In this document: piece after piece, positions 1 through 64,000 of the stretch
Layout of the letters: every line of letters starts with the position of its first letter
How positions within the stretch are numbered: the stretch's first letter is position 1
IMG/VR virus record: IMGVR_UViG_3300011113_000805
Location: 1 to 64,000 of that record
Length of the DNA stretch: 64,000 bases
Reading direction: 5' to 3' (one strand)
The notes under the pieces: generated by a model
Seen by the model: the letters and a program-made list of their open reading frames with translations, nothing else
What the model was told of the DNA's origin: nothing
The model's database searches: none
Program-made: the position numbers and the translations under genes

Positions 1-818
1 AGCAAGAGAGATCCATTCACGTGGAGACCTGCTGGGATGGAGGTGATGCCTGAGTAGGTGAGGTCGAGATCACCCTTCACGATCCTCTGATCTTTAGGTA
101 AGCGCTTTAGACGTTTGAGAATCATTATCGGGTCCCACTTCCCAGTTTCGAAATCGCCCATTGCCGAGCGACGGAGAGCCGACTGCTGCACGGGTCGGCC
201 CTCTCTGGCACTGACATCAGGACGATCAAGGGGTGTGAGAAGAGCTGCTCTGTCAACGGGTGTCCAGGATTTAGAATCAACCCGCTTCCACGCCATTGGG
301 ACCGCGGTCGTTGGGTCGTAAACGACGGCGACCCTACCATCATTCCTGCCCGTAAAGACGATACCCTTTACTTCGTACTGAAGTGATTCATAGACTTCCA
401 AAGCGGAATCAGAAGTGAATCTACCTGTCGGCACACTCACAGAGCGCAACGCCTCGATGACATCTTCATTGTACCCAGCTTCCTCTGCCTGTTCAGCAGG
501 TGTGAGCTGTTTCTTGTAGACTTTCAGCGCAACATCAGGGTCAAAAATAATGTACCCGTAGAGATTCACTTTCAGTTTGATGATGTGCGAACCGTAGTCA
601 CCCTTTTCCGTCTTCGTGCCCTCGAGGTCGTAGACAGTGTAGAGGCCCTTCCCGTACAATGCACCGGCACCGGCACCCGGTGTGAACTTGTCCTGCAGCA
701 GAGCGTCGATGAGAGCCTGTGGGTCAGCTCCTGTTCCATGGTAGACGACAGCCTGGGCGCCGTAGACTTCTTCCAGGAGCAGGGTTTCACGAATGAGAGA
801 ACGGAGGAGATGTGTCAT
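1..818 (-). CDS. ADP-ribosyltransferase-fold + LRR protein, paralog 1 (runs off the left edge)
   Basis: Not in the ORF track. Manual translation of both ends gives MTHLLRSLIRETLLLEEVYGAQAVVYHGTG...LYGKGLY and RLPKDQRIVKGDLDLTYSGITSIPAGLHVNGSLLL in the same frame. Constant 1178-nt offset to the paralog at 815-1996. ATGA start/stop overlap at 815-818. Confidence 0.85.
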   Translation of the reverse strand, partial: MTHLLRSLIRETLLLEEVYGAQAVVYHGTGADPQALIDALLQDKFTPGAGAGALYGKGLYTVYDLEGTKTEKGDYGSHIIKLKVNLYGYIIFDPDVALKVYKKQLTPAEQAEEAGYNEDVIEALRSVSVPTGRFTSDSALEVYESLQYEVKGIVFTGRNDGRVAVVYDPTTAVPMAWKRVDSKSWTPVDRAALLTPLDRPDVSAREGRPVQQSALRRSAMGDFETGKWDPIMILKRLKRLPKDQRIVKGDLDLTYSGITSIPAGLHVNGSLL

Positions 819-2011
819 TTTAGTTTATCCTTGAGGTGCTGAGGGACACCTGCCCAGTAATCACTATCGAAATAGTAGATTTTACTACCCACCTGGAGGT
901 CTGCTGGGAGGGAGGTGATGTCTGTGTTCCGGAGCATGAGACTGCCACCTACCTCGAGACCTGCCGGAAGGGAGGTGATACCTGTGAAGCTGAGGCCAAG
1001 ATTGCCGCCCACCTTGAGACCTGCTGGGAGCTCCTCGAGGTCTCTGTTGAAGTCGAGGTAGAGACTACCCTTCACATTGAGGCCTGTTGGAAGGGAGGTG
1101 ATGCTTGTGCGGTTGAGGTAGAGATCACCGTCCACCTTGAGACTTAATGGGAGCTCCTTGAGGCTTCTGTTGTCGGAGAGCCAGAGATCACCCTTCACAT
1201 GGAGACCTGTTGGGAGAGCGGTAATGTCCTTGTCGATGAGGGCGAGATCGCCCTTCACGATCCTCTGGTCTTTAGGCAGGCGCCATAGATGTTTGAGACT
1301 CATTATCGGGTCCCACTTCCCAGCTTCGAAGTCACCCATTGCCGAGCGACGAAGAGCCGACTGCTGAACGGGTCGACCCTCTCTATCACTGACATCAGGA
1401 CGGTCAAGGGGTGCAAGAAGAGCTGCCCTGTCAACAGGTGTCCAGGATTTGGTACCAACCTGCTTCCACGCCATTGGGACCGCTGTCGTTGGGTCGTAAA
1501 CGACCGCGACCCTGCCGTCGCGACTACCCGTGAAGACGATACCCTTTACTTCGTACTGAAGTGATCTATGGGCTTTCAAAGCGGAATCAGAAGTGAATTT
1601 GTCCGTTGGCACTTTCACAGAGCGCAACACCTTAATGACATCTTCATTGTACCCAACTTCCTCTGCCTGTTCAGCAGGTGTGAGCTGTTTCTTGTAAACT
1701 TTCAGCGCAATGTCAGGGTCAAAGATGATGTACCCATAGAGATTCACTTTCAGTTTGATGATGTACTTGCCATAGGTACCCCTTTCCGTGAGCGTGTCAT
1801 TGAGGTCATAGACGGTGTAGAGGCCCTTTCCGTACATTGCACCGGAACCGACACCTGGCATGAACTTGTCCTTCAGCAGAGCGTCGATGATAGTCTGAGG
1901 GTTAGCTCCTGTTCCGTGGTAGACAACAGCCTGAGCGCCGTAGACCTCTTCCAGGAGTAGGGTTTCACGAATGAGAGAACGGAGGAGATGTGTCATTTTA
2001 TTTTTAGTCAT
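815..2011 (-). CDS. ADP-ribosyltransferase-fold (PARP-like) + leucine-rich-repeat protein, paralog 2
   Basis: YHGT and MYGKGLY PARP-like motifs. C-terminal 21/22-aa LRRs (LPxGLxVxGxLxL...ITS). Likely start MTHLL at 1996. Confidence 0.8.
   Translation of the reverse strand: MTKNKMTHLLRSLIRETLLLEEVYGAQAVVYHGTGANPQTIIDALLKDKFMPGVGSGAMYGKGLYTVYDLNDTLTERGTYGKYIIKLKVNLYGYIIFDPDIALKVYKKQLTPAEQAEEVGYNEDVIKVLRSVKVPTDKFTSDSALKAHRSLQYEVKGIVFTGSRDGRVAVVYDPTTAVPMAWKQVGTKSWTPVDRAALLAPLDRPDVSDREGRPVQQSALRRSAMGDFEAGKWDPIMSLKHLWRLPKDQRIVKGDLALIDKDITALPTGLHVKGDLWLSDNRSLKELPLSLKVDGDLYLNRTSITSLPTGLNVKGSLYLDFNRDLEELPAGLKVGGNLGLSFTGITSLPAGLEVGGSLMLRNTDITSLPADLQVGSKIYYFDSDYWAGVPQHLKDKLK
880..1260 (-). repeat. About 6 tandem 63-66 nt LRR-coding repeats
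   Basis: Recurring gagacctg(c/t)tgggag...ggtgat and cccttcacat/ccaccttga units. Confidence 0.8.
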
Positions 2012-2068
2012 TATAAGCAGCTTTATAATAAAATTGCTAAGCTCTTTTGATTAATCAGCGGATTTTAT

Positions 2069-3766
2069 TTACCACCACCCTGGGATATTTCTTCCAAACA
2101 TCTTGGTGGCCCGGCAGGCCCAGTAGCTAGCTGAGAGTTTGTTCTTGTTTTGTGAGCAACGATGACGGTTACCAAAAGACTTGCGACGCTTCCTGTGTGA
2201 CTCTGAGTCACCCATTGCATCAGGAGCTCCGGATCCGAATGATATCCTCTTTACCTTTCCAGTATCCGGATCGCGAACATAGACGTGTGCCCGCCCGCCG
2301 GAACGCTTTGCACCTTTGGCACCAAGTGTTACTTCACGACCCTTGTACTTTGCCTCTGGTAGAAAATTATTTTCAGCACCCTCGTTCATCTTATTGAAGT
2401 TCCCAATAAATTTTCCCTTATTTCTGGGGATAAACACTTCATAATGATCCTTCGAAGTTCGAGCCATAGCTTCAGGTCTCTTCATGTTGCCCAGGTTTTT
2501 AGATTGCCAATCAAACTCATCAGGACGCAATCTACCAAAAACATACTTTCGAAGGGAGTCAGCATCAACCAAATACCACCCATTTCCTCTATCTACTTCC
2601 ATGGCACCTGGCACATCACTTATTCTTGTATAAAGAAGACCAACATATCGTGATTTCCTTAATTTTAGACTTGGCTCTTTTCCTTTTGCCCTTTTCATTG
2701 CACGATACCTGCTAGTACCATCAGAATCTACAACACCTGCATCATTTGTGGATGTAACAAGAAAAGGTTCAAAATAGGGAGCAATAAATGCCCAAACACC
2801 AAAGCGTTCTGGCGCCGAATCATTGGTTTGTTTTACGGCTGAAAATCCTCCAAGTCTTGAAAGAATAATGCCTGGCCCGCCGGTATAAGGCTTCTTGTCA
2901 GCACCTTCGTTTATCTCATTGTCATCCCACATTGGAAAGTCAAGGGGCACCCTCATTCCTTCATAGAGAGCCCACTCACCAATATCAGATTCTAGGATAT
3001 CTTGTTCGGATTCCGTTGGAATATACCCACCCTCGCGATAGAGAGCCTTAGCCTCTCGAAAGAGATCAAAAAACTCCGGTGTGCCTGGTCTCCATACAGG
3101 ATCCTCCAGACTTATCCCACGGCTAACATGGTATAGTAAACCCTCAGAGAGCCCAACCTGTGACACAGGATGTTTCCTAGTTGTTCCGGAAGCGCTTGTT
3201 AATATGTTTCCATTCTTGGATTTGTTTGTTATTCTCATGAAATTCTCATTACTTCCTTGTAACACTGACCTAAGATTGGCAGGCAAGGAAGAGGTATCAC
3301 CACGAAGTGACGCGATAGCTTCCCTTATCTTGGGAATATGCTTCTTCATCTCTTCGTTTTTCTCGGCCCTTTTCAAAATAGACTCAATAAGTTCCTTGTT
3401 CTCATCAAGCGCAATCTTAAGGAGCTTGATTGCCTCAACAATTTTTGGACCATACTTTACTGTAGTGCCGGCTGCTTTAGGAAATGTTTTCGTTGCCCAA
3501 ACAGCAAGCTTCCCACCTTTACCCACAATGTCACCGATGGCTGGAATGGCAGATATTAATGACAATGCCGCAAGAAGCCATTCACCTTTTTTGGCATAGA
3601 GCAATGCATTAATTGCATCAAAGTATTCACCAACTCCAGGAATAAGACCTGCGATGTCCAGCATAACATTGAGAACTGATGTTCCACCCTTCTCCTCGCG
3701 CAGCCGACGCCTGCTATGGCGTGCCAAGGTGTTCTGTTTCAAGATATTGTGCATTCGAACTTGCAT
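2069..3766 (-). CDS. Modular phage protein with an N-terminal pre-toxin TG-like helical region and a basic C-terminal domain
   Basis: LDIAGLIPGVGEYFDAINALLY...AIPAIGDIVGKGGK; C-terminal VYVRDP...ISFG...RRKSFGNRHRC...YWACR; blocks separated by xxE linkers. Confidence 0.55.
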   Translation of the reverse strand: MQVRMHNILKQNTLARHSRRRLREEKGGTSVLNVMLDIAGLIPGVGEYFDAINALLYAKKGEWLLAALSLISAIPAIGDIVGKGGKLAVWATKTFPKAAGTTVKYGPKIVEAIKLLKIALDENKELIESILKRAEKNEEMKKHIPKIREAIASLRGDTSSLPANLRSVLQGSNENFMRITNKSKNGNILTSASGTTRKHPVSQVGLSEGLLYHVSRGISLEDPVWRPGTPEFFDLFREAKALYREGGYIPTESEQDILESDIGEWALYEGMRVPLDFPMWDDNEINEGADKKPYTGGPGIILSRLGGFSAVKQTNDSAPERFGVWAFIAPYFEPFLVTSTNDAGVVDSDGTSRYRAMKRAKGKEPSLKLRKSRYVGLLYTRISDVPGAMEVDRGNGWYLVDADSLRKYVFGRLRPDEFDWQSKNLGNMKRPEAMARTSKDHYEVFIPRNKGKFIGNFNKMNEGAENNFLPEAKYKGREVTLGAKGAKRSGGRAHVYVRDPDTGKVKRISFGSGAPDAMGDSESHRKRRKSFGNRHRCSQNKNKLSASYWACRATKMFGRNIPGWW

Positions 3767-3778
3767 AAGATACCTTTG

Positions 3779-4546
3779 TCACTTTTTGGTGGATTTCTTG
3801 GTATTGGGCATACCAGTGGCAACGATATGTGCGGCCTGTGCGGCGGCGTAGGGCTCATCAGCCCAACTGAATGCACCTGACTTCACGGCCTTCTTGGTGG
3901 ATCCACCGCTCTTCTTAAGGGCATCCAAGGATCCCTTTGAGGCAGCATATTGCTTACCGGCATACTTTTTCTTCTTTATGCCGGCCTCGGACATTGCTCC
4001 GGATCTATTGTACTCATAAGTAAGATAATCGGCAATAACATCAATCATCTCATCAACAACGGCAATCTTCTCCTGAACCCATTCAGGAAGATCATCGGCA
4101 TCACCCACCATGTCATGCAATTGCTGCGCCTTTGAGGAGATGGAGAAGAGGTTGGATTTAATCATGCCTGCCTCCTCATGCGGATTCGAATCTTCAAATG
4201 AAAGACCGTTACCAGAGCTTACGGGATGGTACTGCATCAGTGCCTGCTGCTCCATTTCCTCACATGCGCATTCGTGAATGATTTGCCTGATCTTGGAAAG
4301 TGTCTTTGATTCAGTGATTCCAGTTCGAAATCCTGGCGCTAGCACCTTTCGACGAATGATGTCTGCATTCTTGAGAATGTTAGCGGCATCATCAACCGAG
4401 AGACCAAACTCTATGATAAGGTCACCAATCGTGAGGTTCTCAATCAGGGCCAATGAGTCCTCAGGCAAGAGTTGACCGTTATAACTTCCATGAAGTGTCT
4501 CAATAATTGAAGCCAAGGTATCAACTTTTTTCTTATCAAATGACAT
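3779..4546 (-). CDS. Hypothetical phage protein, possibly virion-internal
   Basis: 255-aa ORF with SD GGAG and an ATAGTTA motif upstream; internal LSKIRQIIHE motif and DLPEWVQEKI helical domain. Confidence 0.6.
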   Translation of the reverse strand: MSFDKKKVDTLASIIETLHGSYNGQLLPEDSLALIENLTIGDLIIEFGLSVDDAANILKNADIIRRKVLAPGFRTGITESKTLSKIRQIIHECACEEMEQQALMQYHPVSSGNGLSFEDSNPHEEAGMIKSNLFSISSKAQQLHDMVGDADDLPEWVQEKIAVVDEMIDVIADYLTYEYNRSGAMSEAGIKKKKYAGKQYAASKGSLDALKKSGGSTKKAVKSGAFSWADEPYAAAQAAHIVATGMPNTKKSTKK

Positions 4547-4562
4547 TTAGCTCTCCCAGGTT

Positions 4563-4570
4563 ATAACTAT
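4563..4570. promoter_or_regulatory. Bidirectional ATAnnTA late-promoter-like motif
   Basis: ATAACTA (+) and ATAGTTA (-) overlap in the 27-nt gap between divergent genes. Confidence 0.55.
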
Positions 4571-4573
4571 ACA

Positions 4574-5044
4574 ATGCACAGCCATTCTGACTACATTATT
4601 GCTTACATTGCTTTCGTTAGAGCAGCTTACAGCTGGTTTCACGCAGCACACCATGTCACCAGCGGAGCAGCATTTGCCGGTGATCATGAGCTCTATTCTG
4701 AAATTTACAACGATTACCTGCAGGTACTTGATGGAATCATAGAAAAGTCCGTCGGAAGCTGTGGCATTGAGACGGTTGCCGCTCCAATTCCTTCACTAGA
4801 GCTTTCTATCGCTGTATTGAAGGGGTATCCAAGTCCCGAATCAATGACATCACTAGCGATTGCTGGTGCGGCACTTCAACTTGAGCAAGACTATCTTCAG
4901 GCAACCGACGAGCTCTTTCGAACACTAGAGCAGATGGGAAGCCTTCCTTTAGGGCTTAATGATTTCTTGGCGGCCTCGGCAAACAAGCATGATACATTTG
5001 TGTACAAGCTAACTCAAAGAGTAAAGTCAGAAGTTCAGGACTGA
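4574..5044 (+). CDS. Ferritin/Dps-like four-helix protein
   Basis: HAAHH..SG..F.GDHELYSEIY...LDGIIEK...GLNDFL...H....YKL Dps-like pattern. Confidence 0.7.
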   Translation: MHSHSDYIIAYIAFVRAAYSWFHAAHHVTSGAAFAGDHELYSEIYNDYLQVLDGIIEKSVGSCGIETVAAPIPSLELSIAVLKGYPSPESMTSLAIAGAALQLEQDYLQATDELFRTLEQMGSLPLGLNDFLAASANKHDTFVYKLTQRVKSEVQD

Positions 5045-5460
5045 GACTTCCTTTTTGTTCCCATAAGCCTGTCTATAATGGGATAGACAATATCAAAATT
5101 AGACTGTGGATTTCTAAAGTGATGTTCCCTGTGGTGATCGGCAATGGAACCGCTAGCGCCTTCATGTGATCTACGGTGGCGCCACGAATACAGAAGGACA
5201 TAGGAAATCGCGCCAAGACCCATTGCCGGTATCGCAAAGACAAGAAGTGCTAATGCAAGAAACAATATTGCATTCCATCCTGGAGAGAATAGAAAACCAC
5301 CCGGGTCACGAGGCTTTTTGTGATGATACCTGTGCTGCAAGTATAGTGATCTGAAGTGAGGCCAAAGACCTAGCTTACCATGCAGCACCCATCGATGGGT
5401 AGAGTAAAAGCCGGCAGCAAGAAGAGCATGGCCTAAGAAAAAATATAAAAGATGGAACAT
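5035..5460 (-). CDS. Fatty-acid hydroxylase / sterol desaturase-like membrane protein
   Basis: His boxes HRWVLH, HRYHH, HRRSH, HHREHH; terminal NF....DRLMGT. Confidence 0.75.
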   Translation of the reverse strand: MFHLLYFFLGHALLAAGFYSTHRWVLHGKLGLWPHFRSLYLQHRYHHKKPRDPGGFLFSPGWNAILFLALALLVFAIPAMGLGAISYVLLYSWRHRRSHEGASGSIADHHREHHFRNPQSNFDIVYPIIDRLMGTKRKSQS

Positions 5461-5490
5461 GCACTCTCCTGTAGGTACATATTACATGTT

Positions 5491-7308
5491 TCACTCAACG
5501 GTAACAGATTTTGCAAGATTTCTTGGCCTATCGATATCCTTGCCAAGAATTCTTGCTGTCTCATATGCAATAAGCTGAAGTGGAACAACAGTAACTAGAG
5601 GTGTGATGAGATGATGAGCCAGGTGTGGAACCTTGATAATATGATCAGCAATGCCTGCTAATGTCCCATCACTAGAATCCGTGACAATGATAATTTTGGC
5701 ACCTCTTGCCTTTGCCTCAATGATATTGGAGAGTGTTTTCTCGAACCAGCGATCCTGTGGGATTACAGCGACAACAGGTGTCTCACAGTCTATCAAAGAG
5801 ATGGGACCATGTTTCATCTCCCCTGCAGGATATCCAAATGATGGAATGTAAGATACCTCCTTGAGTTTAAGCGCCCCTTCACATGCAACAGGGGCCGAGA
5901 CACCTCTGCCAATAAAGAAAACTTGTCGGGCACATGATATCACCTTAGCGACATCAAGGGTCCTGTAATAATCATCACTTGAGAACCACTCTTGCAATAA
6001 GAATGGTGTCTGCAGTAATGAGCTTGCAAGGTGTGATCGCTGTTCATAAGAAAGCCCTCGAGACTTGCCAAAGTATAGTGACATTAGTACTAGGGCGGTG
6101 ACTTGTGATGTGAACGCCTTTGTGGAGGCAACAGACATTTCAGGTCCTGAGTGGATATAGATGCCATTCCCACATTCACGAGCGATAGTGGATCCTACGG
6201 AATTAACTATGCCGGTCGTTAGGGCCCCACGCTCGCGAGCCATTCTCATTGCATGAATTGTATCAGCAGTTTCACCAGATTGTGTAACACCCACAAAGAG
6301 ATCGCAAAGATCTATTTGTGGTGTTCGATATCGAAGTTCGGAGGCAATCTCAGCAGATGCCCTAAGACCGGCAAGTTCCTCTAAAGCATGAACACCTACC
6401 TGTGAAGCATAGTGCGATGTTCCACAAGAAACAAGGCTAACATGGTTAAGACTTGCAATCTGCGCTGGTGTTAAGGAAATGCCGCCAAGTTTCGCTCCAT
6501 CATGCACAATCCTTCCTGCAAGGCACCTCTCCATAGAGACAGGCTGTTCCCAAATCTCCTTCAGCATAAAGTGAGGAAATTCACCCATCTCACCAAGGCT
6601 TGATGTGTCAGGGACTGTCTCAGCATGCCTCTCAACCCGACCAGCAGGAATAAAAACCTCGTATCGATCTGGCCAGATAGAGGCGATATCACCGTCCTCG
6701 AGGTAGACGATATCACGTGTGTACTGAGATATTGCGGATGGATCACTTGCAATAAATGATTCATCCTTTCCAATCCCAATAATGAGCGGTGAGCCATTTC
6801 TTGCTAGCAATAACTGCTCGCTTCCCTGCATTGCAACTGCAATGCCCCAGGTACCTCGAAGCCTCATGACTGCCTGTCTAAATGCTTCCAGAGGAGAGGC
6901 ATCACGAAGATAGTGCCTGATAAGGTGAGGAATCACCTCGGTATCAGTCTCGGAAAGAAACTTTATGCCGATTGCTTCAAGTTCATTCCGGAGAGTGGAA
7001 TAGTTCTCGATAATGCCATTGTGAACAACAGCAATTTTTTGCTTGATATCAAAGTGAGGATGTGTATTAGGAATTGTCACACCACCATGTGTTGCCCACC
7101 GTGTATGGCCAATCCCTGTTCTTCCCTTACGAGCAGGAAGTTCTGCGAGATTTTTCACCTGTCCTAATGCCTTGCTATGATGAATCTTTTCACCAGAAAC
7201 AATGGCGATTCCGGCACTGTCATACCCACGATACTCCAGTCTTCGAAGGCCCTCGAGAAGAATGGGTGATGCCTGCTTTTTGCCTGTGTAACCTACAATT
7301 CCGCACAT
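5491..7308 (-). CDS. glmS: Glutamine-fructose-6-phosphate aminotransferase
   Basis: MCGIVG start at 7308 with SD GAGG; EYRGYDSAG, GHTRWATHG, QSGETAD, C-terminal DRPRNLAKSVTVE. Confidence 0.97.
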   Translation of the reverse strand: MCGIVGYTGKKQASPILLEGLRRLEYRGYDSAGIAIVSGEKIHHSKALGQVKNLAELPARKGRTGIGHTRWATHGGVTIPNTHPHFDIKQKIAVVHNGIIENYSTLRNELEAIGIKFLSETDTEVIPHLIRHYLRDASPLEAFRQAVMRLRGTWGIAVAMQGSEQLLLARNGSPLIIGIGKDESFIASDPSAISQYTRDIVYLEDGDIASIWPDRYEVFIPAGRVERHAETVPDTSSLGEMGEFPHFMLKEIWEQPVSMERCLAGRIVHDGAKLGGISLTPAQIASLNHVSLVSCGTSHYASQVGVHALEELAGLRASAEIASELRYRTPQIDLCDLFVGVTQSGETADTIHAMRMARERGALTTGIVNSVGSTIARECGNGIYIHSGPEMSVASTKAFTSQVTALVLMSLYFGKSRGLSYEQRSHLASSLLQTPFLLQEWFSSDDYYRTLDVAKVISCARQVFFIGRGVSAPVACEGALKLKEVSYIPSFGYPAGEMKHGPISLIDCETPVVAVIPQDRWFEKTLSNIIEAKARGAKIIIVTDSSDGTLAGIADHIIKVPHLAHHLITPLVTVVPLQLIAYETARILGKDIDRPRNLAKSVTVE

Positions 7309-7344
7309 GATGTGATTATCCTCGCTTTGATTTGTTTGTTCAAT

Positions 7345-7384
7345 TAAATAACAAATGCCCAGGTTGAATATCCAACCTGGGCAT
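7345..7384 (-). terminator. Hairpin, probable intrinsic terminator
   Basis: Perfect 12-bp stem atgcccaggttg (7355-7366) / caacctgggcat (7373-7384), T-rich tail on the minus strand. Confidence 0.6.
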
Positions 7385-7402
7385 GTCTGTTGCAAATTTT
7401 AC

Positions 7403-7630
7403 TTAAACGACAATTCCATCAATCTCATCGATATAGCTGTCACACTCAGGTTCCGAATCACCCAGACGAGACTTGATCTTTACGATTCGAATTGCCGCCT
7501 TGAGAGCCTTGATGTCGATCTTGTCCTCGTACTCCTCCATTAGAGCCTTTCGATCCTCCGACAGGAGTCGCATCTCCCCCTCGAGATGGGTAAGCTTCTC
7601 GATAAACTCTTTCACTACTGACTGGGACAT
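7403..7630 (-). CDS. GapR/DUF2312-like small DNA-binding protein
   Basis: MSQSVVKEFIEKLTHLEGEMRLLSEDRKALMEEY..IDIKALKAAIRIVK; SD GAGGA before ATG 7630. Confidence 0.7.
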   Translation of the reverse strand: MSQSVVKEFIEKLTHLEGEMRLLSEDRKALMEEYEDKIDIKALKAAIRIVKIKSRLGDSEPECDSYIDEIDGIVV

Positions 7631-7826
7631 TTTTTGATTCCTCGTTTGTACTAATGATAACCCTGGGAACGCTGGGGAAGAGTGCTTCAATCTCTTCCTC
7701 AGGTGGAGGTCCAATACCCCTCCTGACAAGGTAAGCCAGGAGCTCTTCCCTGCTTTGCAAGCCGTGAAAGCCTACAAAATTCTCAAGCTTGATATGACGA
7801 CGCTCTGAAAAATTATGCCAATCCAT
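7458..7826 (-). CDS. Hypothetical protein (3' end overlaps the next gene)
   Basis: Fills the operon gap; low-complexity tail lies over the GapR-like gene. Confidence 0.5.
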   Translation of the reverse strand: MDWHNFSERRHIKLENFVGFHGLQSREELLAYLVRRGIGPPPEEEIEALFPSVPRVIISTNEESKNVPVSSERVYREAYPSRGGDATPVGGSKGSNGGVRGQDRHQGSQGGNSNRKDQVSSG

Positions 7827-7829
7827 CAA

Positions 7830-8096
7830 TTATGCCTCGATCTCTTTGTCTGTCCAGTGAGTTACGGAGACCATGAAAGCATTCACAGCCATCTGGGCAA
7901 TCTCCTCATTAAAGAGATTTGAGATCTCACTCTTTAATTTGAGCATTCTTCGTTCAGCATCAAGTGGATCACGAGTTTCTGCTAATGCCTTAACGAACAT
8001 TTCCATTAGATGGACAAGCATCTCCTCATCCCAATCAAGGGCCTCCAATAGTTCGGTGACCATATGAAGTCCTGAAGGGGTAAATGGAACTTTCAA
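7830..8096 (-). CDS. Hypothetical protein
   Basis: Operon-coupled 88-aa ORF. Confidence 0.55.
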   Translation of the reverse strand: MKVPFTPSGLHMVTELLEALDWDEEMLVHLMEMFVKALAETRDPLDAERRMLKLKSEISNLFNEEIAQMAVNAFMVSVTHWTDKEIEA

Positions 8097-8395
8097 CGCC
8101 TTGCCTTCTTGGAACGCAATTCTTCAGAGATCATCTCAACCATCGCCTCCTGAAAGCGAGGATCGGTGGCGACACGATAAGCCTCACGATCCAACTCATC
8201 ACCGGTTTTACCATGAAGAGCAACGAGAGGACGAGAAACCTTCAGTAGGCCACGAAGAAGGACATTTCGCGCAGTCGCATGATTCATCTCATCACCATCG
8301 GCGGTCATTTGCTCGGCAATCTCACGAAAGCCTAGACCAACACCGGTGACAGTGGAGTAGCCATGATTAAACTTCTGACCCTTAGGCATAGACAT
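8093..8395 (-). CDS. HTH protein resembling sigma region 4.2
   Basis: GFREIAEQM...NHATARNVLLRGLLKV; TGATG overlap with the sigma stop codon. Confidence 0.6.
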   Translation of the reverse strand: MSMPKGQKFNHGYSTVTGVGLGFREIAEQMTADGDEMNHATARNVLLRGLLKVSRPLVALHGKTGDELDREAYRVATDPRFQEAMVEMISEELRSKKARR

Positions 8396-9165
8396 CAAAC
8401 ACCTCCACAGCGAGAATCAAGTACGTCAACTTCGGCCTGACTGATAGGAAAATCCCCATCATTGTCAGGATCTTCAGAGATTCCGAACCTAAGTCGAATG
8501 ATTTTCTCCTCACGAGGACTCAGCGCCTGGAGTGCATCACGAACAATTGCAATCATGCGCTCTCGATCAATAATGTCCGTTGCGTCCTGCTGATTCTCAT
8601 CGGTCAGGGTCTCATGAAGTCGAGGACCCTCACCATCACCGCCAGGAACCTGACTGTCAAGGGAAAGAGTGCCTCGATACGTATTCATCAGAACCTGGTA
8701 CCGATCGATTGAGACACCCATAAACTCGGCAACCTCCTCATCGGAAGGCGGAGATCCAAGCTCACGGGTGTAATCTTGAATCATCATCTTTGCGCGATAG
8801 TAGAAGGCATTGGCCGACGCAGGCATCCGAATATTGCAACTTTGATCTACCAGGTGACGACGGACAGACTGCTTAATCCACCACGTGGCATAGGTGCTGA
8901 ATTTGAAGCCACGACGCCAGTCGAAACGATCCACAGCCTTCATCAGGCCAATGTTGCCCTCCTGAATAAGATCTTCGAATGAAGACCCCTTATTCATGTA
9001 TCGCTTAGCGATGGAGATTGCCAGGCGCAGGTTGGATTGAATGAAAATCTCACGAGCCTGTCGATCACCAGCCTCAATTCGCTGAGCTAGCACTGCTTCT
9101 TGTTCACGAGTAAGCAGCGGGTGATTACCAACATTTTTGAAGAAGCCTGTCAAGGTGTCGGACAT
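8395..9165 (-). CDS. RpoD/RpoS-family sigma factor, lacking region 4.2
   Basis: NLRLAISIAKRY, DLIQEGNIGLMKAVDRFD..RGFKFSTYATWWI, LSLD, LSPREEKIIRLRFG, then ends without the HTH. Confidence 0.92.
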   Translation of the reverse strand: MSDTLTGFFKNVGNHPLLTREQEAVLAQRIEAGDRQAREIFIQSNLRLAISIAKRYMNKGSSFEDLIQEGNIGLMKAVDRFDWRRGFKFSTYATWWIKQSVRRHLVDQSCNIRMPASANAFYYRAKMMIQDYTRELGSPPSDEEVAEFMGVSIDRYQVLMNTYRGTLSLDSQVPGGDGEGPRLHETLTDENQQDATDIIDRERMIAIVRDALQALSPREEKIIRLRFGISEDPDNDGDFPISQAEVDVLDSRCGGV

Positions 9166-9247
9166 TTGTTCTCCAGGATGACTTTATTGCAACCTTGCAT
9201 AGATAATATAATCACTCTGTGATCAGGAGGACACTGCAAAATTGCAA

Positions 9248-11291
<2,044 letters not shown>

Positions 11292-11293
11292 CT

Positions 11294-12082
11294 TTACTCC
11301 TTAAGCGTGCTAAATGTGTTAATGTATTTGTTCCATGACTTGTCACTAACAATAGATTGAAATCCCATTTCAGTTAGCCGAGCCCTTGTTGCATCCCAGT
11401 CAGTGTCATCTTCAAAGCTTTCAAGCTCATCATGAATCTCATGAAAGGAAATGAGATCACGATTCATCAAAAACTTGTCACGATGACCAGGCTGCTGTAA
11501 GAATTCCTCCAGCTTTTGCTGATTTGCCAGTAACTTCTCGGCGGTCTTTCCACCAACACCCTTGAATCCTGGAATATTGTCTGACCCATCGCCGACAAGA
11601 GACTTCCAGTCAACATAGTTGTAATTACAGGGACTTACCCAGGATTCCTTAATAGGATTCCACAGTCGAATCCTATCACTCTCTGGAGAGAGGAGCTGGA
11701 TAAAGTCGGTATCCGTTGATACAATGACACACTCATCATCCAAGTGTGTCACCCTTGCGAGATGCGCAATTGTATCGTCACACTCTCGCAAGGGATGACG
11801 GACAATACTGACAGGCATCTTTGCAAGAATCTCACAAATTTCACTGTGCTGACGCCAGAAATCATCACCTGCCGAGGAACGGTTTGTTTTGTATTCACCA
11901 AAGGTATCGTGACGCCGTTGAGGACGCCCCTCCTTAACAATGTAGAGCTTGCTGGGAGAGAACTTTTCGACAGTCTTTCGCAGCATAAGGAGGAACGTGT
12001 AAGTGATTGCATGCGGACCACGACCGAAGCCGGCACGAGCCCGATGAACCATATTATTGAAATCGATTAGTAATACAGTCAT
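11294..12082 (-). CDS. 5'-3' exonuclease (PolI N-terminal / T4 RNase H family)
   Basis: LLIDFNN, YKTNRS, ECDDTIA, STDTDFIQL, LVGDGSDNIPGFKGVGGKTA. Confidence 0.92.
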   Translation of the reverse strand: MTVLLIDFNNMVHRARAGFGRGPHAITYTFLLMLRKTVEKFSPSKLYIVKEGRPQRRHDTFGEYKTNRSSAGDDFWRQHSEICEILAKMPVSIVRHPLRECDDTIAHLARVTHLDDECVIVSTDTDFIQLLSPESDRIRLWNPIKESWVSPCNYNYVDWKSLVGDGSDNIPGFKGVGGKTAEKLLANQQKLEEFLQQPGHRDKFLMNRDLISFHEIHDELESFEDDTDWDATRARLTEMGFQSIVSDKSWNKYINTFSTLKE

Positions 12083-12144
12083 CTAATCTCCAGGTATCAA
12101 TATAATCACATTTGCTATGATTGAACAGGAGTTTTGACCTATTT

Positions 12145-12564
12145 TTACATTTGAACACTAACCCATTCACCGGTATCCAACTGAACACGTTGGGTATTCC
12201 CTTGACGAACGGGTGCGGAAGGACCTTTAATATTCTCAACTAATGCCAATGACTTTGCTTGAGCAGGTACCTGCTCAAACTCATTTGATGCCTTGGCAGC
12301 TTCCTCGCAAATAGATTCAATTGCTCGAGTGGCATTCTCAATCATGTATTCTCGAGCATTCTCTAAAGAGAAAAAAACTATTTCCTTCGAAAGATCTAAA
12401 GGATAGGCCTTTGCACCAGGTGCAGGCGAAGCCTTCACATAGTACTTCACCTCCTCACCGGTAAGCTTACGATGTACAACTTCCTCAACGACTTGCACCG
12501 GTGCAATCCGATGATCATCGCGGAGGAGAATGAATATAACCTGACCGACATTAAGTTTCATCAT
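12145..12564 (-). CDS. Hypothetical protein
   Basis: 139-aa ORF directly downstream of a sigma70-like promoter. Confidence 0.65.
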   Translation of the reverse strand: MMKLNVGQVIFILLRDDHRIAPVQVVEEVVHRKLTGEEVKYYVKASPAPGAKAYPLDLSKEIVFFSLENAREYMIENATRAIESICEEAAKASNEFEQVPAQAKSLALVENIKGPSAPVRQGNTQRVQLDTGEWVSVQM

Positions 12565-12569
12565 GCCAG

Positions 12570-12598
12570 ATTATATTCATCCTTTAGAGGATGTTCAA
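12570..12598 (-). promoter_or_regulatory. Sigma70-like promoter (near-leaderless)
   Basis: TTGAAC-N17-TATAAT, ATG 5 nt downstream. Confidence 0.65.
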
Positions 12599-12949
12599 TC
12601 AGCGCTTAAAACCAATTCCTGGAAATCCCATTGTCACAGTGCCAGGCCTAGACCTTGTACGACGACCATGAACCTGTCCAGAGGTGTACTCGTAATTGCG
12701 CATATCACGTGACTTAAGAGATCTTGAGATCTCGTCACGAATGACACGACGAAGATCAAAGCTCTCCTCAAGCTCCTGAAGCTCGCTCTCATCGATCTCG
12801 TAGACCTCCTGAGGAGACTCATCAAGTTCATCTGCCATGTCAGCCTCGTCCAAATCGTCTGCCTCTTCTAGTTCTGAATTGTCAATTGTTGTTACTGACT
12901 CTTTAAGAAGGCCGGCCAACTTTGCAACTCTTGCTGTCTGAAACTTCAT
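12599..12949 (-). CDS. Acidic hypothetical protein (scaffold/internal-like)
   Basis: RVAKLAGLLKES, repeated LEE/LDE, LRRVIRDEI; SD GGAGG and ATACATA upstream. Confidence 0.6.
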   Translation of the reverse strand: MKFQTARVAKLAGLLKESVTTIDNSELEEADDLDEADMADELDESPQEVYEIDESELQELEESFDLRRVIRDEISRSLKSRDMRNYEYTSGQVHGRRTRSRPGTVTMGFPGIGFKR

Positions 12950-12973
12950 AATACCCTCCAATTTTTTATGTAT

Positions 12974-13624
12974 TCATACCGGTGACAACTTTACAGAAAA
13001 AGATTCATTGTCAGGATTTTCCCAATATTCCTTCCTCTCCAGAAGTTTCTGGTAAGTTAGAGTTCCTGGGCGTTTCGATGCCAATTTGGCATTGATTTGT
13101 GATAGCATGCCAATAGACTTTGGTATGTATTCACCATGCAAGACGGTGCATCGATTGAAAGTTTCTGACTTCTTCATCTTTGCTTTTCCACGTGAAGATG
13201 CGACTGTTGTGCTAAAGTCGCTTCGATGAAGACCATGAAAATGTAAGACTACAAAATTCTCAAATTGGTTATCGGCAACGACATAGAGAAAATCCTTCTT
13301 ACCATCACCAAATCGATCACCATCAGCTTGAAAGCTCAAGCTGCCAGATGAAGAGGGAGAAGTAAGCTTGCACTCAAGATCAATGCCAATCTCAGGAATG
13401 ACAATGTCAGGTTGTCCGGTTCGACCATCACAGTGCGCAAGCGGAAAACGACCCTTTAGCTGCTCGGAGAAGAATGCCTCTTGTGCCTGCGAAAGATAAG
13501 CATTTCGACGACCGGTATTTTCTTCCAATGTTAGATTGTGCCTATGAAAACAACCCGAAAGATCTCGATGAAAGTTTCGCATCGAAACCAATGCACGGCG
13601 TGTCATCTCTTGTGTCAAGTACAT
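12974..13624 (-). CDS. PD-(D/E)xK restriction-endonuclease-like nuclease
   Basis: GQPDIVIPEIGIDLECKLT. Confidence 0.6.
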   Translation of the reverse strand: MYLTQEMTRRALVSMRNFHRDLSGCFHRHNLTLEENTGRRNAYLSQAQEAFFSEQLKGRFPLAHCDGRTGQPDIVIPEIGIDLECKLTSPSSSGSLSFQADGDRFGDGKKDFLYVVADNQFENFVVLHFHGLHRSDFSTTVASSRGKAKMKKSETFNRCTVLHGEYIPKSIGMLSQINAKLASKRPGTLTYQKLLERKEYWENPDNESFSVKLSPV

Positions 13625-13641
13625 TCTCTCTCCTTATGAAG

Positions 13642-13671
13642 ATTATAATCTCCACAAGAAGAGATTTTCAA
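13642..13671 (-). promoter_or_regulatory. Sigma70-like promoter
   Basis: TTGAAA-N18-TATAAT followed by SD AAGGAG. Confidence 0.6.
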
Positions 13672-14042
13672 TTATCTACTTTTCCACCAACATTAGATGC
13701 GACACCAGCTGTGATTGCCTTTCCTTTCTTTGCGGCAGATGCACGATCCTCCAGCCCTAAAGCATGTCGTACCTTGTCATAGTCGCTAGGAGATAGTTTC
13801 GAAGCAAGAATGCTCATATCGGCAAACTGCCTAAGTTCCATATCATATACAGGGAGTTCCTCCCCTCGAGAGCCTGGTTCTGTCTCACCTGTCTTTCGAT
13901 TGATAAAGATAAAAAGGAGAGCTGGATCGCTCTCACCATCCGGAACATCGATAAAGGGAATTGAGTCACCCTCCTGGTACATGATCTCCGGAATCCAATT
14001 GGAAGTTTTTGTTTTCTTATTTTTCATTTGTGAATGATACAA
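13668..14042 (-). CDS. Hypothetical protein
   Basis: 124-aa ORF in operon. Confidence 0.6.
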   Translation of the reverse strand: MYHSQMKNKKTKTSNWIPEIMYQEGDSIPFIDVPDGESDPALLFIFINRKTGETEPGSRGEELPVYDMELRQFADMSILASKLSPSDYDKVRHALGLEDRASAAKKGKAITAGVASNVGGKVDN

Positions 14043-15242
14043 TTAAATTGAAGGACGTTTACCTGCTTCATCAATTTTTTTGAGACCATCCTTCACGGTT
14101 CTAGCAAGGGCACCTTCCGGATCAATGCTCTCAAGAAGTTCAAGTGGTACATCCTCGAGGAACTTTCTCTTGAAGACTTCGCGCATCTTCTCTGTCTGGG
14201 GGATAATCTGCTTCTTGGCCGCCAGCATTGCCTGGCCAAGTAAATTTTTCATCTGATAAGCCTTCACGGCATCTAACAATCCTTTCTCATCAAGCATTTC
14301 AGCATCCAGTTCAGTCTTCAATTTTTCAAGGCTTCCTTTCTCCTCAGCTGTCTTAATTACCCTTTTAGCTGAGTTTTCCAAGAACTCCGGAGTAAGCTTG
14401 TCAATTCCATTTACGGAGATTGGTGAATTCTTGAGAATTTGAATTGCTGATTTCACATCATTAATAGCCTTGGCCCTGGAAAGCTTATCTAGAAAATCAG
14501 TAGGTGCACTCAGGACTTGAGACAATGTTGCTGCTTCTTTCCTTTTCATCTCAATATAGCCCATAGCATCCTTATTTGAGACTTTGAAAACATCAGGAGG
14601 TGCATTTCGAAATGCCTGAAGCATCTCCTCTTTGGAGGCATTTATTTTTGCTTCACGAATTAAAGACTCACCCAGAGATTTTCCAAAGACGGCATCCAGC
14701 TTGCGTTTGATTTGATTCAACTGTCCGATTGCTGCATCGCTAGGCGTGCGGCTATTTGGGCCTTGAGAAACAGTACCCGCGTCGGGCAGCAGTGGATCTT
14801 TTAGATATCTTCTAAACCAATCTGCCTTAATTATACCTGTGTCTTCCAAGAACTTTAAAGATTCTTCAAAGTTTTCTGAGGAAGCTTCGGCAAACTTATA
14901 TGCAAGATATGGACCAGGATTGGTGATAAAAACAAGAGGTTCAATAGGACCAAGCTCACTAATAATAGGCTCTGTGATTGTCCTATATTGACTAGTCAAT
15001 CTTTGATCAACTTGATCGTATCTTTGAAAGATATCTTCGATTTTTTTCATATCTTGGGTGAATGTGACTTTTATGTTTAACACCAAGACAGCTATTAGAC
15101 TTTTAAGGCCAATTTGCATCACCTTAAAAACATTCGTGAATGAATTCCAGATTTGTTTTAATTCGTTAACGTCAAGGTCACCAGGCGCTTCAGTAAGCAG
15201 CACCTCCTTTTGAATATACTTTCTTAGATCCTCTTCTCTCAC
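14043..15242 (-). CDS. Hypothetical helical protein, putative virion-internal
   Basis: 399 aa; N-terminal LRKYIQKEVLLTE motif. Confidence 0.7.
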   Translation of the reverse strand: MREEDLRKYIQKEVLLTEAPGDLDVNELKQIWNSFTNVFKVMQIGLKSLIAVLVLNIKVTFTQDMKKIEDIFQRYDQVDQRLTSQYRTITEPIISELGPIEPLVFITNPGPYLAYKFAEASSENFEESLKFLEDTGIIKADWFRRYLKDPLLPDAGTVSQGPNSRTPSDAAIGQLNQIKRKLDAVFGKSLGESLIREAKINASKEEMLQAFRNAPPDVFKVSNKDAMGYIEMKRKEAATLSQVLSAPTDFLDKLSRAKAINDVKSAIQILKNSPISVNGIDKLTPEFLENSAKRVIKTAEEKGSLEKLKTELDAEMLDEKGLLDAVKAYQMKNLLGQAMLAAKKQIIPQTEKMREVFKRKFLEDVPLELLESIDPEGALARTVKDGLKKIDEAGKRPSI

Positions 15243-16111
15243 TTTTCCTTCTCCACCAAGGGAGGAACTGCCTGCGTCCGTGGATTTCCGCCTCCGTTTC
15301 TTCTCTCTGCTGCACGAAGCTGTGACTTAAGGGCATTGATCGCTACACCAAGAGAGTGCCTCGTGTCAGATCCTTGTTCCTGATAAGACCTGATCCTTTG
15401 AAGATCCGCAATCCTGGCCTCCAAATCCTTGATGTGTGCCGATGAGCCAAAGGGGACTAGTCTCCCTGAGCTTACAGGAACATCAATTTCACGAAGCTTT
15501 CGAATGGCACCTTCTCCTACAGTGATGGGAGCACTTGTGGTTGTTGGCTTTTTTACAGTTCCGGCAGTAGTGGCAGGATTCTTGGCAACAGGTGCTACCT
15601 CATTGCCTGACGTGTTTCCTCCCTTAATAATAAGTTCAGCTGGATCTTCGTATGTTGGAACTTCAGCAGGAGGCTTTCTGCCCAAGACTATCTGTGCCAA
15701 TGCCTCAAGTGTAGTGTAGGCTGCCATCCTCTCTGGCTCACGCAGCTGAATAATCCAGGTTGCAATATCCTTCTTCACTTGCTCATTTGAGGTGGAGGCA
15801 CCAGCACGAATAAAGTTAATCATCTGAGCAATCTCCTTTGATGTAGGAGACTTACCAGGAGGAAGCTGGGTGTCTTCAAGTCTATCAGCGCCAGGAAGCT
15901 TGTCAATTTTCTTTTTCTTCTTAGGCTTTTCTTTGGCCTTCTCTTCTTTTTCCTTGCTTTCTTCCTTGTCGGTTTCTTCTTTCTCATTAACGGGCTCACG
16001 AAGACGACGAGCCATTGCTGTCTGACGATCCCTCTCTAGCGTGGCATCTTCCTGAATGATAGCAAGGGTCCTAAGAAGATCAGTCCCTTTTTTGATATGC
16101 AACTTTTTCAT
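15239..16111 (-). CDS. Hypothetical protein
   Basis: 290 aa, coupled to its neighbours. Confidence 0.7.
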   Translation of the reverse strand: MKKLHIKKGTDLLRTLAIIQEDATLERDRQTAMARRLREPVNEKEETDKEESKEKEEKAKEKPKKKKKIDKLPGADRLEDTQLPPGKSPTSKEIAQMINFIRAGASTSNEQVKKDIATWIIQLREPERMAAYTTLEALAQIVLGRKPPAEVPTYEDPAELIIKGGNTSGNEVAPVAKNPATTAGTVKKPTTTSAPITVGEGAIRKLREIDVPVSSGRLVPFGSSAHIKDLEARIADLQRIRSYQEQGSDTRHSLGVAINALKSQLRAAERRNGGGNPRTQAVPPLVEKEK

Positions 16112-16280
16112 CTTTGATAACGAGTCCTGTTTTGTGGCAGCTCCCTATAACGCTCGATGTATCGACGAGCATCTGTCTTGTCATCAATAGGCACCTGTTG
16201 TCTTTCAGTGGATCTCTCGCTACGCTGAATAGACTCCATAAACTTGTCAAATTCGAAATCGATCTCCTGCTCGTTATCAC
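16080..16280 (-). CDS. Hypothetical protein
   Basis: 66 aa, fills the operon gap with overlaps. Confidence 0.4.
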   Translation of the reverse strand: MITSRRSISNLTSLWSLFSVARDPLKDNRCLLMTRQMLVDTSSVIGSCHKTGLVIKDEKVAYQKRD

Positions 16281-16633
16281 TCAAAGGACACCTCTCTACT
16301 ATGTATTGCTGTCACGGTGCAAATTTGTGATGCGATATCACAAGATACACTTTGTATGAGGAAAACTCTTGAAAGCTGCCTATCTGATATCTCAAGTGTA
16401 GCATTAATGGATTCCGCAAGAAGACCGAATGGGTCGGCCGTGGCGACAAACGTGATGCTCAGCTGGCTTGTGTCATATGCAAATCCTTTGATTAAGCCAA
16501 CATCATTACCACCAATGACAGCATGAGGTGATAAACCTGTGGTCTCTTTTGCCGACTGAGATTTGCCTAAGGCCTCAAGGAGACCTTCGGATGCGTAGAT
16601 GTCTCCATCAATGTCCTCTAATCTCACGGGCAA
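16277..16633 (-). CDS. Hypothetical protein
   Basis: 118-aa operonic ORF. Confidence 0.55.
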   Translation of the reverse strand: MPVRLEDIDGDIYASEGLLEALGKSQSAKETTGLSPHAVIGGNDVGLIKGFAYDTSQLSITFVATADPFGLLAESINATLEISDRQLSRVFLIQSVSCDIASQICTVTAIHSREVSFE

Positions 16634-16952
16634 TCTCCTCTATGGTAGCCTTAAATTTCAAAGGAATTTCATTTTCAGATGTGATTGTGACGCTAAAACC
16701 GTCTATTCGGATTGGAATATAAGTTCCTGTCTCATCCTCCAACTCCATATAGGCAACTATAAAATCTTGAAGATCCTCACGGGTTTCGAATTTAATAGTC
16801 CTCTCCAGGTCATCAGTGAGTTCCCAGCCTAAATTCTCAACAGGAACAGGAAACTCTTCGACAGGACCAAAGTTAGGAAGAAAATCCCAGCGCCTAGTCG
16901 GTGCAGGTCTCTGGTTCTCAATATATTCACGAAGGAGTGTCTTAAGTTGCAT
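16608..16952 (-). CDS. Degenerate pterin-4a-carbinolamine dehydratase-like fold protein
   Basis: GWELTDDLERTIKF...LQDFI; lacks the HHP motif; N-terminal LKTLLREY. Confidence 0.45.
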   Translation of the reverse strand: MQLKTLLREYIENQRPAPTRRWDFLPNFGPVEEFPVPVENLGWELTDDLERTIKFETREDLQDFIVAYMELEDETGTYIPIRIDGFSVTITSENEIPLKFKATIEEIAREIRGH

Positions 16953-16953
16953 C

Positions 16954-17313
16954 TCAGACCTCGGATTGGACCTCTTCGGCCTCCAGGTTATACTTGTCAA
17001 TCATTGCCACAAATTCCCTGTAAAACTTACCAACCAACTCTGATGGTACCAAGGATGAAAGTGAGTCAAGTGCCTTACCTAGTTCCTCAGGATTTGCCGG
17101 CTCAAATTCAGGATCCTCAACAGGAGGGCGCTGAGCATGTAGCTGAGTTGCTACCTGATCACTTGGGTTGATAGGAAGACGAGACGGAACCGTAATGTCC
17201 ATCTGCTTATCATCCCTACCATGTTGGGTGGTGCCAGGTGTTGTCGCAAGTGCCTCTCTCAACACCTGTCGTATTGCCTCGGTCGAGGCTGTGACCCTTA
17301 GTCTGCTTTTCAT
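16954..17313 (-). CDS. Hypothetical protein
   Basis: SD AGGAG, CATACATA upstream; AIRQVLREAL motif. Confidence 0.65.
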   Translation of the reverse strand: MKSRLRVTASTEAIRQVLREALATTPGTTQHGRDDKQMDITVPSRLPINPSDQVATQLHAQRPPVEDPEFEPANPEELGKALDSLSSLVPSELVGKFYREFVAMIDKYNLEAEEVQSEV

Positions 17314-17343
17314 CAGGTGCTCCTACAATTCACATTATGTATG

Positions 17344-17568
17344 CTAGTGAAAGCTATCCTCAAATTTCTTGGATGCAGAAATATTTTTAGGACTCAATTG
17401 CTCCACAATCCCCTCCAACTCGAGACCAGTCTGTACCGAGAGGGATGCGAGGTCGCGAAGAACCTCAGACATTTGCTTTATGGTTGCCTCCAGCAACGCG
17501 ACCCTATCCTCGAGCTCACGGATATTAGGTTCATTCGTTTTGCCAAAGATCTTATTTAAGATTGACAC
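17344..17568 (-). CDS. Hypothetical coiled-coil protein
   Basis: SD GGAGG, heptad pattern. Confidence 0.55.
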   Translation of the reverse strand: MSILNKIFGKTNEPNIRELEDRVALLEATIKQMSEVLRDLASLSVQTGLELEGIVEQLSPKNISASKKFEDSFH

Positions 17569-17829
17569 TTATCCTCCGTTAATTGCACGATAAACGGCAT
17601 CGGCATCTGTTTGTTTGATACGCTTGATTGTTTTGTCCCTCTTGCTCTTTGAGATATCTTTCGCTATGTTTACAATGTCCTCATCCTCATCAAGGAGACG
17701 TGAGATACACTCCTCTAAAAACTCCTGCATTGTGAGGCGCTGATTGGCACAGGCGCCCTTAAAGGCACTGTGCATATCATCAGTCACCGTGATATGGATG
17801 GACTTTCTTTGAATATCGTAAGATCTCAA
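17569..17829 (-). CDS. Ribbon-helix-helix-like DNA-binding protein
   Basis: KSIHITVTDDMHSAFKGAC...TMQEFLEECI. Confidence 0.6.
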   Translation of the reverse strand: MRSYDIQRKSIHITVTDDMHSAFKGACANQRLTMQEFLEECISRLLDEDEDIVNIAKDISKSKRDKTIKRIKQTDADAVYRAINGG

Positions 17830-18299
17830 GCCGTGGGAGTCCTTGCACCTACAGCTATATTATTGCTTGTATTGTGATCCTGTTTATCTTCATTGGAGAC
17901 ATCGTACTGAGTGTCCATCACTTCCAGGAAGTCGGCTGCAACATCATCACCATGAGCATTCTGAACGTAGTTGTGCGCCATCTCCAGGATAGTGCCCTTG
18001 ATATCCAGAAGCACATTAGCATTCTCAATAAGCCTGGCCACCTCGGATGCGAATGACTCAAGGTTCATCTCCGGACGATCAGGCTTATCATCCTCCTCCG
18101 GGGCAGCCTCGAAGAGCCAATTCATACTTTTTGACCTAAGTGACTCTTCAATGGAAACATCATCAAGTGGATTGCGTGCCGTGGCCACACCGATGGAGAG
18201 CTTCTCAGCCTTGGTGAAGAACCTAAGAACTTGAGCATCCAGTGACTCCTCTGGGCTAATATTGGGATCACTGGTCTCGAATAGGAACTTCCTCTTCAT
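17826..18299 (-). CDS. Hypothetical protein
   Basis: ATGA-coupled; FLFE/WLFE motifs. Confidence 0.65.
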   Translation of the reverse strand: MKRKFLFETSDPNISPEESLDAQVLRFFTKAEKLSIGVATARNPLDDVSIEESLRSKSMNWLFEAAPEEDDKPDRPEMNLESFASEVARLIENANVLLDIKGTILEMAHNYVQNAHGDDVAADFLEVMDTQYDVSNEDKQDHNTSNNIAVGARTPTA

Positions 18300-19003
18300 G
18301 ACATCACCACCTTTGCAATCCTCTCGGCTTTCTCTACCCTCTCCTCAATCTTACTCCAGTTGAGCTCACGCATCATTGCATAGATGTAAGACTTTCGATC
18401 TTTAAGGTAGTCAGCGTAGTAAGTGTGTTCCCAGCAATCCACCACAATAATGGGAATGCACCCAAAGGGAACATTGAGACAATGAAGATCCACCACCACG
18501 TTAATGTAGCGCTTTAGGAATGTGCTATAGCAGGTGACGACCCAGCCGTTTCGAGCTGACATCCCGCAAGCAATAAAGTCCTTCTGCCACTTGTTGAAGT
18601 CACCCCAGTCTCGTGCAAGCCTCATATAGGCCAGGGAATCCACGGTGACACGCGAACTAGGCGATCCGACATTGTCAAAGAAAAGACCGTGAAGGAATGC
18701 CGCATTGAGATTGTGGGCCTCGTCTATCTTCAGGTTCCGGAAAGCCGAGTTATTGGGATTTGCTCCCTCCCTGTCAGCCGTATCCAGCTGAGCTGAGACT
18801 TCATTAAGAGCCTTCACGTAGCCGTCTAGAAGCTCCTGGTGTGCAGCTCGAGACTTCTCAGAGAGGGAGTCGGTCTTCACATCGAACTTTTTCGACTGGA
18901 CAACATAAGCTTCCTCGAGACGCTTCTCACGTCTGGGTGGAACCGGTGTCTCAGAGAGTGCTTCCTCCACCATCCTCTCCAGGAGCTTTTCGTTAATTTT
19001 CAT
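18296..19003 (-). CDS. Fe/Mn superoxide dismutase-like protein with N-terminal extension
   Basis: GYVKALN, FLHGLFFDN, GWVV, PIIVVDCWEHTYY. Confidence 0.85.
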   Translation of the reverse strand: MKINEKLLERMVEEALSETPVPPRREKRLEEAYVVQSKKFDVKTDSLSEKSRAAHQELLDGYVKALNEVSAQLDTADREGANPNNSAFRNLKIDEAHNLNAAFLHGLFFDNVGSPSSRVTVDSLAYMRLARDWGDFNKWQKDFIACGMSARNGWVVTCYSTFLKRYINVVVDLHCLNVPFGCIPIIVVDCWEHTYYADYLKDRKSYIYAMMRELNWSKIEERVEKAERIAKVVMS

Positions 19004-19461
19004 CAGGCCTCCTTATAGTACTTCTCAAACTCTTTCTGGTCAACAACAAACATAGTCTCACCGGTGTCATTCTCCGGAGGCGCCTTGGTCTTTGGATAAG
19101 CCCTGCTGCCATAATCCCGCTTGTCTTGCCCCTTGTCATTATCTTCAGGATTAGAGTCCTCAGCAACTGCATTGGTGGAGACAGGCTCAGCAGGTGCTGC
19201 CTGTGGGGTTCCATCAGATATGGGCTGGACTCTGGGCTCCTCCGGAGCGCGGAGAACCACCTTGGCGGATCCTGGCTCACCGGTGACACCCTTTACAGTA
19301 TAGACAAAACCCGAAGGTTTATGCATCACCTTGAGATCCTTGCCGATAACCATGACACCACGAGAGTCAAAAAGGGCAACTTCCTCCAACTTCTGTAGAA
19401 GTTGGGACTCATACTCCTCACGAAGGAGACGAATAACACCAGATTGTGTGAGCTTTTTCAC
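19003..19461 (-). CDS. Hypothetical protein
   Basis: N-terminal VIRLLREEYE; coupled on both sides. Confidence 0.65.
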   Translation of the reverse strand: MKKLTQSGVIRLLREEYESQLLQKLEEVALFDSRGVMVIGKDLKVMHKPSGFVYTVKGVTGEPGSAKVVLRAPEEPRVQPISDGTPQAAPAEPVSTNAVAEDSNPEDNDKGQDKRDYGSRAYPKTKAPPENDTGETMFVVDQKEFEKYYKEA

Positions 19462-21377
19462 TTAATGATCCCCGCGAGACGCTGCCAGTTTTCAAGGATG
19501 ATGTCATTTTCGTTGAATTTTGACTCAATCTTAACCCCCTCCAGATCATTCAAGAGCCGACCTAGATACGTTTTAAGATCTTTTCTCATTTCGGAGTTAA
19601 TATTTTTTGCCTTATCCATGTTACCGGCTGGGTCAATATTCTGCATTGTTAATGTAAGATTGTTCAAGTTCCTCTTGATGCTGCTGGTCTTTGATTGAGG
19701 ATCATCGTCTTTCTTTACTTTAAATCCCTTTCTCGGATTATTACTGTCAATAGGTGCAAAGAGAATGTCTGATAGTTTTTGCTTAACATTATCACTGGCA
19801 TTGCCTTCTCTTTCATTAGCGGTATCACTGCCGGAAGGCTTAGGTGCATTTTTTAATGAACCAATTTCACTTTCTAGCTCTTTAAATCGCTTTTTCTCCT
19901 TTCCAATTGTCACAATTCTTGAAGCAATTTCCTTTGCCTCAGCATCATCAATTTCATTACCAGCACCTAATTCACTAGGGCCTAACTTTAGTGCTTTAAT
20001 CGCATAGTCAGAAATGTCATTGTTTCCACTGGCTTCCTCAAAAAGAAAGTTAATCCATTGGCCTGACTCGTGCAAAGGGTTTCCATTAATGCGTTTTCCA
20101 GCTAGTTGTAGCGCTGATTTCAATTGATCATCATTTGCAATCTTATTGTCAATAGCCTTAGGTGCCTTAGGACCTCCATGCTTTCGAATAAGTCGAAAAA
20201 CATTTAGAGGAAGTGTATCAATGACAGCATAGTCCTCCTCAGCATTATTCGAAATGTCTCCTATAGGAGTTCGTGTCATTGCAACCGTATCAGCCGCATT
20301 TGCATCTTTATCATAATTTTTGACTATATCTGCAATAAACCTTCTCTGTGGTTTCGTTAAGTCATTAAATGACTTTTCAAATTCTTTTTGTCTATTTGAC
20401 AATGCAAGCACGACAGTTTGAACAACCGATCGATCAACATCGCTTGCATTCAATATTTTAGCTACAGTTGTTGCAAATTCAACATTGGCATCGACAACTT
20501 TAGGTAAATCGGATGATGTATTTTTCTGAGGGGTTTTCTCGGATTTTTGCTCTTTATCAGAAGCTTCTGACTCTACTGAATTAGTTTGATAAGTTTTTAC
20601 AAGTGCTTTAATTGGCTTAATGACACCGGAATCAACTTTATTGAACTCCAATTTAGCCAAATCATCAGCCTTTGAATCACCAATAAACGAGTAAAGAAGA
20701 TTAAGTGTTTCACCGCCTGGTTGGAAAAAAGTCTTCATTTTCCCAGTCATTTTCATGCTGCCAGAAATTGCCCTGCCAAGCCAATTGAGTATATTCACTT
20801 CATGAATTGGACTCTTGAAATTGACCTGAGACTCGGTTGCAAGAGGCTTCTTTAAGTTAAAGAACTTGTTAACAAATCCCTTAAGTTCACCTGCACCACC
20901 TAGTATTTCTTGAAAAGTTTTGTTTTTATCATTGTCATCAACATCATCACTAATTTGCCTTGCTTTAAGAAGCAAAGCTGCCAACCCCAAATGCCATCTT
21001 GCAGCTAATAGAATCTCTTCTCTATCGTCAGCATCATCAGAAATTAATGTTTGCGTGTATTTTCCAACTGCTCTATTAGCAGCCTTAAGATCCTTAGAAT
21101 TAGGAAGTCCTAGATCATCGATGACCTTAAATGCCGATCTTATTGCATTAGGAACCATGGTATTGTCATCAGCAGATTTATGATTCACGGTCTTTGCAGA
21201 AGTGTCATCTATGTCACCCCATGGATCATCTTCGTTATCAAATGGATCACGTGAATTGGGATAAATGGATGAGAAACCTTCTTCTAAGAGTACATGTGAC
21301 ATCGAGGTTTTTTTGATGCTTTCATTAATCAAAGAAAGAGATGAATCAGTGCCATACTGCTTGATAATTTGCCTCAT
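19458..21377 (-). CDS. Large AT-rich hypothetical protein, putative virion-internal
   Basis: Start at ATG 21377 (SD GGAG, CATACATA upstream); C-terminal ILENWQRLAGIIK. Confidence 0.7.
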   Translation of the reverse strand: MRQIIKQYGTDSSLSLINESIKKTSMSHVLLEEGFSSIYPNSRDPFDNEDDPWGDIDDTSAKTVNHKSADDNTMVPNAIRSAFKVIDDLGLPNSKDLKAANRAVGKYTQTLISDDADDREEILLAARWHLGLAALLLKARQISDDVDDNDKNKTFQEILGGAGELKGFVNKFFNLKKPLATESQVNFKSPIHEVNILNWLGRAISGSMKMTGKMKTFFQPGGETLNLLYSFIGDSKADDLAKLEFNKVDSGVIKPIKALVKTYQTNSVESEASDKEQKSEKTPQKNTSSDLPKVVDANVEFATTVAKILNASDVDRSVVQTVVLALSNRQKEFEKSFNDLTKPQRRFIADIVKNYDKDANAADTVAMTRTPIGDISNNAEEDYAVIDTLPLNVFRLIRKHGGPKAPKAIDNKIANDDQLKSALQLAGKRINGNPLHESGQWINFLFEEASGNNDISDYAIKALKLGPSELGAGNEIDDAEAKEIASRIVTIGKEKKRFKELESEIGSLKNAPKPSGSDTANEREGNASDNVKQKLSDILFAPIDSNNPRKGFKVKKDDDPQSKTSSIKRNLNNLTLTMQNIDPAGNMDKAKNINSEMRKDLKTYLGRLLNDLEGVKIESKFNENDIILENWQRLAGIIK

Positions 21378-21397
21378 TAAAACTCCATCGTCACCGA

Positions 21398-21877
21398 CTA
21401 TGTATGTCTTCGGACGATGATTCCGCACTCCCTGAGCAAATTTATTCCACTCGGATCACGATACTCCTCGGCATAGACGACTTCTTGAATTCCACCATTG
21501 ATAATGGCTTTTGCGCACTGCCGACAGGGAGAGAGGGTGAGATACATTCGTTTCGGCTTTGGGTTGTTGTAGTCACACTTGATGAGAGCATTCGTCTCCG
21601 CGTGGAGAAATCCACTCATCCCGGGTTCCATCGACTCCACGGAGTTGGGACCCCCACGGTGATCCCCGTTGTATCCCACCGAGAGAACCTGTGTGTTATC
21701 ACCGGTGACAATGACTGCACCCACCTGGTGCCGGGGATCCAAGGAACGCCGAGCAATGATTTTGGCAGTGTCCATCCACACCTCATCCCAGGTGGGCCTC
21801 ACCGGTGCAGGAGGATGTCTCAGGTGATCTAGAAAGTCATTGGATGGTTGAACCCCTTTAGGCTTTTCCTTGTTCAT
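21398..21877 (-). CDS. dCMP deaminase
   Basis: RPTWDE, VGAVIV, GYNG, HAETNA, SPCRQC. Confidence 0.92.
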   Translation of the reverse strand: MNKEKPKGVQPSNDFLDHLRHPPAPVRPTWDEVWMDTAKIIARRSLDPRHQVGAVIVTGDNTQVLSVGYNGDHRGGPNSVESMEPGMSGFLHAETNALIKCDYNNPKPKRMYLTLSPCRQCAKAIINGGIQEVVYAEEYRDPSGINLLRECGIIVRRHT

Positions 21878-22743
21878 TCCTGATTACTCCTTGTTTCTTT
21901 CTGATCAAAGATGCTCTCGATGGTGACACCAGGAGGAAGTGAGAAACCGGCGGCCTTTCGGTGACCACCACCACCCCACCGCTTTGCCACCTCACTGACA
22001 TCAGCATCCTCGTGGTGGGCACGAAGGGAGGCACGTACCTGACAAGTCCGATGATCCCACCACCAGATGAGGGCAAAATCACACCGGGGTGCCAGGGCGG
22101 AACCAATCTCCGAGATGAGGTGGAAGGCATTCACCACCAAGACACTCTTGCCACCAATGGATCTGGGAGTCGCTCGCTTGATTGACCGGGTGATAACAGT
22201 CTTATTGTATGCAAGGATGTGGGCTCCCCTTTCCTGGGCAGCATCCACTGCGGAGTCATCAAGGTACTTATCATACTCCTCAAACTCGAACGGAACCATA
22301 TCGAATGCTGCGACAAATTCACGGGAGTAAGGGATCTCCCACTTCCAGATGTCTCGGTCCTCAATGTGCCTAATCATTCGAGGAGGCTCTTTTCCAGGAT
22401 GAAAGAACTTCCAGGCCAGCATTGCCCCGCTATGGTTCATGTCAAATCGAGCGCAGGCGATGTCATGCAGATCCACCATGGCAGACTTGTGGTGATCGAT
22501 GATGAGAAAACCCTTTGCCTCACTAATGAGTCGCTTCGTGGTGGCATTGTCATAGGAGAAGTCCAGGACCACCACATTTTTACCACGTACGTCTGGGATG
22601 GGATCGCCGTGCTTTGATGGATGGTAAGTTGCCCGGTCACCAAGAAGCTTCCAGGCTGCCCATGCAGCACCAAAACCATCCGAGCAATCACCATGAAAGA
22701 TGACCATATCAACAGAATTGGGATCGGTAATCATCGATTGCAC
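21874..22743 (-). CDS. DHH/DHHA1 phosphoesterase
   Basis: HGDCSDG, LDFS, IDHH, GGGGHRKAAGF. Confidence 0.9.
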   Translation of the reverse strand: MQSMITDPNSVDMVIFHGDCSDGFGAAWAAWKLLGDRATYHPSKHGDPIPDVRGKNVVVLDFSYDNATTKRLISEAKGFLIIDHHKSAMVDLHDIACARFDMNHSGAMLAWKFFHPGKEPPRMIRHIEDRDIWKWEIPYSREFVAAFDMVPFEFEEYDKYLDDSAVDAAQERGAHILAYNKTVITRSIKRATPRSIGGKSVLVVNAFHLISEIGSALAPRCDFALIWWWDHRTCQVRASLRAHHEDADVSEVAKRWGGGGHRKAAGFSLPPGVTIESIFDQKETRSNQE

Positions 22744-22784
22744 CTCATAATCATTTTAATTCATCCTGCCCAAAAAGAGAACCC

Positions 22785-23357
22785 TCACTGTGTAACAAGA
22801 GGGTGACAGTTCCAACACAGCGGTTCATAAGTATCTGCTCCGCCAACTTCGATCTCATCTTCAGATGGGACTCGCCTATGTGTCAATGCAGCATCAGCAC
22901 CACAGGCGACACAGACAGCAGCACACTTCTCCACACGTGTAGCGAATGACAGGATCTTCTCCATCTCTGGAAAAGGTTTCAGGTTAGCTGAGAGCTCGAT
23001 GGAGGAGACATAGACCGAGATACCACGCATGAAAGCTGTCAGTAGAGCACTTGCACAACCGTCAATCATAAAGGCCTCATCGACGGCAATAACATCAGTA
23101 GGATTTTTCTCGATGTAGCGAACGATATCCTCACCAGAGGAAACCGGGATTGCAGAGATGGAACTGCCTGAATGGGTCACAATAGCTGTCTCTGCATAGC
23201 GTCCATCAATAGTGGGCTTAAAGCAGGCGACACGAGTTTTTCGAAGACGATGACGCTCCACGGCGGCAGTGAGTCGAGTCGATTTTCCCGACCACATGGG
23301 ACCACAATAAACAACAAACTCTTTGTTTATCACCGATCGATGTGAACAACTAACCAT
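22785..23357 (-). CDS. tdk: Thymidine kinase
   Basis: GPMWSGKST, FKPTID.RY, VDEA.M, CVAC...YEPLCWNC. Confidence 0.92.
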   Translation of the reverse strand: MVSCSHRSVINKEFVVYCGPMWSGKSTRLTAAVERHRLRKTRVACFKPTIDGRYAETAIVTHSGSSISAIPVSSGEDIVRYIEKNPTDVIAVDEAFMIDGCASALLTAFMRGISVYVSSIELSANLKPFPEMEKILSFATRVEKCAAVCVACGADAALTHRRVPSEDEIEVGGADTYEPLCWNCHPLVTQ

Positions 23358-23405
23358 TTATTTTCCTCTCCACATAGTATACTATATGTATGAATGGAGG
23401 CTGAA

Positions 23406-24275
23406 ATGTTTATTGAGAGAATTTCGACACCGAGAATCAATAAGAAAGGAGAACCATCGAAACAGAACAGGGTTATCTTTAAGTATGAGTGTGATACCTG
23501 CGGTGTGATTTACGAAAAGAGGCCCTGTAGCGCTAGCCGATCTACAAGCGGTCTTACTTTCTGTAGCAGAAAGTGCAGAGGTATGTCTGTTAGAGTCGGA
23601 AACGAAGCTTATCTTCTCACTAAAAAGAAGATGCTCGAGATTCACGGAGTTGAAAACTTGATGCAGCGCAAAGAAACAAGAGAGAAAATCAAGAAAACGC
23701 TCCTCGAGAGATACGGTGTTGAGAACCCTTCCCATTCTAAAGAATTCAAGGAAAAACGAAAAAGAACACATCTTGAGAGGTACGGTCACGAAGAAACTTT
23801 TCAGTCTCCGGAAATTCTCGCAAAGCGTGAGGTCACATGGATGAAGAAGTACGGGCAGAAAGATCCAAGAAATCAACCTCATCTGCAACAGATTGCAAAA
23901 GAAAAATCTCAAGAAACGATGATGCAGTATCCACAAAAGTGGTCATCAAAAATTGAGAATTCTTTTGCGGAGACCCTCTCATCTGTATTCGGTGAGGTGA
24001 TTAGACAAAAGCGGGTCAATCGATGGCCCATCGACTACTACATCCCTTCCATCGATACTTACATCCAGCTTGATGGGGTCTATTGGCACGGTCTTGACAA
24101 ACCAATTGATGAGATTAGAGAGTCAAGACGACCAAGAGACATCGGGAGAGTTCAAAAGTGGGAACAGGACAGAAAACAGGAAGAGTGGTTTGCCTCTCAT
24201 TCACTTCGTCTTGTTAGAGTGACCGACATCGAGGTGAAAGAGGGGAAAGCTCTTTCAAAAATTCAAAATCACTAA
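23406..24275 (+). mobile_element. Free-standing Vsr-like (DUF559/EDxHD-type) homing endonuclease
   Basis: CxxC...FCSRKC zinc motif, ERYGVENP repeats, IDYYIP...IQLDGVYWH...D; opposite strand to both neighbours; SD GGAGG. Confidence 0.8.
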
Positions 24276-24326
24276 ACTGTTAGAACTGCGATAGCCTTAT
24301 CAATCATATCACGGCTCCTGGCAAAA

Positions 24327-25334
24327 TCACAGTCCCCACCATTCCCAAGTACGGGCCAGTCCGTCTTCCAGTGAGACCTGAGGGGTCCATGCGATCTCTT
24401 GCCATGCTGTCGTGATATCAAGCTGTGTATCGCGAATATCACCCAGGCGAGCAGGGGCAACCTGTACCTGAATATCAGGCTTTCGATGTCGAAAGTGTTC
24501 CAGGATTGTGTTATTTGAGACACGGGTTCCTGTACCAATATTGACAACCTGCCCCGCAAAGAATTCTTCACGTCTTGCTGCAAGAAGATTTGCTCGTGCA
24601 ACATCGGTAACAAAGACCATGTCTCGGGTCTGCTCACCATCACCATCAGACCTTAGAGGATTTCCGGAGACAGCTGCATTACACCAGGCAGAAATGGCTG
24701 TAGAGTAAGCGCCTCCACCCAGCTGGCGGGGGCCGTAGACATTAGCATATCGCAAGGAGACAGCATCCAAGCCCCAAAGCCTATGTGATTGCCGCAGGAA
24801 ATGCTCCACCGTGAGCTTTTGCAGTCCATATGGTGACTGTGGATCTGTTGGATGAGCCTCAGGTGTTGGTAGCATCTCAACATTTCCATAAACTGCTGAC
24901 GTGGAGGAGAAGACGAGACGAACATGACTGGGAGACTTTCGAATGCTTTCCACCAATCGAGCAGTTCGAGTCACATTGATGTCAAAGGTCGTTGCGGGAT
25001 GCTCGACCGAGAATGTGACTCGAGGATTTGCAGCCAAATGAAAAACCGTATCGTAAAGTCCTCGTTCAATGCGACTGAGAATGTTAGGATCCTCAATGTC
25101 ACCTTGCACAACTACCACAGTATCCCGAGACCTTGCGTGTTCATAGAGGCTCTCGTACTGAGAGAGTAGGCCACCAAGAATAGATCGAATTCGAAGACCT
25201 TCCAGGAATTCGATGCTCCCTGCCGAGAGGTCGTCAATAATGTCGACCTTCCATCCTTTGCTTACCAACAGATGAACCAAATTGGATCCAATAAATCCAC
25301 AACCACCAGTTACCAATGCACGCATAAGAGTCAC
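24327..25334 (-). CDS. NAD-dependent nucleotide-sugar epimerase/dehydratase
   Basis: VTGGCGFIGS, HLAA, SSTSAVYG, SPYGLQK, RYANVYGPRQ, TRDMVFV. Confidence 0.93.
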   Translation of the reverse strand: MTLMRALVTGGCGFIGSNLVHLLVSKGWKVDIIDDLSAGSIEFLEGLRIRSILGGLLSQYESLYEHARSRDTVVVVQGDIEDPNILSRIERGLYDTVFHLAANPRVTFSVEHPATTFDINVTRTARLVESIRKSPSHVRLVFSSTSAVYGNVEMLPTPEAHPTDPQSPYGLQKLTVEHFLRQSHRLWGLDAVSLRYANVYGPRQLGGGAYSTAISAWCNAAVSGNPLRSDGDGEQTRDMVFVTDVARANLLAARREEFFAGQVVNIGTGTRVSNNTILEHFRHRKPDIQVQVAPARLGDIRDTQLDITTAWQEIAWTPQVSLEDGLARTWEWWGL

Positions 25335-25431
25335 ATATCCTCCTGTTAGGAATAACTTTTCATTATAATGGTGAGTTGCAATTTTGTCATTGAATAGCTC
25401 AAAAGCACATATTTATTTCTTTGAGGAAGCG

Positions 25432-26919
25432 ATGAGCAAAAGACTCTTCGAAGACAAGTTCAAGCGCGAGACAGGAAAGCGTTTCACAGATGATCTTCAG
25501 AAAATAAAGGACGCTGTTGACAAGGAAAAATTTTTCGTTCATTTCACCGACACGCCTAAAATAGGAATCAATCCAAGAAGCACTTTCCTTCCAGGACTCT
25601 ACGCTTATCCGCTTACTCGGGAAATCTATGAGAAGTTTGTTATCTCAGTGGACGAGTACGCAAGAGGACAAGGCAGGGCAGGAAGATATGTTTTTCTACT
25701 AAAAATAAAACCTGATGCAAAAATCATTGAGGGAAAAGAGTTGGAGGGGAGAATTGTCAAGAACTTTGCGTATTGCATTGCTCCCTTGCTGGATAATAAT
25801 CTTGTAATAGCAGTTCCTAAGAATCGATATCTCGGCCATGAAGAAGTCGCAGAGCTTATTGAAACACACTATCGAGATGATATTATGCTCGGGTTGGAAC
25901 GAATTCGTTCTGAACTCAAAAGAATTGAGTTTCGCATCAACAAGAGATCAGCCAAACTTGCAGCCTTAAAGACCGTTCTAAGAGAAACGGCACCTGATGC
26001 CGGAGAATTACCAGAATGGATTAACGAGAAACTTTGGGATGGATCAAAGGAATCTAAGAGAAACATACAAAAACTAACATTGGATCATATCACAAATGAT
26101 GAGTTGGCAAGTGGGAAGCTTGCAAGTGCAATTTACACTTACAAAGATCATCCCATTACAGCCGGCATTCGAAACAGTGTTGTTATCTCTAATGACATAA
26201 TAGCACTGCAAAATCTTGCAAATCACAGCTATTCTGGGGCTGCAACAAAAAGATGGGATGTCCTAAGAGACCTATTTGTCTTTGACAAGAAGATGAACAC
26301 AGCATCGTTCATTCGAACAAAGAGCGGTGAAAGAAAGGAAATGAAGCAAATCGTTAATGAATGCCTTGAGAGAACCGTGCAGATAATGAAAATCTCTAAG
26401 GAGAAGCTATTGCAGATTCTGAAACAAGATTCTGTTGGAACAAATATACTGCTAGGTCTAGGTGATGCCAATGTCCTCATAGATACTGGCATCGATGTCA
26501 GAAATACAGCAGCCGGCTGGGGTGGAATTCTAGGCGACCTTGAAGCAGCTCAGGCATACATCAGACCTCCGATCGGAAAATCAATAGAGGTCATAGCGAT
26601 GGTGGATCGATTTGAAGGTGATCCTGACAGTAAAACACCACCTGGCACTAGTACTCCCGATAAGGACTATGGAAAAGTTGCCGACGAAGAATGGAGAGAT
26701 TGGGCGGCAGGTCGGGAATCTAGTGCCAGGGATTTGTCACCTCGTGCTCTGGCACTCAATAAGAAATTCCTGGGCAAAGGATATCAGCAGGCAAAATACG
26801 ATAGGGACAATCGACTTATAAGGCCCGGAAAGGAATCGCCTACCGAGAGATGGAAGGATGCCAAGCTGGAAATGATTGTCAGAGACTGCATTAGGGAAAT
26901 GATCTTCTCCAAGAATTAG
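25432..26919 (+). CDS. Hypothetical protein (possible divergent ART-like fold)
   Basis: SD GAGG and CATATTTA upstream; FVHFT..KIGINP..GLYAYP; C-terminal IVRDCIREMI. Confidence 0.6.
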   Translation: MSKRLFEDKFKRETGKRFTDDLQKIKDAVDKEKFFVHFTDTPKIGINPRSTFLPGLYAYPLTREIYEKFVISVDEYARGQGRAGRYVFLLKIKPDAKIIEGKELEGRIVKNFAYCIAPLLDNNLVIAVPKNRYLGHEEVAELIETHYRDDIMLGLERIRSELKRIEFRINKRSAKLAALKTVLRETAPDAGELPEWINEKLWDGSKESKRNIQKLTLDHITNDELASGKLASAIYTYKDHPITAGIRNSVVISNDIIALQNLANHSYSGAATKRWDVLRDLFVFDKKMNTASFIRTKSGERKEMKQIVNECLERTVQIMKISKEKLLQILKQDSVGTNILLGLGDANVLIDTGIDVRNTAAGWGGILGDLEAAQAYIRPPIGKSIEVIAMVDRFEGDPDSKTPPGTSTPDKDYGKVADEEWRDWAAGRESSARDLSPRALALNKKFLGKGYQQAKYDRDNRLIRPGKESPTERWKDAKLEMIVRDCIREMIFSKN

Positions 26920-27974
26920 ACATCAATGTACTTCATTTGATGTACATTAGTGGATGTTCCCCAGGAGGGATCGGACTTCACGTTGGCTAGCCAGATGCTA
27001 TATGGGACAAGTTTCGATCCTCGATTTCCCCACACACGAAGCCAAGTCACCTGCATAGTTGTATCTGTCACCTTGAGGCGCATGAAGGGCTTACCATTCT
27101 TTGTCTGCTTCTCCTCCACCTGAAGGACACAGAACCAGCAGACATCCTCACCACCAGAAGAAAGCTCAGCAATAGGTGGAAGTTCTGCCTGCCGAATACG
27201 GGCCATGATCTCATCAGGAAAGATAATGTGATGGGGTGCTGAACCTGAAGTCTCCACCTGTTGTTGAACTTTTTGTGTCCGATCCCAGTCATCAATGTGC
27301 CTGACAGTCTCGATGAGTTCCAGGAGAATCGGTGGCGCATTGGCCTTTGCCGCCTTTCGCGGGTTCATGCCCCACCGACCCTTCTTCAGGGTGCCGTAGT
27401 TGCCGATGATAATCTCATGAAGTTGTCGATGATTAAGAAGGCGACCGTCCTGAAACTCTTCCAATGTTCCAAAGGCCTCCATAAAGAGGAGTGATTCGAG
27501 GCAGCTCCTATTCACCTTTGTGTGCCTCCACTTACCTTCAGAATCAAAGAGAAGCTCATCCAGGTTTCGATAGGGCCTATTCTCAAGGATTTCGGAGACA
27601 GCCGTGTCACCAACTCGCTTTAGAGATGAGAGCGGAGGAACGAATGCCTGTAAATCATTGGACCAGCTCCAGACATCACCAGAAGTATTGATGTCTGGTG
27701 GTGAGATTTTGTAGCCCATTTGCTTGATCTCTGAGACTACCACAGAGAGACCTTCAACATTTCCACTTTCTGACTGCAGGCAGGTTGCAAGCCAATCAGT
27801 TTCATAGTGTGTCATTAGCCATGCACCATAATAGGAGTCAATGGCATATGCAACCGAGTGAGAATTTGAAGTCAAAAGGCCGTTTGCAAGATAAAACTGG
27901 TGATCCGGATGATCCACTTCAAGGTCATAGGTCTGGTGTTCGCCGATGCTCTTGTAGGACTTAACTTTTGCCAT
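26916..27974 (-). CDS. dnaE: DNA polymerase III alpha C-terminal part fused to a split C-intein (27864-27974)
   Basis: MAKVKSYKSIGEHQTYDLEV...ANGLLTSN|SHSVAYA; PPDINTS, LKRVGD, OB-fold TKNGKPFM. Confidence 0.9.
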   Translation of the reverse strand: MAKVKSYKSIGEHQTYDLEVDHPDHQFYLANGLLTSNSHSVAYAIDSYYGAWLMTHYETDWLATCLQSESGNVEGLSVVVSEIKQMGYKISPPDINTSGDVWSWSNDLQAFVPPLSSLKRVGDTAVSEILENRPYRNLDELLFDSEGKWRHTKVNRSCLESLLFMEAFGTLEEFQDGRLLNHRQLHEIIIGNYGTLKKGRWGMNPRKAAKANAPPILLELIETVRHIDDWDRTQKVQQQVETSGSAPHHIIFPDEIMARIRQAELPPIAELSSGGEDVCWFCVLQVEEKQTKNGKPFMRLKVTDTTMQVTWLRVWGNRGSKLVPYSIWLANVKSDPSWGTSTNVHQMKYIDV

Positions 27975-28929
27975 AATCTTCACCTATAAGAATAAGCCCT
28001 GTTGATTTTTCAGTAAGGGCACTTAGAATTTGTGTAATACAGGATTCTTTGAATTTGCCCTTTTGAAATTCTGAGTGAGAAACCCTAATTACGGTATACC
28101 CTTTCTTTGTCAAGGCTTCATTTAATATTAAATCAGACCGCCTTATGTTTTCAAGTTTCTCAGCTCCGAATATTGGCAAAAAGTGAACAGGACCATCAAA
28201 TTCTACCACCACCTTCAACAGCGGATCCATGATATCGATTTGTCGTCTCTTCGAAATCGTGTTAAACGATACATCAAATATTCTTTGATTTTTACGAAAC
28301 CCAACATGATGTTTGCTAAGCATGTCAAATAAGGCTTTTTCAGGATAGCTTTGCTTAACAGCATGCATTCTCATAGTGCATTTCGAATAAAATTCTTCAG
28401 GATTGGAAGATCTCCACTTTGCAAGTGCAATTGTTCTTGCATGAAGAATTTCAGGTTTGTTTGAAGTAACTCTTGCTACACGTGATGATCTTTCACGACT
28501 TTTTTCACTCCTATTAAGATTGGACAAATTTTCACTTCTTGCCTTAATGGCACTAGGTGACCTTCGAATGCCTGATGATTTTGCTTCACCATGGCCGGCC
28601 CCATTTATTTTCCCAGCACTACTGTACTTTTTAACACATTCGTCTGCTGCAATTTGACCAGTATAGTCTTTCTTGGTAATGCCATGAGATTTTCTTAGGT
28701 GACGAGTTAAGATTCGAAACTTTTCTCCGCATATAAGGCAGACAACAAAATCCTTTCCTTCAGTTAGAGAAATACATTTCTCGCATGAAAGAACATGTGA
28801 CCAGAATATTGAGTTTTCCCTTAGGAAAGATCTTCCGCAGTCACAACAATTTCCAAGTCTTCCTGAATGATTTTCCAGATTGGAAGCATCTGACCGCAAG
28901 TTGTCCTGAATTTGTGATCCATCGTGCAT
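27961..28929 (-). mobile_element. Vsr-like/DUF559 homing endonuclease between the dnaE split-intein halves
   Basis: Zinc finger CLICG...HLRKSH; IDIMD...VVEFDGPVH...D...GYTVIRV; overlaps both dnaE parts out of frame. Confidence 0.8.
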
Positions 28930-31742
28930 CGAACTTTTTCTCCTGTATCAAGCTCAAACTCGTGCAGCTCTAAGACACCATGGTCATGCTTTGCACGAAC
29001 CTGAACAAACAAGTCTTTTCCTGTTGATTCTTCACGAGACTTAACAAAGCAACCTGGGGTGATGTCCTTGAGCATCAAAGTTTCAATAAACTCACCATTA
29101 TGTGAATACGTATGTACCTCTTCCTCAAAGTGACAAGTTTTATTGAAGCCATAAAGTGAGAAGTACGCGATGGTATCAAAGAGGTCCTGGGCTTGCTTTG
29201 GTGTCAATCCGGATTTCTCAATACAGCCGGAGACAAACTTCTTCTCCAGTGCCTCCTTCTCCTCAGACTTCTTACCAAGTGAGGTAAGATCTTTCTTCAC
29301 CAGAGTCTTTCGCATCTTGTCAGAGTCACCAGGTGAGAAACCTGCGAGTTTCTGAGCAAGTACCATGAATTGTTCCTGGAACACAATAAAGCCGCATGTG
29401 GGGCCCAGGACTTCTTCGATAACAGGATGATCGTACTTGATGGCATCTCGATTCTGCTTTGCCTCCACATATTTTTTGTGCACATTGGCTTTCAAAGGAC
29501 CGGGGCGATAGATCGCCGTAATGGTGGAGAGGTCGATAATATTCTCAGGCTTTGCTGCCACACAGAACTTTCGAGCTCCATCTGATGTGAACTGGAAGAT
29601 GCCTGACCAACGACCCTCCTGATAGACATGCCTGAAGACTTTTGAATCATTAGGCTCCACATAGCGACAATTGAGCTTCTGATCATAGAAGTCTTTTACT
29701 TCGACAAAGGTGGGATCTCGACCAAGCTCTCGGAGGAGGATTCGACGAATGCAGTCCTCCACCATTTGCATTTGCTTCAGGCCCAAGAAATCAAACTTCA
29801 GAAAGCCGTTCTCTTCCAAGTTTCGAATATTGACACCTTCGGTCCACGGTGTCTGGAGTTCTCCCTTTACCGTGATGAGAGGCATGTGCTTCTCAAGTTC
29901 TGGGCAGATGAGGACGCCGCCAGCATGTCGACCAACAGATCGATTCATCATGAAGAGTGATCGCACCTTGTCTTGTACCTGAGGATACTTCTCCATAAAC
30001 TCACGGTATCGAGGTGAGTGCTCCATACAGTCCTCGTGCTTCAGAACAAACATGGACTTCTCCATGTTAGGATCACGGGATTTCTCGGCAACCTCACGTT
30101 CAAGGGGTCCGGTGACGGCATTGACTTCATCGAAGGGAACACCGTAGAACTTGGAGACATCTTTTACCAGTGACTTCAGCTTCAGGGTATTGAAGTTGGA
30201 GACCGGCACCACTGATTCCTCACCGAAGATCTCACGTGCCGCCTCAATGAGCTTATCACGATCACCGACATCAGTGTCAATATCTGGCCAAGATGCCTTC
30301 TGCCGAGAGAGAAACCGCTCCCAGAGGAGATCATACTTAATAGGATCCACGTGTGTGATACCAAGGAGATAGTTCACAAGGGAGCCTGCGCCACTTCCGC
30401 GGCCGGCGCCTGGAAGGGTCCTGTTCTCGGCGACCTTAAAGACTTTCTCCAAGGTAAGAAAGTAGTCCTCAAACTTGAGGAACTTGATATCACCAAGCTC
30501 CATTTTTGCACGTTCGATATAGACAGGATCCTTGTGGAGTCCTTCCTCAATGAGTCGCTCCTTCACGATCTGTGTCAATTGACTCATCCCGGTCTGCTCA
30601 GGTGTGTTGAACTTTGGAAGCTTTGCGCTACCATCAAACCATACCTGCTGACATTGCTCCCAAACAATATCGTGTGACCGCTCGATGGCATCTCGGACTC
30701 TCTCCTCGTTGCCACGGTAGAAGCTATTGTCCGGGATAAGGCTCACGAACTCGTCCCAGATCTCATTCGCATTCTTCGGATAAAGCTCAGCCTTCAGATC
30801 TGTCCTCAGTGGGAGGACAGGTGCTGTGCCATCATTCTTGATGCGACCGGGCTGAAGCTGACGATAGATCTCACGAGACTCCCAGAAGTCCGGACCTGGG
30901 TAGTGCGAGTCTGAAGTAACGATGAGTGGGACGCCAGTCTTCTGTGAAGCATCTAGAAGAAACCGATTCGTAAGATTCTGGGCAGGAAGCTTGTTGAACT
31001 GTAGCTCTAGGAAGAAATTATCGCGACCAACAGCATCAGTAAAGCGATCCACCATATTTCCAAGACGTCCCAGGATACGATTACGACCAGCTACTCCTGC
31101 GACATCATAGAGATCAGGTGTCAGCTCGGAGAACTTCTTGTCAGGAAACTCTCGAAAGATATTTCCAGAGGCGAAACCGCCTACACAGGCCGTGCTGACA
31201 ATAAGGCCGCGACCATGTTCCCGAAGCATCTGAAAGTCGATTCGAGGAAACTTATAGAAACCCTCACGGAAAGATCGCTTCACCAGTGTAAAGAGATTTG
31301 CCAGGCCCTCATTGTCACGTGCCACCACCACTATGTGGTAGCGTCGATTAATGTTATCAACAACATCGGAGGATCGAGTCTCATCGGCATCCTCCACCAC
31401 AAGGCGACCATTGCCGTCCTCGTCAACAAGGGACTCCTCCTCCTGGCTCATTCCTGACTTGGAGAGGGCATATGCCTTTCGCCACTCATTGAGATCCGGA
31501 ACAAAGTAGAACTCAACACCAAAGAGCTGTCGAAAGTGCTTTCCTTTGGTGATGAGCTTTTTTGCGTGAGCATGAGCATGAGCAAGACCATTGCCATTGC
31601 CATGATCTGTCAGGGTCCAAGAGTCAAGTCCATTGGAGATACTGAAGTCGATGTGATCGGAGGGCTGCCCAAATCCATCGTAAGGTGAAAAATGGCTATG
31701 ACCATGAATGGAGGCATATCGACGAGGAGGTTGGATGATCAT
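28821..31742 (-). CDS. dnaE: DNA polymerase III alpha N-terminal part fused to a split N-intein (about 28821-29138)
   Basis: PHP HGHSHFS..DG/TDHG, GRGSGAGSL, PDIDTD, KFDFLGL, YGFNK, then a Hint N-half with CTMDHKF. Confidence 0.93.
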   Translation of the reverse strand: MIIQPPRRYASIHGHSHFSPYDGFGQPSDHIDFSISNGLDSWTLTDHGNGNGLAHAHAHAKKLITKGKHFRQLFGVEFYFVPDLNEWRKAYALSKSGMSQEEESLVDEDGNGRLVVEDADETRSSDVVDNINRRYHIVVVARDNEGLANLFTLVKRSFREGFYKFPRIDFQMLREHGRGLIVSTACVGGFASGNIFREFPDKKFSELTPDLYDVAGVAGRNRILGRLGNMVDRFTDAVGRDNFFLELQFNKLPAQNLTNRFLLDASQKTGVPLIVTSDSHYPGPDFWESREIYRQLQPGRIKNDGTAPVLPLRTDLKAELYPKNANEIWDEFVSLIPDNSFYRGNEERVRDAIERSHDIVWEQCQQVWFDGSAKLPKFNTPEQTGMSQLTQIVKERLIEEGLHKDPVYIERAKMELGDIKFLKFEDYFLTLEKVFKVAENRTLPGAGRGSGAGSLVNYLLGITHVDPIKYDLLWERFLSRQKASWPDIDTDVGDRDKLIEAAREIFGEESVVPVSNFNTLKLKSLVKDVSKFYGVPFDEVNAVTGPLEREVAEKSRDPNMEKSMFVLKHEDCMEHSPRYREFMEKYPQVQDKVRSLFMMNRSVGRHAGGVLICPELEKHMPLITVKGELQTPWTEGVNIRNLEENGFLKFDFLGLKQMQMVEDCIRRILLRELGRDPTFVEVKDFYDQKLNCRYVEPNDSKVFRHVYQEGRWSGIFQFTSDGARKFCVAAKPENIIDLSTITAIYRPGPLKANVHKKYVEAKQNRDAIKYDHPVIEEVLGPTCGFIVFQEQFMVLAQKLAGFSPGDSDKMRKTLVKKDLTSLGKKSEEKEALEKKFVSGCIEKSGLTPKQAQDLFDTIAYFSLYGFNKTCHFEEEVHTYSHNGEFIETLMLKDITPGCFVKSREESTGKDLFVQVRAKHDHGVLELHEFELDTGEKVRCTMDHKFRTTCGQMLPIWKIIQEDLEIVVTAEDLS

Positions 31743-31769
31743 TGCTTCTTCTCCATTGAATTACAACTA

Positions 31770-31798
31770 ATGGTAATATCTTATTGCAATATTTTCAA
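31770..31798 (-). promoter_or_regulatory. Sigma70-like promoter of dnaE
   Basis: TTGAAA-N17-TACCAT. Confidence 0.55.
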
Positions 31799-31800
31799 TG

Positions 31801-31831
31801 CAAAAGGCCAGGCAATGCTGCCTGGCCTTTG
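31801..31831 (-). terminator. Intrinsic terminator
   Basis: aaaggccaggca-atgc-tgcctggccttt stem with T run. Confidence 0.75.
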
Positions 31832-31852
31832 AACACAGAAATTTAAGGTGAC

Positions 31853-32299
31853 TTACTCAATATTGCCGGTGTAGGGCTCCACAAGCAACTTGCCAGCGAC
31901 TCGACACCGATCCAGATAGTGTGCCAGCTGTTCGAAGGAAGTGCAGACCTTGATACCACTTCGGGAGAGCATAAGGTTGAAGAGAGCCTTTGGTGGAAGA
32001 CCATTGCAGAAATACACGATAGGCTTGCCCTTTGCAAAAGCATACCCCGCCTCCCAGATGGTGCCAATGTCCTTATCGCGGGTATTCACCAGGAGGAAAT
32101 CTGCAGTCTCGATGTGATGAAGATTGCCTGAGAATACCGTGTCCTGCGTTTCGCGAGGAGCATCAGGTGGGCAAACAAAGATTCGACGGGGTGAAGCAAG
32201 ATCAATCCAATCAGACCTCTCATCGAAAATACCTTCGAGACGAGTAAGCTCTTCTGCCTGAACCTGATTGAACCATCCTGATGCAAGATATACCTTCAT
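31853..32299 (-). CDS. Nucleoside 2'-deoxyribosyltransferase / (d)NMP N-glycosidase (Rcl/MilB-like)
   Basis: KVYLASGWF, SPR, DIGTIWEAGYA.A.GKPI, NLML. Confidence 0.85.
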   Translation of the reverse strand: MKVYLASGWFNQVQAEELTRLEGIFDERSDWIDLASPRRIFVCPPDAPRETQDTVFSGNLHHIETADFLLVNTRDKDIGTIWEAGYAFAKGKPIVYFCNGLPPKALFNLMLSRSGIKVCTSFEQLAHYLDRCRVAGKLLVEPYTGNIE

Positions 32300-32309
32300 G
32301 TTTGACTCC

Positions 32310-32906
32310 TTAGTAGTTAGTCCGGATATTATTGTCAGTCATACCAAGTTGTTTTGCTTCGTCCCTACAAGTATTGACAAAATCTTTCGGACCTGCCAGG
32401 AACAAGGGACCTTCCAGGATCTCATCACGGCTCAGGAAAGTACTCAGGACTGGTGCAGGACGAGATCCTTGTGATATCGTGCACCAGTGAAAGATGCTAC
32501 CTCCGGAGGTACCCCAGCTGAGGTCGAAGATACGAGACGAGATGGGAGTATGGCCCCTCGTGATGACAATAAGATGTGTCTTAAGACCGGCATATCGGCG
32601 CTTCTCGGCAAGAAGAACACCGACACCTGCTGCGGTACCGGCGACAGCAATGGTTGCTGTAGGATCAGTATAGCCAGGAAAGCCTTTGCCAATAGGGCCC
32701 TCCAGGGAGAAATGAGAACCACGAGGAGCATCCAGCCGAGTGCCGGCACGCACAAGCAATGTAACAGACCCAGCAGTGAAATCAGAGATTGCGAAATACG
32801 AATCACCTATCTTGACACACTGTCCTGGGATTACCTCGGTAAGACTATGGCTCAGAGTAACAGAGGCATAGTCACCCCTTCGTACTACCTGAATGATATC
32901 AGACAT
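32310..32906 (-). CDS. Ferredoxin-NADP reductase-like (FAD/NAD-binding) protein, degenerate
   Basis: PGQCV..YFAIS, LEGPIGKGF, AVAGTA, FLAGPKDF..NIRTNY. Confidence 0.65.
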   Translation of the reverse strand: MSDIIQVVRRGDYASVTLSHSLTEVIPGQCVKIGDSYFAISDFTAGSVTLLVRAGTRLDAPRGSHFSLEGPIGKGFPGYTDPTATIAVAGTAAGVGVLLAEKRRYAGLKTHLIVITRGHTPISSRIFDLSWGTSGGSIFHWCTISQGSRPAPVLSTFLSRDEILEGPLFLAGPKDFVNTCRDEAKQLGMTDNNIRTNY

Positions 32907-33417
32907 TGAGGCCGTCCATAATCACACTTACCTCCCTTTCCAAGTTCTCGTCATCAACATTAAGCTCTAAGACCTTGCAAGTAGTCCAGACAGCAAACTC
33001 GAGATACGTATCATGAATTCTTTGCAGGTTCTTGCTAATGGCATCATAGTCATCTCGAATACCGGCGTAGGAAGATCGGGTCGGAATAACAATGACTGTT
33101 CCAAGTTGACTATGACGCCTGTCAAGCTCTCGCAGGACACTCATGTCAGTATTTCGACCAAGAACATGTGAATACACCCACTCAGATGGCCAGGAGCGGT
33201 CAAGAACGACTGACGCTCCTGATGATTCTAGGTAAGAGGTAAAGTAAGTATCGACATACCTTACAGCATTGATGAAGTACCCAGGATCGCTGAGGAAATA
33301 CTTGTGCTCGTCATTATTCTTGAAGTAGGGAATATTGAGACGACGAGCTAACTCCTTGGAAATCTGTGTTTTCCCACATTGGTCAGGACCCTCTAGAATA
33401 ATAACTTGCTGTCCCAT
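32899..33417 (-). CDS. Deoxynucleoside monophosphate (dTMP-like) kinase
   Basis: IILEGPDQCGKT, VLDRSWPSEWVY. Confidence 0.85.
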   Translation of the reverse strand: MGQQVIILEGPDQCGKTQISKELARRLNIPYFKNNDEHKYFLSDPGYFINAVRYVDTYFTSYLESSGASVVLDRSWPSEWVYSHVLGRNTDMSVLRELDRRHSQLGTVIVIPTRSSYAGIRDDYDAISKNLQRIHDTYLEFAVWTTCKVLELNVDDENLEREVSVIMDGLNV

Positions 33418-34343
33418 TACTTGCTCTCAATCTTACGAATACGAGCTTCATACCCAATCGTCTGCCAATCATCGATCATCTGGCGCTCACCAGGGAAAAG
33501 GAGAGAATCCGGAAGACGCTGAAGCTCAAAGTACCAGGCAGACTTGGAGAAATCCCAATCGGGCTGATTCTCTGGGTTTGCCAATGAAGGAATGTGCTTT
33601 CCAGCAGAAGGAGCTCGACCGGTGTTACCAAAGACCTTGTCTGTGTTGAGGCAGACCTTATTGCCACCCATTGCATCAAGCTTTGTTAGAAGTGCAGACC
33701 ATCCGGAACCAGGCACTGTATCAGTACCATCAGGATTCAAATGTGCCAGACGAAGCTCACGAAGGATGAGACGACCAATAAGATTGAGCTCGTCCGTGAG
33801 ACCGTTCTCACAGCGGCGAGAGAAGTAACCACGAAGTGCCATAAAATTAACGACACAAACAAGATTGGTTTGCTGACCGTGAAGGGTAAGGTATCGACAA
33901 TCCTGCGGTGGAATACCGGCTGCAACCATGTCATTATAGAGCTGGAATGAATCTTGTGCGAGCTTGGTTGCACGCTTATTGAAGTCATGACTCAGGGCAA
34001 TGTTAAGTGGAACAGTAACAGCATGATCGATCACCTCAGGCATCTGTGAAGTGACACAGTAAGCCCAGCCGACACGACCTCGAGTAAACTGAGCAAGACC
34101 AACTCGGCTGATACCTTCGATACGAACCTGAAAGTTGAGGGCTTCTTGAGGAACCGGAAGTGCGGTGCCAGCGAGAACCTCGTGGCATGCCTCAATATGC
34201 TTTGGATTGGTCGGATCAAACTCCACATTCCGAAGGGAGTACCAGGTCTCACGGTACCAGTCCCAGAACATCTTGAAGGGTGTCGGATTGCCGGCATCGA
34301 GGAGGGTGACACGAATGTTATCAAAACCAGAAACTACCTGCAT
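33417..34343 (-). CDS. Divergent ThyX (flavin-dependent thymidylate synthase) paralog
   Basis: IEGISRVGLAQFTRGR...SQM, AGIPPQDCRYL...VNFMALRGYFSRRC; start at ATG 34343 with SD GGAG. Confidence 0.75.
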   Translation of the reverse strand: MQVVSGFDNIRVTLLDAGNPTPFKMFWDWYRETWYSLRNVEFDPTNPKHIEACHEVLAGTALPVPQEALNFQVRIEGISRVGLAQFTRGRVGWAYCVTSQMPEVIDHAVTVPLNIALSHDFNKRATKLAQDSFQLYNDMVAAGIPPQDCRYLTLHGQQTNLVCVVNFMALRGYFSRRCENGLTDELNLIGRLILRELRLAHLNPDGTDTVPGSGWSALLTKLDAMGGNKVCLNTDKVFGNTGRAPSAGKHIPSLANPENQPDWDFSKSAWYFELQRLPDSLLFPGERQMIDDWQTIGYEARIRKIESK

Positions 34344-34365
34344 TACTTGCTCCAAGTTACTTGTG

Positions 34366-34394
34366 ATTTTATTGTAGAGATAATTGATGTTCAA
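34366..34394 (-). promoter_or_regulatory. Sigma70-like promoter
   Basis: TTGAAC-N17-TAAAAT. Confidence 0.6.
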
Positions 34395-34395
34395 T

Positions 34396-35586
34396 TCAAA
34401 GTTTTGCAATAATCGACTTCAATTCAACCATCGAATCATGAAAGTTCTTAACACCTAAGTGTGTGTCAATGTAATTGCGTCCTGCCTGAATCATTTTCGC
34501 ATGATTTTCTTCAGACCATCCTGGTAGAAGCTCATCATAAATCCAATTAGCGATGAGATCTCCATCCGGACGTCCATCGGGACCATAGCATTTTTCAGGC
34601 AATCGATGCATGATGGTGTCCCACTCATCAGAAACATAAAACCTTCGATCAACAATCGGAATAACACCCCAGTCAATCGCCTCGGACTGGCAATTTTGCA
34701 TACCACCATCACCCCATCGAATCTCGTCACCCTTGCTGAATGTCAGATCAATGGAGAATCGAGGAGCAGTCCCGGGACCATCACCAGCCAGAATCTTAGG
34801 AACCTGGTCACGAGTGTAAGCTCCCTTCATGATGGGCACAACTCGTTTCCATGCATCATGGTTTTCACTCTTTGATTTGATCGCCCCAAAGAAAGACATA
34901 CCATTTTCATCTGGTGACCATCCCCAAGCCGCTAGTCGAGGAGGATTCTCACGTTGCATCAAGGAATCAAACATTTTCAGTACCTGTACGGCACCTTTCC
35001 CAGTAGAGAACCTCGTGTTCGAAATGATGTACCGTGGATCTCTTTCGAGAGAAGATTCGACTGCTGTTTTCTTGCAAACATTATCATGAACATTACATGA
35101 CATGACATGTGGAGTCGTCTCTTCAAGAAATCCTTTCCTAAGATTGTGCTCTCTAATTGCAGGTCGAACTGACCACCATGCATCCCAGTGGGGCATCCTG
35201 GAGAAGTCGGTACACATACGAGTCTCATGTGTGCCAATTCCTAGGGCCACCTTAGGTGCCTTAATCTTTGCAAAAACCTCAGATGCTGTAGGCCATTTGT
35301 TGTTCATGAAGAATAACGAAAAGACAATGTCAGCATCTTCACAGGCATCCAAAACTTCCTGATCAGAGCAAGCAATAGTAACGCCTTCACCAAACTTAAG
35401 CTTAAGCTTCTCACGATGGCGATCTCGAGATCTCGAGGTCCTTTCAGGTGTAGAGAGTTCTGGAGTCTGTGAAACGATCACCATCCCCTCTTGGTAGCTT
35501 CTGTTGCCATTGAACAGAAAAAGCAAATTTTCAACATATGTCCTAGCGCCACCAAAACCTTCGTAAGTAATTACTTTAGCTAGCAT
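34396..35586 (-). CDS. GT-B fold glycosyltransferase (candidate DNA/nucleotide GT)
   Basis: FGGARTY, TRFSTGKG, GGMQNCQSEAIDWGVIPIV, AGRNYI. Confidence 0.7.
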   Translation of the reverse strand: MLAKVITYEGFGGARTYVENLLFLFNGNRSYQEGMVIVSQTPELSTPERTSRSRDRHREKLKLKFGEGVTIACSDQEVLDACEDADIVFSLFFMNNKWPTASEVFAKIKAPKVALGIGTHETRMCTDFSRMPHWDAWWSVRPAIREHNLRKGFLEETTPHVMSCNVHDNVCKKTAVESSLERDPRYIISNTRFSTGKGAVQVLKMFDSLMQRENPPRLAAWGWSPDENGMSFFGAIKSKSENHDAWKRVVPIMKGAYTRDQVPKILAGDGPGTAPRFSIDLTFSKGDEIRWGDGGMQNCQSEAIDWGVIPIVDRRFYVSDEWDTIMHRLPEKCYGPDGRPDGDLIANWIYDELLPGWSEENHAKMIQAGRNYIDTHLGVKNFHDSMVELKSIIAKL

Positions 35587-35609
35587 CTTTCTGTTTCCTT
35601 CCTTTAAGT

Positions 35610-35804
35610 TCAGTTAATTGGTTTTGACAAGTAAGCTGAATGAATACCTGTTAGCAACTCACAGTTGAACAGGACATCATAGGCTAAACAACATCTAGTC
35701 TCACCATAGGTACCTAGCCACGTTTTCTCGTACGGGCCCTTTACAATGATGACGTAGTGCAGACCTGCGACTGCTAAATCACCAGGTTTAAACTCACTCG
35801 TCAT
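35610..35804 (-). CDS. Small hypothetical protein
   Basis: MTSEFKPGDLAV...YDVLF; internal ATG of the track ORF 35610-35966. Confidence 0.5.
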   Translation of the reverse strand: MTSEFKPGDLAVAGLHYVIIVKGPYEKTWLGTYGETRCCLAYDVLFNCELLTGIHSAYLSKPIN

Positions 35805-36000
35805 CACGAGCTGATTGCAGGGTGTGAAATCCTGTTGGATAATATCGCATCTCAGTTCCCACCAAGACCGCGTAATGCTGTAGGTGCGGGTATGCCACAA
35901 CGATTCCACCTCCCGGAATACCCTGCCCACAGTAAGTTCCAACGGCACACTTCGTACCGTACTCATTGATAACCCTGACCCTGGTCTTTCCGGCTTCCAT
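35794..36000 (-). CDS. Small hypothetical protein
   Basis: SD AAGGGG; ATGAAC-N17-TAAGAT promoter at 36025-36053. Confidence 0.5.
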   Translation of the reverse strand: MEAGKTRVRVINEYGTKCAVGTYCGQGIPGGGIVVAYPHLQHYAVLVGTEMRYYPTGFHTLQSARDDE

Positions 36001-36166
36001 TTGCTAGATCCCCTTTATGATTAGATCTTATCACGACGCTTCGAATAGTTCATAGCTTGAATTCAAATAAGCGAACTATCTCAATAGTAACTCAGGTTAT
36101 TCCTGAGTGTCTTTCAACTTGTGAGGTTTAGGTAATACCACAACAGTCATTTCGGTTCAACCAAGA

Positions 36167-36685
36167 TCAATCCTGTGCAACGACGATACTTCCTGAGATG
36201 ATGCCACAAACATCGATCTCAGAGATAGGGGTATAATCCCAGAGATCGACACAGACATTAAGGCTCTTTCCATCCCACCTTGGAGGACTATGCCTATGAC
36301 CATGTATGAGTGCATCCCACTCTGTGAGACGGTTTCCTGGAAGTGGTTCATGATGAAGCAGCACATTGAATCCGTCAGCAAGGGTCATGGCCATCTGGTT
36401 GCAGACGTCTTCAAATCCCATCTCAGTCATGACCCTTGCTGACCGGTCATGATTTCCCCTTACAAGAATCTTTCTCCCCCTTAGGGATGCAACAATAGGT
36501 GCTGCATCCGCGGGCTTTCCAAGAAAAACATCACCCACGACATAGACGGTGTCACTATCGACGACTCTCTCATTCCACCTTGAGACTAGTGCAGTATTCA
36601 TCTCTGCAACAGACCCGAAGGGTCTGTTGCAATATTTTATGATATTCGTATGCCCGATATGAAGATCAGAGGTGAACCAGATCAT
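36167..36685 (-). CDS. Calcineurin-like metallophosphoesterase
   Basis: SDLHIGH, VGD, GNHD, HEP, HGHRH. Confidence 0.9.
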   Translation of the reverse strand: MIWFTSDLHIGHTNIIKYCNRPFGSVAEMNTALVSRWNERVVDSDTVYVVGDVFLGKPADAAPIVASLRGRKILVRGNHDRSARVMTEMGFEDVCNQMAMTLADGFNVLLHHEPLPGNRLTEWDALIHGHRHSPPRWDGKSLNVCVDLWDYTPISEIDVCGIISGSIVVAQD

Positions 36686-36750
36686 TGGTCGTCCTGACTG
36701 CTTTTTTATAGTGGTAGATCTTCACATTTTGTAAAGGCAAATTTTTTAAT

Positions 36751-37143
36751 TTACATCAGCGAGAAGAGGATTTCTAATAGAGGATAGAGCACCATACCGA
36801 CTGTTAGACCGGCAACAAATTTCAGATAAAACTTTATCCATTTTACCTGTCGCTCAACCTCTGCATACTGTGACCGTAGTTCAGCGTACCTCCACGTAGC
36901 AGACTCTAGTTTTTCATGCACGACTAGCAACTGAGTCTCGAGATCATACCTCTCCTTCTCCAGTCGGGCCTTAGCAATTCCCAAGGCGACCTGCATGTCA
37001 CCTTGTACCTGCTCACTTGCCTCACCTAAGGTATCCTTGGCTACCTGTTGACAGAAAGCCTTAAGACCTTCTCTGTCCCTAATCTCTTTCAGTTCACGCT
37101 CGACCTGTTCGATTCTTTCCCTAACAACAAAAACATCAGCCAT
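36751..37143 (-). CDS. Coiled-coil protein with C-terminal TM helix
   Basis: Heptads plus a hydrophobic tail. Confidence 0.6.
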   Translation of the reverse strand: MADVFVVRERIEQVERELKEIRDREGLKAFCQQVAKDTLGEASEQVQGDMQVALGIAKARLEKERYDLETQLLVVHEKLESATWRYAELRSQYAEVERQVKWIKFYLKFVAGLTVGMVLYPLLEILFSLM

Positions 37144-37501
37144 TTTTCTTTCCTCCTAAGTATTGTACCCATGCCCATAGGGGTCTTGATAAGAGGTATT
37201 CTGCATTATTTTCATTAATGCAAGCTTCTTGCTCCATTGGATTATGGAAATATGCCTCATATTTGTTCATTCCTCTAAACACATTTAATGCCCAGAGAGC
37301 TGGGTAGAGAATAATAAATCCAACTATGCATAGCTCCAGCCACTGTCTCATATGTATCATCTCATGCTGGATGGTGGCGTCGTCCAATGTCTCTTCGCAG
37401 AAGGTGAAAGGTGGAACTGTGAATGACCAAAGTCTCACCGGTGCAAAGAGTGAGAGTATACCTGGCAATCGTGAATTTTGTACATAGATGGGTTTAAACA
37501 T
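37136..37501 (-). CDS. Small HExxH (zincin-like) membrane-associated protein
   Basis: QHEMIH..Q...AY..NPMEQEA. Confidence 0.6.
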   Translation of the reverse strand: MFKPIYVQNSRLPGILSLFAPVRLWSFTVPPFTFCEETLDDATIQHEMIHMRQWLELCIVGFIILYPALWALNVFRGMNKYEAYFHNPMEQEACINENNAEYLLSRPLWAWVQYLGGKKNG

Positions 37502-37505
37502 TGAT

Positions 37506-38282
37506 TCACCTGATTCGCCTCTCCGGTCTTTGTCCAATCCGGCGACGATCTGCACCTGCTCTCATTCTCTTCACTCGGCCGAGTCTATCGGTGATATCAA
37601 ATTCTACCTGCGATTCAAGTTCCCTAATAATCTCAATGAGAACACTTTCTTCAGGTGTTGGAATTTGCATTAATTGACAACATCTGCAAAGCACCTGAAT
37701 ACGAAGAGGCATGTTTCCAAATGAAACACCCCAAGTCCAGCTAACTGATCTTTGTAACCGCTGTGACTCCTCGCGAAGAGAGGCAATCTTGGATTCTAGA
37801 GCTCTTTCAAGTTCTTCCAAAGGCATGCCTGTTTCAATATCAAGCTCTGCAGCGATCTCGGCTAGCACTTGATAGTCTCCTCCGGACCAAGCTGCAGCTG
37901 CTTGCTGATAAAGGAGAATAAGACGATCTCTCTGGGCATCGGAAATATTTGGATCATGATCCACTTTATCCGGATGAGTCCTGAGGACTATAGCTCTGTA
38001 AGCTTTCTTTGCCCAGCCTGGATGTTGCGCAGATATCTCGTCGCTCTCTTCCTGTGAAGGAGGAGTCTGCTCGGTTTGCGAAGGAGATTCCCGTAAAGGA
38101 CTTTGTTGCTGTCCCTTTCGAATATCAGGTGCATTGCTTGAAATAACAGCAGTATGAAATTTACCTAGGGCCAAGATGGCCCTATTTACATCATGATCAT
38201 ACGCCGACTTCTTCTCTAGCAGGTGTTCATGGTCTTCACGAAGGTCACGAAGAACCCTCGCAAGGGCTTTAGCCCTTGACAC
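37506..38282 (-). CDS. J-domain (DnaJ-like) protein
   Basis: KKAYRAIVLRTHPDK. Confidence 0.7.
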   Translation of the reverse strand: MSRAKALARVLRDLREDHEHLLEKKSAYDHDVNRAILALGKFHTAVISSNAPDIRKGQQQSPLRESPSQTEQTPPSQEESDEISAQHPGWAKKAYRAIVLRTHPDKVDHDPNISDAQRDRLILLYQQAAAAWSGGDYQVLAEIAAELDIETGMPLEELERALESKIASLREESQRLQRSVSWTWGVSFGNMPLRIQVLCRCCQLMQIPTPEESVLIEIIRELESQVEFDITDRLGRVKRMRAGADRRRIGQRPERRIR

Positions 38283-38284
38283 AT

Positions 38285-38536
38285 TTACCTCTTTTCTCTT
38301 AGCGTTTTGAAGATCTCAAGAGGCCACAGAAGGGACATCTTATAGCTAGCCTGCACGGTCTTTGCAGCAGCAGTGGCCTCCTGCTTTGTCTCCCGAGAGC
38401 GAGCCGCATCTCCAAGAGACCTTAGGAACCTAACGACCACAATTTTGGAGACAAATGACGAGAATGCAATTGCCATGTATTCAACAGGAACCATGATTGA
38501 AAGTGTGACTAGTACTGCCTGCAGTGTCTCGCTCAT
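38285..38536 (-). CDS. Hypothetical membrane protein
   Basis: SD AGGAGG, hydrophobic N-terminus. Confidence 0.55.
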   Translation of the reverse strand: MSETLQAVLVTLSIMVPVEYMAIAFSSFVSKIVVVRFLRSLGDAARSRETKQEATAAAKTVQASYKMSLLWPLEIFKTLREKR

Positions 38537-38551
38537 ATGAGCCTCCTGTTT

Positions 38552-39022
38552 CTATTTATCCTCCTCACGTGACTTTTTCAATTTTTCAGCTTCCCTTTTG
38601 ACACCAACTCTCTCGGGCCTCTTCGAATCACCGTCTTCATTGGCAACCCTCTCTATCGCTGCTTTTCTAGCAATAAGTGCATCCCTACGATTTGTGAGAT
38701 ACCCCTGCGTTGACTCCAGCACTAGTGTCCTCTCTCCCAATGCAACGACCCTGTCACGTAGTCGTGACTGTTCCTTTCCTAATGCCTCGAGGATCTTGCC
38801 GTATCCACTAGCCAGGGCCGTCAACCTCTCCTGCTCGGAGGCTCTCATCGCCTCATTGAGCACGGCCTTAACGAAAGCCTCAATCTCTCCCAGGTTTCGA
38901 AGGAACTTTGTCTCCACCCTTGCGACTTCCAGCTCTCCTGTCGCGGCCGTCACGGTCTTCCCAAGCGAGTCAATAATCGACTGTAGTTCGTTAACTGTGT
39001 CTTCAATGCTTTCATATTTCAT
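38552..39022 (-). CDS. Hypothetical coiled-coil protein
   Basis: 156-aa helical ORF. Confidence 0.6.
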   Translation of the reverse strand: MKYESIEDTVNELQSIIDSLGKTVTAATGELEVARVETKFLRNLGEIEAFVKAVLNEAMRASEQERLTALASGYGKILEALGKEQSRLRDRVVALGERTLVLESTQGYLTNRRDALIARKAAIERVANEDGDSKRPERVGVKREAEKLKKSREEDK

Positions 39023-39044
39023 TTTGATACGCTAATATCTTCAA

Positions 39045-39082
39045 GAAAAATGTAAACGGCAGGGATCAATCGATCCCTGCCG
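39045..39082 (-). terminator. Intrinsic terminator
   Basis: cggcagggatc-aatc-gatccctgccg followed by tttacattttt on the minus strand. Confidence 0.75.
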
Positions 39083-39109
39083 CACCTCGCTTAACGAGGA
39101 TTTATGCTA

Positions 39110-40969
39110 TCAGCGGATGACAGCCACGATGACGTCATCAGCCTTGAGACCGAACTCGAAGTCGACCATGGCGTTGGAGACGGTGTAGTCAGCACCGGAG
39201 ACCATCAGCTGACCATTGAGGTAGATCTCAGTGCGATCTGCAGCTGCATCGAGGTCAGGAGCAACAGCACCGCCACCAATCTGGTCAGCACCAAGGAAGG
39301 TGTACTGACCGTTGGCAACATCACCAGTGAGAGCCTTCACCCACTTGCCCTTGCCAGCAACGGCGCCACCGGCGAGGCTGTTGAGGGCCTCCACCAGTGA
39401 GACGTTTCCGAAGTTGGCAACGAAGCTTGTCCAGTCGCCAGCGGCCTCGGAGAGCTTGAAGGCACCCTGGGCATCGGCGAGGAAGAGGTCGGCAGCAGCC
39501 TGAACCTTGAAATCCGAACCGGAAGCCAGCAGGTCGCCGTATGCACCCAGGTTGAGTGCAGCAAACTCGGGAGTTGCGGCGGAGTGGATGTCCTGAGGAA
39601 GGCTCAGGGTGATGCTACCATCGTTGTCATCAGCGACGGAAACCTGGTTGGCAGTGCCGGCAACCCAGGCGAAGAGGTCGGCGGAGACCATTGCCTTGGA
39701 ACCATTTGAAGCCATTAGGCGCGATGCTGTGAGGTTGCTGCCGGTGACAACCGCGAAAGTCACGGCGTCGGTGGTGGCAACGGGCTGACCGATGGCAACG
39801 GTGATTGTGGCACCTGCCTCGGAGATGGTGACACCGGTTCCGGCAGCGAGGCGACCCTCGATTGCATCAGCGAGGTCCTGGTTGCTGATCTCGACAAGAT
39901 TACCAGAGGCATCAGCCCAAACAATGTTGGAGCTGAGGTCAAGGGCCTGCATTGTGTCTGCAGCGAACTTGTCGGATGCAATCCACTTGCCGCCATCTGC
40001 TGTTGCCCAGCGAATGTTCTCACCAGCGGTGTCATCAGCGAGGTAGAGACCAGCGCCGTCGACGAGAGAGCCTGAGGAGATGACGATCTTGGCGTCCTTC
40101 ACCAGAAGATTCTGTGTGTCGATGGTGGTGGTTGCACCCATCACATTGAGGTCACCGGAGATGGTGAGGTCACCGGAGAACGAGCCGCTGCGAGCGGAGA
40201 GGTCCTTGGCGAGCGTGAGGCCGGCGGCTCCGAATGTCATCTCAGAGCTGTCGATGAGGGCGCCGTCGGCACCAACATAGACAACGCGAGTTGCAGTCAG
40301 GTCACGAACCCTTGCGGACTGCATGACGAGGTCTGAACCGGAGACTTCGAAGTTGTTGCTGTCAACAAGCTCACCGCCGACATCGCTGTAAACCAGCCTG
40401 CCTGCTGTGAGGTCCTGCACCTTGGCGGATGCGAAGATGCCGGCAACAGATGCAACAAGGTGCGATGCTGAGACTGCGCCTGCCACTGTGAGGAGAGGTG
40501 TTCCACCCATTCCACCGGTGGGATTGAAGGTGAGGTCCTGCTCATCGAAGAGCTGACCATTAGGTCCAACCCTATAGAGCCTACCAGCAACATCACCATC
40601 AACCTTGATCTCGGAAGCCGAGAGGGTGGTGGCGACATCGACGATCCCAGCAAAGTCGGCCTTGCCAGCAACGGCAAGGGTGGCCTGCATGTTGACGGCA
40701 CCGGCGATATCAGCCGAGCTATCGACATCGAGGTCACCAGCTAGCTTCATTCCAGCGGAGCCGGTGAGGGCATGCGAGAACTGACCAGCGGCCTGCTCGG
40801 TGAAGGTAGGAGCGCCGGTGATACGCTTGATTGCACCGGCAAAGTGACCAAGAACGTCCTCGAGATGCTCAGCTGCACCTGCGGCAGGAACGCCTGCGGC
40901 CTTGGCGGCACCCTCGATTGCAACGAGAGAGCCTGTAACTGCATCTAGTCTAAGTTGTGTACGAGCCAT
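39110..40969 (-). CDS. Virion fibre/decoration-like structural protein
   Basis: Ala/Gly-rich beta repeats (LTAGRLVY, LTATRVVY, LTASRLMA), GDLTISGDLNVMG, C-terminal IYLNGQLM..GADY; visibly GC-richer codons. Confidence 0.65.
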   Translation of the reverse strand: MARTQLRLDAVTGSLVAIEGAAKAAGVPAAGAAEHLEDVLGHFAGAIKRITGAPTFTEQAAGQFSHALTGSAGMKLAGDLDVDSSADIAGAVNMQATLAVAGKADFAGIVDVATTLSASEIKVDGDVAGRLYRVGPNGQLFDEQDLTFNPTGGMGGTPLLTVAGAVSASHLVASVAGIFASAKVQDLTAGRLVYSDVGGELVDSNNFEVSGSDLVMQSARVRDLTATRVVYVGADGALIDSSEMTFGAAGLTLAKDLSARSGSFSGDLTISGDLNVMGATTTIDTQNLLVKDAKIVISSGSLVDGAGLYLADDTAGENIRWATADGGKWIASDKFAADTMQALDLSSNIVWADASGNLVEISNQDLADAIEGRLAAGTGVTISEAGATITVAIGQPVATTDAVTFAVVTGSNLTASRLMASNGSKAMVSADLFAWVAGTANQVSVADDNDGSITLSLPQDIHSAATPEFAALNLGAYGDLLASGSDFKVQAAADLFLADAQGAFKLSEAAGDWTSFVANFGNVSLVEALNSLAGGAVAGKGKWVKALTGDVANGQYTFLGADQIGGGAVAPDLDAAADRTEIYLNGQLMVSGADYTVSNAMVDFEFGLKADDVIVAVIR

Positions 40970-41055
40970 TGTATTTTCCTATTGTCTTTGTTCTAGTCCC
41001 AATCTGCACCGCGCTTCATGGGTAACGGGACTGGTCTCATTGAGACCACCTGCAG

Positions 41056-41298
41056 TTATTCTGCTGGTGACTTAGACTGAGCTCGTGGCTCATTGAGCAT
41101 TCTCTTAATTTTCCGCATTGCTGCATCAAAATTTGGGTGCTCAGTTCTTAGATATGCCTGTTCGAGGTCAAATGCCTCATTATTTTTGTCATCAAATGTA
41201 AATATGAATTTACCTTTTGCCCTCTCTGCGCTGAGAATACGCAGTCCACGCATGAGCAGGTAAGCTGCCGTGGCCATGTCAGAAGTTGTATAGATCAT
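41056..41298 (-). CDS. DUF5659-like small protein
   Basis: YTTSDMATAAYL..G....FIFTF. Confidence 0.6.
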   Translation of the reverse strand: MIYTTSDMATAAYLLMRGLRILSAERAKGKFIFTFDDKNNEAFDLEQAYLRTEHPNFDAAMRKIKRMLNEPRAQSKSPAE

Positions 41299-41357
41299 TT
41301 TACATATTCCCCATTATATGTATGATCAACCGGTCAAACTTCTTGCATAGCGAAACG

Positions 41358-42329
41358 TCAGTAAGAATAAGTTGCAAAAAATCTTGAAACTTGCAAATCC
41401 CTAAGTGAGTTAGAGAAATTAATAGTCCTATCATTCAACGAGAAATCCTCATCCCCTGTGAGGAGCTGCCCATTCATGAAAACCATTAATGAGTTCGATG
41501 GATTAGGGGCGGCATTAAGAACTGCTGATGCCAATTGGGCACCGCCGGAATTTACAATGTCAACAACAAGCGGCTCGTTAATAGAGTAGCTCGTGACAGG
41601 CACCTGATAGGAATAGAGGGCAAGAATAACATCATCAATAACAGGGGCTTCAGCCAAGGTAAGTGTTGCCCCTTGCAATGTAAAGTCCTTGTCATGACCA
41701 GAAGAAAGAAGCTGACCATTAAGGAACAGCATTAGCGATGAGGCAGGGGATGGTGCACTTGGCAATGTGAATATACGATTTGATCCGTCTATTGCACCGG
41801 ATGGAGAAACGTTCATCGCCAAGCTACTACCAATACCACCTGAGGATCCCTGCTCGAGGAGGTTCATACGCCCTGTTAGGGAATTGAGACTAGCACTTGT
41901 AGCAAGGAGAGATGTGTTTAGCGCTGTTTGAGTAGCGCTCTGTTGCTCAGACAATAGCGAAAGGATTGCCAGCTGCGATTCAATGTTTGTGATCCTGGTG
42001 TCATTGTTATTACCTCCGATGCCGGCCGTAGGAGCTGTAAGTGATATTTGAATTTTTCCGCTATTGAGTCTCGTGATTGTGAGACCCTCACCACCTACAA
42101 TTGCCGGGGTGCCATCAGGCATAAAGAGTGCCCCAACAACTCCGCCTTCAAAAAATGCCGCATCCTTCACAGTGGCCTTGCCATTCACCGTGAAGTTTGC
42201 GGCCTTCTCTACGACACCAACATTCAAATCATAGATCGTGTTGAGACTTTTGATTTTCTTTGTTTTAATGTCACGTGAAGGTACAAAATTTCCTGACTCA
42301 ACTTCTTTCTGGGGTAGTGTAGTTCCCAT
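41358..42329 (-). CDS. Virion fibre-like structural protein
   Basis: Coiled coil plus two (L/V)F(L/M)NGQLL...DF repeats; CATACATA upstream. Confidence 0.6.
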   Translation of the reverse strand: MGTTLPQKEVESGNFVPSRDIKTKKIKSLNTIYDLNVGVVEKAANFTVNGKATVKDAAFFEGGVVGALFMPDGTPAIVGGEGLTITRLNSGKIQISLTAPTAGIGGNNNDTRITNIESQLAILSLLSEQQSATQTALNTSLLATSASLNSLTGRMNLLEQGSSGGIGSSLAMNVSPSGAIDGSNRIFTLPSAPSPASSLMLFLNGQLLSSGHDKDFTLQGATLTLAEAPVIDDVILALYSYQVPVTSYSINEPLVVDIVNSGGAQLASAVLNAAPNPSNSLMVFMNGQLLTGDEDFSLNDRTINFSNSLRDLQVSRFFATYSY

Positions 42330-42382
42330 GGCTCTTCCCCACTAGTAAGACTATGTATGTCTTACGGGTAAATCCATGGAAA

Positions 42383-42793
42383 CTAGTACCCCTCTTCAAG
42401 CCTCTTATGAATGATTGCATCCTTCTTCAGGAAAGCCTTAAAGAATTCCTCAGAATCAACACCAAGCAAGATAAGTGCTGCTGTAAAGTAGTTAAAGGAA
42501 TCAACCATCTCCTCAAGGAAAAGCTCGCGATTAAACGACGTGTCTTCACTAAGACGATGATTTTTCCAATTTTTGAGCTCACCTAGCGCTTCAAAAATTT
42601 CTTCAACACCTTTAAGTGTTACTTCCCTTACAAGTTGTTGTGATTTTTTCTGTGAAATATCTACTGGCCAGCTTCCATAGGCTCCTCGCTTGTCAGCTAT
42701 TTCACGCATAAACTCTTCGCGAAGAGCAAAGATTTCTTGAAGTCTATCGGGTCTCAAATGTGTCATTCCCGGCACCAGATGAATGTTGTGCAC
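42383..42793 (-). CDS. All-alpha NTP pyrophosphatase (dimeric dUTPase/dCTPase-like)
   Basis: EEIFEAL..LKNWKNH...EEMVDSFNY...KKDA....R...Y. Confidence 0.8.
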   Translation of the reverse strand: MHNIHLVPGMTHLRPDRLQEIFALREEFMREIADKRGAYGSWPVDISQKKSQQLVREVTLKGVEEIFEALGELKNWKNHRLSEDTSFNRELFLEEMVDSFNYFTAALILLGVDSEEFFKAFLKKDAIIHKRLEEGY

Positions 42794-43013
42794 TTTGCTC
42801 TAGCATAGACTCAATATTCCTATTGAATGCATTAAGAAATTCGGGTGACGGTGCAAGCCGACCATCACCAATATTTACTAGTTGCATTGTGCGTAGATTG
42901 TCGACAATATCGGTACCTGTGATAATGGCAATCTGTACTAGTCGTGCAATTGCTCCAATCGCCTCATCAGTGAGGCGAAGTTCTGAATTTTCGGCATTAA
43001 ACAAGCTGCTCAT
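42744..43013 (-). CDS. Hypothetical protein
   Basis: SD GAGGGAG before ATG 43013. Confidence 0.6.
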   Translation of the reverse strand: MSSLFNAENSELRLTDEAIGAIARLVQIAIITGTDIVDNLRTMQLVNIGDGRLAPSPEFLNAFNRNIESMLEQSAQHSSGAGNDTFETR

Positions 43014-43052
43014 GTTTGTCTCCCTCTTAATGTTAAGATTATTCAATCGAAG

Positions 43053-43847
43053 TTAAAGTTGTACACGAGGTGCCCACCAGGTTGTCCTTCCATCACGTGT
43101 CTCTTGGACAACCACTAGCTCACCATTAGGATCTGTCTTTCGACCGTATACTAGCATTTCATGCTCCCCTACATTACCATCGAATCCCTTGTAGGTAAGA
43201 ATAGTAGAACCACCTGAAGAGTATGCAGCTGAGATCACAGATCGAACCGCAAGGCAAAGATCATGCAGTTGAATATCTGTGCACTGTGAAACTTTTCGGT
43301 GTGGGCTCAATTTTACCAACCATAGAGAATCAGCCTTCAGGTAGTTTCCTACACCGGAAATGATTCCCTGATTCATCAAGACCTCGGCAAGTGTTTTCTC
43401 CGGAAACTTTCGAAGACGACCAATAAATGTCTCTGGTGAAACATTGTCACTTAGCATGTCCGGACCTAGTGTATCCAGTTTTGCCTTCAATCCGGCACGA
43501 TCTGATACCTTGAGGGTTCCAAAATTTCGAGGGTCACTGAAGAAGAGATCGCCCTTCGAAGTTTTCATGGTGACTCGAGTATGTTTTCCTTGACGATTAG
43601 ACCAGGATCCGGACATTCCAAGTGTATTAAAGATGACAGCATCACTATTGAAGAAGGTGAAGTAAATGAATTTTCCTTTACACCCGACAGTTTCCACACC
43701 AAGCGGAAATGACAAATCACTCAGGCCTTCAATAGGATTCCTTAGATATCGCCCGCTATTAATGACAATTCCTTCAATAAGGGCAACACCCTCTAGAAAT
43801 TGATTAATGGAATCAACAAACCCACGAACTTCTCCACCTTCAGGCAT
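43053..43847 (-). CDS. Fpg/Nei DNA glycosylase (zincless finger)
   Basis: MPEGGEV, KGK, LGMSG, DPRNFG, LGPD, GVGNY; no zinc-finger cysteines. Confidence 0.92.
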   Translation of the reverse strand: MPEGGEVRGFVDSINQFLEGVALIEGIVINSGRYLRNPIEGLSDLSFPLGVETVGCKGKFIYFTFFNSDAVIFNTLGMSGSWSNRQGKHTRVTMKTSKGDLFFSDPRNFGTLKVSDRAGLKAKLDTLGPDMLSDNVSPETFIGRLRKFPEKTLAEVLMNQGIISGVGNYLKADSLWLVKLSPHRKVSQCTDIQLHDLCLAVRSVISAAYSSGGSTILTYKGFDGNVGEHEMLVYGRKTDPNGELVVVQETRDGRTTWWAPRVQL

Positions 43848-43887
43848 TTTACCTCCTTAAGAAGGATATCAGGAACTAAGTAGTTTT

Positions 43888-44673
43888 TTAAGAGTTCGAA
43901 TCAATATTGGCTCGAATTTGACGAATAACCTCGGGTGTCTCGTCATGATGGCTCACTTCGAAACCGGTACCATTGGCGGCCAGAAGTTCATAGATCTCTC
44001 GGTCATTGCCATCACCTCTGCAGCGGTCACCTACAAACCACACGGTGTGGCCACGAAGTCGATGCATAACGAAAGTCTTGTTCCAACCCTGTGGGAAGAT
44101 GTCAAATGATGTGTCACCTCCCAGCTTCACATCGATCTCTTCACCGTAGCTCGTGAAGAGCTGCCGCAGTTGGACTAGTGCTTCCTGTCGCCACCCGGTC
44201 CTAATGTCAAATTGGCGGAAAGCTTCACGCTCCTCACTTCCGGACTCCCTTCCCACCGGACACCAGTTGAGCATTGACTCACGATAAGAGATAAAGTTGC
44301 CGGTGACTTGCAGTGGATGCTGTTGCATAAAGTTACGCTGCAAAGCGAGGAGATCAAACACCATTCGCCTATAGGTGTCGACACCTATCTCCTCACGCAT
44401 TGAGTAAAGTGGATCCATTCGACGCCAGCACTTTTGCCAGTCACGAATCCAGTGCTGTGTCCCATTGCAAGGAAAAACTTCAAGACCCTCCTCAAAGAGC
44501 TCATCAGGAACCTGTTGCTTCACATAGTCAAGGCCGGAACCTGTGAGAATTCCAACCCTTGTCTTTCCTGGTGCCAAGAGATCTTCAAGGAGAGAGTTGA
44601 CATTCTCCTTGGTCATTGAGCCACGTGCAGGTGTCAGTGTGCCATCTAGATCGAAGAGAACAATATGACGCAT
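43888..44673 (-). CDS. Eukaryote-type phosphomannomutase (HAD)
   Basis: LFDLDGTLTPAR, TGS, FISYR.SMLN.CPVGR, GGDTSFDIFP.GWNK, GD....GND.EI. Confidence 0.88.
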   Translation of the reverse strand: MRHIVLFDLDGTLTPARGSMTKENVNSLLEDLLAPGKTRVGILTGSGLDYVKQQVPDELFEEGLEVFPCNGTQHWIRDWQKCWRRMDPLYSMREEIGVDTYRRMVFDLLALQRNFMQQHPLQVTGNFISYRESMLNWCPVGRESGSEEREAFRQFDIRTGWRQEALVQLRQLFTSYGEEIDVKLGGDTSFDIFPQGWNKTFVMHRLRGHTVWFVGDRCRGDGNDREIYELLAANGTGFEVSHHDETPEVIRQIRANIDSNS

Positions 44674-44722
44674 TTGGAACTTGAGACCTTAATCACACAC
44701 TTGTGACTGTTGGATGAACAGG

Positions 44723-45190
44723 TTAACGATAATTGCTCCACTTATGGCGGGGATCATCAGGACCCCGAAGTCCCACGGTATCCCACGGATCAGGTTTCAT
44801 AGGGTTCCATGGTTCCCTTGGTGGCACACCATACAAGGCCTCTCTCCGCTTTTCTTCCTCCCGATCCGCAGCATTCCTGGCTTCCCATTCTTTGTTAGCC
44901 TTTCGAGTTGCAGCAGTCTTTGACTTAATCGCAGCAATTTCATCAGGTGATTTCAAACTCCTTTGATACTTTTGATTAGCAGATCTGAATTTAGAGATAG
45001 CTGCAGGACCAAAGAAAGACTGATCAATATCAGCGTACTTTAGTTCTCCTGATAAAATGCTGTCACACATTTCATTAACGAGACTAGCGATTCTAGAATT
45101 AAAATCATTGCTAGCATCAACAGACTCGTGAATCATGCCATCAATTTCTTCTTTGACTATCCTGCGCAATTGGCTCTCAGTAAGTTTCAT
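44723..45190 (-). CDS. Hypothetical protein, putative virion-internal
   Basis: Start MKLTESQLRRIVKEEI at 45190 (SD GGAG, ATATGTA upstream). Confidence 0.65.
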   Translation of the reverse strand: MKLTESQLRRIVKEEIDGMIHESVDASNDFNSRIASLVNEMCDSILSGELKYADIDQSFFGPAAISKFRSANQKYQRSLKSPDEIAAIKSKTAATRKANKEWEARNAADREEEKRREALYGVPPREPWNPMKPDPWDTVGLRGPDDPRHKWSNYR

Positions 45191-45227
45191 TTTGTGTCTC
45201 CACGCTGAATGATCATACATATTAATG

Positions 45228-45866
45228 TTAAAAACCAAAAGCCTCAATCGTGTGCTGGAAAGGTGAGCCCGGTATCTCGCGGACTTGTCGCAACATCTCT
45301 TCCGCAAGCCAGCAGATCTCCCGCTGAGCATCAGGTTTCATTCGAAGGCCCAAGAAGTGATTGAACGATCGCCAGTTGAACATAATATCCATAGTGATCT
45401 GATTTCCGTATGGAAGGTAGAAGCGTGCCGTCTCCTTTGCTCGCTTACGACTCATTCCACCATCCACCAACCGCTTCAGGGTCTCGTGGTACTTTTGGAT
45501 TGCATCTTCCATAAAAGTGGCATACCTCTCCTGCTCATCTGCCGGCCAGTCAGGAGGAATGTAGTACTTGTTATCCTTGAGCTCTTTATAGCGAGCTGAC
45601 TCTGCATTGACTGAGAGACCAATCCTGTGCTTCAGAAGCTGAATATGAGTTGCTGCATCCACAGTCACCAGAAAATGAAGGGCAGATTTTTCGAAAACGG
45701 TGTGATGTCCCTGGTCAGCAAGCATTTTCAGGAGCTGGGGGATCCGTTGTCTCTTTTCATCGGTGAGATCTCTTGAGGTTGATGTCCATGCTGAGAGTGC
45801 ATGTGTCTCATCAGAACCATACCAGCCTGTAAGCTGGACACGGTTGGCGCCTATTGTTTCTAACAT
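45228..45866 (-). CDS. thyX: Flavin-dependent thymidylate synthase
   Basis: GHHTVFE, QLLKHRIG....ESARY, KETARFYLP, NWRSFNHFLGLR...AQREI. Confidence 0.92.
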   Translation of the reverse strand: MLETIGANRVQLTGWYGSDETHALSAWTSTSRDLTDEKRQRIPQLLKMLADQGHHTVFEKSALHFLVTVDAATHIQLLKHRIGLSVNAESARYKELKDNKYYIPPDWPADEQERYATFMEDAIQKYHETLKRLVDGGMSRKRAKETARFYLPYGNQITMDIMFNWRSFNHFLGLRMKPDAQREICWLAEEMLRQVREIPGSPFQHTIEAFGF

Positions 45867-45868
45867 GA

Positions 45869-46471
45869 TTAGTCCAGTGTGTACTTGAGATCAATCTTGC
45901 ATGTGAGTGTTGGAAGACGAAGCTCATTAGCCAGCCCATGAGACTTTGCTTCGATCGCATCTAGATACCAGTCAGCATGCCCACGCTCATGAACAAGCTT
46001 CAGAAAGTAATCAGATGGCTTGCCGCAGTTTCGTGCCATCATCTCATAGACCTTCTTGTTGAGTCGATCGGCCTCACGTGAGTCAGCCTTAAGCTCCTCA
46101 ACCTTTCCAATAGCACCAGAGGAAACATCATGAATCATAAGGGTTGCATCCGGATCCATGAATCGCATGCCTTCGGCACCAAAGGAGAAAAGGATGGCAC
46201 CACAGGACATTGCTTTGCCTTCTACAATGGTAGCAACAGGTACCCGTGAAGATCGAATAGAGGCAATCATGGACATTAGGGAATAAACCTGGCCACCATA
46301 AGAATCGATAACAACTGGAATAACTGACTGACCAGTGTTCTGGGCCATGCTCATTTGCGAAGTGAACTCCTTTGCTGACTCTTCATCAAACTTGTTAACA
46401 CGAATGATGATTGGATCGACCTTGAGTTCAACTGCCTTGATCTGTGGTGCAATGTCTGCAATAAAGTTCAT
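45869..46471 (-). CDS. clpP: ClpP-family protease
   Basis: IDSYGG, GKAMSCG, LMIHD, D.YLDA.EA...GL; start at ATG 46471. Confidence 0.85.
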   Translation of the reverse strand: MNFIADIAPQIKAVELKVDPIIIRVNKFDEESAKEFTSQMSMAQNTGQSVIPVVIDSYGGQVYSLMSMIASIRSSRVPVATIVEGKAMSCGAILFSFGAEGMRFMDPDATLMIHDVSSGAIGKVEELKADSREADRLNKKVYEMMARNCGKPSDYFLKLVHERGHADWYLDAIEAKSHGLANELRLPTLTCKIDLKYTLD

Positions 46472-46529
46472 GTTATATCCTGCTTGTGTTAGGTTGTTGA
46501 TTACCTGCTCTTGCACATCTTCTTCGTAG

Positions 46530-47531
46530 CTACTTGCAACGACTCCACCCGCAAGAGGAACACGATAGGCATCCCTCTTGGTAGATGAGATCTCCGTTGC
46601 CACACTCCGGACATCCCTTTTCACTTGACTTAGTGCCATCCTTAATATACCCCTTGAGAACCCTAGCAATTACCTTTGCAAATGAGAACATATCACTGTT
46701 TTTATCCTTTTGCAGCTGCTCAACGACGTAATGAATTGGAACATTGTGACGTAAAGCAAGTGAGATTGTTCGCGTGAATGCACCCTGTGTTGAATTGTCG
46801 AAAAGTGTGACAATATCCTTGAAGACTAGATTGTCATCATCACCGACTGGAACGAGGAGATTGTATGTAGTAACTCCTTCACGCTTACCATTTTTAACCA
46901 ATGTGCCTGACTTGTATCGCTTTGGAATCTCAATATTTTCAGGAATGCCACAAAATACCTCGTAGGGCTTCCCCTCATTGAGTCCCACCAGAATGAGCCA
47001 AGATGTTCCTCCAATATTTGCTCTATGAATATCGCACTCTAGGGTCTTTGGCCTCTTTGGTGTGAGACGACCGTCAGCAAGGGGTTTTGGCTGGACTGTC
47101 TTGGGCTCTTCAGACTGCACTAAGACACCGGTTCTGCAACCGTCACGATAGACCGTAAATCCCTTGCACCCAGACTTCCATGCCTGAAGATAGACGTCAT
47201 TAACGGTCTCACGAGTCGCTGAGTTGGGGAGGTTGCAATTATGAACCGTAAAACCATTTGCTGAAAATGAATTCCCATCAGGAACTGTTAAATCATAAGT
47301 TCTTTCATTTCCTAGCATTTCAATTGAAAGAATCTCATCGAAATCATCGGCTGTTTTGGATTCATCAAGCCATCGCTTAAGCGTCCAATATCCGGGATTT
47401 TTAATATCTGATTCATTCAGATGCGCGGTAAGTAATAAAAATTTTGCCGCTTCCTGTTTGTTTACTCGAAATTCACGAGGAATTCGAACTTCTGCATTCT
47501 TACAGATAACTTCTACAGCCAAGTCTTGCAT
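46530..47531 (-). CDS. nrdJ: Class II RNR C-terminal part fused to a split C-intein (47238-47531)
   Basis: TYDLTV...SANGFTVHN|CNLP...GCKGFTVYRDG; PYEVF domain; terminal CPECG...EGC..C..CGWSRC. Confidence 0.9.
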   Translation of the reverse strand: MQDLAVEVICKNAEVRIPREFRVNKQEAAKFLLLTAHLNESDIKNPGYWTLKRWLDESKTADDFDEILSIEMLGNERTYDLTVPDGNSFSANGFTVHNCNLPNSATRETVNDVYLQAWKSGCKGFTVYRDGCRTGVLVQSEEPKTVQPKPLADGRLTPKRPKTLECDIHRANIGGTSWLILVGLNEGKPYEVFCGIPENIEIPKRYKSGTLVKNGKREGVTTYNLLVPVGDDDNLVFKDIVTLFDNSTQGAFTRTISLALRHNVPIHYVVEQLQKDKNSDMFSFAKVIARVLKGYIKDGTKSSEKGCPECGNGDLIYQEGCLSCSSCGWSRCK

Positions 47532-48574
47532 TATAACCTTCCCAGTATTTTAAGCAGATCTTCATTAAAGATCTCGGTTTCAGTAAGAACATGAAAGTTT
47601 TGGCCAAGAACATCTCTTGCTGCCGAAATTTTCAAGGCATTAACATGCTCACACACTTTTTTAAGTGGCTTTATTTCTAGAACAATTGTACTACCTATAG
47701 CATTGACAAATGCTATATCAGGATAGTAGTGCCTTCTTGAATTGCTTATCATATACTGAATTCTTTCAGGTGTTATTACTCTTTGAATTCTACATTGTCC
47801 AAGAAGATTGTCTAAAGCTTCAAAAACTTTTTTCTCCCATGATGATCTATAAAAAAACTTATCGTTTTCCTGATTGTTCATTCTATACCACCCCTTCTCA
47901 GAGTTCTTATATCCATTCTTATCAGATTCTAAAGAAGATCTAGAGAACCTATTTGATAGATACTCACTATAAAGTGAGTCTATTGCGTCAGGAGTAAGTT
48001 CATCAATATTTTTAATGTGCATATGCAATAGAATGTGCTTCATTTTCCAAGCATGAGTATTCTTCACTCTAAAGTTTTTGTAAGCTTCTTTAGTAATCTG
48101 CTTTCTCTTGTTGTCAGAGAAATTTTTGCTATATGCAATTCCAAGCATTGAACATGCTGATTTAAGAACCCTTTCCTTGTCAGCCAACTTTATTGCATCA
48201 TGATTGCCATATTTTTTAAGCCTTCCTATTGCTATCTTTTCTGAGTGGTTTGATAGATTTTTGAATTCGCGTGCCCATAATTCTAACACATCACTATCAC
48301 ATAATCCATCGAAAGGAATGTCATGTGATATCAAAAAGTTTTTTGCACGTGTTATTTTGCTTGATTTACCATTCCTAGAAAAATCACCTGTTTCTCTTAT
48401 CTTTCTGATTCTTAATGTGTCACCATGCATTCTTCTGTTATGATAATCAGGTGTTGCCTTAAAACATTTTAATGAACAGCAGCCATGCTTCATACTAACA
48501 GATTTCGAAATTATACTGTCCATTTGATCGACAATTTTATTGCAAACTTTGCATTCGAATGTTGTTCTAGGCAC
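47531..48574 (-). mobile_element. TnsA-like PD-(D/E)xK endonuclease between the nrdJ split-intein halves
   Basis: CxxC..CSLKC; YRSSWE...I.Y....RHYYPD......LEIKP; AT-rich. Confidence 0.75.
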
Positions 48575-48615
48575 TTTCTACTCCACAGGATCTACATATG
48601 CCATGGAGTAGAAAG
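48574..48615 (-). promoter_or_regulatory. RBS-sequestering hairpin with an ATAnnTA motif in the loop
   Basis: 12-bp stem 48574-48585/48604-48615 covers the SD GGAG and the first base of GTG; CATATGTA in the loop. Confidence 0.75.
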
Positions 48616-48618
48616 AAA

Positions 48619-51120
48619 TTATGATAACTTAACTCTGTCACCGATATTAATGTCCTTTAATTCTGCCCATGCCTCAAGACCATCATCATCGTTAAGCAAA
48701 ATAAACTTATGATCTAGTGTTGTTTTGATGCTTAATCCGGATTTTGTGGTCACACGATAAACCGGCTTAACACCTTGATCTGAGACAAATCCAATCATTG
48801 CTAAACGGCCATGATGATTAACCGTCATGAGGTCACTAACAGTTGCCGAACTTTCAGATTGACAGTTAGAAAGCTCGGCAATTTCATCGGCATAAAGCAA
48901 CCCACTATCTGTTTCAACAAGAGAATCACCTGATACACAAGTTTTAGAAATTGAGTGATCAACCCATCGCTGGGCAGCCGCTTGAATCTTTACCGAATTT
49001 ACCCAGTCAATGTCATTTGCAGTTGCACCCCAATATGGACTTTCCTGAGGATCTGACTTACCCGTGATATCCATCCACTTTTTGAACCAATGATGATAGA
49101 CAGTATATTCCTGCCACTTATCACCCATTGGATCCACAAAATCAACTCGGGATGTGATATCACCCTGCGTGATCTTTCGACGACGTTTATAGGAGAGCAG
49201 GAATGCTGGTTCAATTCCGGATGTTGTCTGGGTTAGGATGGAAACAGATCCTACAGGTGCTGTGGTTGTGAGGGCAATATTACGACGACCCGATGTGCGC
49301 CACATCTCGAGGGCACCTGGTGACTCAGTCTCGACTACCTGCATAATCTTGCCAAGGTAGCTATGTCCTTTCTCTTTCTCCCAGTCCCAGACAGGGAAAG
49401 CACCACGCTCGTGTGCCATCACTAGTGAGGAGTAGTGAGACCAGGTGGCCAGTGATTTGTAGATCTTCTCAGTAACCGCAATAGACTCCTCTGAGCCATA
49501 CCGAAGTCCTAGTGCTGCCAGGGCATCACCAAGGCCCGTGATCCCAAGTCCTGTCCTGCGACCATTGCTACCGGCAGCACGAATCTTCTCCCAGAGATCC
49601 TGTTCAATCTGCTTCACATGCTTGGGCTGTGGATCGTTCTTGATTTTCTCCAGAATGCGATCGACACACTCGACCTCAAGATCAACAAGGTCATCCATTA
49701 GGCGCTGTGCATCCTGAGTGACAGTTGCAAACTCATCAAAATTGAAACTTGCATTTGGCGTAAATGGGTTTCGAATGAATGAGGTGAGATTGATCACCAT
49801 CAGGCGGCAAGAGTCATATGGGCTGAGCGGGATTTCTCCACAATTGTGAACCAGAATATCATTTGCAAAGAAATTATGTACATCATCAACGGTTAGATCA
49901 TAAACATCTTCATTTTTTACCGCTGAGATGTCTTGAATTTCATCCCATTCTGTATTAATTTTGAGAATTTTATCACTAGTTTGAAGCTCGCCCGCCTCAA
50001 TCCAGCCTCTCTGTGTAAAAACTCTGTGATCAGGAGTTAGCTTAATTGATTTACCACTCTTTGTGGTAAGTTGCAGAATTTTTGCATCTTCCTTTGTTTT
50101 GAAAGCAGTCGCTGTTTTCTGTACAACCTTATTTTCCTTAATGTCATATGCACAAACCATAAACTGTGCATTATTATCTGCAAGTTCTTTAACAGTCTTT
50201 GGTCCTGCATTTGTTTTTACAACTGTGTCACCGGTGACACACGGATTCGTTGAGATTGTCTTGTATCCGACATCCCTATAGCAATCGACAATGCCTTCAT
50301 TGACCACCGTATCCCAGAAAAGAGCTCCAGGTTCAGCAGATGCCCAGGCAGCATCAATAAACTTCTCCCAAACTTGCCTTGCATTGACCACGCGTGTAAT
50401 CTCAGCATCTTCAGGAGCTGCCTCTACGGGCCATCGAAGAGTAAAGTCCTCGCCCTTCTCAACCGCCCGCATAAACTCATCAGTAAATCTGATTGAGATA
50501 TTTGCACCGGTAACTTTCTTAAGGTCACGCTTGATGTCAATAAATGTTTCAAGCTCAGGATGATTACAATGAACGGTTAGCATCAGGGCCCCACGCCGGC
50601 CGCCTTGAGCAACTTCCCGTGTAGAGTTGGAGAAGCGCTCCATAAAGACACCGATACCATCAGTCGTCCGGGCCGCATTGGTTGTTGGTTGTCCCTTTGG
50701 ACGAATGGTGGAGATGTCAAAGCCAACGCCTCCGCGGCGCTTCATAATCTGCACCTGTTCCTGATCGCTGAAGAGGATGCCGCCGTAGGAGTCGTGAGGC
50801 TGATCAATAACAAAACAGTTGGAAAGTGACTGAAGCTGATGAGGATTGCCAATTCCTGACATTGGCGATCCCTGAGGGACTACTTGGGCAAATCCCGTGA
50901 GGAGACTCAGGATTCTTTCCTCACTGAGTGGGTTTGGATACTTTGCCTCGATCCTCGCAAACTCCTTTGCAAGCCGTGTATGTAGCTGCCCAGGATCGGT
51001 CTCTAGCAAGTCACCCTGATGATTCCTGAGAGCGTACTTCAGAAAGACATCCGGTGCAAGCTCATCACCGCCAAAGGCCTCACGAAGGTGTTCAAGAACG
51101 CTTTGATTTTTGTTACTCAT
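48619..51120 (-). CDS. nrdJ: Class II RNR N-terminal part with a cis mini-intein and a split N-intein (48619-48939)
   Basis: SLSNCFV, GGVG, RRGALM, EPGA, TNP|C..HN|CGE, RRTGLG, APVGS, SISKT|CVSGD...TTLDHKF. Confidence 0.93.
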   Translation of the reverse strand: MSNKNQSVLEHLREAFGGDELAPDVFLKYALRNHQGDLLETDPGQLHTRLAKEFARIEAKYPNPLSEERILSLLTGFAQVVPQGSPMSGIGNPHQLQSLSNCFVIDQPHDSYGGILFSDQEQVQIMKRRGGVGFDISTIRPKGQPTTNAARTTDGIGVFMERFSNSTREVAQGGRRGALMLTVHCNHPELETFIDIKRDLKKVTGANISIRFTDEFMRAVEKGEDFTLRWPVEAAPEDAEITRVVNARQVWEKFIDAAWASAEPGALFWDTVVNEGIVDCYRDVGYKTISTNPCVTGDTVVKTNAGPKTVKELADNNAQFMVCAYDIKENKVVQKTATAFKTKEDAKILQLTTKSGKSIKLTPDHRVFTQRGWIEAGELQTSDKILKINTEWDEIQDISAVKNEDVYDLTVDDVHNFFANDILVHNCGEIPLSPYDSCRLMVINLTSFIRNPFTPNASFNFDEFATVTQDAQRLMDDLVDLEVECVDRILEKIKNDPQPKHVKQIEQDLWEKIRAAGSNGRRTGLGITGLGDALAALGLRYGSEESIAVTEKIYKSLATWSHYSSLVMAHERGAFPVWDWEKEKGHSYLGKIMQVVETESPGALEMWRTSGRRNIALTTTAPVGSVSILTQTTSGIEPAFLLSYKRRRKITQGDITSRVDFVDPMGDKWQEYTVYHHWFKKWMDITGKSDPQESPYWGATANDIDWVNSVKIQAAAQRWVDHSISKTCVSGDSLVETDSGLLYADEIAELSNCQSESSATVSDLMTVNHHGRLAMIGFVSDQGVKPVYRVTTKSGLSIKTTLDHKFILLNDDDGLEAWAELKDINIGDRVKLS
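49843..50241 (-). mobile_element. Cis mini-intein (133 aa, no endonuclease) at the RNR active-site NPCGE
   Basis: CVTGDT...TPDH...VYDLTV..HNFFAN..VHN|C. Confidence 0.92.
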
Positions 51121-51121
51121 G

Positions 51122-52507
51122 TCACTTTGCTCCCATAACTTGTTTCCACTTCTCTCGCAGGACATTCTTCCTGCTATTGTCATCCTGGGTTATTGCTTCC
51201 TGTAAGGTGAGCTCACCCTCATCTAGAACTTTAATGGTAGAACGAGCCGTGTCAATGTGAATAGGAAAAAGAATGCCATCACGTCCTGCTCGATTCTTTG
51301 CTACAAAAAGCCTTCCCATTCCTGTGGCCTTTTCGGCAGGCTTTCGGGAGAGAGAGAGGACCACGTCAGCCACCATTGCCTTGCCATAGGACTCTGACAT
51401 ATTCTCAAGGCCAACAATGTCAGAATTTGAGGAGTCACGATTTGCCTGGGATGCCGTCCAGATGGGAATGTTTTTCTCCATTGCCAGGTTTCGAAGCTCC
51501 TCATAAATAAGCTTAAGCTCAAGTCTTAGGGCATCATACTCTCGCGATGATCGCATAATATCAGCATAGTCGATGAGAATCAGATTAGGAACAAATCCTC
51601 TCAACGAGAGCTTCTCGAGGTGATTTCGAAGGGTATTGACAGTTGCCGTGCCTGTAGGATACTCCTTGATGATGAGCTTGCCTAGCTCCATATCCTTGTA
51701 CTTGTCCATTACCTCCTGCTTTGAGTCCTGGATCTCGTTGGACGGGATCTCAGTCAGGTGAGAGTCATAGCGAATGCCAACCGCTGTCTCAGTGAGCTCA
51801 AACGTATAATGAACAACATTCTTTCCTCGTTTCAGGGCGTTTGCTCCCAAGGAGACAAGCATATGGCTCTTGCCGACACCGGTATTTGCAGCAATAACCC
51901 CTAGCTCACCGCGACCAAGGCCTCCATTAAGGACTGTCTTCTCGTCAAGCTGATCAATACCGGTAGGACATGCAGCGCGATTGATCTTAACAAAACGAGC
52001 TTCAGCATCCTCAAAGAAGTCATGACCAACAGATGTGGGCAGGCCTACGGAGACTGCCTTGCGCATAAGATCAACGACGGCATCATACTTGTCACCTGAA
52101 ATAAGTTCGACAGATTTCTCAAGTGCCTCACGAAGGGCTTGCTTCCTGCAAAAATCAAGCGCCTTATCCTTCACATATGCAATGTCACCCATGTCAGGTG
52201 AGTGACGCATACGACCCAGGTACTCTACAATTTGCTCCTTAAGGACAGCATTGCTTGGCTCACGCAGCTCATCCTTGATGATGGAGATGAGCAAGGAGAG
52301 AGTCGGAAACGAGCGATACTTGCCATTGTACTTGAAGTACTTGTCACTGAGGTAAGCAAGGTATTTCAAGTCAAAGTAGTTTGGTTGCATCACCTCTGAC
52401 ATTTGTGCGGCCCAGGTATGATCGGTCAGGAGGCCCTGGAAGATCTTTTCCTGAAAGGGTTTGCCATACTGCTTGAATAACGCTTCACCGGGACTATTGT
52501 CAGACAT
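51122..52507 (-). CDS. DnaB/gp41-like replicative helicase
   Basis: ANTGVGKS, IIKEYP, IDYAD, WTASQANR, KNRAG. Confidence 0.92.
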   Translation of the reverse strand: MSDNSPGEALFKQYGKPFQEKIFQGLLTDHTWAAQMSEVMQPNYFDLKYLAYLSDKYFKYNGKYRSFPTLSLLISIIKDELREPSNAVLKEQIVEYLGRMRHSPDMGDIAYVKDKALDFCRKQALREALEKSVELISGDKYDAVVDLMRKAVSVGLPTSVGHDFFEDAEARFVKINRAACPTGIDQLDEKTVLNGGLGRGELGVIAANTGVGKSHMLVSLGANALKRGKNVVHYTFELTETAVGIRYDSHLTEIPSNEIQDSKQEVMDKYKDMELGKLIIKEYPTGTATVNTLRNHLEKLSLRGFVPNLILIDYADIMRSSREYDALRLELKLIYEELRNLAMEKNIPIWTASQANRDSSNSDIVGLENMSESYGKAMVADVVLSLSRKPAEKATGMGRLFVAKNRAGRDGILFPIHIDTARSTIKVLDEGELTLQEAITQDDNSRKNVLREKWKQVMGAK

Positions 52508-53462
52508 ACTTCCTCTTTAGATTTACTGTTGCGTTCATGTAGAGCCTGTCAATGTCGAATGTTTTAATTCCGGCCTTGAGAAGCGAGCGAATGAGCTCCA
52601 TCTTATTGCCGGCTGGAACTTCACTCTCGATGGCCGAGTTGATCCTTGTAACCTGGTTCCAGCTGAGATTTGAGACATCAAGGTGCATGAGCTTCCAATT
52701 CATTCTAGCCATGTCAGCACCGTTTTTCACTTGCTGGTATGTTTTTGCTGACTTTTCTGGCATTGAGATTGCATGCGTAATGATTTCTTCCAAGTCAATG
52801 GGACTATTACCGACAAGCTGCGGAAACCTCTTGGCCATAGTCTTCAGTCCTATGCCTTTAATCCCGGGGAGTGCATCAGAGACATCTCCGCAGAAGCATC
52901 GAGCAACAACCATATTGTAGGGTCGTATTCCAAATTTTTTTGTGACATACTCGTCATCGACTACGGCCTTGAGAGTGGGAGACCAAATTTTCACTCTTTC
53001 ATTCACTAGCTGTAAGTAATCATGATCAGAAGAAACTATCAGCACCGGTGACTGTGAGTAAGAATATTTTGCCAAATAGCCAATAACATCATCAGCTTCA
53101 CAATCTGAGACGTAGATCTGCCTAACAGGCAGATGCTTCAATGCCCCAACAAGGACTTTCACCTGCCAGTTTCGATTCTCTACAGTGTCTGGAAGGTCTC
53201 CTTCGTGAAAACGATTGAGCTTTACTGGGCGACGTCGCGACTTATACTCCGGATAGATAGCACGCCGCCGGGCCGAACCACCACCTTCCCAGACAATGAC
53301 ACACTCATAAGGTGAGTGCGTTGATATTAAAGAGTTCAATGACTGGAGGAACCCAACCACCCCACCGACGTGCTGACCCTCAGCCATCAGCGGATTTGCA
53401 CAAAAATTTCTTAGGTACAAGTTGTAGGCATCGATAAGGAGGACGGGTCCCTCGGTTGTCAT
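52500..53462 (-). CDS. 5'-3' exonuclease (second copy)
   Basis: LLIDAYN, YPEYK, EADDVIGY, SSDHDYLQL, GDVSDALPGIKGIG. Confidence 0.92.
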   Translation of the reverse strand: MTTEGPVLLIDAYNLYLRNFCANPLMAEGQHVGGVVGFLQSLNSLISTHSPYECVIVWEGGGSARRRAIYPEYKSRRRPVKLNRFHEGDLPDTVENRNWQVKVLVGALKHLPVRQIYVSDCEADDVIGYLAKYSYSQSPVLIVSSDHDYLQLVNERVKIWSPTLKAVVDDEYVTKKFGIRPYNMVVARCFCGDVSDALPGIKGIGLKTMAKRFPQLVGNSPIDLEEIITHAISMPEKSAKTYQQVKNGADMARMNWKLMHLDVSNLSWNQVTRINSAIESEVPAGNKMELIRSLLKAGIKTFDIDRLYMNATVNLKRKYV

Positions 53463-53468
53463 GAATTA

Positions 53469-54686
53469 TTACTCCGGAGAGATATCATAACCCGATTCTG
53501 TCAATTGATCAGCAAGTGATTTCACTTCTTCATAAGACTCACTATCAATATCAATGTCATCAGCCTGGATCTGAGTTTTAACCATTGCCTTTTCTAGAAG
53601 GCCCTCAATCCATGGACTCGCCTCCGGATCCTTCATGACATCACCGAAATCATTCTTGTAGAACTTTCGTGTGAGAATATTGACACCTTCTGAGTTCATT
53701 ACCGTGAGAGTCTTCCATGCACCGGCACCTTCAATGGAGACCTCATGATCATTGACCATGTCCTTGCCAAAGTTTCGAAGCAAGTCAAAGATCTCCTCAT
53801 GCTCAACGATTCCTTTGCCAAAGTGAATCTGGAAGTTGGCCGACCTGAAGGGTGGGCCCACCTTGTTCTTGATGGTCTTTGCCGAGACATTGATACCAAT
53901 AACAGCGTCATTGGCACCCTTCACTTGCTGGCCAGCACCAAGCTTGATTCGAACCGATGCATGAAATGGAATTGCATTTCCACCAGGAACTGCAGTCGGA
54001 TCTCCGTAAAGAACACCGATCTTTGTCCTCACCTGGTTCAGGCAAACAAAGAGAACCCTTTGATCGCCAATGAGACCAGTAATCTTTCGCATTGCCTTGG
54101 AGATGGTCCTCGCCTGGAGACCGATAGTATCCTTGTCATACGCACCCTCAAGCTCAGCCTTAGGTGAGGATGCCGCAACGGAGTCCCAGATGATGGTGAT
54201 GGGTGCATCCTTACTGAATGTCTTTGCCTTCAGAATAGTCTTCTCGGCGATATCAAAGACTTCCTCCGTACAATGTGTATCGACATAGACAAATCGCTTC
54301 GAGATATCAACACCAAGTGTCTGCAAGTTCTCTGGATTGGTTGCATTCTCCGTGTCAATATAGACTACAATTCCACCCATTCGCTGGGTAGATCTGGCAA
54401 TATGAGTTGCAATATGACTCTTGCCAATTGAGGGTGGGCCAAAGATTTCGATGATTCGACCCTCTGGAAGACCACCATCACGGCGGTTGGAGACGATGTA
54501 ATCAAGCTGCTTTGAACCTGTCGAGATCCAACGCTTCACGTGAGTCGGTGACTGATCTGATGCAAGATTATAAGCGACTCGGTGACCGATGTCTCGATTA
54601 AGTGAGTTAATGAGATCAGAAGTAAAATCCTCGGCTGCTGTGGTGCCGGCATCATTCGAGACTGTTGTTTTCTTCTTTGGTGGCAT
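53469..54686 (-). CDS. recA: RecA/UvsX recombinase
   Basis: STGS..LD, GLP.GRIIEIFGPPSIGKS, IDTE, DSVA, NQVR, GG.AI.F.AS.R, KNKV. Confidence 0.93.
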   Translation of the reverse strand: MPPKKKTTVSNDAGTTAAEDFTSDLINSLNRDIGHRVAYNLASDQSPTHVKRWISTGSKQLDYIVSNRRDGGLPEGRIIEIFGPPSIGKSHIATHIARSTQRMGGIVVYIDTENATNPENLQTLGVDISKRFVYVDTHCTEEVFDIAEKTILKAKTFSKDAPITIIWDSVAASSPKAELEGAYDKDTIGLQARTISKAMRKITGLIGDQRVLFVCLNQVRTKIGVLYGDPTAVPGGNAIPFHASVRIKLGAGQQVKGANDAVIGINVSAKTIKNKVGPPFRSANFQIHFGKGIVEHEEIFDLLRNFGKDMVNDHEVSIEGAGAWKTLTVMNSEGVNILTRKFYKNDFGDVMKDPEASPWIEGLLEKAMVKTQIQADDIDIDSESYEEVKSLADQLTESGYDISPE

Positions 54687-54703
54687 TGCTTCTCCTAAGC
54701 GAT

Positions 54704-54755
54704 ATTGTAGTTGGAAGTAAAGACATGTTCACCCCGGATTTGAACCCGGGGTGAA
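54704..54755 (-). promoter_or_regulatory. Hairpin after the SSB gene overlapping the recA sigma70-like promoter
   Basis: 10-bp stem ttcaccccgg/ccggggtgaa (54728-54755); GTGAAC-N17-TACAAT. Confidence 0.6.
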
Positions 54756-54777
54756 TTCATTGTGTGGCTAAACCTGA

Positions 54778-55608
54778 TTACTCGAGATCAGCGAATGCAT
54801 CATCGAGATCATCGAAGGCCTTGCTAGGCTTCGGCTTTGCCTTGCCTTTGCCACCACCAGACGAACGAAGCTCAGCGATATCATCGTCAAGGCTTTCCGG
54901 TGTTGCACGTGAGGCAGTCTCGGTTCGAACATCGGTCTTGTCGGTGGTGCCACCGGTGAGCCAGTCATTAACACGCTTCTCGATCTCCTCAGGAGAAATG
55001 TGCTCATCATAATCCTCCATCTTTGGAATGGAGGAAAGCCACTGCTTTACCTGTGCAGGATCCTTCGAGAGAGGAGTCTGGGAGGCACGTGGAGTCACCT
55101 TGGTATCGGCATAAGTCTTGGCAGGCTGCTTTGTCACCGAGACCTTGATGTCGCGACCCGACTCCGGATCGGTGATGTCACCATAATCCTCATCAAGCAT
55201 AAGCTTGAGAAGATCCTGATAGATCATCTTGCCAAAGCTCCAAAGGCGTACACCCTTGTCTTCCTCACCGCGGACCACCACAGCCGCGGTGGTTCGAAGT
55301 TTCGGATAGAGCTTCTTTACAAGTTCACGAGAGGCATCTGATCCATCCTCACGAAGCTTGTCAATAAGCTCCTGAATGGGATCGCGCTTGCCAAACTGTT
55401 TCGGCGAGAGAATGGCAGGAGCCTTTTCGCCACCAATACCGTAGTAGTACCAGCGGTCGACGAAAGGCTGACCATCATTGTTGGGGAATGCAATGATTCG
55501 AACCTGATAGTCCTTGCCCTCTTCCGGGCGCCAGGTAACGGCTGACTTCTTGTTCTGGCCGGAAAGCTGGCCAAGCTTCTTACGAATTGCGTCAAAGTCA
55601 ATGGGCAT
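54778..55608 (-). CDS. gp32-like single-stranded DNA-binding protein
   Basis: W.P..G...RI, LWSFGK.IY, YGDITDPESGRD; acidic tail DDLDDAFADLE. Confidence 0.85.
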   Translation of the reverse strand: MPIDFDAIRKKLGQLSGQNKKSAVTWRPEEGKDYQVRIIAFPNNDGQPFVDRWYYYGIGGEKAPAILSPKQFGKRDPIQELIDKLREDGSDASRELVKKLYPKLRTTAAVVVRGEEDKGVRLWSFGKMIYQDLLKLMLDEDYGDITDPESGRDIKVSVTKQPAKTYADTKVTPRASQTPLSKDPAQVKQWLSSIPKMEDYDEHISPEEIEKRVNDWLTGGTTDKTDVRTETASRATPESLDDDIAELRSSGGGKGKAKPKPSKAFDDLDDAFADLE

Positions 55609-55705
55609 TTGATTTTTCCTTATGTTTGTTGGTTGGTTGCTGTCATGGTAGTCATCAAAGGCGTCACCCCCGCTGATGACCTCAGTGTGGTCCTGCCACA
55701 GTGAG

Positions 55706-55734
55706 ATTATAGTAATTGTCTCTTAGGTTTTCAA
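55706..55734 (-). promoter_or_regulatory. Sigma70-like promoter of the SSB gene
   Basis: TTGAAA-N17-TATAAT. Confidence 0.65.
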
Positions 55735-56108
55735 TATTTCCATTGTAGAAATTTTGATACCGCAGCTCTATTCTTGAAAGGAGACTTTGCTCCTCCATAT
55801 GCCCGGGCAAGGCATTCGACAGAAGACTCATAGGTTTCTGTCCTATCCCTAAAGTGATTTGTCTCGAGATTATCCAAAACTCCATTGTTATTGAGATCAA
55901 GCATTGCAATGGTTAAACCACTACCGACAGTATTGACCTCACGTAGGCGTCGCTTCTTCGGAGAAACACTTGGATTCGGATAAGTTGCAGGAGCACCAAG
56001 AGGCACAGTTGCACCAGCAATTGCGCCGGCACCGGAAAACTCATCCAAATCCTCCTCGTCCAGCTCATAAATCATTTCACGAATAAGTCTTAAGAGTTCA
56101 TCTTGCAT
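55731..56108 (-). CDS. Hypothetical protein, putative virion-internal
   Basis: MQDELLRLIREMI...LDEFSGAGAIAG; CATAGATA just upstream. Confidence 0.6.
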   Translation of the reverse strand: MQDELLRLIREMIYELDEEDLDEFSGAGAIAGATVPLGAPATYPNPSVSPKKRRLREVNTVGSGLTIAMLDLNNNGVLDNLETNHFRDRTETYESSVECLARAYGGAKSPFKNRAAVSKFLQWKY

Positions 56109-56136
56109 AAGACTATCTATGCTAGACGATGTGAAC

Positions 56137-56727
56137 TTACACACTACTGGAAGAGTTTCGATACACCCACTGACGAGCCTGTGTCAGGAGGACAGCCAGT
56201 GCAGGTTCGGAGCCAACATAGAAACGGTTCTCCTCTCGTTGGGGACCTCCGGCGACCGCGATCGCGACCCACTCCTCAGGAGTCAACTTGACGCCCCAGT
56301 GCTGAAGCAGCTGTAAGGAACGATGAGCGATGGGAACCTTAGGAAGGGCCTCATTGTAGCGGTAGAGTCTTCCCTGCTTCCTGTGCCAGTCGGAGTCTTG
56401 GTCCAAGAGGTAAGGAGTCTCCACCGAGCCTACCATTCCAATTGCATGGAAGAGCCCAGACATTACAATGGATTCTGTTGGAATGTGATCCATGTCGAGG
56501 GCGGCCGCTAAGGTACGCATAGTGCCGGTGACCTCAATGGACATTCGAATGAGGCCACCAGGCTCCGACCATCCCTCATGCTCCTGTAAGGTGGCAGGAC
56601 ACATAATGATCCTTTCACCGAGAGCATCCAACATCTGTGCAATTGGTTCGGATCGACTGCCTGTCGCAGCAGCGATCTTAGAGAACTTACGGAAGTGTTG
56701 TTGCAGCGTTTCTAGTGTTTGTGTCAT
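56137..56727 (-). CDS. Degenerate HD-domain protein
   Basis: CPA..H...PGGLI, LFHAIGMVG (HD changed to HA), HRSL.LLQ..GV.L..EEW.AI. Confidence 0.7.
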   Translation of the reverse strand: MTQTLETLQQHFRKFSKIAAATGSRSEPIAQMLDALGERIIMCPATLQEHEGWSEPGGLIRMSIEVTGTMRTLAAALDMDHIPTESIVMSGLFHAIGMVGSVETPYLLDQDSDWHRKQGRLYRYNEALPKVPIAHRSLQLLQHWGVKLTPEEWVAIAVAGGPQREENRFYVGSEPALAVLLTQARQWVYRNSSSSV

Positions 56728-56764
56728 ATAGAACTTTATGGCGCTGGTTTCAAATGTTCAAAAA

Positions 56765-57244
56765 TTAAGCTCGAGCACTTACAATAATCCTGCACTTCTT
56801 TTCATTTTCATTTATCTGTCGCCTATAGTATAGCCTTGCGCTCGAGGAGATGTCAATTATTTTTTTAGTAGCGCTGGCATCCAAGATTGCCTTAAGATAG
56901 CGCCAGCCATTGGATCCTCTCTGGCCCACGGCAGTTGTTGGCCATGCCTCATCATTGATGACAAGATTAATGATGATTCCTTCATCTTCTACATCAGGTG
57001 TCTCAAAGACATCAGAAAGAACATCCGAATCAATTGCCTTTTCTAGTATTTCGGATGGTTTTAGCTTTTCTCCATCTGCGTCAATGCCAAGATCCTTCAA
57101 TAGCCCACTTGGATCAGACTTTGCTCGTGCCTCGGCATCGGCAGCGCCAAGAGTTTTTCCTCCAACGTTAGACTTATCTTCCCAGTCAGAAGATTCTTTA
57201 AGAATAAGACGCGTGTAGTGTCTAATAAACTGATTGGTATTCAT
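56765..57244 (-). CDS. Hypothetical protein
   Basis: FIRHYTRLILKES; CATAGATA just upstream. Confidence 0.6.
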   Translation of the reverse strand: MNTNQFIRHYTRLILKESSDWEDKSNVGGKTLGAADAEARAKSDPSGLLKDLGIDADGEKLKPSEILEKAIDSDVLSDVFETPDVEDEGIIINLVINDEAWPTTAVGQRGSNGWRYLKAILDASATKKIIDISSSARLYYRRQINENEKKCRIIVSARA

Positions 57245-57252
57245 AGGATTAT

Positions 57253-58383
57253 CTATGCTGCTTCATCCAGTCCATTCAGGGATAACGAAAAATTACCATA
57301 TGGTTGAACCATTATCCCATCATTGATGATTCTGGAAAGAACTCCTGTGTTATCCGCCGGCACATCAACAAAGAGAGCATCATGCACGAGGAAGAGAGGA
57401 TCACAAAGTCCATCGAGTTTTTCTGCCAAGCTTGAGAAACCTAAGAGGCAAACATCAACAGCTGTGGACTGGACCCAATGTGGAATCATTAGTCGAGGCT
57501 CCTCGGGCTCAATGGGCCGGCCATAGCCATTCCTGCCTGGGGTGCTAGTAATGAGCTCCTGCAGCTGCTGAACTCGAAAGTACTCCTTTACGTGACGCTT
57601 CAGTTTCTCCTCAACACCACCAGATGCCCCGGCACCATAGAGAAAGGAGAGAGTTGCAATCTTTGCCTTTGCTCGGCTATAGCCTGATGCCTTGGAAATC
57701 TCCTCATAGACATCTCCTTGTGGGCTCTCACCGACTGCCATCAAGGCCAACCGTGGCTCTAGGGAGACGAAATCAATGCTCATAATGCTTCCACCAGGAT
57801 ATCGGGAGCGAATAATACTACGATGCTTCTTGTTCATTCCGAGGACACGAGGTCCGGAATCGACGCGAAGTCGTCCTGTCTTTGTGTCATGTTTGTAGTG
57901 AATAGGTGAACAGACACTGCCAAACACCGGGAGAAAGGAGTCAATAGGCTCCCCGGCATCAACTAATGACCTTACCTTGACAGTATCAACATGAATAGGT
58001 TCGAGCCTCTCAAGGATCCGGCGACCCTTTGCCAGTGTCTCTAGATAGCCCGTCGCCTCTAGCTCCTCCACTAGTGGAAGTATCTCGCTTCGAAACTGCT
58101 GGATCCTCCTGGCAAGACCACGGGATGTCAAGGCCTGAGACCAGTCAATGTTAGTGTCGGTGCCAAGCCAAGCGCTGTATGCATTCCGGTAGGAGGCAGG
58201 GATAAGTTCTGGCAAGCTTCGACCCCAGGCAGTCACCAAGTCTTCCAAGGAAGCTGCCTTAATGCCTGTTGCACCGAGAAGCCAGGAGTCCTTGTCGGGT
58301 TCTGGTACGGTGTGGGGACGCTGGCGAATGGCAATGCATCGACCGGTACCGGTAGCTTCAGGAAGAAGGGTAATCTCTTGCAT
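57253..58383 (-). CDS. Minimal family-A DNA polymerase-like protein
   Basis: TGRL, motif A DFVSLEPR, motif B RAKAK...LYG, QSTAVD, motif C VHDAL. Confidence 0.8.
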   Translation of the reverse strand: MQEITLLPEATGTGRCIAIRQRPHTVPEPDKDSWLLGATGIKAASLEDLVTAWGRSLPELIPASYRNAYSAWLGTDTNIDWSQALTSRGLARRIQQFRSEILPLVEELEATGYLETLAKGRRILERLEPIHVDTVKVRSLVDAGEPIDSFLPVFGSVCSPIHYKHDTKTGRLRVDSGPRVLGMNKKHRSIIRSRYPGGSIMSIDFVSLEPRLALMAVGESPQGDVYEEISKASGYSRAKAKIATLSFLYGAGASGGVEEKLKRHVKEYFRVQQLQELITSTPGRNGYGRPIEPEEPRLMIPHWVQSTAVDVCLLGFSSLAEKLDGLCDPLFLVHDALFVDVPADNTGVLSRIINDGIMVQPYGNFSLSLNGLDEAA

Positions 58384-58420
58384 AGGAGAAGTGTATCAGG
58401 AAATCAGAGGTGTATATTCA

Positions 58421-61400
58421 CTATGCTTGCCACATCTTTGTGACATCGACATCAATGGTTTCCTCCTTAGCTTTGTTTTCATTGATTGCATAAGTCCATT
58501 TTTTTGCCTTGACAATGTCTTTGCCTGACCAAAGATCATTGCTTGAACCGTAATCTATCTCGTAGCATGTTAAGTCGTTTAGTTTGATGGCTTTGAATAT
58601 CTCATGAATGCCTTGACCAGGTTGTGGACCTCTAGAAAATATGATTTGAATTGAATCTGAAGCAAACCAGTTAGGTGGGGCAGCATATGCCTCCTGTATT
58701 TGTGTGACACTCTTTCCGGAGATTCTCCAAATTCGAATTTTTGTTGGTCTTAGTTTTTTACTTTCAGCTAGTCTTGCGGCAAAAGCTTCCTTAAAGGAGC
58801 TTGGCGATGCATAATTTGCAAGAATATTGATTTCTGATCCTGTTATATCAGTAGATTTTGGTACAGGCGGTGCCGACGTCTGTGGGGCCGTTGGGCCATT
58901 TGCTGCGATATCTACAAGCCCCCTCAGGGCCTCAAACTCTCTCTTGACGGAGGAATAAATTCCATATGCACCTGTATGAAGTGTAAATTTAGCAGATGTT
59001 GAAAATTGACCAGGTGACATCTTGTGAGACAGGCCTGTGCAAGCGTAGATATTATCGATCGATGTGCCTGTTCCAAAGTTGATATAGACTGATTGCATAA
59101 AGTGAAGGATCGGACATCCTAAAAGTTCAACCTGAACTTCAGTGCCATTAAGGAGAAGAGGTAGGCCGGCTTCCTTCGAAGCAGCTGGATTTGCCCCTTG
59201 TGCATCTTGTGCTTTAATGATATTAACCGTACTGAGCCTAGCATCATTGATACTGTTGACTGATATAGATTTTACAAGACCTGCTCCGCTACCGTAATGA
59301 ATAACAGGCAAGCTTCTAGACATAAACTCTTGCAACTTTCTTGGACTGTCTGCCCTTAAGAGGCCGGTCAAATTAATTTGATATGCAGCTGTATCACCAT
59401 TAATTGCTGATGAAGAGGTACTAGATGTGGAGGTAACATTTTTTATTACACCTTGCTGGCCCATTTTTGTTATGACATCTTTTCTTTGAGCTGCAATGAT
59501 GTCCGACCTCATGTCTTTCCAGCTTACAACACCAAATAACCTACTTCCAGGTTCAATTGCTGCCAAGTCAATAAATCTGGTGACATCAGACCTACCTGAT
59601 GCTATTGCCTCGGAATAAGTTTCGAATGGGTTTGCCTGGGCATCATTGACATGTATTCTTAAGATTGTTTTCTCCCTATCTGTCTCGTGAGGAATACACT
59701 CTAGTGAAACCCTAAGCCTGGGCTTAATGAACTTCGCATCTTTGATACCTGCATCCGTCAATGCCTTATCATAGGCAGATATTTTTCCATCCTTTAGCTT
59801 TCCATTGTCATCATATAGACTTGAGAAACCATACACAGGATGTGCTATGTCATCGACATGCCTACCAATGAGCTCAATAAAGTTCTTTATACTAATCTTA
59901 GGTCTTTTCTTGAGCATATCCTTAATATCACTTTGAAGCGCATCTGTGTCCAAAGGAAATGCGGCTATTGAAACATCCTTCATAAAGCTAGCTCTTTCAT
60001 TAAACTTATTGAAAATTAGCTGTATTTCATCAAATCTTCCGGTTGTCATTAACGGTTGGCAAGCAAATGCAATGAGTGCTCGAGCAATTGATACTGAGCC
60101 TGTCTTGTATTTTGGATTTTGAAATCCAAGTAGACTCTTATTGAGCCCTGCGCCATTACTTTCTGCTAGCTCCGGAGATGCTAGCACTTCGCTACATGCA
60201 GGAAAGTATTCAGTGCCCTCATTTAGCCTTTTAAAGATATCACCTACGCCGGCATCAGTATCCTTTACAAGGGCACCTTGCTGATCAAAGAGTTTAGTCA
60301 TTTTTTCGCTTAAATTTTTAAGATCTCCAATCTTTGATGTGTTTCCCTTGAGCTTACGTACAACTTCTTTAAGCTCTTTGAGTTTGACATCACTAAGGGC
60401 CAAAAAAGCATCCTCTGATGACACAGCGCCGACAATGGTCTCACCTATAATGGGTTTGATGGAGTCTCCTCCGCCTTTTATGATTTCTCCAATTTCAGCA
60501 ATAGTTTCAGTTAATATTTTACGTGCACCACTCCCGGGTATTGCTGATGTAATGTCGTAGATGTCTAGATCAGATCCTCCCTTCATTGCCAGTGAGAGGT
60601 TAATATTGACCTGGCCAGAATCATCAAAATTAAAGTCGGAATTGACTATAGAATACTTTTCAATTACTCTAAGAGAATCAATAAATTGAGCAAAGACATC
60701 ATCTTGAAGACGACCACCAAAGACTCTCTTACCCTGAAGGCTCCTGTTTTGACTAACTTCAAGATCTGTAGCTAATCTTCCCGAAGATGTGTCTATCGAC
60801 CAGCCATACTCTATTTCCAGCTCTACAGTGCTATAGAACCCAGCCTTGACGAAAGGTGCAACTTCAGAGAGTCGACCTCTATCATGAAGCACCAAACTCA
60901 TCTTTCCTGTCTTGTAAGACATAAATCCACCAGCAGGCGCAACATCGAAGTCCAGGCTTGTCATTGACATTAGAGGCCTGAAGCGATCGACAGGTCTTGC
61001 ACTTCCAAAAAGATCATCATTTCGAATGTCAGGCAGGTCAGAGACCATGGTTTGAGGTGCCGTGAAGAGTTCCATCGATGCAGGTGTTTCACTGCCACCC
61101 GCGCCAAAGATCATTGCATTGATATTAGTATTTTCATCGATAGGTGCTCTTCCTTTAACATATCGTAGCAGGCTCAGGCCCTCTAGGGTTTTTGTATTAC
61201 CACTTACCGATGTTCTTCCTGCACCTCTAATTCTAACATTCACATAAGGAACAGCGCGTGACATGATATGTGCAGGGACCATTGATGAAAATATTGATAT
61301 GCCTGTCACATCACGAACAGCGGTTCCAAATCTAGAATTAAGAATTTCAATAACACTAAGTGTTGTTTTGAACTTCTGAGGGTTTTCAATTGAGTGATAT

Positions 61401-61873
61401 TTTGATGCCTCATTATTGTCCTGTGTTGGTGGAGGTGCTACAGCTTCTTGAATAGAATACACCTTTTCAGCGGTAGTCGTCCATGCCTTATCACCACTGA
61501 TAACACCTGTATCTTTGAGGTTAGTGTAACGATCTGCATCACTTGCAAGAGGCAGCGTAAATCTAATCGCCCTGGGGATGTCTTCTTTTGCAGCATTAGC
61601 AGCTGGATCTGGGGCACCACCAACTTCCTGAAATTCATTTAGAGAATTTAGCAACTCGTGAGTAAATTTCCCACCATTAATGACATCAATCACCGGTGAA
61701 ACAACAGCCTTTAGCGTGTCGATCTTGGCATCACTTCCTGTCAATATTGCCGCCGAAAGTGTCTGACCAGCCAGGATATTGGCAACCAAGTCTTCTGATG
61801 AGTCAATATTGGTGTAATCCCTCAAGGCGCTAATGGCATCGGCGTACTGTTGTCTTCGAGATGTCGCTAGCAT
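58421..61873 (-). CDS. Putative baseplate hub-like virion protein
   Basis: IEYGW; C-proximal LLGCP......YI.FGT.....Y...GLSH......F.T; adjacent to a LysM gene. Confidence 0.55.
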   Translation of the reverse strand: MLATSRRQQYADAISALRDYTNIDSSEDLVANILAGQTLSAAILTGSDAKIDTLKAVVSPVIDVINGGKFTHELLNSLNEFQEVGGAPDPAANAAKEDIPRAIRFTLPLASDADRYTNLKDTGVISGDKAWTTTAEKVYSIQEAVAPPPTQDNNEASKYHSIENPQKFKTTLSVIEILNSRFGTAVRDVTGISIFSSMVPAHIMSRAVPYVNVRIRGAGRTSVSGNTKTLEGLSLLRYVKGRAPIDENTNINAMIFGAGGSETPASMELFTAPQTMVSDLPDIRNDDLFGSARPVDRFRPLMSMTSLDFDVAPAGGFMSYKTGKMSLVLHDRGRLSEVAPFVKAGFYSTVELEIEYGWSIDTSSGRLATDLEVSQNRSLQGKRVFGGRLQDDVFAQFIDSLRVIEKYSIVNSDFNFDDSGQVNINLSLAMKGGSDLDIYDITSAIPGSGARKILTETIAEIGEIIKGGGDSIKPIIGETIVGAVSSEDAFLALSDVKLKELKEVVRKLKGNTSKIGDLKNLSEKMTKLFDQQGALVKDTDAGVGDIFKRLNEGTEYFPACSEVLASPELAESNGAGLNKSLLGFQNPKYKTGSVSIARALIAFACQPLMTTGRFDEIQLIFNKFNERASFMKDVSIAAFPLDTDALQSDIKDMLKKRPKISIKNFIELIGRHVDDIAHPVYGFSSLYDDNGKLKDGKISAYDKALTDAGIKDAKFIKPRLRVSLECIPHETDREKTILRIHVNDAQANPFETYSEAIASGRSDVTRFIDLAAIEPGSRLFGVVSWKDMRSDIIAAQRKDVITKMGQQGVIKNVTSTSSTSSSAINGDTAAYQINLTGLLRADSPRKLQEFMSRSLPVIHYGSGAGLVKSISVNSINDARLSTVNIIKAQDAQGANPAASKEAGLPLLLNGTEVQVELLGCPILHFMQSVYINFGTGTSIDNIYACTGLSHKMSPGQFSTSAKFTLHTGAYGIYSSVKREFEALRGLVDIAANGPTAPQTSAPPVPKSTDITGSEINILANYASPSSFKEAFAARLAESKKLRPTKIRIWRISGKSVTQIQEAYAAPPNWFASDSIQIIFSRGPQPGQGIHEIFKAIKLNDLTCYEIDYGSSNDLWSGKDIVKAKKWTYAINENKAKEETIDVDVTKMWQA

Positions 61874-62157
61874 CAGATGTACCTGCTCACTTGTTCACGG
61901 TTAGGAATGAGGAGTCGAGTTCCAGGAGGCACCTGAAGAGCCCAGCCAATTCCTGAAGCTGAGGCAATAAGCCACCATAGTGTGGCATCTCCATAGGCCT
62001 CACCGGCAATAGAGTCAAGCCTCTCGCCCTCATGTGTCACACGCTCCTGAACTGAGACAAGACCTGATGAAACGGCATCGTAAATAATGCCAGGTGACCT
62101 GGAGGCTCCTCGTGCCTTGCCAAATTCATAGAGAGCCGAGTTGAAGTACCTTCTCAT
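61873..62157 (-). CDS. LysM-domain baseplate wedge-like protein
   Basis: GERLDSIAGEAYGDATLWWLIA......VPPGTRLLIP. Confidence 0.8.
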   Translation of the reverse strand: MRRYFNSALYEFGKARGASRSPGIIYDAVSSGLVSVQERVTHEGERLDSIAGEAYGDATLWWLIASASGIGWALQVPPGTRLLIPNREQVSRYI

Positions 62158-62160
62158 AGT

Positions 62161-64000
62161 TTAGGACCTTTTGTTTATTGGTGATGGTGTCAATTGGCTT
62201 GCAGCTTGCACATCTCGATCAAATGCATCAGGCATATGCCTCAAACGAGTAATTCCTCCAACTGGATATGCAACAGAACGAGATGTACCATCCGCTGCAA
62301 GCCCCATTGGAATGTCGTGAATAGGCAGGAATGTGACAGACAGTGTTACCATATTTGGCGCGCGGCTTCCTCTTTCGACTGTCCATGGTGTATCTGTGCT
62401 ACCATATTCAACACCGAGCTGACTGATAAATCCAGCAAGGCCTCGACCACCTGAGCCCTGCTCAAAGGACTTGACAATAGGGTTGTCGTTAGGATCTAGA
62501 AATTTCTGCGTAGGAAATTCCGGAGTATTATTTGTCTCTGCAGGTGGAGCAATAACTTCATCAAGTGTATTGGCATAATTAATGCCAGGAAAGGCAATAA
62601 TATCTTCACTTCCACAAATAATGTAAGGACGATCTTCTGATTCTCCTCTTCTTTGAACTTCAAGTGGGTGATCTAGTTTAACAACAAAGTAAGCTGTAGG
62701 CTCCTGTGATATTCTTTCTCGAGTAGAGTAAGCAACAATTTTTCCTTCGAGTTCATTGTTAATTTTTTCACGATTGCCTCCCTCACGAGCAATTGCAGAG
62801 GCAATATTTAAGTATGCTTTATACTTCCCAGGCTTTACCTTGCAATCTTGAGGCACTATTATCCTGGCAATATTTCCTACTATAACTGACAATAGGTCAT
62901 TATCGACCTCAGAAGAGACAGGTGAGTTTAAGTTACCATCCTGTATCGATGCTATAGTTTCAAGTCCGGACCCTACAGAAACACTAGATGATCCTGTCTT
63001 TCCTGTAATGTCAGAAATATCAGTGTCAATACCTGGTTTCGGATTTTCAAGTGAGACACCTGCAAGTTTTGCGTCTTGCTGATCTAACCCAAAGAGCCTT
63101 CCTAGGGCAAATCGCGAGTAGTTGCTGTGAATGACATCACCGATTCTCACTCTGATGAGTGGTGAGGCCGCAACCGTTTGTGAAAAGGGCTGCGTGAACT
63201 TATTCTTGTCATCACTGACACTCTCGCCCTGGCTCCATTGTGGATAGAGCATATTCACCAACTTGTTAATGGAGTACCACATGTTGTCATGATCCTCAGG
63301 GCTTGTGGCAACAACAGTGAAACTGAAGCTGATAGATCTCGTCGTGTTCTTGTAAGTCTGAATGGGATCCATTCTACCAAATCCATCTGTCGCTGTATAG
63401 TTTGCAGTAAAGCTATCTGACAGCGCCGAGAGGAAGGCATGAAATGAAAGGATCTCATTAGTTCTGACATCATGAAAGTAGAAGGGCATATACTCAGCAT
63501 CTAGAAGGGTCTCGTGATATTCTCTAGTAGCAGGATCAATTCTGCCGGAATCGGCAAAGACTTTTCTTGCCCTAAGACGTCGAAGCGCAGTTGCACCTGA
63601 CTCCTTTCTATCATTGACATGATAATTTGCAAATGCTCTCAACGATTCTTTGGTGACCAACTCAGTCCTAGTATATCCTAAGGAGATGTGAGACCAAGAA
63701 AGTCTCCTGCTTCCCTCTACCTCACGTGAGCGTGAGACACGTGACTGTGCAACATCAAAATAATTGGTACCTAATCCTGCAGGTGCAGGTGTAGCGGCAC
63801 CAGGAACAGTAGTTGTCAATCTTTGATCAGGTTCAGTTGAGGCATCAGCTTCTCGTGCAACACCATTGATAATTCCAAGGCGGGCACAAGTGTCAATAAA
63901 CCTCACAAGTTTCATCTCTCTTATTGCATCAAATATTCCAAGTATGCTGGCTTCTATCTTTGATGAAAATCTCTCCGACATGTAGTAGAGATCACGGGCT
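62161..64000 (-). CDS. Putative tail tube-initiator/baseplate protein (5'-partial)
   Basis: F.AFL..LSDSF.A.Y.....GRMDP...Y.NT.R.ISFSF...P..R.RIGD; frame stays open to the window edge. Confidence 0.55.
   Translation of the reverse strand, partial: ARDLYYMSERFSSKIEASILGIFDAIREMKLVRFIDTCARLGIINGVAREADASTEPDQRLTTTVPGAATPAPAGLGTNYFDVAQSRVSRSREVEGSRRLSWSHISLGYTRTELVTKESLRAFANYHVNDRKESGATALRRLRARKVFADSGRIDPATREYHETLLDAEYMPFYFHDVRTNEILSFHAFLSALSDSFTANYTATDGFGRMDPIQTYKNTTRSISFSFTVVATSPEDHDNMWYSINKLVNMLYPQWSQGESVSDDKNKFTQPFSQTVAASPLIRVRIGDVIHSNYSRFALGRLFGLDQQDAKLAGVSLENPKPGIDTDISDITGKTGSSSVSVGSGLETIASIQDGNLNSPVSSEVDNDLLSVIVGNIARIIVPQDCKVKPGKYKAYLNIASAIAREGGNREKINNELEGKIVAYSTRERISQEPTAYFVVKLDHPLEVQRRGESEDRPYIICGSEDIIAFPGINYANTLDEVIAPPAETNNTPEFPTQKFLDPNDNPIVKSFEQGSGGRGLAGFISQLGVEYGSTDTPWTVERGSRAPNMVTLSVTFLPIHDIPMGLAADGTSRSVAYPVGGITRLRHMPDAFDRDVQAASQLTPSPINKRS

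Follow-up and report, generated by a model that had tools for sequence, protein, structure and literature searches.

The 64-kb window analysed here opens a viral contig of 257 kb. At its left edge lie two paralogous minus-strand genes of the ADP-ribosyltransferase (ART)-like/leucine-rich repeat (LRR) type, and both carry a strong copy of a shared N-terminal peptide, hereafter the tag. The gene at 3-818, whose product is missing its C-terminal end since it is cut by the contig start, has the tag MTHLLRSLIRETLLLEE at about 762-818 (18.1 bits with an HMM of the motif). Its paralogue at 815-2011 encodes a tagged protein of 398 aa (tag at about 1946-2011; 20.1 bits), in which the tag helix is followed by an ART-like domain (VVYHGT...) and then by C-terminal LRRs. 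The second ATG of this gene (MTHLL...) corresponds to the start found in homologues, 119 of which keep the tag. In the AF2 model of the 398-aa protein (pLDDT 89), helix 3-21 is of low confidence, and the linker at residues 22-24 (pLDDT <50) coincides with LLLEE/VYG (here and below, a slash marks a known or candidate cleavage position). The LRR domain is structurally like those of SspH1, IpaH and YopM (Z = 11-13), while the N-terminal domain gave weak matches only, to AcrIF11, PARP10 and exotoxin A.

Four further minus-strand genes of the window possess strong tags. These encode a 399-aa protein with a GTG start and no match in Pfam or PHROG (14043-15242; tag VREEDLRKYIQKEVLLTE/A at 15183-15242; 11.3 bits), a small acidic protein of 114 aa whose ATG lies 2 codons ahead of the motif core (16608-16952; tag MQLKTLLREYIE at 16902-16952; 13.3 bits), a 155-aa protein with the canonical tag MKLTESQLRRIVKEEI that also fits a strict DNA pattern (44723-45190; tag at 45125-45190; 17.9 bits), and a 125-aa protein (55731-56108; tag MQDELLRLIREMIYE at 56049-56108; 10.5 bits). 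Three minus-strand instances were intermediate. A small 119-aa protein (16954-17313) contains IRQVLREAL with the core 13 residues after the start, scoring 9.9 bits, near the noise ceiling. In the 255-aa product of 3779-4546, a tag-like segment (about 4238-4303; 9.7 bits) lies internally, at residue 82, and no start codon is close to it; towards its N-terminus this protein contains several [LI]xE sites. The third is a Fe/Mn superoxide dismutase (SOD) at 18296-19003 (Pfam Sod_Fe_C, E = 8e-18), whose tag-like extension MKINEKLLERMVEEALSE/T (18938-19003) reached only 6 bits with the tag HMM. This N-terminal extension is present in >100 metagenomic homologues, in lineage-specific variants ending [LIV]-x-E, and it resembles the T4 gp24 propeptide MAKINELLRE/S.

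The peptides listed in the preliminary description were all found in place, and all are on the minus strand except that of 25384-26919. The strong and intermediate instances stand, but four others were at chance level: VIRLLREEYE, a weak match, in the 152-aa product of 19003-19461 (<3 bits); IRHYTRLILKE, likewise weak, in the 159-aa product of 56765-57244 (missed by the HMM); a weak internal copy in an acidic 120-aa protein (12599-12961); and a C-terminal copy, ...LEMIVRDCIREMIFSKN directly before the stop (about 26863-26916), which was matched by regular expression only in a plus-strand gene for a 511-aa protein with no family match (25384-26919). Processing by gp21 at a C-terminus does have precedent in T4, in Alt and in gp21 itself (PMC9026906). 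The acidic 120-aa protein has the genome's highest density of [LI]xE sites (5.8 per 100 aa; rank 1 of 249) and contains ...AKLAGLLKE in its N-terminal part.

Across the contig, the tag is a peptide of ~20 residues at the extreme N-terminus with the consensus M-(R/K)-I-T-E-S-x-L-R-x-L-I-R-E-x-L-L-x-E. The existence of a shared peptide on many unrelated proteins, noted earlier for the window, proved to be real and stronger than described: iteration of the motif HMM over the whole proteome, a check that had been suggested, returned 44 genes with an N-terminal tag, a lower bound that corresponds to about 13% of ORFs, and the proteins stripped of the tag fell into 24 groups mutually unrelated by BLAST. 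The start codon, 2-13 codons 5' of the core, was ATG in 40 of the 44, GTG in 3 and TTG in 1. The core expression [LIVMF][RK]xx[LIVMFY][RKQ]E matched 35 times in the genome's ORF set versus 7.9 +/- 2.7 in shuffles; restricted to residues 1-40, the counts were 16 versus 1.5 +/- 1.3. In an off-frame control of thousands of ORFs, a single ORF of 40 aa attained 10 bits. These shuffles and off-frame controls rule out chance or low complexity as the origin of the tag. Tagged genes form tandem arrays at 176-203 kb and 225-257 kb of the contig. No end overlap that would circularise the contig was detected; the similar peptides at both ends belong to paralogues. As had been observed, the replication enzymes (Pol III alpha-like polymerase, RNR, DnaB and UvsX) were free of the tag by HMM.

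The information of the tag lies at codon positions 1 and 2, the third position being close to random, and both codon families are used for Leu and for Arg; this pattern argues for selection on the peptide and not on the DNA. The tag had been called amphipathic, which holds on average (mean hydrophobic moment 0.49 versus 0.36 in shuffles), although the property is only moderate. In both AF2 models made, the tag is a separate, low-confidence helix set apart from the domain and joined to it by a flexible or disordered linker at LLxE. One protein bears an insert of ~150 aa between tag and catalytic domain, and its tag is still terminal. With a median pI of 5.8, the tagged proteins are not basic, which sets them apart from the T4 internal proteins and counts against a close T4 parallel.

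ATAnnTA is enriched 5' of tagged genes (16 of 43 versus 38 of 214 untagged genes, p = 0.007), yet the earlier statement that these genes largely follow it was too strong; it precedes 4 of the 9 window genes listed. A (G)CATAGATA-type motif lies 13-47 nt 5' of six tagged genes, five with the CATAG pattern and one with TATAGATA, and also 5' of the weak-match gene 56765-57244, of a gene for a scaffold-like protein and of a 90-aa core gene. GCATAGATA is found 13 nt upstream of the starts of both 55731-56108 and 56765-57244. This motif is possibly a shared promoter of tagged and head genes; the small number of sites (about 10) and the lack of strand bias genome-wide speak against it. The genome has just 1+1 copies of the T4 late promoter TATAAATA. 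Of the seven strict-pattern genes, six open with near-identical DNA, ATGAGAATCAC[AT]GAG.

A further motif, RLAGII/KLAGLL, had been described as related to the tag. That relation needed correction, and the motif was not enriched by count (4 versus 2.2 expected); it is retained as a motif of interest because it is conserved at C-termini. The 639-aa product of the minus-strand gene 19458-21377 (likely start MRQIIKQ...) terminates in ...IILE/NWQRLAGIIK, a C-terminus that a homologue of 79% identity retains despite divergence of the residues immediately preceding it. In four related phages, the scaffold-like protein ends DRWA[VT]LAGI. The C-terminal motif W-x-x-L-A-G-I is thus common to the scaffold-like protein and the 639-aa protein, and it may constitute a separate docking signal.

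The tagged set comprises two ART-like families, SOD, a GNAT protein, a zeta-toxin-like P-loop kinase, a nucleotidyltransferase and ~25 small proteins. When ~30 tagged proteins were compared with Pfam and PHROG, matches were obtained for SOD, the zeta-toxin/AAA kinase, a cytidylyltransferase-like protein and GNAT alone; the ART-like families had no hit in either collection. One of these families, with ~10 paralogues of ~250 aa or fused to LRRs, has an R-S-E type signature whose R (YRG), S (SSW) and ExE elements are invariant in 10 paralogues, and the protein with the ~150-aa insert belongs to it; the second has an H-G-T motif. For the R-S-E family, Foldseek gave weak top matches (E = 0.02-0.5; TM about 0.3) to cholera toxin A1, Vis, LT and pertussis S1, and hhalign against T4 Alt gave a probability of 0.6%, indicating no homology. 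The ART assignments are tentative, being drawn from motifs and from weak fold matches.

The contig encodes a T4-type head module in which portal, gp21-family S77 protease, scaffold-like protein and gp23-like capsid protein are adjacent. The protease matched Peptidase_S77 (PF03420, gp21) at 53 bits, above the cut-off, and the PHROG 'head maturation protease' at E = 2e-47. Its His, Ser and Asp align with the catalytic residues of T4 gp21, and its N-terminal LLTE-W aligns with T4 LLIE-TW. An intein of ~357 aa beside the catalytic His interrupts the gene, so the protease would need splicing. Two genes between protease and scaffold (~150 aa and ~90 aa) begin with variants of the tag here and in 3 relatives, and in a fourth relative the gene directly after the protease begins MRITEGKLRSLIRE. 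The scaffold-like protein has 19 [LI]xE sites (rank 10 of 249), and the neighbouring core genes are also dense in them. The presence of tag variants on conserved genes in the position of a prohead core supports, by gene order, a role of the tag in capsid targeting.

The cleavage site of T4 gp21 is L/I-X-E (PMC9026906). The tag has up to three such [L/I]-x-E motifs, ITE, IRE and LLxE. A site 3-16 residues past the core was present in 40 of 44 tags versus 55 of 214 untagged N-termini, a comparison that is partly circular because the IRE core belongs to the profile that defines the tag; at +8 to +10, 30 of 44 tags had one. The P3 residue is Leu, Ile or Val, not the Ser or Ala of the phiKZ type. 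The T4 propeptides of IPII/III (MKTYQEFIAE/A), gp24 (MAKINELLRE/S) and Alt (MELITE/L) resemble the tag; its likeness to the 10-residue capsid-targeting sequence of the T4 internal proteins is loose, however, and could be convergent.

The combination of tag and head module recurs in other contigs. An exact-pattern scan of IMG/VR recovered 12 contigs with the pattern, compared with about 0.4 expected from a rough estimate of its random frequency, and arrays of tagged genes were present. All four pattern contigs of at least 132 kb encode an S77 protease and a gp23-type capsid protein of 644-668 aa. Many tagged genes are also present in phage LR756508 (484 kb), whose capsid protein is the closest, and the peptide is conserved in distant contigs despite different codons and G+C. 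Mel-JY01, P-HM2, immuto and LR756511 contained no copy of the strict pattern, and in these and in T4 the looser core pattern was at control level; as these scans were null, no cultured model carrying the tag emerged. LR756511 displayed a slight excess of the looser pattern near its capsid gene. A tag-profile search of Mel-JY01 found nothing, its first step being probably blind to 22-residue queries, and a 5.6-kb stretch compared with cultured phages by megablast had no match. A full-text literature search returned no paper on tag peptides, and prohead proteases and leader peptides were absent from the term-searched text of a jumbo-phage comparative review.

Taken together, these findings suggest that the shared tag most likely sends proteins to the assembling head and is then removed. 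We consider it probable, on the basis of sequence and structural models, that the tag is an extended T4-like capsid-targeting and cleavage propeptide serving a large set of cargo. The preliminary description had proposed a head-packaging and cleavage tag from the window, and the computational tests run agree with it (protease, L/I-x-E sites, head-module genes, co-occurrence, selection and Alt-like signature). Under this model, tagged proteins would be made together with head proteins, presumably late; the tag helix would bind the prohead core, that is, the scaffold-like protein together with the small core proteins that are tagged; and the gp23-like shell would grow round this core, enclosing the cargo. 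The S77 protease would then cut after Glu in [L/I]-x-E of the tag and free the mature enzyme inside the head. At infection the enzyme would exit together with the DNA, in the manner of T4 Alt and the internal proteins.

Other readings of the tag were weighed against this one. It is quite unlikely, in our view, that the helix is recognised by a non-capsid partner, as a client signal for a phage GroEL, or gathers enzymes by self-association, with cleavage and packaging incidental. A phage GroEL is indeed encoded within the window (9511-11118; PHROG E = 9e-135), the N-terminus of T4 gp23 directs fusion proteins to GroEL (PMC3012670), and the tag is helical in the AF2 models. However, protease-site motifs in the tag, tagged genes between protease and scaffold, and the way the tag follows the S77 protease and the gp23-type capsid protein from contig to contig would all be left unexplained. 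We think it very unlikely that the tag is a cleavable inhibitory leader of the zymogen type, with no addressing function, that keeps toxic enzymes silent until the phage protease acts. Many cargo proteins are potentially toxic enzymes (ARTs, kinase), and [LI]xE sites at the junction of tag and domain fit such a leader, whereas the same tag on SOD and on many small non-enzymatic proteins, together with the separation of the low-confidence helix from its domain, argues against it. Moreover, gp21-type proteases work inside proheads in known systems (PMC9026906), and so cleavage of the tag would still imply that its substrates are in the head.

An explanation at the level of DNA, in which a 5' cassette (containing a promoter, a ribosome site, a translation enhancer or a recombination hotspot) has spread by duplication and gene conversion with the peptide as a by-product, appears highly improbable. 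The tandem arrays and the near-identical openings of the strict-pattern genes speak for such spread, but the near-random third positions, the use of both Leu and Arg codon families, the survival of the peptide under other codons and other G+C and the existence of C-terminal copies all run counter to it. A more far-reaching proposal, which we regard as unlikely, is that the tag is a general address label with which a clade of huge phages delivers at least 40 effectors along with its DNA, a repertoire on the scale of a secretion system, with WxxLAGI as a second, C-terminal code shared with the scaffold. In its boldest variant, the receptor would not be a T4-type core; the phage chaperonin, or an internal structure dedicated to the task, would take this part.

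If the capsid-targeting model is true, ~1 gene in 8 of this 257-kb phage encodes a capsid-borne protein, and the cargo of uncultivated huge phages could be read straight from sequence. It would furnish a ready list of candidate effectors for host takeover or anti-defence (two ART families with LRR targeting domains, SOD, GNAT, kinase and nucleotidyltransferase), enlarge the CTS principle, which in T4 concerns a few small proteins, into a modular system of large extent, and make available a portable tag with which to load proteins into T4-like capsids. In the scaffold-like protein, the conserved C-terminal WxxLAGI peptide is a candidate docking contact in the prohead.

Among known systems, encapsulin cargo-loading peptides, short terminal peptides that bring diverse enzymes into an HK97-fold shell, parallel the tag in logic alone. 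Encapsulins are not known to possess a portal, a terminase or a protease, or to have their cargo peptides cleaved, whereas the tag occurs alongside the head module of a tailed phage. The LRR proteins resemble IpaH, SspH1 and YopM in LRR fold and in their order of delivery signal, enzyme and LRR, but the proposed route is a phage capsid, the targets are presumably bacterial and the E3 ligase domain is absent. T4 Alt is the classic head-packaged ADP-ribosyltransferase, processed by gp21 at both ends. The R-S-E family shares with it the type of signature (YRG, SSW, ExE) and a short N-terminal propeptide with I-T-E (MELITE/L in Alt, MRITE/S in the tags), and differs from it in lacking detectable sequence homology and in having ~10 paralogues besides a second, H-G-T ART-like family. 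In the giant phages phiKZ, 201phi2-1 and SPN3US, many packed head or ejection proteins are cut after Glu by a diverged gp21-like protease (PMC9026906, PMC5694885), as we predict here for a large phage with many such proteins. Their site is S/A-x-E, in contrast to Leu or Ile at P3 behind a long consensus tag, and we encountered no report that proteins of these three phages have an addressing peptide of common consensus.

The closest parallel is the T4 capsid-targeting sequence (CTS) of IPI, IPII and IPIII (PMC3012670, PMC9026906). Both are short N-terminal peptides on unrelated proteins, ending in L/I-x-E, and each phage possesses, besides a scaffold, a protease of the gp21 family and a capsid protein of the gp23 type, with the cargo genes in variable arrays. 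The CTS, confirmed from NC_000866 as MKTYQEFIAE/A, and the tag differ in length and resemble each other only loosely (one tag begins MKTYLRSLVHQILLAE); the tag has ~20 residues versus 10, the form MRITESxLRxLIRExLLxE and up to three cleavage motifs. The T4 internal proteins are a handful, small and basic, whereas the cargo predicted here comprises at least 44 tagged genes and consists mostly of enzymes with LRR domains.

All peptides listed in the preliminary description were present at the positions it gave. Matches to the core of the tag ([LIVMF][RK]xx[LIVMFY][RKQ]E) numbered 35 in the genome's ORF set compared to 7.9 +/- 2.7 in shuffles, and 16 compared to 1.5 +/- 1.3 within the first 40 residues. 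A motif HMM, run in 2 rounds on all stop-to-stop ORFs, identified 44 genes with an N-terminal tag of consensus M-(R/K)-I-T-E-S-x-L-R-x-L-I-R-E-(E/T)-L-L-x-E-(A/S/E); their start codons, ATG in 40 of the 44, lie 2-13 codons 5' of the core, and off-frame ORFs, our control, yielded just 1 HMM match of at least 10 bits. Among the window instances originally listed, 6 were strong and 3 intermediate, whereas 4 were at chance level. As first noted, the replication enzymes (DNA polymerase III alpha-like, RNR, DnaB and UvsX) do not carry the tag. In 34 non-redundant tags, the information is carried by codon positions 1 and 2, with position 3 close to random, and Leu and Arg codons are drawn from both codon families, indicating that the conserved entity is the peptide. 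We found no published description of it in the literature.

With the tag stripped, all-against-all BLASTP grouped the proteins into two families, with 16 and 6 members, and left 22 as singletons, in agreement with the view that they are otherwise unrelated. Tagged members assigned by Pfam include an Fe/Mn SOD (window 18296-19003), a zeta-toxin/AAA_33 kinase, a cytidylyltransferase-like protein and a GNAT. Metagenomic homologues of this SOD (listed as P0121-P0240) number more than 100, and each listed member bears an N-terminal extension of 20-45 residues in lineage-specific variants, such as IINQVVAQAIAE and DVIRESLT. All proteins in the family of 16 share C-terminal leucine-rich repeats (LRR), preceded by N-terminal domains of 2 different types. 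Type 1 (815-2011 and its paralogues) begins VVYHGT; its AF2 model (pLDDT 89) has an LRR domain resembling SspH1/IpaH/YopM and an N-domain with weak fold matches to AcrIF11, PARP10 and exotoxin A. Type 2 has invariant YRG, SSW and ExE; the folds that best match its AF2 model (pLDDT 82) are those of cholera toxin A1, Vis, LT and pertussis S1, each of them weakly. Since these matches are weak, Pfam and PHROG scans of the family returned no match and no homology to T4 Alt was found, we regard its 'ART-LRR' identity as plausible rather than proven. Both AF2 models show the tag as a low-confidence helix separate from the domain, and in that of 815-2011 pLDDT falls below 50 solely at residues 22-24, at the junction LLLEE|VYG. 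Some 16 paralogues, each combining one of the 2 ART-like domains with a variable number of LRRs, form tandem arrays at L015:12357-19190, L018:5930-11862, L019:13088-16475 (stretches of the contig with their own numbering) and window 3-2011. Both contig ends fall inside such arrays, which may have caused the assembly to stop there.

The contig encodes a T4-like head module at 82.6-94.5 kb, in the order large terminase, portal, 287-aa protein, Peptidase_S77 (gp21) prohead protease (L010:10364-12076, or G000 88364-90076 in whole-contig coordinates), 150-aa, 90-aa, 173-aa and 198-aa proteins, an acidic scaffold-like protein of 613 aa (L010:6641-8482; G000 84641-86482) and a gp23-type capsid protein of 641 aa (L010:4664-6589; G000 82664-84589). 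The protease His, Ser and Asp align with those of T4 gp21, and its gene is split between ALGE and CDHP, adjoining the catalytic His, by a ~357-aa intein that is absent from 4 related phages; the insert is intein-like in its first residue (Cys), its end (GN, then Cys) and its LAGLIDADG-like middle. An example of an S77 protease with no intein is found at L060:3279-3881, in a related contig. T4 gp21 cleaves after L/I-X-E (PMC9026906), and the tag holds such motifs (ITE, IRE, LLxE). The scaffold-like protein has 19 [LI]xE sites (rank 10/249), and the 287-aa and 150-aa proteins rank 4 and 11, respectively. The N-terminal region of the capsid protein ends ...QILKE|ANS, compared to ...FLTE|AEIGG in T4 gp23; Pfam Gp23 positions ~83 and ~126 are separated in this protein by a large insertion, giving a long form common to IMG/VR relatives and Microcystis phage Mel-JY01. 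The tag itself occurs within this module: the 150-aa gene directly after the protease begins (V/M)TRDDLKSLVKECLLEIIIE and the 90-aa head-core gene MSKTVTLTPALLRRIVLEE. In 3 related contigs whose genes follow the same order, their counterparts begin MSKISKSKLKTLIKECLVEILTE and ...LTPALLRKIVLEE or variants, and in a fourth the gene immediately 3' of the protease begins MRITEGKLRSLIRE.

The tag is kept in 119 homologues of the 815-2011 protein; a few instead bear the form MRLTRxQL(K/R)xLIR followed by a second LLLEE, indicating that tag forms are interchangeable. Scanning IMG/VR for exact matches to a degenerate-DNA pattern encoding M-R-I-T-E-x-x-L-R-x-L-I-R returned 12 contigs compared to ~0.4 expected, the latter being our own rough estimate of the pattern's random frequency. 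In these contigs up to seven consecutive genes begin with the tag; all four of at least 132 kb encode both an S77 protease and a gp23-type capsid protein of 644-668 aa, and 2 small fragments have a tagged gene within a few kb of the protease. In the uncultured 484-kb phage LR756508 the strict pattern matches at six places, every one on the same strand, and the HMM detects many more tags. The strict pattern was not found in phages Mel-JY01, P-HM2, immuto or LR756511, and the looser core pattern was not enriched in these or in T4.

The window represents bases 1-64000 of a linear IMG/VR viral contig (257,178 bp, CheckV completeness 76%), which has ~85% of its ORFs on the minus strand. No close relative was found among cultured phages; the best capsid protein matches were Mel-JY01 (35% identity over 96%) and LR756508 (48% over 65%). 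Despite its T4-like head genes, the phage replicates via a Pol III alpha-like polymerase in place of a T4-type family B enzyme; it also encodes GlmS-like, sigma-70-like and GroEL proteins, and together these genes lie at window 5491-7395, 8395-9165, 9511-11118 and 28821-31742. The start of the ORF at 26916-27983 resembles an intein end (...LANGLLTSNS), and residues ~313-414 of the RNR large subunit match unrelated PHROGs. The regions 26916-28929 and 48619-51183 may thus contain additional inteins or homing elements.

Upstream of the tagged genes, ATAnnTA was mildly enriched (37% versus 18%), although the statement that these genes largely follow it was too strong. Six tagged genes, the weak-match gene 56765-57244, the scaffold-like gene and the 90-aa core gene are each preceded, at a distance of 13-47 nt, by a (G)CATAGATA-type motif or variant (window 56114-56122 and 57250-57258; G000 201506, 202267, 203008, 230067, 157402, 86498 and 87921), while TATAAT, dominant in intergenic regions, seldom precedes tagged genes. 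The motif is possibly a promoter class distinct from TATAAT, and these ~ten sites hint that tagged genes may be co-regulated with head genes.

RLAGII, originally considered related to the tag, is not enriched by count, but is conserved at certain C-termini and appears to be a separate signal. Scaffold-like proteins of 4 phages end DRWA[VT]LAGI, and an unrelated 639-aa protein (19458-21377) ends IILE|NWQRLAGIIK (19458-19490) in all its homologues. The shared (D/N)(R/W)W(A/Q)xLAGI, which follows IILE in the latter, is possibly a common docking or cleavage peptide; C-terminal processing has precedent in T4 Alt and gp21 (PMC9026906).

Taken together, we consider it probable that the tag serves a large set of cargo proteins as an extended propeptide for capsid targeting and cleavage. 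Our analysis establishes the motif with its position, modularity and content of cleavage motifs, the presence of the protease and head module, the synteny and the co-occurrence. Tagged proteins would then be expressed late, bind the prohead core, undergo cleavage and be packaged and ejected. A small acidic 120-aa protein (window 12599-12961), with the top [LI]xE density of the genome (5.8 per 100 aa), is reminiscent of T4 core proteins degraded during maturation. In T4, prohead core protein genes occupy the positions held here by the tagged 150-aa and 90-aa genes, and T4 propeptides (NC_000866) are of the same kind as the tag: MKTYQEFIAE|A in IPII/III, MAKINELLRE|S in gp24, MLKEQLIAE in gp22 and MELITE|L in Alt. 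The capsid-targeting principle is already known from T4 (PMC3012670, PMC9026906).

Follow-up and report, generated by a model that had tools for sequence, protein, structure and literature searches.

How does a phage replicate its DNA when its only recognisable DNA polymerase, judged from sequence, appears to be encoded in two pieces? The locus that raises this question, a fractured dnaE, lies in a stretch of 64,000 nucleotides (IMGVR_UViG_3300011113_000805:1-64000, hereafter the window) whose source is a freshwater jumbo phage. The original prediction had described two DnaE halves in a shared frame, the one ending in an N-intein and the other starting with a C-intein, with an out-of-frame endonuclease between them, and each of these features was found where it had been placed. 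The features used below are as follows (a slash within a motif marks the insertion point).

26919..27863, minus strand: DnaE C-extein, 315 aa (SHSVAYA.., HhH domain), stop codon 26916-26918; Pfam PF14579, phrog_405 from profile position 793
27861..27863, minus strand: Ser+1 codon TCT, first C-extein residue; junction ..LLTSN/S
27864..27974, minus strand: C-intein, 37 aa, basic head, ending ..TYDLEVDHPDHQFYLANGLLTSN, terminal Asn codon 27864-27866; phmmer, family profile, alignment A3
27864..29138, minus strand: whole mobile cassette, 1275 nt (N-intein, endonuclease, C-intein); empty alleles in runs X4 and X5
27961..28929, minus strand: free-standing homing-endonuclease ORF, 322 aa, other frame, start ATG 28929 or TTG 28899; phrog_559, homologous ORFs in relatives
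27985..28347, minus strand: predicted Vsr-like (EDxHD-type) nuclease domain, residues about 195-315; AlphaFold model, Foldseek
28660..28755, minus strand: Ros/MucR-type zinc finger of the endonuclease, residues 59-90; Pfam PF05443, E 1.1e-8, above cut-off
28824..29138, minus strand: N-intein, 105 aa (Thr1-Cys2, block B T72-x-x-H75, acidic tail), TAA 28821-28823; similarity searches, register fixed by relatives' alignments
28914..28925, minus strand: block B T-M-D-H (Thr72..His75); T72 and H75 invariant in alignment A2, aligned with TKDH of Npu DnaE
29136..29138, minus strand: Thr codon ACT at intein position 1 (nucleophile position); column in relatives, intein-free alleles FNK/SHS without the Thr
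29139..31742, minus strand: DnaE N-extein, 868 aa, ending ..YGFNK; Pfam PF02811, PF07733 and PF17657, phrog_405 to profile position 794

Three ORFs follow one another on the minus strand: DnaE-N with the N-intein, the endonuclease, and the C-intein with DnaE-C. The DnaE-N ORF (28821..31742, 973 aa) matches the Pfam PHP, DNA_pol3_alpha and finger domains as far as residue 868, after which come 105 extra residues. The DnaE-C ORF (26916..27983) opens with GTG, the ATG at 27974, with AGGTGA ahead of it, being the likelier start, and 37 extra residues at its head, ending ..GLLTSN, precede SHSVAYA. Both halves share a frame (31742 and 27983 each equal 2 modulo 3) and the exteins abut cleanly: the match to PHROG family 405 (DNA polymerase) runs to profile position 794 in the N half and begins at 793 in the C half. 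The intein halves lie 846 nt apart (IntN stop 28821, IntC start 27974) with the endonuclease in between, and its ORF overlaps the start of the C-intein by 14 nt (27961..27974) and the end of the N-intein by 79-109 nt, according to which start codon is taken. Since all three ORFs are on one strand and no convincing internal promoter or terminator was found among them, they are probably co-transcribed.

In any metagenomic contig, stops and frame changes could stem from faulty assembly or sequencing of a contiguous gene, a possibility that the original prediction had itself raised and for which nothing beyond this general consideration speaks. It is refuted by two metagenome runs from independent freshwater studies, in which the same layout recurs without indels: a contig of run X2 covers 26959..31742 with 83 substitutions and no gaps, and a contig of run X3 covers 26916..29139, also without gaps. 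The fractured layout is moreover common to dozens of related loci, with homologous three-ORF arrangements in dozens of contigs from other samples, and the ORF in the middle encodes an endonuclease that is conserved and folds well. We therefore give the error explanation practically no credence.

Comparison with intein-free alleles, which had been suggested as a check, delimits the inserted element to the nucleotide. Contigs from two further metagenome runs, at depth 30 in X4 and 6 in X5, pass from position 27863 to 29140 with a single letter between. They represent a near-identical phage that lacks precisely 27864..29138, in frame, and has FNK/SHS instead; they show 0 differences across the 948-nt C-extein. 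X4 also contains endonuclease fragments at low depth, and empty and occupied alleles co-occur in one sample. Other intein-free relatives (L002-L005, L007 and L009) read YGFNK-SH. A related locus, L013, is 96-97% identical on both flanks with a diverged cassette, and its DNA identity to the N-extein (96%) extends as far as window position 29127. Cassettes are exchanged between near-identical phages, and positions 27864..29138 of the window are a selfish, mobile cassette of split intein and homing endonuclease.

Both intein halves have, by similarity, the cyanobacterial DnaE split inteins as their nearest solved relatives. When the N-intein alone was searched against the PDB with phmmer, cyanobacterial DnaE inteins ranked first (E 2e-10), and the N-intein family profile gave E 5e-16 for them as against 4.5e-5 for gp41-1. 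Npu DnaE-C was the first phmmer match of the C-intein (E 0.002), and the C-intein family profile matched cyanobacterial DnaE inteins at E 3e-6; the best PDB matches for both halves are Ssp, Npu and the consensus Cfa (1zd7, 4kl5, 4lx3, 7qil). Several hallmarks of a class 1 intein are present, namely Thr-x-x-His in block B, a terminal Asn followed by Ser+1, and significant similarity to solved HINT and intein domains. The sequence also bears out the junction as originally read, with Ser+1, no penultimate His and FNK/SHS. A penultimate His in block G is common in class 1 inteins and not obligatory. Here, and by alignment in Npu DnaE too, Ser precedes the terminal Asn; S36 and N37 are among the 18 of 37 columns that are invariant in alignment A3, and Ser-His follows every C-intein found in related loci. 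Class 3 inteins, defined by a WCT triplet (Trp at block B 12, Cys at block F 4, Thr at block G 5) with a non-nucleophilic residue 1 (PMC2807308), were considered and rejected: block B position 12 is Phe (TMDHKF, counted with T72 as 7 and H75 as 10), and block F position 4 has Asp rather than Cys (YDLEV, our reading of the motif).

The kinship with the cyanobacterial inteins extends to the same host protein, the same YGFNKSH motif, a nearly coincident split point, a penultimate Ser, block B T-x-D-H-K-F, GxMLPI, an acidic N-intein tail and a basic C-intein head. The halves of the Npu DnaE intein have about 102 and 36 residues, those in the window 105 and 37. Nevertheless the locus is not a cyanobacterial DnaE split-intein allele, as insertion site, junction residues and locus arrangement all differ. 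The insertion at FNK/SHS lies four codons downstream of the cyanobacterial AEY/CFNK (PMC3759424), the junction residues are Thr1 and Ser+1 instead of Cys1 and Cys+1, the halves are neighbours separated by an endonuclease rather than lying at distant loci, and a phage rather than a cell is the host. It was thus correct that the site differs from the cyanobacterial one, yet the two sites lie just four codons apart in one motif and the inteins are close kin, so that absence of cross-reaction with Npu DnaE cannot be assumed.

The ORF between the halves has homologues in the same position in L006, L013, L015 and L016. Its N-terminal part contains a Ros/MucR-type zinc finger that probably serves DNA binding, the family profile matching the Ros structure 2jsp at E 1.6e-5, and a second, C2HC-like finger. 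The predicted C-terminal nuclease domain (pLDDT 85-92 in the AlphaFold model) has as its best Foldseek matches Vsr (1cw0, prob 1.00, TM 0.60) and I-Bth0305I (3r3p, prob 0.99, TM 0.74), in agreement with the Vsr-like endonuclease that had been proposed. E243, D245 and D266 are invariant, with a His at about 249 in four of five sequences. Pfam DUF559 scored 18.9 bits, below its cut-off of 20.6, and matched three of the five homologues at E <= 0.01.

The unusual residue of the locus is the Thr at intein position 1, the only Cys nearby being at position 2. Class 1 inteins use a nucleophilic side chain at position 1, for which Thr is allowed by chemistry; to our knowledge all described natural inteins have Cys or Ser there. 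In the family alignment, not counting the window itself and P0002, the position-1 column contains Ser in 38, Cys in 14 and Thr in 4 distinct alleles, position 2 is L, V or C, and block A residues F4 and V8 hold the register in all relatives. Position 1 is anchored by 57 distinct relatives and by the natural empty allele. Thr1 is present in three lineages; the tree calls for three origins, of which well-supported branches force two or more. The window belongs to a Thr-Cys clade with P0001, P0002 and P0003, and Thr1 also occurs without Cys2 in L045 (T-L) and L047 (T-V). The remaining N-intein cysteines (C30, C71 and C81) are, like C2, non-catalytic in our reading, and the intein is thus not cysteine-free as it stands. 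A Lys-His pair (K50-H51), judged by its place, may correspond to the [R/K]-H 'NX' motif of Ser1 inteins. As of 2010, Thr1 had not been observed in natural inteins (PMC2807308), and no later report of one was found in the literature searched. The first splicing step consequently has little precedent beyond one mutant, the S1T form of the Tli pol-2 intein, which splices (PMC2807308). The original prediction had implicitly placed Thr first, while missing how unusual this is.

Does Thr1 act as the nucleophile? The Cys at position 2 in all four clade members leaves room for a different one. If the intein is active with Cys2 as its nucleophile, the register would be slipped by one, the Thr would stay on the N-extein and the mature polymerase would read FNK-T-SHS. 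The commonest intein nucleophile is Cys, several Ser-first alleles (e.g. L006) are likewise Ser-Cys, and Thr1 is without natural precedent (PMC2807308). However, F4 and V8 are in register with all Ser1 and Cys1 relatives, which puts this Cys at a core position that is Leu or Val elsewhere, and Thr1 in L045 and L047 is followed by Leu or Val with no Cys available. The natural empty allele lacks the Thr codon, so that slippage would leave an extra residue in a motif that is invariant among the intein-free alleles seen. We consider Cys2 an unlikely nucleophile, and favor Thr1, with some reserve, as the probable one.

Thr at position 1 could also be inactivating, in which case the intein would no longer splice: the DnaE pieces would form a non-covalent complex through the intein halves, or the gene would be decaying while a host or other polymerase is used. 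Phage genes fractured by endonucleases without an intein can assemble non-covalently (Aeh1 NrdA, cited in PMC2677866), and the phage record, an estimated 76% complete, may lack a part that encodes another polymerase. Against this, neither a PolA nor a PolB domain was found in the 257 kb of the record, and the polymerase would probably suffer from a domain of 142 residues retained within its conserved FNKSH finger motif. All members of the Thr-Cys clade have an intact block B T..H, terminal Asn and Ser+1, and in none of them is either ORF interrupted, despite saturated synonymous sites (pS 0.75-0.85, with pN 0.18-0.24); the catalytic residues are conserved under purifying selection. The claim that the polymerase needs trans-splicing was thus a sound inference, and loss of splicing appears very improbable.

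Taken as a whole, the locus is likely a split class 1 intein cassette with trans-splicing of DnaE. From the sequence we infer the association of the halves, splicing, the role of Thr1, and the activity and target of the endonuclease, as follows. Translation would yield two proteins, the 868-aa N-extein with its 105-aa N-intein and the 37-aa C-intein with its 315-aa C-extein, which the acidic N-intein tail and basic C-intein head would draw together in the manner reported for cyanobacterial DnaE inteins. Once re-formed, the HINT domain would trans-splice: an N-to-O acyl shift by Thr1 at Lys-1/Thr1, assisted by block B Thr72 and His75, would be followed by passage of the N-extein to Ser+1, cyclisation of the terminal Asn37 and an O-to-N shift, giving a 1183-aa DnaE with the FNK-SHS junction of intein-free alleles. 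When relatives co-infect, the endonuclease presumably cleaves those of their dnaE alleles that have no intein, and repair would copy the cassette in.

The arrangement is of a known kind. Fractured genes, including DnaE-1, DnaE-2 and DnaE-3 with Vsr-like endonucleases, were described by Dassa, London, Stoddard, Schueler-Furman and Pietrokovski in 2009 (PMC2677866). The present locus shares with them the order of N part with N-intein, free-standing Vsr-like endonuclease and C-intein with C part on one strand, an overlap of the endonuclease 3' end with the C-intein start (14 nt here, 6-69 bp there), intein part lengths (105 and 37, within 88-105 and 33-54 aa) and, with the fractured DnaE loci, the dnaE host gene and an origin in aquatic phage-like metagenomes. 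Unlike most of them (PMC2677866), it has no 27-51-nt non-coding gap with a regulatory hairpin before the endonuclease; the region upstream of the endonuclease (28860-28990) gave an RNA folding z of +0.57, and the endonuclease ORF begins inside the N-intein ORF, its first zinc-ligand cysteines lying within the overlap. Fractured-gene split inteins share a similarity of only about 40% with those of cyanobacteria (PMC2677866), whereas the kinship of the present family with the latter is specifically close. Thr at position 1 is a further difference. One of DnaE-1, -2 and -3 may occupy the same insertion site. The suggestion of a possibly new Ser+1 pair accordingly stands as to Ser+1 and needs qualifying as to newness: fractured DnaE loci with Vsr-like endonucleases have been on record since 2009 (PMC2677866), and no fewer than 57 distinct public alleles have an intein at the present site. 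What is unusual is the Thr at intein position 1.

Like I-Bth0305I (PMC3239194; 3r3p) and E. coli Vsr (1cw0), the endonuclease has the predicted C-terminal fold and conserved acidic residues, at a sequence identity to solved Vsr-like structures of only 16-17%. It also resembles I-Bth0305I in being encoded within a mobile element that interrupts a phage gene for replication or repair, and differs from this enzyme of a recA group I intron by its N-terminal Ros/MucR-type and C2HC-like fingers. The cysteine-less split inteins Aes123 PolB1/CL, PolB16 OarG and LCGC14 PolB2, which serve in protein engineering (PMC10189870, PMC12707363), are likewise naturally split, have phage polymerase hosts and have junctions implying oxyester chemistry, with hydroxyl nucleophiles at 1 and +1; the present intein differs in its DnaE rather than PolB host, in Thr1 rather than Ser1, and in still having cysteines.

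If Thr1 is a genuine working nucleophile, this locus together with L045, L047 and the Thr-Cys clade would comprise the first natural Thr1 inteins, and the YGFNx/SH family would offer a natural series of Ser, Cys and Thr at position 1, at one site and in one fold near the Npu DnaE intein; we put this forward tentatively. The family includes a contiguous allele as well as endonuclease-bearing and endonuclease-less split alleles, and related viral contigs bear split inteins at the cyanobacterial Y/C site. Phages are thus a possible reservoir, and could be the source, of the cyanobacterial DnaE split intein.

The dnaE region of the window contains three ORFs between 26916 and 31742, all on the minus strand:

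28821..31742 (-), DnaE-N ORF, 973 aa, with PHP, pol III alpha and finger domains up to residue 868
27961..28929 (-), endonuclease ORF, 322 aa, in a frame other than that of the DnaE halves
26916..27983 (-), DnaE-C ORF, opening with GTG and carrying a 37-residue C-intein, SHSVAYA and the DnaE HhH domain

The two DnaE ORFs share one frame. In DnaE-N, residue 868 ends the stretch ..YGFNK and is followed by 105 extra residues and a TAA at 28821-28823. ATG 27974, with AGGTGA ahead of it, is a likelier start for DnaE-C than the GTG, and from this ATG the C-intein runs for 37 residues to ..GLLTSN, directly before SHSVAYA. The endonuclease ORF overlaps the start of the DnaE-C ORF by 14 nt and the end of the DnaE-N ORF by 79-109 nt, depending on whether it starts at TTG 28899 or ATG 28929. 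In matches to PHROG family 405 the N half ends at profile position 794 and the C half begins at 793, so the DnaE pieces meet cleanly when the extra residues are taken away. The source record is a 257,178-bp IMG/VR virus with an estimated completeness of 76%, and the window makes up its first 64 kb. Even the nearest DnaE proteins from named phages reach only about 27% identity, and a near-identity DNA search of the phage collection gave no match. No psbA-type gene was found in the phage record and there was no sign of a cyanophage.

The original prediction had named assembly error as one way in which it could be refuted, and we compared contigs from independent freshwater metagenomes with 26916..31742. 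One 30-kb contig from run X2 covers 26959..31742 with 83 substitutions and no gaps, and run X3 covers 26916..29139, also without gaps. These gapless contigs show that the stops and frame changes are not assembly errors. Contigs from two further runs, X4 (depth 30) and X5 (depth 6), join 27863 to 29140 with one letter between, so that exactly 27864..29138 (1275 nt) is missing, in frame, and the cassette borders are defined to the nucleotide. In this empty allele the Lys codon is changed from AAA to AAG, further synonymous changes are present at 29148 and 29151, and the 948-nt C-extein has 0 differences from the window. X4 also contains low-depth endonuclease fragments. An empty FNK|SHS allele and the occupied allele thus occur side by side in natural samples of nearly one and the same phage. 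Across the alleles collected, the Lys codon before the intein (29139) is AAA in occupied alleles and AAG in most empty ones, and the three synonymous differences beside the site (29139, 29148 and 29151) could represent a co-conversion tract or target-site protection.

Similarity searches were run with the N-intein and the C-intein separately. Among solved structures, cyanobacterial DnaE split inteins are most similar to the 105-residue N-intein (E 2e-10), and the 37-residue C-intein is most similar to Npu DnaE-C (E 0.002). An N-intein profile built from relatives matched Npu/Cfa DnaE at 5e-16, gp41-1 at 4.5e-5 and Spl DnaX at 8e-4, while the C-intein profile built from relatives reached 3e-6. 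In alignments of the relatives, the catalytic residues of block B (T72-M-D-H75) are invariant, and so are the terminal Asn and Ser+1; the penultimate C-intein residue is Ser in the window, as it is in Npu. The split point nearly coincides with that of Npu, with 105/37 aa in the window and about 102/36 aa in Npu. The window intein has an acidic N tail and a basic C head, as does that of Npu. Npu DnaE has AEY|CFNK as its native extein sequence (PMC3759424), which places the cyanobacterial site between Tyr and Gly/Cys of YGFNKSH and the phage site four codons downstream, after Lys. At the cyanobacterial Y|C site, related viral loci L079/L080 (GFADY|CLAGDT, around 2501) have split inteins with adjacent halves. 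Locus L085 (2-5146) has an Npu-like split intein at this same Y|C site (GFAKY|CLLYDTEILT, C half ..IAKN|CFNKSH), its adjacent intein halves being separated by a 427-aa ORF. Together with the loci at the phage site, these show that both dnaE sites occur as fractured genes in viral contigs.

The first residue of the window intein is Thr (ACT), followed by Cys. Block A residues F4 and V8 hold the register across the alignment of all relatives, and the position immediately following FNx holds Ser in 38 distinct alleles, Cys in 14 and Thr in 4 (window and P0002, both Thr, left out); intein position 2 is Leu or Val, less often Cys. The Thr-Cys pair is shared with three relatives, P0001, P0002 and P0003, whose N-inteins are 60-72% identical to that of the window. 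Synonymous differences in this clade have reached saturation (pS 0.75-0.85) with pN of 0.18-0.24, so purifying selection has long maintained the Thr. Thr1 is also found without a following Cys, as Thr-Leu in L045 and Thr-Val in L047. A tree from which the first two residues were left out requires three origins of Thr1, at least two of which are forced by well-supported branches.

Thr1 is the probable nucleophile, and an intein starting at Thr would yield exactly the native FNK-SHS; the X4/X5 empty allele is without the Thr codon. We considered Cys2 as the nucleophile and disfavor it, as the motif, invariant elsewhere, would then retain an additional Thr. A class 3 mechanism is likewise disfavored, the WCT signature being absent. 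No natural Thr1 intein had been observed as of 2010 (PMC2807308), and our literature search, incomplete in its coverage, returned only generic mechanism statements and no later natural example. The first intein residue has been described as Cys or Ser in nature, and it is Thr in three lineages of the window family. With three Thr1 lineages, one of them with saturated synonymous sites, whether a natural intein splices through Thr1 is directly testable.

In the endonuclease, one zinc finger is of the Ros/MucR type (Pfam E 1e-8, with the Ros structure 2jsp also matched); a second, C2HC-like finger has its first cysteines encoded upstream of the N-intein stop codon. Its C-terminal domain was modeled with a pLDDT of 85-92, the best fold matches being E. 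coli Vsr (1cw0) and I-Bth0305I (3r3p), and a Pfam DUF559 match falls just below its cut-off.

Intein-free DnaE was found contiguous in six IMG/VR contigs at 39-75% identity, all six with YGFNK-SH at the site. Occupied alleles, gathered by a junction-region word search and a pattern scan with N-intein alignment, amounted to 68 loci with 57 distinct N-inteins at the window dnaE site. Every C-intein found ends in [T/Q/S]-S-N and is followed by Ser-His. In most of the occupied loci the halves flank an endonuclease of about 1 kb. Six loci lack it and are nevertheless split (L010, L027, L028, L041, L045 and L024), with L010 (5032-5147) keeping a remnant of the endonuclease C-terminus in a 110-nt spacer; L014 has an unrelated 161-aa ORF in its place, and L075 (2477-2941) has a contiguous mini-intein of the cis-splicing type at the same site. 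Both flanks of L013 are 96-97% identical in DNA to those of the window, and in protein the compared extein stretches do not differ. Divergence of its cassette begins at the intein start and stops nine codons into the C-intein, so cassettes are exchanged between otherwise near-identical phages. L013 is a natural Ser1 allele, while L014 and L015 have Cys1. In L066 (from about 2489) and L067 (about 1822) the N-intein ORF continues in frame for 266 aa, possibly as an N-intein fused to the downstream ORF. All intein-free alleles seen keep the Lys of FNK. Where an intein is present (L022-L078), the residue before it is K in 34 alleles, R in 8, A in 8, Q in 3, and L, H and S in 1 each, a variability that may reflect tuning of splicing or simply greater distance between DnaE lineages.

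A second fractured gene in the window encodes ribonucleotide reductase (46530..51183, -). A contiguous mini-intein occupies aa about 322-447 of its first ORF (48619..51183), whose end is a split N-intein (..SKT|CVSGDSLV.., TLDHKF). This ORF is followed by a 347-aa ORF (47531..48574) with weak endonuclease-like PHROG matches, and by ORF 46530..47531, which starts with the C-intein ..FSANGFTVHN|CNLP and continues into the reductase C-terminus with its TSCPD domain. A free-standing homing-endonuclease-like ORF of 293 aa (23394..24275, +; DUF7487, phrog_3339, phrog_559) lies on the strand opposite to its neighbors, and its C-terminal ..IDYY..YIQLDGVYWHG resembles a Vsr/DUF559-type nuclease. In a related phage, locus L008 (1538-6352), the break in DnaE lies elsewhere: the N half ends after ..WERFMGRHR|CLDPATLV.., the C half begins ..FVLTHN|SGYPDIDTDVGDRD, and a 312-aa ORF with a PD-(D/E)xK-like motif lies between them. 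Outside the window, a 573-aa open frame of the same phage record (G000:C1:88811-89788) matches Intein_splicing weakly (E 1.7e-4). No tRNA genes were found in the window, whose other annotated genes include:

5491..7395 (-), GlmS-like amidotransferase
9511..11118 (-), GroEL-type chaperonin
51122..52507 (-), DnaB-like helicase
53469..54686 (-), RecA

The three dnaE-region ORFs are probably co-transcribed, as a scan of 26700..32000 found promoter and terminator sites no more often than in shuffled sequence. We infer that the two polymerase pieces would associate through their intein halves and trans-splice to a 1183-aa DnaE, and that the endonuclease is active and would spread the cassette to empty alleles. 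No PolA or PolB domain was found in the phage record (76% complete), so replication probably depends on trans-splicing, the missing 24% leaving some doubt. Three observations fit ongoing gain or loss of the cassette: both alleles coexist, the empty allele has an identical C-extein flank, and the cassette is swapped in L013.

Dassa et al. listed in 2009 three DnaE loci that combine split inteins with free-standing endonucleases, one endonuclease being Vsr-like, and each locus has a site that differs from the cyanobacterial one (PMC2677866). The layout of the window locus is that of their fractured genes, including the overlap between the endonuclease end and the C-intein start. Their non-coding gap with a hairpin before the endonuclease is not matched in the window, where the ORFs overlap and no hairpin precedes the endonuclease start (folding z = +0.57). 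Thus the pair originally put forward as possibly new belongs to an arrangement already known (PMC2677866), and its interest lies in Thr1, the cyanobacterial kinship and the breadth of the family. Efficient cysteine-independent split inteins are scarce (PMC12707363), and the window family is a source for engineering, with Ser1/Ser+1 and Thr1/Ser+1 pairs occurring naturally by the dozen; as kin of Npu DnaE, they need checking for cross-reaction with Npu. Split inteins were first discovered in dnaE, and how this gene came to be broken is a standing question (PMC2677866). A single phage family shows a contiguous mini-intein, a fractured gene with an endonuclease and a fractured gene from which it has been lost, and occupied and empty dnaE alleles coexist in one lake sample.

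What the first reader, a model, noticed from the sequence alone, without database searches (positions are those of the whole stretch)
29115..29150. The DnaE N-intein appears to start with Thr rather than Cys/Ser
Seen: the junction reads YGFNK-TCHFEEEV and the C-extein starts SHSVAY. Restoring the conserved FNKSH requires excision from Thr. Block A spacing (residue 8 = V/I, as in CVTGDTVV and CVSGDSLV in this window) also fits T1-C2-H3...V8. It lacks the class 3 B12 Trp and F4 Cys. The alternative is Cys1, leaving an extra Thr (FNKTSH). The same 10-mer TAAAACTTGT (K-T-C) occurs at the nrdJ split junction near 48937-48946. A natural Thr1 class 1 intein would be very unusual.
Basis: partly seen in the sequence, partly recalled or inferred. 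Interest (0 to 1): 0.66.

Follow-up and report, generated by a model that had tools for sequence, protein, structure and literature searches.

The report
Split DnaE intein starting with threonine
The only DNA polymerase III alpha gene of this jumbo phage is cut in two by a split intein whose first residue is threonine, not the usual cysteine or serine; the only explicit statement I found (a 2010 paper) says no natural intein begins this way, and the state is conserved in several related phages.

Summary
On the minus strand, DnaE-N reads YGFNK|TCHFEEEV (Thr codon ACT, 29136-29138) and the C-half reads ...LLTSN|SHSVAY.

- An uninterrupted orthologue of 1183 aa is colinear with both exteins and joins K868 directly to S869, in protein and in DNA.
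- 48 distinct inteins at this same site begin right after FN(K/R) with Ser (30), Cys (11) or Thr (7). Residue 2 is usually Leu or Val. One Thr1 allele has Leu2, so Cys2 is not the family's nucleophile.
- Every partner C-half reads ...SN|SH(S/A).
- The seven Thr1 alleles use ACT, ACC and ACA. Within the TCHF clade synonymous sites are saturated (pS 0.66-0.85) while pN is 0.15-0.24.
- All Thr1 alleles keep block B TxxH and the (K/R)HDHG motif of their Ser1 relatives. The four with a recovered C-half also keep block F Asp, terminal Asn and Ser+1.
- Class 3 signatures are absent.

The nearest solved relatives are the cyanobacterial Npu and Ssp DnaE split inteins. Tori et al. (2010) state that Thr1 had not been seen in natural inteins but that an S1T mutant splices. 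I found no later report.

That Thr1 is the nucleophile is inferred, not shown. The shared 10-mer at the nrdJ junction is coincidental.

The parts
29139..31742 (-). DnaE N-extein (residues 1-868; PHP, polymerase core and finger domains), ending YGFNK
   Evidence: PF02811, PF07733, PF17657. Residues 800-868 are colinear with intein-free P0024 800-868.
29136..29138 (-). ACT codon for Thr869, which is intein residue 1 (the proposed N-terminal nucleophile)
   Evidence: It is the first inserted codon relative to the empty site in L066. It aligns with Ser1 or Cys1 of 41 allelic inteins.
28824..29138 (-). N-intein fragment, 105 residues (TCHFEEEV...TAEDLS); stop codon at 28821-28823
   Evidence: phmmer matches Npu and Ssp DnaE split inteins with E about 3e-10.
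28977..28991 (-). K50-H51-D52-H53-G54, an NX-like motif shared by all Ser1 and Thr1 alleles of this site
   Evidence: The motif is described for Ser1 inteins in PMC10189870.
28914..28925 (-). Block B (N3): T72-M-D-H75, followed by K76-F77 (B12 is Phe, not Trp)
27961..28929 (-). Free-standing putative homing endonuclease ORF between the two halves (Ros/MucR-type zinc finger plus a weak DUF559/Vsr-like C-terminal part). The true start is uncertain because the ORF overlaps the last 36 codons of the N-intein ORF.
   Evidence: PF05443 1.1e-8; PF04480 0.0014, below its cut-off. The layout matches the 'fractured genes' of PMC2677866.
27864..27974 (-). C-intein fragment, 37 residues (MAKVK...YDLEVDHPDHQFYLANGLLTSN). 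Block F4 is Asp, the penultimate residue is Ser and the last is Asn.
   Evidence: The predicted complex with the N-intein scores ipSAE 0.76 against 0.13 for the best control.
26916..27863 (-). DnaE C-extein starting with Ser+1 (SHSVAY...), 315 residues plus stop
   Evidence: It is colinear with P0024 869-1183. PF14579 HHH_6.
48937..48946 (-). Second copy of TAAAACTTGT, at the nrdJ split-intein junction (SISKT|CVSGDSLV). Here the Thr is the last extein residue. It is a comparison point only, not part of the DnaE element.

Best explanation
This is a naturally split class 1 intein in a 'fractured gene' layout: DnaE-N plus N-intein, then a free-standing endonuclease gene, then C-intein plus DnaE-C. 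It sits at the FNK|SHS site of the phage's only DnaE polymerase, and its first residue is Thr rather than Ser or Cys.

Proposed mechanism:
1. The 105-residue N-fragment and the 37-residue C-fragment associate into a HINT fold.
2. The hydroxyl of Thr1 attacks the Lys(-1) carbonyl (N-O acyl shift). It is helped by block B Thr72 and His75 and by the (K/R)-His motif that this clade shares with Ser1 inteins.
3. Ser+1 takes over the N-extein by transesterification.
4. The terminal Asn cyclises.
5. An O-N shift yields uninterrupted ...YGFNK-SHSVAY....

What is shown: the boundaries (Thr is the first inserted residue), membership in a Ser1/Cys1/Thr1 allelic family related to the cyanobacterial DnaE split inteins, retention of all catalytic motifs, and purifying selection.

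What is inferred: that splicing occurs and that Thr1 is the acting nucleophile.
For: - Boundaries. The intein-free orthologue P0024 (1183 aa) aligns to the N-extein up to K868 and to the C-extein from S869 with no gap. The DNA empty site agrees.
- Allelic series. 48 distinct N-inteins at this site have residue 1 = Ser 30, Cys 11, Thr 7. Residue 2 = Leu/Val/Ile in 37 and Cys in 11. One allele is Thr1-Leu2 (P0017/L001). The alignment has no gap in block A.
- Partner C-halves. All those recovered read ...SN|SH(S/A), or HN|SH in one cis form.
- Selection. Thr codons are ACT (window, L050, L001), ACC (L048, L051, L064) and ACA (L065). In the four-member TCHF clade, pS is 0.66-0.85 and pN 0.15-0.24 in the N-intein, giving omega of about 0.07-0.16 where dS could be estimated.
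- Motifs. All 7 Thr1 alleles and 26 of 30 Ser1 alleles carry (K/R)HDHG (29 of 30 Ser1 have the His). None of the 11 Cys1 alleles has the full HDH. This matches the (K/R)-His NX motif reported as specific to Ser1 oxyester inteins (PMC10189870).
- Class 3 signatures are absent: B12 is Phe and F4 is Asp.
- Homology. Npu and Ssp DnaE split inteins match with E about 3e-10.
- Predicted N/C complex. ipSAE is 0.76 (three runs, 0.75-0.82) against 0.13 for the best of three controls. That mark was reached by 51 of 78 solved complexes and 2 of 108 mismatched pairs. The runs agree in at least 89% of contacts and the partner's pLDDT is at least 66. Contacts include residues 867-872 with C-half residues 29-41, so both junctions meet. 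The pass may reflect memory of solved DnaE inteins.
- The genome record holds only this one DnaE.
- In L048 the Thr1 intein persists without an endonuclease gene between the halves.
- Chemistry. The S1T mutant of the Tli Pol-2 intein splices (cited in PMC2807308).
Against: - There is no biochemical evidence. Splicing and the identity of the nucleophile are inferred from sequence alone.
- Thr is a secondary, beta-branched alcohol. According to the one paper that states it (2010), it had never been observed at position 1.
- Six of the seven Thr1 alleles have Cys at position 2, against 5 of 41 others (Fisher p = 2e-4, not corrected for phylogeny). This leaves room for some role of Cys2.
- The only Thr1-Leu2 allele is a singleton contig with no close Thr relative.
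- A single origin of all Thr1 alleles is not formally rejected (AU p = 0.064), so independent recurrence is not established.
Confidence: 0.8

Rival explanations
1. Register shift. Cys2 (C870) is the true first intein residue and nucleophile (thioester chemistry). Thr869 stays in the polymerase, giving FNKT-SHS.
For: Cys is by far the commonest intein nucleophile. Six of seven Thr alleles have Cys at the next position, against 5 of 41 others. The same K-T-C string marks a normal Cys1 junction at nrdJ in this window.
Against: The colinear intein-free orthologue has no residue between K868 and S869. None of about 50 intein-free homologues has an extra residue in FN(K/R)SH. Allelic inteins with Ser-Leu, Ser-Val and Thr-Leu have no Cys2, and the alignment is gap-free, so Cys2 occupies the normally hydrophobic position 2. 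Cys2 also occurs behind Ser1 (SCHF, SCAY) and Cys1 (CCTV, CCTF). The block A spacing (V/I/L at position 8) would be off by one. The Thr alleles keep the Ser1-type (K/R)HDHG motif that the Cys1 alleles lack.
Confidence: 0.06
2. Thr1 is a bystander. The intein splices by a class 2-like route in which Ser+1 attacks the Lys(-1) peptide bond directly, or by another internal nucleophile.
For: Inteins without an N-terminal nucleophile exist in classes 2 and 3 (PMC2807308). Thr had not been reported at position 1.
Against: The class 3 Trp (B12) and Cys (F4) are absent. Position 1 in 48 alleles is only Ser, Cys or Thr, never Ala, Pro or Gly, which argues that a nucleophilic side chain is required. Three synonymous Thr codons show selection for Thr itself. 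The motif linked to Ser1 activation is retained.
Confidence: 0.06
3. The Thr1 intein no longer splices. The two DnaE pieces either work as a non-covalent complex held by the intein halves or are decaying.
For: C1 and S1 substitutions often inactivate inteins (PMC10189870). Nothing here measures splicing.
Against: The insertion lies inside the invariant FNKSH motif of the finger domain. The Thr1 clade shows saturated synonymous divergence with strong constraint on the intein, and TxxH and (K/R)HDHG are intact in all seven alleles. Block F Asp, terminal Asn and Ser+1 are intact in the four alleles whose C-half was recovered. Both exteins are 81-97% identical to an uninterrupted orthologue with no frame damage. 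It is the only DnaE in the record.
Confidence: 0.06
4. Assembly or sequencing error at one base of a Ser (AGT or TCT) codon.
For: ACT is one substitution from AGT or TCT. Reads could not be examined.
Against: Six further distinct alleles from independent samples encode Thr here with ACT, ACC or ACA.
Confidence: 0.01

Closest known systems
Cyanobacterial DnaE split inteins (Npu DnaE, Ssp DnaE)
   Same: They are the best sequence matches among solved structures (E about 3e-10), with ...HD.G...(21 residues)...T.DHKF.T..G.MLPI..I shared. Both are naturally split at the endonuclease position and both host proteins are DnaE. From my own knowledge, the Npu and Ssp C-fragments also end in Ser-Asn.
   Different: From my own knowledge, those inteins have Cys1 and Cys+1, sit a few residues upstream (before CFNKSH), and have their halves at distant loci without an endonuclease gene. 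Here residue 1 is Thr and +1 is Ser, the site is FNK|SHS, and the halves are adjacent with an endonuclease ORF between them.
'Fractured genes' of marine and freshwater metagenomes (Dassa et al. 2009, PMC2677866), including three DnaE loci
   Same: The layout is the same: N-half with N-intein, a free-standing (Vsr-like or GIY-YIG) endonuclease ORF, then C-intein with C-half, all on one strand in phage-like replication genes. The nrdJ gene in this window is fractured in the same way.
   Different: That paper describes Cys1 as the N-terminal catalytic residue of its split inteins. I could not check whether one of its three DnaE sites is FNK|SHS, because no supplement is held.
Ser1/Ser+1 'cysteine-independent' class 1 inteins with the NX motif (PolB16 OarG, Psp Pol-1; Pasch et al. 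2023, PMC10189870)
   Same: Oxyester chemistry is implied at both junctions. A (K/R)-His motif lies about 21 residues before block B, and a conserved Glu lies in the preceding strand (SRDE).
   Different: Residue 1 is Thr, not Ser. The intein is not cysteine-free (C2, C30, C71, C80). That K50-H51 is the structural equivalent of the NX His rests on spacing and sequence pattern, not on a structure.
Tli Pol-2 intein S1T mutant (cited in PMC2807308)
   Same: It shows that Thr at position 1 can support splicing in a Ser1 intein.
   Different: That is an engineered substitution in an archaeal cis-intein. Here Thr1 is natural and conserved.

Membership tests
Class 1 intein (HINT splicing domain) | Nucleophilic residue (Cys or Ser; Thr formally allowed) at intein position 1 | tested here: met
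   Thr869 is the first inserted residue and aligns with Ser1 or Cys1 of 41 alleles. Its chemical use as a nucleophile was not tested.
Class 1 intein (HINT splicing domain) | Block B (N3) Thr-x-x-His | tested here: met
   T72-M-D-H75. The Thr and His are near-invariant across the family (one allele has Ser for the Thr).
Class 1 intein (HINT splicing domain) | Block F Asp at F4; C-terminal Asn; Cys, Ser or Thr at +1 | tested here: met
   YDLEV...TSN|S. The same holds in all four Thr1 loci with a recovered C-half.
Class 1 intein (HINT splicing domain) | Penultimate His (G6) | tested here: not met
   The penultimate residue is Ser (TSN), as in nearly every allele of this site. This feature is not universal among active inteins. 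From my own knowledge, Npu and Ssp DnaE also end in Ser-Asn.
Class 1 intein (HINT splicing domain) | Sequence homology to characterised inteins | tested here: met
   phmmer against PDB: Npu and Ssp DnaE inteins, E 3e-10 to 1e-6. Pfam Intein_splicing is only weak in this intein (E 0.0097).
Class 1 intein (HINT splicing domain) | Demonstrated protein splicing | not testable with these tools
   Needs expression and mass spectrometry.
Naturally split intein in a fractured gene | Two ORFs on one strand, each carrying half an intein in frame with half the host protein, with a free-standing endonuclease ORF between | tested here: met
   The halves are predicted to pair: ipSAE 0.76 against 0.13 for the best control.
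Naturally split intein in a fractured gene | The intervening ORF is a Vsr-like or GIY-YIG homing endonuclease | tested here: inconclusive
   PF04480 DUF559 E 0.0014, 18.9 bits, below the 20.6-bit cut-off. The PF05443 zinc finger has E 1.1e-8.
Class 3 intein (WCT) | Trp at B12 and Cys at F4, with a non-nucleophilic residue 1 | tested here: not met
   B12 is Phe77, F4 is Asp and residue 1 is Thr. Only G5 Thr is present.
Class 2 intein (KlbA type) | No nucleophile at position 1 (Ala1); direct attack by +1 | tested here: not met
   Residue 1 is Thr. Across 48 alleles only Ser, Cys or Thr occur there. The mechanism itself is not testable here.
Ser1-type oxyester inteins with NX motif | (K/R)-His upstream of block B, with Ser or Thr at +1 | tested here: met
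   K50-H51 and Ser+1. All 7 Thr1 alleles have (K/R)HDHG. Structural equivalence to the published NX His is not verified.

The most novel reading that the evidence does not exclude
This is a natural lineage of class 1 inteins that uses Thr1 as the first nucleophile, a state said in 2010 never to have been observed. It is maintained under selection in several phage DnaE genes. Its almost constant companion Cys2 may be a co-adapted residue that helps the poorer, beta-branched nucleophile. Cys2 could do this by packing, or it could take part in acyl transfer.
Probability: 0.5. Interest if true: 0.7.

Novelty: new variant of a known kind. Interest (0 to 1): 0.62.

Why it matters
Textbook descriptions allow Cys, Ser or Thr at intein position 1. 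The only explicit statement I found (Tori et al. 2010) says that Thr had never been seen in nature and was known only from one engineered mutant.

A conserved natural Thr1 family would show that the N-O acyl shift from a secondary alcohol works under selection in an essential replication enzyme. This family comes with Ser1 and Cys1 alleles at the same site and with a close uninterrupted orthologue. That gives a ready-made comparative series (Cys1, Ser1 and Thr1 in one scaffold related to the well-studied Npu DnaE intein) for asking how the active site is tuned to each nucleophile.

It also adds candidates to the small set of split inteins that use oxyester chemistry at both junctions, which are wanted for protein ligation under oxidising conditions.

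Tried and rejected
- Isolate phage genomes: tblastn found only distant, intein-free DnaE hits below 60% identity, so this gave no help on the junction.
- JGI metagenome contig scan: only 3 further intein alleles.
- Search for a second Thr1-Leu2 allele around P0017: none found. Its nearest relatives (60-64% identity) are Ser1-Leu2.
- The 10-mer shared with nrdJ: rejected as meaningful. The flanks do not match. The two intervening endonuclease ORFs are unrelated. The two inteins are not similar. The DnaE relatives L048, L051 and L064 use ACC, which breaks the 10-mer.
- Independent origins of Thr1: the ML tree needs 4 changes and well-supported branches force at least 2. However, the AU test does not reject one clade for all seven (p = 0.064) or for the six Thr-Cys alleles (p = 0.37). 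I therefore do not claim recurrence.
- Supplement of the 'fractured genes' paper: not held, so I could not see whether its DnaE loci include this site.
- Literature searches for a natural Thr1 intein found no report after 2010. The library lacks most subscription journals, so absence is weak evidence.
The two exteins were compared with the orthologue separately, by reference.
- No 3D model of the active site was made. The tools do not return coordinates for the two-chain model, and a fused construct would not be an unaltered sequence.
Full report
**What is in the sequence**

The feature lies on the minus strand. ORF 31742..28821 (973 aa, P0001) carries the PHP, polymerase-core and finger domains of DNA polymerase III alpha. 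It reads ...AYFSLYGFNK-TCHFEEEVHTYSHNG.... The codons are AAA (K868) at 29141-29139, ACT (T869) at 29138-29136 and TGT (C870) at 29135-29133. The ORF continues for 105 residues after K868 and stops at 28823-28821.

Next comes an ORF (28929..27961, P0002) with a Ros/MucR-type zinc finger and a weak DUF559/Vsr-like C-terminal region.

Then comes an ORF whose Met4 opens MAKVKSYKSIGEHQTYDLEVDHPDHQFYLANGLLTSN|SHSVAYAIDSYY.... It carries the HHH_6 domain of the DnaE C-terminus.

This is the 'fractured gene' arrangement of Dassa et al. 2009 (PMC2677866). The nrdJ gene of the same window is fractured in the same way and also holds a cis mini-intein.

The window is the first 64 kb of a 257-kb IMG/VR virus record that contains only this one DnaE. 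Neighbouring genes include a DnaB-like helicase, RecA, a chaperonin and GlmS.

**Where the intein begins**

Three independent comparisons place the boundary between K868 and T869.

1. Empty site. P0024, an uninterrupted DnaE of 1183 aa from a freshwater metagenome, is 97% identical to P0001 800-868 over its own residues 800-868. It is 81% identical to the C-extein (P0005 41-355) over its residues 869-1183. There is no gap and no residue between K868 and S869. In DNA the orthologue reads TTCAATAAA|TCACATTCG, where the window reads TTCAATAAA|ACT TGT ... AAT|TCTCACTCG. The sum 868 + 315 = 1183 equals the orthologue's length exactly. I compared the two exteins separately and built no joined sequence.

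2. Motif length. All of about 50 intein-free homologues read FN(K/R)SH (one reads FCKAH), and none has an inserted residue.

3. Allelic inteins. Two protein word searches, an IMG/VR scan and a JGI scan gave 48 distinct N-inteins at this very site.
   - They align without a gap in block A.
   - They start immediately after FN(K/R, rarely L/N/A/S) with Ser (30), Cys (11) or Thr (7).
   - Residue 2 is Leu, Val or Ile in 37 and Cys in 11.
   - One allele (P0017/L001) is FNR|TLQLFEYV, that is Thr1-Leu2, with partner ...GVLTSN|SHAVSY.
   - Every recovered partner C-half reads ...SN|SH(S/A).

Residue 2 therefore cannot be the nucleophile of this family. Cys2 is simply one of the residues tolerated at a normally hydrophobic position; it also follows Ser1 (SCHF, SCAY) and Cys1 (CCTV, CCTF).

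**Is Thr1 maintained?**

Seven distinct alleles have Thr1:
- the window;
- L048/L049 (P0007), L050 (P0008) and L051 (P0009), which together with the window form a well-supported TCHF clade (99/96);
- P0081/L064 (TCHK);
- P0082/L065 (FNL|TCSY);
- P0017/L001 (TLQL).

Their Thr codons are ACT, ACC and ACA. Within the TCHF clade, synonymous sites of the N-intein are saturated (pS 0.66-0.85) while pN is 0.15-0.24. This gives omega of about 0.07-0.16 where dS could be estimated.

All seven Thr1 alleles keep block B T-x-x-H. The four whose C-half is on the contig also keep block F YDLEV, terminal Asn and Ser+1. In L048 the two halves are separated by only about 110 nt with no endonuclease gene. So the Thr1 intein persists even where its presumed homing partner is gone. 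A sequencing error or a recent inactivating mutation is thus excluded.

**Chemistry-related signatures**

On a tree built without the first two columns, the Cys1 alleles fall on one side of a branch. The Ser1 and Thr1 alleles form a supported clade (99/96).

All 7 Thr1 alleles and 26 of 30 Ser1 alleles carry (K/R)HDHG about 21 residues before block B, and 29 of 30 Ser1 alleles have the first His. None of the 11 Cys1 alleles has the full HDH. Pasch et al. 2023 (PMC10189870) describe a (K/R)-His 'NX' motif that is conserved only in Ser1/Ser(Thr)+1 inteins, lies within hydrogen-bond distance of Ser1 and is needed for splicing. The window's K50-H51, with the conserved Glu of SRDE/SREE in the preceding strand, fits that pattern. 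Structural equivalence is inferred from spacing only.

The Thr1 inteins therefore look like oxyester-type inteins, not like Cys-dependent ones. This argues again for Thr1 and against Cys2.

**Relatives and fold**

The nearest solved structures are the cyanobacterial Npu and Ssp DnaE split inteins (E 3e-10 to 1e-6).

A two-chain prediction of N-intein (residues 859-973) with C-intein (residues 4-62) scored ipSAE 0.76 (three runs, 0.75-0.82). The best of three controls scored 0.13. That mark was reached by 51 of 78 solved complexes and 2 of 108 mismatched pairs. The runs agree in at least 89% of contacts, and the partner's pLDDT is at least 66. Contacts include residues 867-872 with C-half residues 29-41, so the two splice junctions are brought together. 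Because similar complexes are solved, this pass shows likeness rather than proof of binding.

**Most likely mechanism**

The two fragments associate. The Thr1 hydroxyl makes the N-O acyl shift at Lys(-1), Ser+1 takes over the acyl group, Asn cyclises, and the O-N shift gives ...YGFNK-SHSVAY....

The boundaries, family membership, motif retention and selection are shown. The splicing itself and the role of Thr1 are inferred. Supporting chemistry comes from the literature: the S1T mutant of the Tli Pol-2 intein splices (cited in PMC2807308).

**Rivals**

- A register shift to Cys2 would leave FNKT-SHS. The empty site, the Leu2 and Val2 alleles and the Ser1-type motif all contradict it (about 6%).
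- A class 2-like route with Thr as a bystander is unlikely. Position 1 is only ever Ser, Cys or Thr, and Thr is kept through synonymous change (about 6%).
- A dead intein is contradicted by the strong constraint and by this being the sole DnaE (about 6%).
- An assembly error is excluded by six other alleles (about 1%).

**What remains unexplained**

Six of seven Thr1 alleles have Cys2, against 5 of 41 others (Fisher p = 2e-4). The six may be one lineage: the AU test does not reject a single clade (p = 0.37). The association may therefore be one historical event rather than a functional coupling. A C2A mutant would tell.

Whether Thr1 arose more than once is also open. The ML tree and its supported branches favour at least two origins, but holding all seven together is not rejected (p = 0.064). 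The lone Thr1-Leu2 allele has no close Thr relative.

**The 10-mer**

TAAAACTTGT occurs at both the DnaE and nrdJ junctions. The expected count is 0.11, and 1 of 100 shuffles gave at least two. It has no bearing on the question:
- At nrdJ the Thr is the last residue of the conserved extein motif (SISKT|C...N|CNLP).
- The flanks differ.
- The two endonuclease ORFs are unrelated.
- The closest DnaE relatives use ACC.

**Novelty**

Tori et al. [quoted passage not shown] Later papers in the held library mention Thr1 only as a formal possibility in the definition of class 1. Searches found no report of a natural Thr1 intein. The library lacks most subscription journals and curated intein databases, so a prior report cannot be excluded.

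I rate this as a new variant of a known kind. The mechanism was anticipated, but a conserved natural example in a clean allelic series with Ser1 and Cys1 forms appears to be undescribed.

**Limits**

No coordinates were available for active-site geometry. No experiment was possible.

Noticed in passing
window 46530-51183 (-): The class II ribonucleotide reductase (NrdJ) carries two inteins. One is a contiguous mini-intein (NPC|VTGDTVV...ILVHN|CGEIP). The other is a split intein (HSISKT|CVSGDSLV... and ...FTVHN|CNLPNS), with a 347-aa ORF of no Pfam family between the halves.
   Followed up: partly
L050:392-4618 (relative of the window's DnaE): In this Thr1 relative the DnaE N-part is itself broken once more upstream. 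A 575-aa piece, a 295-aa ORF and a 543-aa piece suggest a second fractured site in the same gene.
   Followed up: no
L048:5034-5145: The closest Thr1 relative has no endonuclease ORF between the two DnaE halves, only about 110 nt. The split intein has therefore outlived its presumed homing endonuclease.
   Followed up: partly
Alignment of 48 alleles: Intein-containing alleles tolerate Leu, Asn, Ala or Ser at the -1 position (FNL, FNN, FNA, FNS). Intein-free DnaEs have only Lys or Arg there. The Cys1 alleles also have Cys rather than Tyr before the block F Asp (CDLEV against YDLEV).
   Followed up: no
P0096, P0097, L017, L028: Contiguous (cis) versions of inteins at the same FNK|SH site exist, as Ser1 or Cys1 forms in DnaEs of about 1300 aa. 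Split and unsplit forms therefore coexist at this site.
   Followed up: no
Own genome outside the window, G000:C1 about 88811-89788 (-), locus L071: A 570-aa ORF appears to hold an intein with LAGLIDADG-type endonuclease motifs (...ALGE|CVPPGTEIL ... VVWTGN|CDHP...). The host may be a prohead protease or scaffold-like protein.
   Followed up: no
window 28821-28929: The longest reading of the endonuclease ORF overlaps the last 36 codons of the N-intein ORF in another frame. The homologous ORF in L001 starts 63 nt after the DnaE-N stop, so the true start in the window is uncertain.
   Followed up: no
window 9511-11118 (-) and 5491-7395 (-): The phage encodes a Cpn60/GroEL-type chaperonin and a GlmS-like glutamine-fructose-6-phosphate aminotransferase near the replication genes.
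   Followed up: no

Follow-up and report, generated by a model that had tools for sequence, protein, structure and literature searches.

The genes between positions 31,853 and 35,586

The stretch of DNA analysed here, referred to as the window, comprises 64,000 nucleotides (positions 1 to 64,000 of IMGVR_UViG_3300011113_000805) and comes from a 257-kb uncultured jumbo-phage contig. Five co-oriented open reading frames lie on its minus strand at 34396-35586 (396 aa), 33417-34409 (330 aa when read from a TTG codon), 32899-33417 (172 aa), 32310-32906 (198 aa), and 31853-32299 (148 aa). More than 100 homologues of the second of these are 306-312 aa long, so its real start is the ATG at 34343, giving a protein of 308 aa (33417-34343), here called ThyX2. 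ThyX2 and the following kinase gene share 1 nt, the kinase and the FNR-like gene overlap by 8 nt, and the last gene starts 10 nt after the FNR-like stop codon. With the ATG start, ThyX2 lies 52 nt downstream of the first gene instead of overlapping it, and a consensus scan found promoter-like hexamer pairs in that gap (34366-34399, minus strand), TTGAAT-17-TACAAT and TTGAAC-17-TAAAAT, which are consensus matches only. Between the last gene and dnaE, direct reading of the minus strand revealed an intrinsic-terminator-like hairpin at 31802-31827, with a perfect 9-bp G+C-rich stem, a 4-nt loop, and TTTT, which an automatic scan had missed because the T run has 4 T rather than 5.

A canonical thyX (ThyX1, 212 aa) is encoded at 45228-45866 on the minus strand, scores 130 bits against Pfam Thy1 and 107.6 bits against TIGR02170 (cutoff 87.9), and carries KHR...ESARY. 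A thymidine kinase gene at 22785-23357 on the minus strand (Pfam TK, E 1.1e-34) shows that this phage also makes dTMP by salvage. At 42383-42793 on the minus strand lies a candidate short dUTPase_2/MazG-like all-alpha NTP pyrophosphatase (136 aa), for which Pfam dUTPase_2 gives E 0.004, below the cutoff.

The observation on which the original prediction rested was confirmed: the five genes, their spacing, the terminator before dnaE, the second thyX, and the motif changes of ThyX2 (RHR to RGR, S.RY to SQM, and AQWEI to LTDEL), together with its C-terminal extension (about 95 aa), are all present, and the motif changes and the extension are conserved in the family.

Predicted properties of the encoded proteins

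ThyX2 consists of a core (about residues 1-200) and a conserved C-terminal extension (about 200-308). It scores 61 bits against Pfam Thy1 (cutoff 24.8), but only 37 bits against the TIGR02170 thyX equivalog (cutoff 87.9). Its AF2 model has a pLDDT of 95.6, and all top PDB fold matches in a Foldseek search are ThyX or PolB, with TM 0.62-0.78 and 13-21% identity; the ThyX fold is thus predicted with high confidence. The equivalents of T. maritima (Tm) Q75, R78, S88, R147, and R174, and of H. pylori (Hp) R66, are invariant, R174 being the residue that activates dUMP (PMC8316439). In contrast, H79 is replaced by G, R90 by M, Y91 by P, and Hp R165 by A or M, and these replacements are conserved across the family alignments, with M and P invariant in 84 sequences. 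In canonical ThyX, R90 and Y91 assist methylene transfer and Y91 forms a lid over C5/N5 (PMC8316439, PMC11940539, PMC6514825), while the RHR motif and R165 bind the FAD phosphates. A one-residue insertion in the ThyX motif was also found. ThyX2 belongs to a virus-only family with 39 invariant residues. We found no relative among 185,579 genome representatives and none in GenBank phages, but more than 150 environmental (metagenomic) members, which the sources leave unnamed or call hypothetical, two being labelled ThyX.

The 172-aa protein (32899-33417) is a P-loop nucleoside/nucleotide kinase of the TMPK/dNK class, matching phrog_761 'thymidylate kinase' at 2e-12 and carrying a P-loop and a DR...S...Y motif; its family profile matches SPbeta YorR (2axp) at E 2e-7 over its full length, followed by TMPK and deoxyguanosine kinase. 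The 198-aa protein (32310-32906) is a compact, PyrK-like member of the FNR superfamily whose family profile matches PyrK (1ep1_B) at E 8.5e-6, followed by phthalate dioxygenase reductase and NqrF, and in which the PGQ, GP.G.GF, and GGTG-type motifs and a C-terminal N-Y are conserved. The 148-aa protein (31853-32299) had been proposed to be an N-glycosidase, with Rcl/MilB-type enzymes as the precedent, but it is a bona fide NDT-type nucleoside 2'-deoxyribosyltransferase: Pfam PF05014 scores 47 bits (cutoff 28.8), Y4, D77, and E83 are conserved, and its family profile matches 6evs at E 2.5e-26, 1s2d at 1e-13, and 1f8x at 7e-10, whereas DNPH1 reaches only 1e-4 over part of the protein, and BlsM and MilB only 0.14 and 0.74.

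The first protein (34396-35586) has no hit in Pfam, PHROG, NCBIfam, or PDB sequences and only 6 homologues among 1.8 billion representatives, making it nearly an ORFan. Its AF2 model (pLDDT 85.6) matched GT4-type GT-B enzymes in a Foldseek search, namely BshA (3mbo, E 1.2e-10), PimB', and HepE, with TM 0.55-0.66, supporting a GT-B glycosyltransferase fold; T4 AGT and BGT are not among its best 50 fold matches.

Conservation of the ThyX2 neighbourhood

We next asked which of these genes accompany ThyX2 in other phages. Across 25 non-redundant loci, a TMPK/dNK-like kinase (this one or the mini-kinase c11) lies next to ThyX2 in 23, an NDT within 6 kb in 21, and a 5'-deoxynucleotidase, supplied by two unrelated folds (NT5C or HD/YfbR-like), occurs in 17, whereas the FNR-like reductase is an accessory partner present in 8. 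The association of ThyX2, kinase, and deoxyribosyltransferase persists through rearrangements down to 28-40% ThyX2 identity, although the loci come from related phages and part of the linkage is therefore inherited synteny. The glycosyltransferase occurs in 1 of the 25 loci, that of this phage, being absent from all 32 other ThyX2 loci, and a homologue sits next to a portal gene in an unrelated phage, indicating that it is specific to this lineage and not part of the conserved system. The slot next to ThyX2 is variable: in relatives, the position of the glycosyltransferase holds a dUTPase_2+NT5C fusion, which this phage lacks, although its 136-aa pyrophosphatase candidate falls in the same BLAST cluster and is homologous to the N-terminal domain of that fusion; a glutamine-synthetase-like ligase and a SAM methyltransferase occupy the slot in two other ThyX2 loci, L018 and L013, respectively. 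Many related large contigs carry ThyX1 without ThyX2, so ThyX2 behaves as an accessory module.

Possible functions and relation to known systems

Our findings suggest, but do not prove, that the cluster is a phage nucleotide-pool module built around a neofunctionalised ThyX that makes a 5-substituted pyrimidine nucleotide, a reading that we favour but hold only tentatively. In this view, ThyX2, which keeps the residues that hold and activate a uracil-type nucleoside monophosphate but has replaced those used to finish methyl transfer and to clamp FAD, would most likely still transfer a one-carbon unit to C5 of a pyrimidine (deoxy)nucleotide, dUMP favoured over dCMP, yielding something other than plain dTMP, for example a 5-hydroxymethyl or further substituted pyrimidine dNMP. 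The kinase would phosphorylate that product or its nucleoside so that the phage DnaE polymerase can use it. The NDT, together with the 5'-deoxynucleotidase of most relatives, would work at the nucleoside level (dNMP to dN, then a base swap, then re-phosphorylation), feeding deoxyuridine to the pathway or removing the competing canonical nucleoside. Where present, the FNR-like protein would supply reduced flavin to a ThyX2 that has lost its FAD-phosphate contacts, and the GT-B enzyme, an add-on in this one lineage, may or may not glycosylate the product. What the analysis establishes are the folds, the motif changes, the gene linkage, and the restriction to viral sequences, while the substrate, the chemistry, the formation of a modified base, any glycosylation of it, its incorporation into DNA, and the role of each partner are inferred. 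As the phage makes dTMP by two ordinary routes, complete replacement of T is unlikely. Kinase plus NT5C pairs also occur in phages with ordinary DNA, such as SPbeta with YorR and the NT5C-type enzyme YorS, and thus the partners alone do not prove modification.

The original prediction, a hypermodification pathway in which the T4 logic is built on a ThyX fold with a partner reductase and the resulting pyrimidine is glycosylated, is therefore only partly supported. The diverged ThyX-fold paralogue with a conserved altered signature, the adjacent kinase, the FNR superfamily membership, and the GT-B fold all held, but the glycosyltransferase and reductase are not general partners and the last gene was misassigned. 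The view that no characterised ThyX-fold base-modifying enzyme was known in such an operon also needs qualification, as one was hypothesised in 2018 for gp130 of phage SP-15 (PMC5977210); the idea is not unprecedented, although no such enzyme has been characterised.

Among the alternatives, ordinary salvage is less likely but possible: ThyX2 would be a second thymidylate synthase making dTMP with an external flavin reductase, and the kinase, NDT, and nucleotidase would be a general deoxynucleoside salvage and pool-balancing island next to the replication genes. The retained dUMP-binding and dUMP-activating residues are equally compatible with such a mechanistically altered dTMP synthase, the neighbourhood is rich in plain nucleotide-metabolism genes (TK, RNR, GMP reductase, dCMP deaminase, and MazG), the best solved relative of the kinase, YorR, comes from a phage with ordinary DNA, and Tm ThyX mutants at R90 and Y91 are slowed, not described as dead (PMC8316439). 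This reading is weakened by the presence of ThyX1, the conserved replacement of four functionally important residues, the gained extension, the score far below the equivalog cutoff, and the accessory distribution of ThyX2.

Cytosine modification appears doubtful. Here ThyX2 would act on dCMP to give 5-methyl- or 5-hydroxymethyl-dCMP, with the kinase standing in for gp1 and the dUTPase_2-like domain as the dCTPase. The co-presence of ThyX1, TK, ThyX2, kinase, and NTP pyrophosphatase mirrors T4 td, tk, gp42, gp1, and gp56, dCMP deaminase lies near ThyX2 in two of the loci (L001 and L003), and Thy1, dUTPase_2, NT5C, Nuc_deoxyri_tr2, and AAA_28 are all enriched in virome contigs with modified cytosine in the MetaGPA study (PMC8670742, supplementary table 2), but that enrichment is confounded by phage lineage, as many generic phage domains are enriched too. 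Moreover, the arginine that activates uracil by acting on N3-H (Tm R174) is invariant, whereas cytosine has no N3-H, and NT5C and NDT have no role in the T4 scheme. Least likely is a free-base route as in MilA/MilB, in which the modified nucleotide would be broken down to a free base or nucleoside that is put into DNA by base exchange or released as a small molecule. An NDT can move a free modified base onto deoxyribose, and an Fpg/Nei-like glycosylase is conserved about 8 kb upstream in 11 loci, but the NDT is far from MilB and BlsM, no TGT/DpdA-type transglycosylase was seen in the window, and this reading is pure inference.

Compared with canonical ThyX of T. maritima (TM0449), M. tuberculosis, and H. 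pylori, ThyX2 shares the fold and the substrate-binding Q, R, S, R, and R residues, but differs in its low identity, the four replacements, the insertion, and the extension. PolB (PDB 4p5b), which methylates UMP/dUMP in polyoxin biosynthesis, is likewise a ThyX paralogue recruited to a pathway other than thymidylate supply and coexisting with a housekeeping TS (PMC5954106), but it is bacterial, still methylates, and belongs to a nucleoside-antibiotic cluster, whereas ThyX2 is viral, has lost the R-Y pair, and sits with a kinase and an NDT. Bacillus phage SP-15, which has hypermodified thymine, offers an independent parallel: it has one canonical-like and one divergent Thy1 protein, the latter (gp130, hypothesised to be a hydroxymethyl-dUMP synthase) lying in the order NDT (gp127), a small ORF, SDR reductase (gp129), and gp130, with an HD 5'-nucleotidase, a phosphomannomutase, and glycosyltransferases elsewhere in the genome. 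The SP-15 NDT is homologous to the family described here (hhalign 99.1%), but ThyX2 shows no detectable sequence similarity to gp130, so that the parallel with gp130, whose function is itself only a hypothesis, rests on gene context only; in addition, the SP-15 reductase is not FNR-like and its polymerase is of the Pol I type, whereas this phage has DnaE. Finally, the T4 dCMP hydroxymethylase pathway (gp42, gp1, gp56, and alpha/beta-GT) and the SPO1/phiW-14 hydroxymethyl-dUMP pathway with dTTPase and dTMPase (phiW-14 details in PMC5977210) follow the same logic of a TS-like enzyme, a dedicated kinase, an NTP pyrophosphatase and/or nucleotidase, and sometimes a GT-B glycosyltransferase, but their TS-like enzymes have the ThyA fold and need no flavin, and none of those pathways uses an NDT.

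Organization of the cluster and identity of its members

The window is part of the IMG/VR contig UViG_3300011113_000805, a 257-kb contig from an uncultured jumbo phage, and five ORFs on the minus strand occupy positions 31853-35586, as the original prediction had described. More than 100 homologues of the second gene, here called ThyX2, are 306-312 aa long, so that its start is the ATG at 34343 (308 aa) and not the upstream TTG, which leaves a 52-nt gap after the first gene, and this gap holds promoter-like sites. The following three genes are tightly packed, with a single shared nucleotide, an 8-nt overlap, and a 10-nt gap, respectively, and a perfect 9-bp hairpin followed by TTTT at 31802-31827 separates the cluster from dnaE. 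A canonical thyX (ThyX1) is located at 45228-45866, scores 130 bits on Pfam Thy1, and with 107.6 bits passes the TIGR02170 equivalog cutoff of 87.9. All motif changes that had been listed for the second ThyX copy are present. The observation was confirmed.

ThyX2 shows a predicted ThyX fold but is not a canonical thyX. It scores 61 bits on Pfam Thy1, but only 37.2 bits on TIGR02170 against the cutoff of 87.9. The AF2 model has a pLDDT of 95.6, and all best PDB fold matches are ThyX or PolB, with TM values of 0.62-0.78 and 13-21% identity. The adjacent 172-aa protein is a P-loop kinase of the TMPK/dNK class, which matches phrog_761 (2e-12) and, as a profile, SPbeta YorR over its full length (E 2e-7), followed by TMPK and deoxyguanosine kinase. 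Its similarity is split between TMPK, an NMP kinase, and the dNK-like proteins dGK and NDUFA10, and a role on a modified monophosphate, as for T4 gp1, would be an inference.

The 198-aa protein is a compact member of the FNR superfamily. Alone it has no Pfam hit, including to FAD_binding_6, but a profile made from 8 sequences matches PyrK (E 8.5e-6), phthalate dioxygenase reductase, and NqrF. The NAD(P)-binding glycine motif is present, with the family consensus GGTGIGA and AGTAAGVG in the window copy, and the C-terminal N-Y is conserved. In contrast, the flavin-binding motif RxYS is not preserved, as the family has G/D-x-Y-F-A-I-(A/S) and lacks the Arg.

The last gene (148 aa), which had been proposed to encode an N-glycosidase, encodes a true nucleoside 2'-deoxyribosyltransferase (NDT). 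It scores 47.2 bits on PF05014 (cutoff 28.8), and the family profile matches the characterised NDTs 6evs (E 2.5e-26), 1s2d (1e-13), and 1f8x (7e-10). DNPH1/Rcl is reached only at 1e-4 over the C-terminal half of the protein, and BlsM (0.14) and MilB (0.74) are more distant. In 12 family members E83 and D77 are invariant and Y4 is nearly invariant, corresponding to the catalytic Glu nucleophile, the Asp, and the N-terminal Tyr of L. leichmannii NDT, and the N-terminal loop reads YLASGWFN, as in NDTs. NDT proteins of 380-392 aa were considered as possible informative fusions, but their extra part is a GIY-YIG homing endonuclease, making them uninformative.

The first gene (396 aa) is almost an ORFan, with 6 homologues in 1.8 billion representatives. 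Searches of Pfam, PHROGs, NCBIfam, and PDB, with the single sequence and with the profile, found nothing, and only a fold search resolved it. Its AF2 model (pLDDT 85.6) is predicted to adopt a GT-B (GT4-like) fold with two Rossmann domains, and Foldseek matches BshA, PimB', HepE, and MshA at E values of 1e-10 to 1e-8. T4 AGT and BGT are not among the best 50 fold matches.

Elsewhere on the minus strand of the window, dnaE is split (26916-31742). A 973-aa ORF carries the PHP, polymerase, and finger domains, and its last ~100 aa begin with Cys and look like the N-terminal part of an intein, although Pfam Intein_splicing gives only E 0.034. It is followed by a 322-aa ROS/MUCR + DUF559 endonuclease-like ORF and then by a 355-aa ORF with the HHH_6 domain, and relatives show other split patterns, with 2-3 DnaE pieces. 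At 48619-51183 and 46530-47531, the ribonucleotide reductase large subunit carries an intein (Intein_splicing 89 bits, PT-HINT), and a neighbouring 333-aa ORF has a TSCPD domain plus a weak hit to the C-terminal part of an intein. A sigma-70 family factor, a GroEL-type chaperonin, an Fe/Mn superoxide dismutase-like protein, and a Clp protease are also encoded (8395-9165, 9511-11118, 18296-19003, 45869-46669), which is typical jumbo-phage cargo.

Altered active site signature of ThyX2

To map the active site of ThyX2, HMMER alignments to H. pylori (Hp) and T. maritima (Tm) ThyX were combined with alignments of the family. The equivalents of Tm Q75, R78, S88, R147, and R174, and of Hp R66, are all invariant. 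Tm H79 is replaced by G, R90 by M, Y91 by P, and, in the alignment to 3ah5, Hp R165 (Mtb R190) by A or M. The replacements are conserved, and M and P are invariant in the 84-sequence alignment. The ThyX motif RHRxxSxxxxSxRY is therefore not intact and reads R-G-R-V-G-W-A-Y-(N/C)-V-(E/T)-S-Q-M-P.

According to the literature, R174 activates dUMP by acting on N3-H, whereas S88, R90, and Y91 assist the attack on the flavin carbinolamine, and the R90A and Y91A mutants are much slower (PMC8316439; PMC11940539). Y91 forms a lid over C5 and N5, and the RHR motif and R165 bind the FAD phosphates (PMC6514825). ThyX2 therefore keeps the apparatus that holds and activates a uracil-type nucleotide, but it has changed the part that completes methyl transfer and the part that clamps FAD. 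It has also gained a conserved ~95-aa extension with an invariant VFGNTGR loop. The strong conservation of the replacements argues for a new function rather than decay.

Distribution of ThyX2 and its gene neighbourhood

ThyX2 belongs to a virus-only family with more than 150 metagenomic members at 44-83% identity, which the sources leave unnamed or call hypothetical, except for two labelled ThyX. No relative was found in a scan of 185,579 cellular genome representatives, a blastn search of the cluster against 50,697 GenBank phages gave no match, and a tblastn search with ThyX2 found only canonical ThyX cores at 26-36% identity. DnaE is below 30% identical to any cultured phage, so that no host or cultured relative emerged from these comparisons.

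All ORFs of 33 loci were clustered, and partners near ThyX2 were counted over the 25 non-redundant ThyX2 loci. A P-loop kinase is found in 23 loci, an NDT in 21, a 5'-deoxynucleotidase in 17, the FNR-like protein in 8, and the GT-B enzyme in 1. The nucleotidase is supplied by two unrelated folds, one being NT5C fused to a dUTPase_2-like NTP pyrophosphatase, which occupies exactly the slot held by the GT in this window, and the other an HD/YfbR-like enzyme in the clade at about 40% identity. Gene order differs between clades, so the linkage is more than frozen synteny. In the distant clade, a 298-aa gene upstream of the NDT had a weak DUF447 hit and was suspected to encode a flavin reductase, but its conserved D.D and SGTG motifs look like a primase-polymerase instead, and this idea was dropped.

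The GT is not part of the conserved system. The contexts of its homologues were short contigs or an unrelated phage, where homologue P0123 lies near a portal gene, and gave no link to ThyX2. The slot beside ThyX2 is variable, as it holds a GT-B enzyme here, whereas in the ThyX2 loci L018 (8920-9936) and L019 a glutamine-synthetase-like protein (Gln-synt_C 59 bits) is located immediately upstream of ThyX2. Ligases of this kind are partners in thymidine hypermodification clusters. In locus L013 (10921-11970) a SAM-dependent methyltransferase (Methyltransf_12/23, O-methyltransferase-like) is inserted between ThyX2 and the kinase, and in L023 (9698-10789), and also in L010 and L015, a GMP reductase/IMPDH-family gene (249 bits) lies between the FNR-like gene and the NDT, so these phages remodel purine pools as well. 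An Fpg/Nei-type DNA glycosylase (H2TH) is conserved about 8 kb upstream of ThyX2 in 11 loci, in the window at 43053-43847 (minus strand) and also in L001, L007, L009, L013, L018, and L023, together with a short dUTPase_2-like gene and two ~75-aa ORFs.

Possible function and relation to known systems

The original interpretation, a modification pathway built on a ThyX paralogue whose product is glycosylated, is partly supported, since the ThyX paralogue, the kinase, and the FNR-like assignments hold, while the GT is not part of the conserved system, the "N-glycosidase" is an NDT, and no modification has been demonstrated. The gene arrangement, the sequence signature, and the gene linkage were established here, whereas the catalytic activity of ThyX2, including any methylation of dUMP, the substrate of the kinase, any hydroxymethyl-pyrimidine DNA acceptor of the GT, and the role of each partner are inferred. 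In the mechanism we propose, ThyX2 would transfer a one-carbon unit to C5 of a pyrimidine nucleotide but release a product other than dTMP, and loss of the Tyr lid could let water in and give a hydroxymethyl product. The kinase would phosphorylate the product or its nucleoside, and the nucleotidase, NDT, and kinase would form a nucleoside-level loop able to swap thymine for uracil on deoxyribose or to dispose of the canonical nucleoside. The FNR-like protein would supply reduced flavin to an enzyme that no longer clamps FAD. In this view, the GT-B enzyme is an add-on in this lineage. Sugars could be supplied by GlmS (GATase + SIS), a GDP-mannose-4,6-dehydratase/epimerase-like protein, conserved next to dnaE in 8 loci, and a eukaryotic-type phosphomannomutase, encoded on the minus strand at 5491-7395, 24327-25334, and 43888-44673, but these could equally serve another glycosylation target.

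Other explanations are a second dTMP synthase within a salvage island, a cytosine-specific version of the pathway, and a free-base route. Uracil is favoured as the base because the R174 equivalent is invariant. There are two arguments for cytosine, the presence of ThyX1 and TK in the same phage, like td and tk in T4, and the MetaGPA study, in which the Pfam domains Thy1, dUTPase_2, NT5C, Nuc_deoxyri_tr2, and AAA_28 are enriched in virome contigs with modified cytosine (PMC8670742, supplementary table 2), although that enrichment is confounded by phage lineage. If ThyX2 makes only dTMP, it would still be a mechanistically unusual ThyX that works without the R-Y pair and the FAD clamp.

A more far-reaching possibility, which we consider doubtful at present, is that ThyX2 would be the first flavin-dependent, ThyX-fold enzyme to install a non-methyl C5 substituent on a pyrimidine deoxynucleotide. 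It would then define a new pre-replicative DNA-hypermodification route in a widespread clade of uncultured large phages, fed by a nucleoside-level base-swap branch (5'-deoxynucleotidase, NDT, kinase) and using interchangeable decorating enzymes next to ThyX2 (GT-B, glutamine-synthetase-like ligase, methyltransferase) in different phages. If the product is a new base, it would add to the known chemistry of phage DNA and to the enzyme toolbox for modified nucleotides, and would give a genomic marker for predicting modified DNA in metagenomes.

The family is new to annotation, while the concept varies a known pre-replicative modification logic, with a precedent that has been hypothesised but not characterised. 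All biochemically characterised phage pyrimidine-modifying synthases use the ThyA fold, and a ThyX-fold counterpart has only been guessed at, for Bacillus phage SP-15. Literature searches for a characterised ThyX-fold base-modifying enzyme in phages found none, and yielded only PolB and the SP-15 hypothesis. Our findings add a large, unannotated, virus-only family with a precise altered active-site signature, a conserved partner set amenable to direct cloning and assay, and an unexpected constant partner, a true deoxyribosyltransferase, that no known modification pathway uses.

In the DNA of SP-15, part of the thymine is replaced by a hypermodified uracil. This phage encodes two Thy1 proteins, and its authors hypothesised that the divergent one, gp130, is a hydroxymethyl-dUMP synthase (PMC5977210). 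In the GenBank record (KT624200, 33730-36911), the genes run NDT (gp127), a small ORF, an SDR reductase (gp129), and gp130, with an HD 5'-nucleotidase elsewhere in the genome, and SP-15 also has a phosphomannomutase and glycosyltransferases. The SP-15 paper does not discuss the NDT, which is homologous to the family described here (hhalign 99.1%), whereas a profile comparison of gp130 and ThyX2 found no sequence similarity. A divergent ThyX has thus been joined to an NDT and a reductase at least twice, once in a phage known to carry a 5-substituted uracil.
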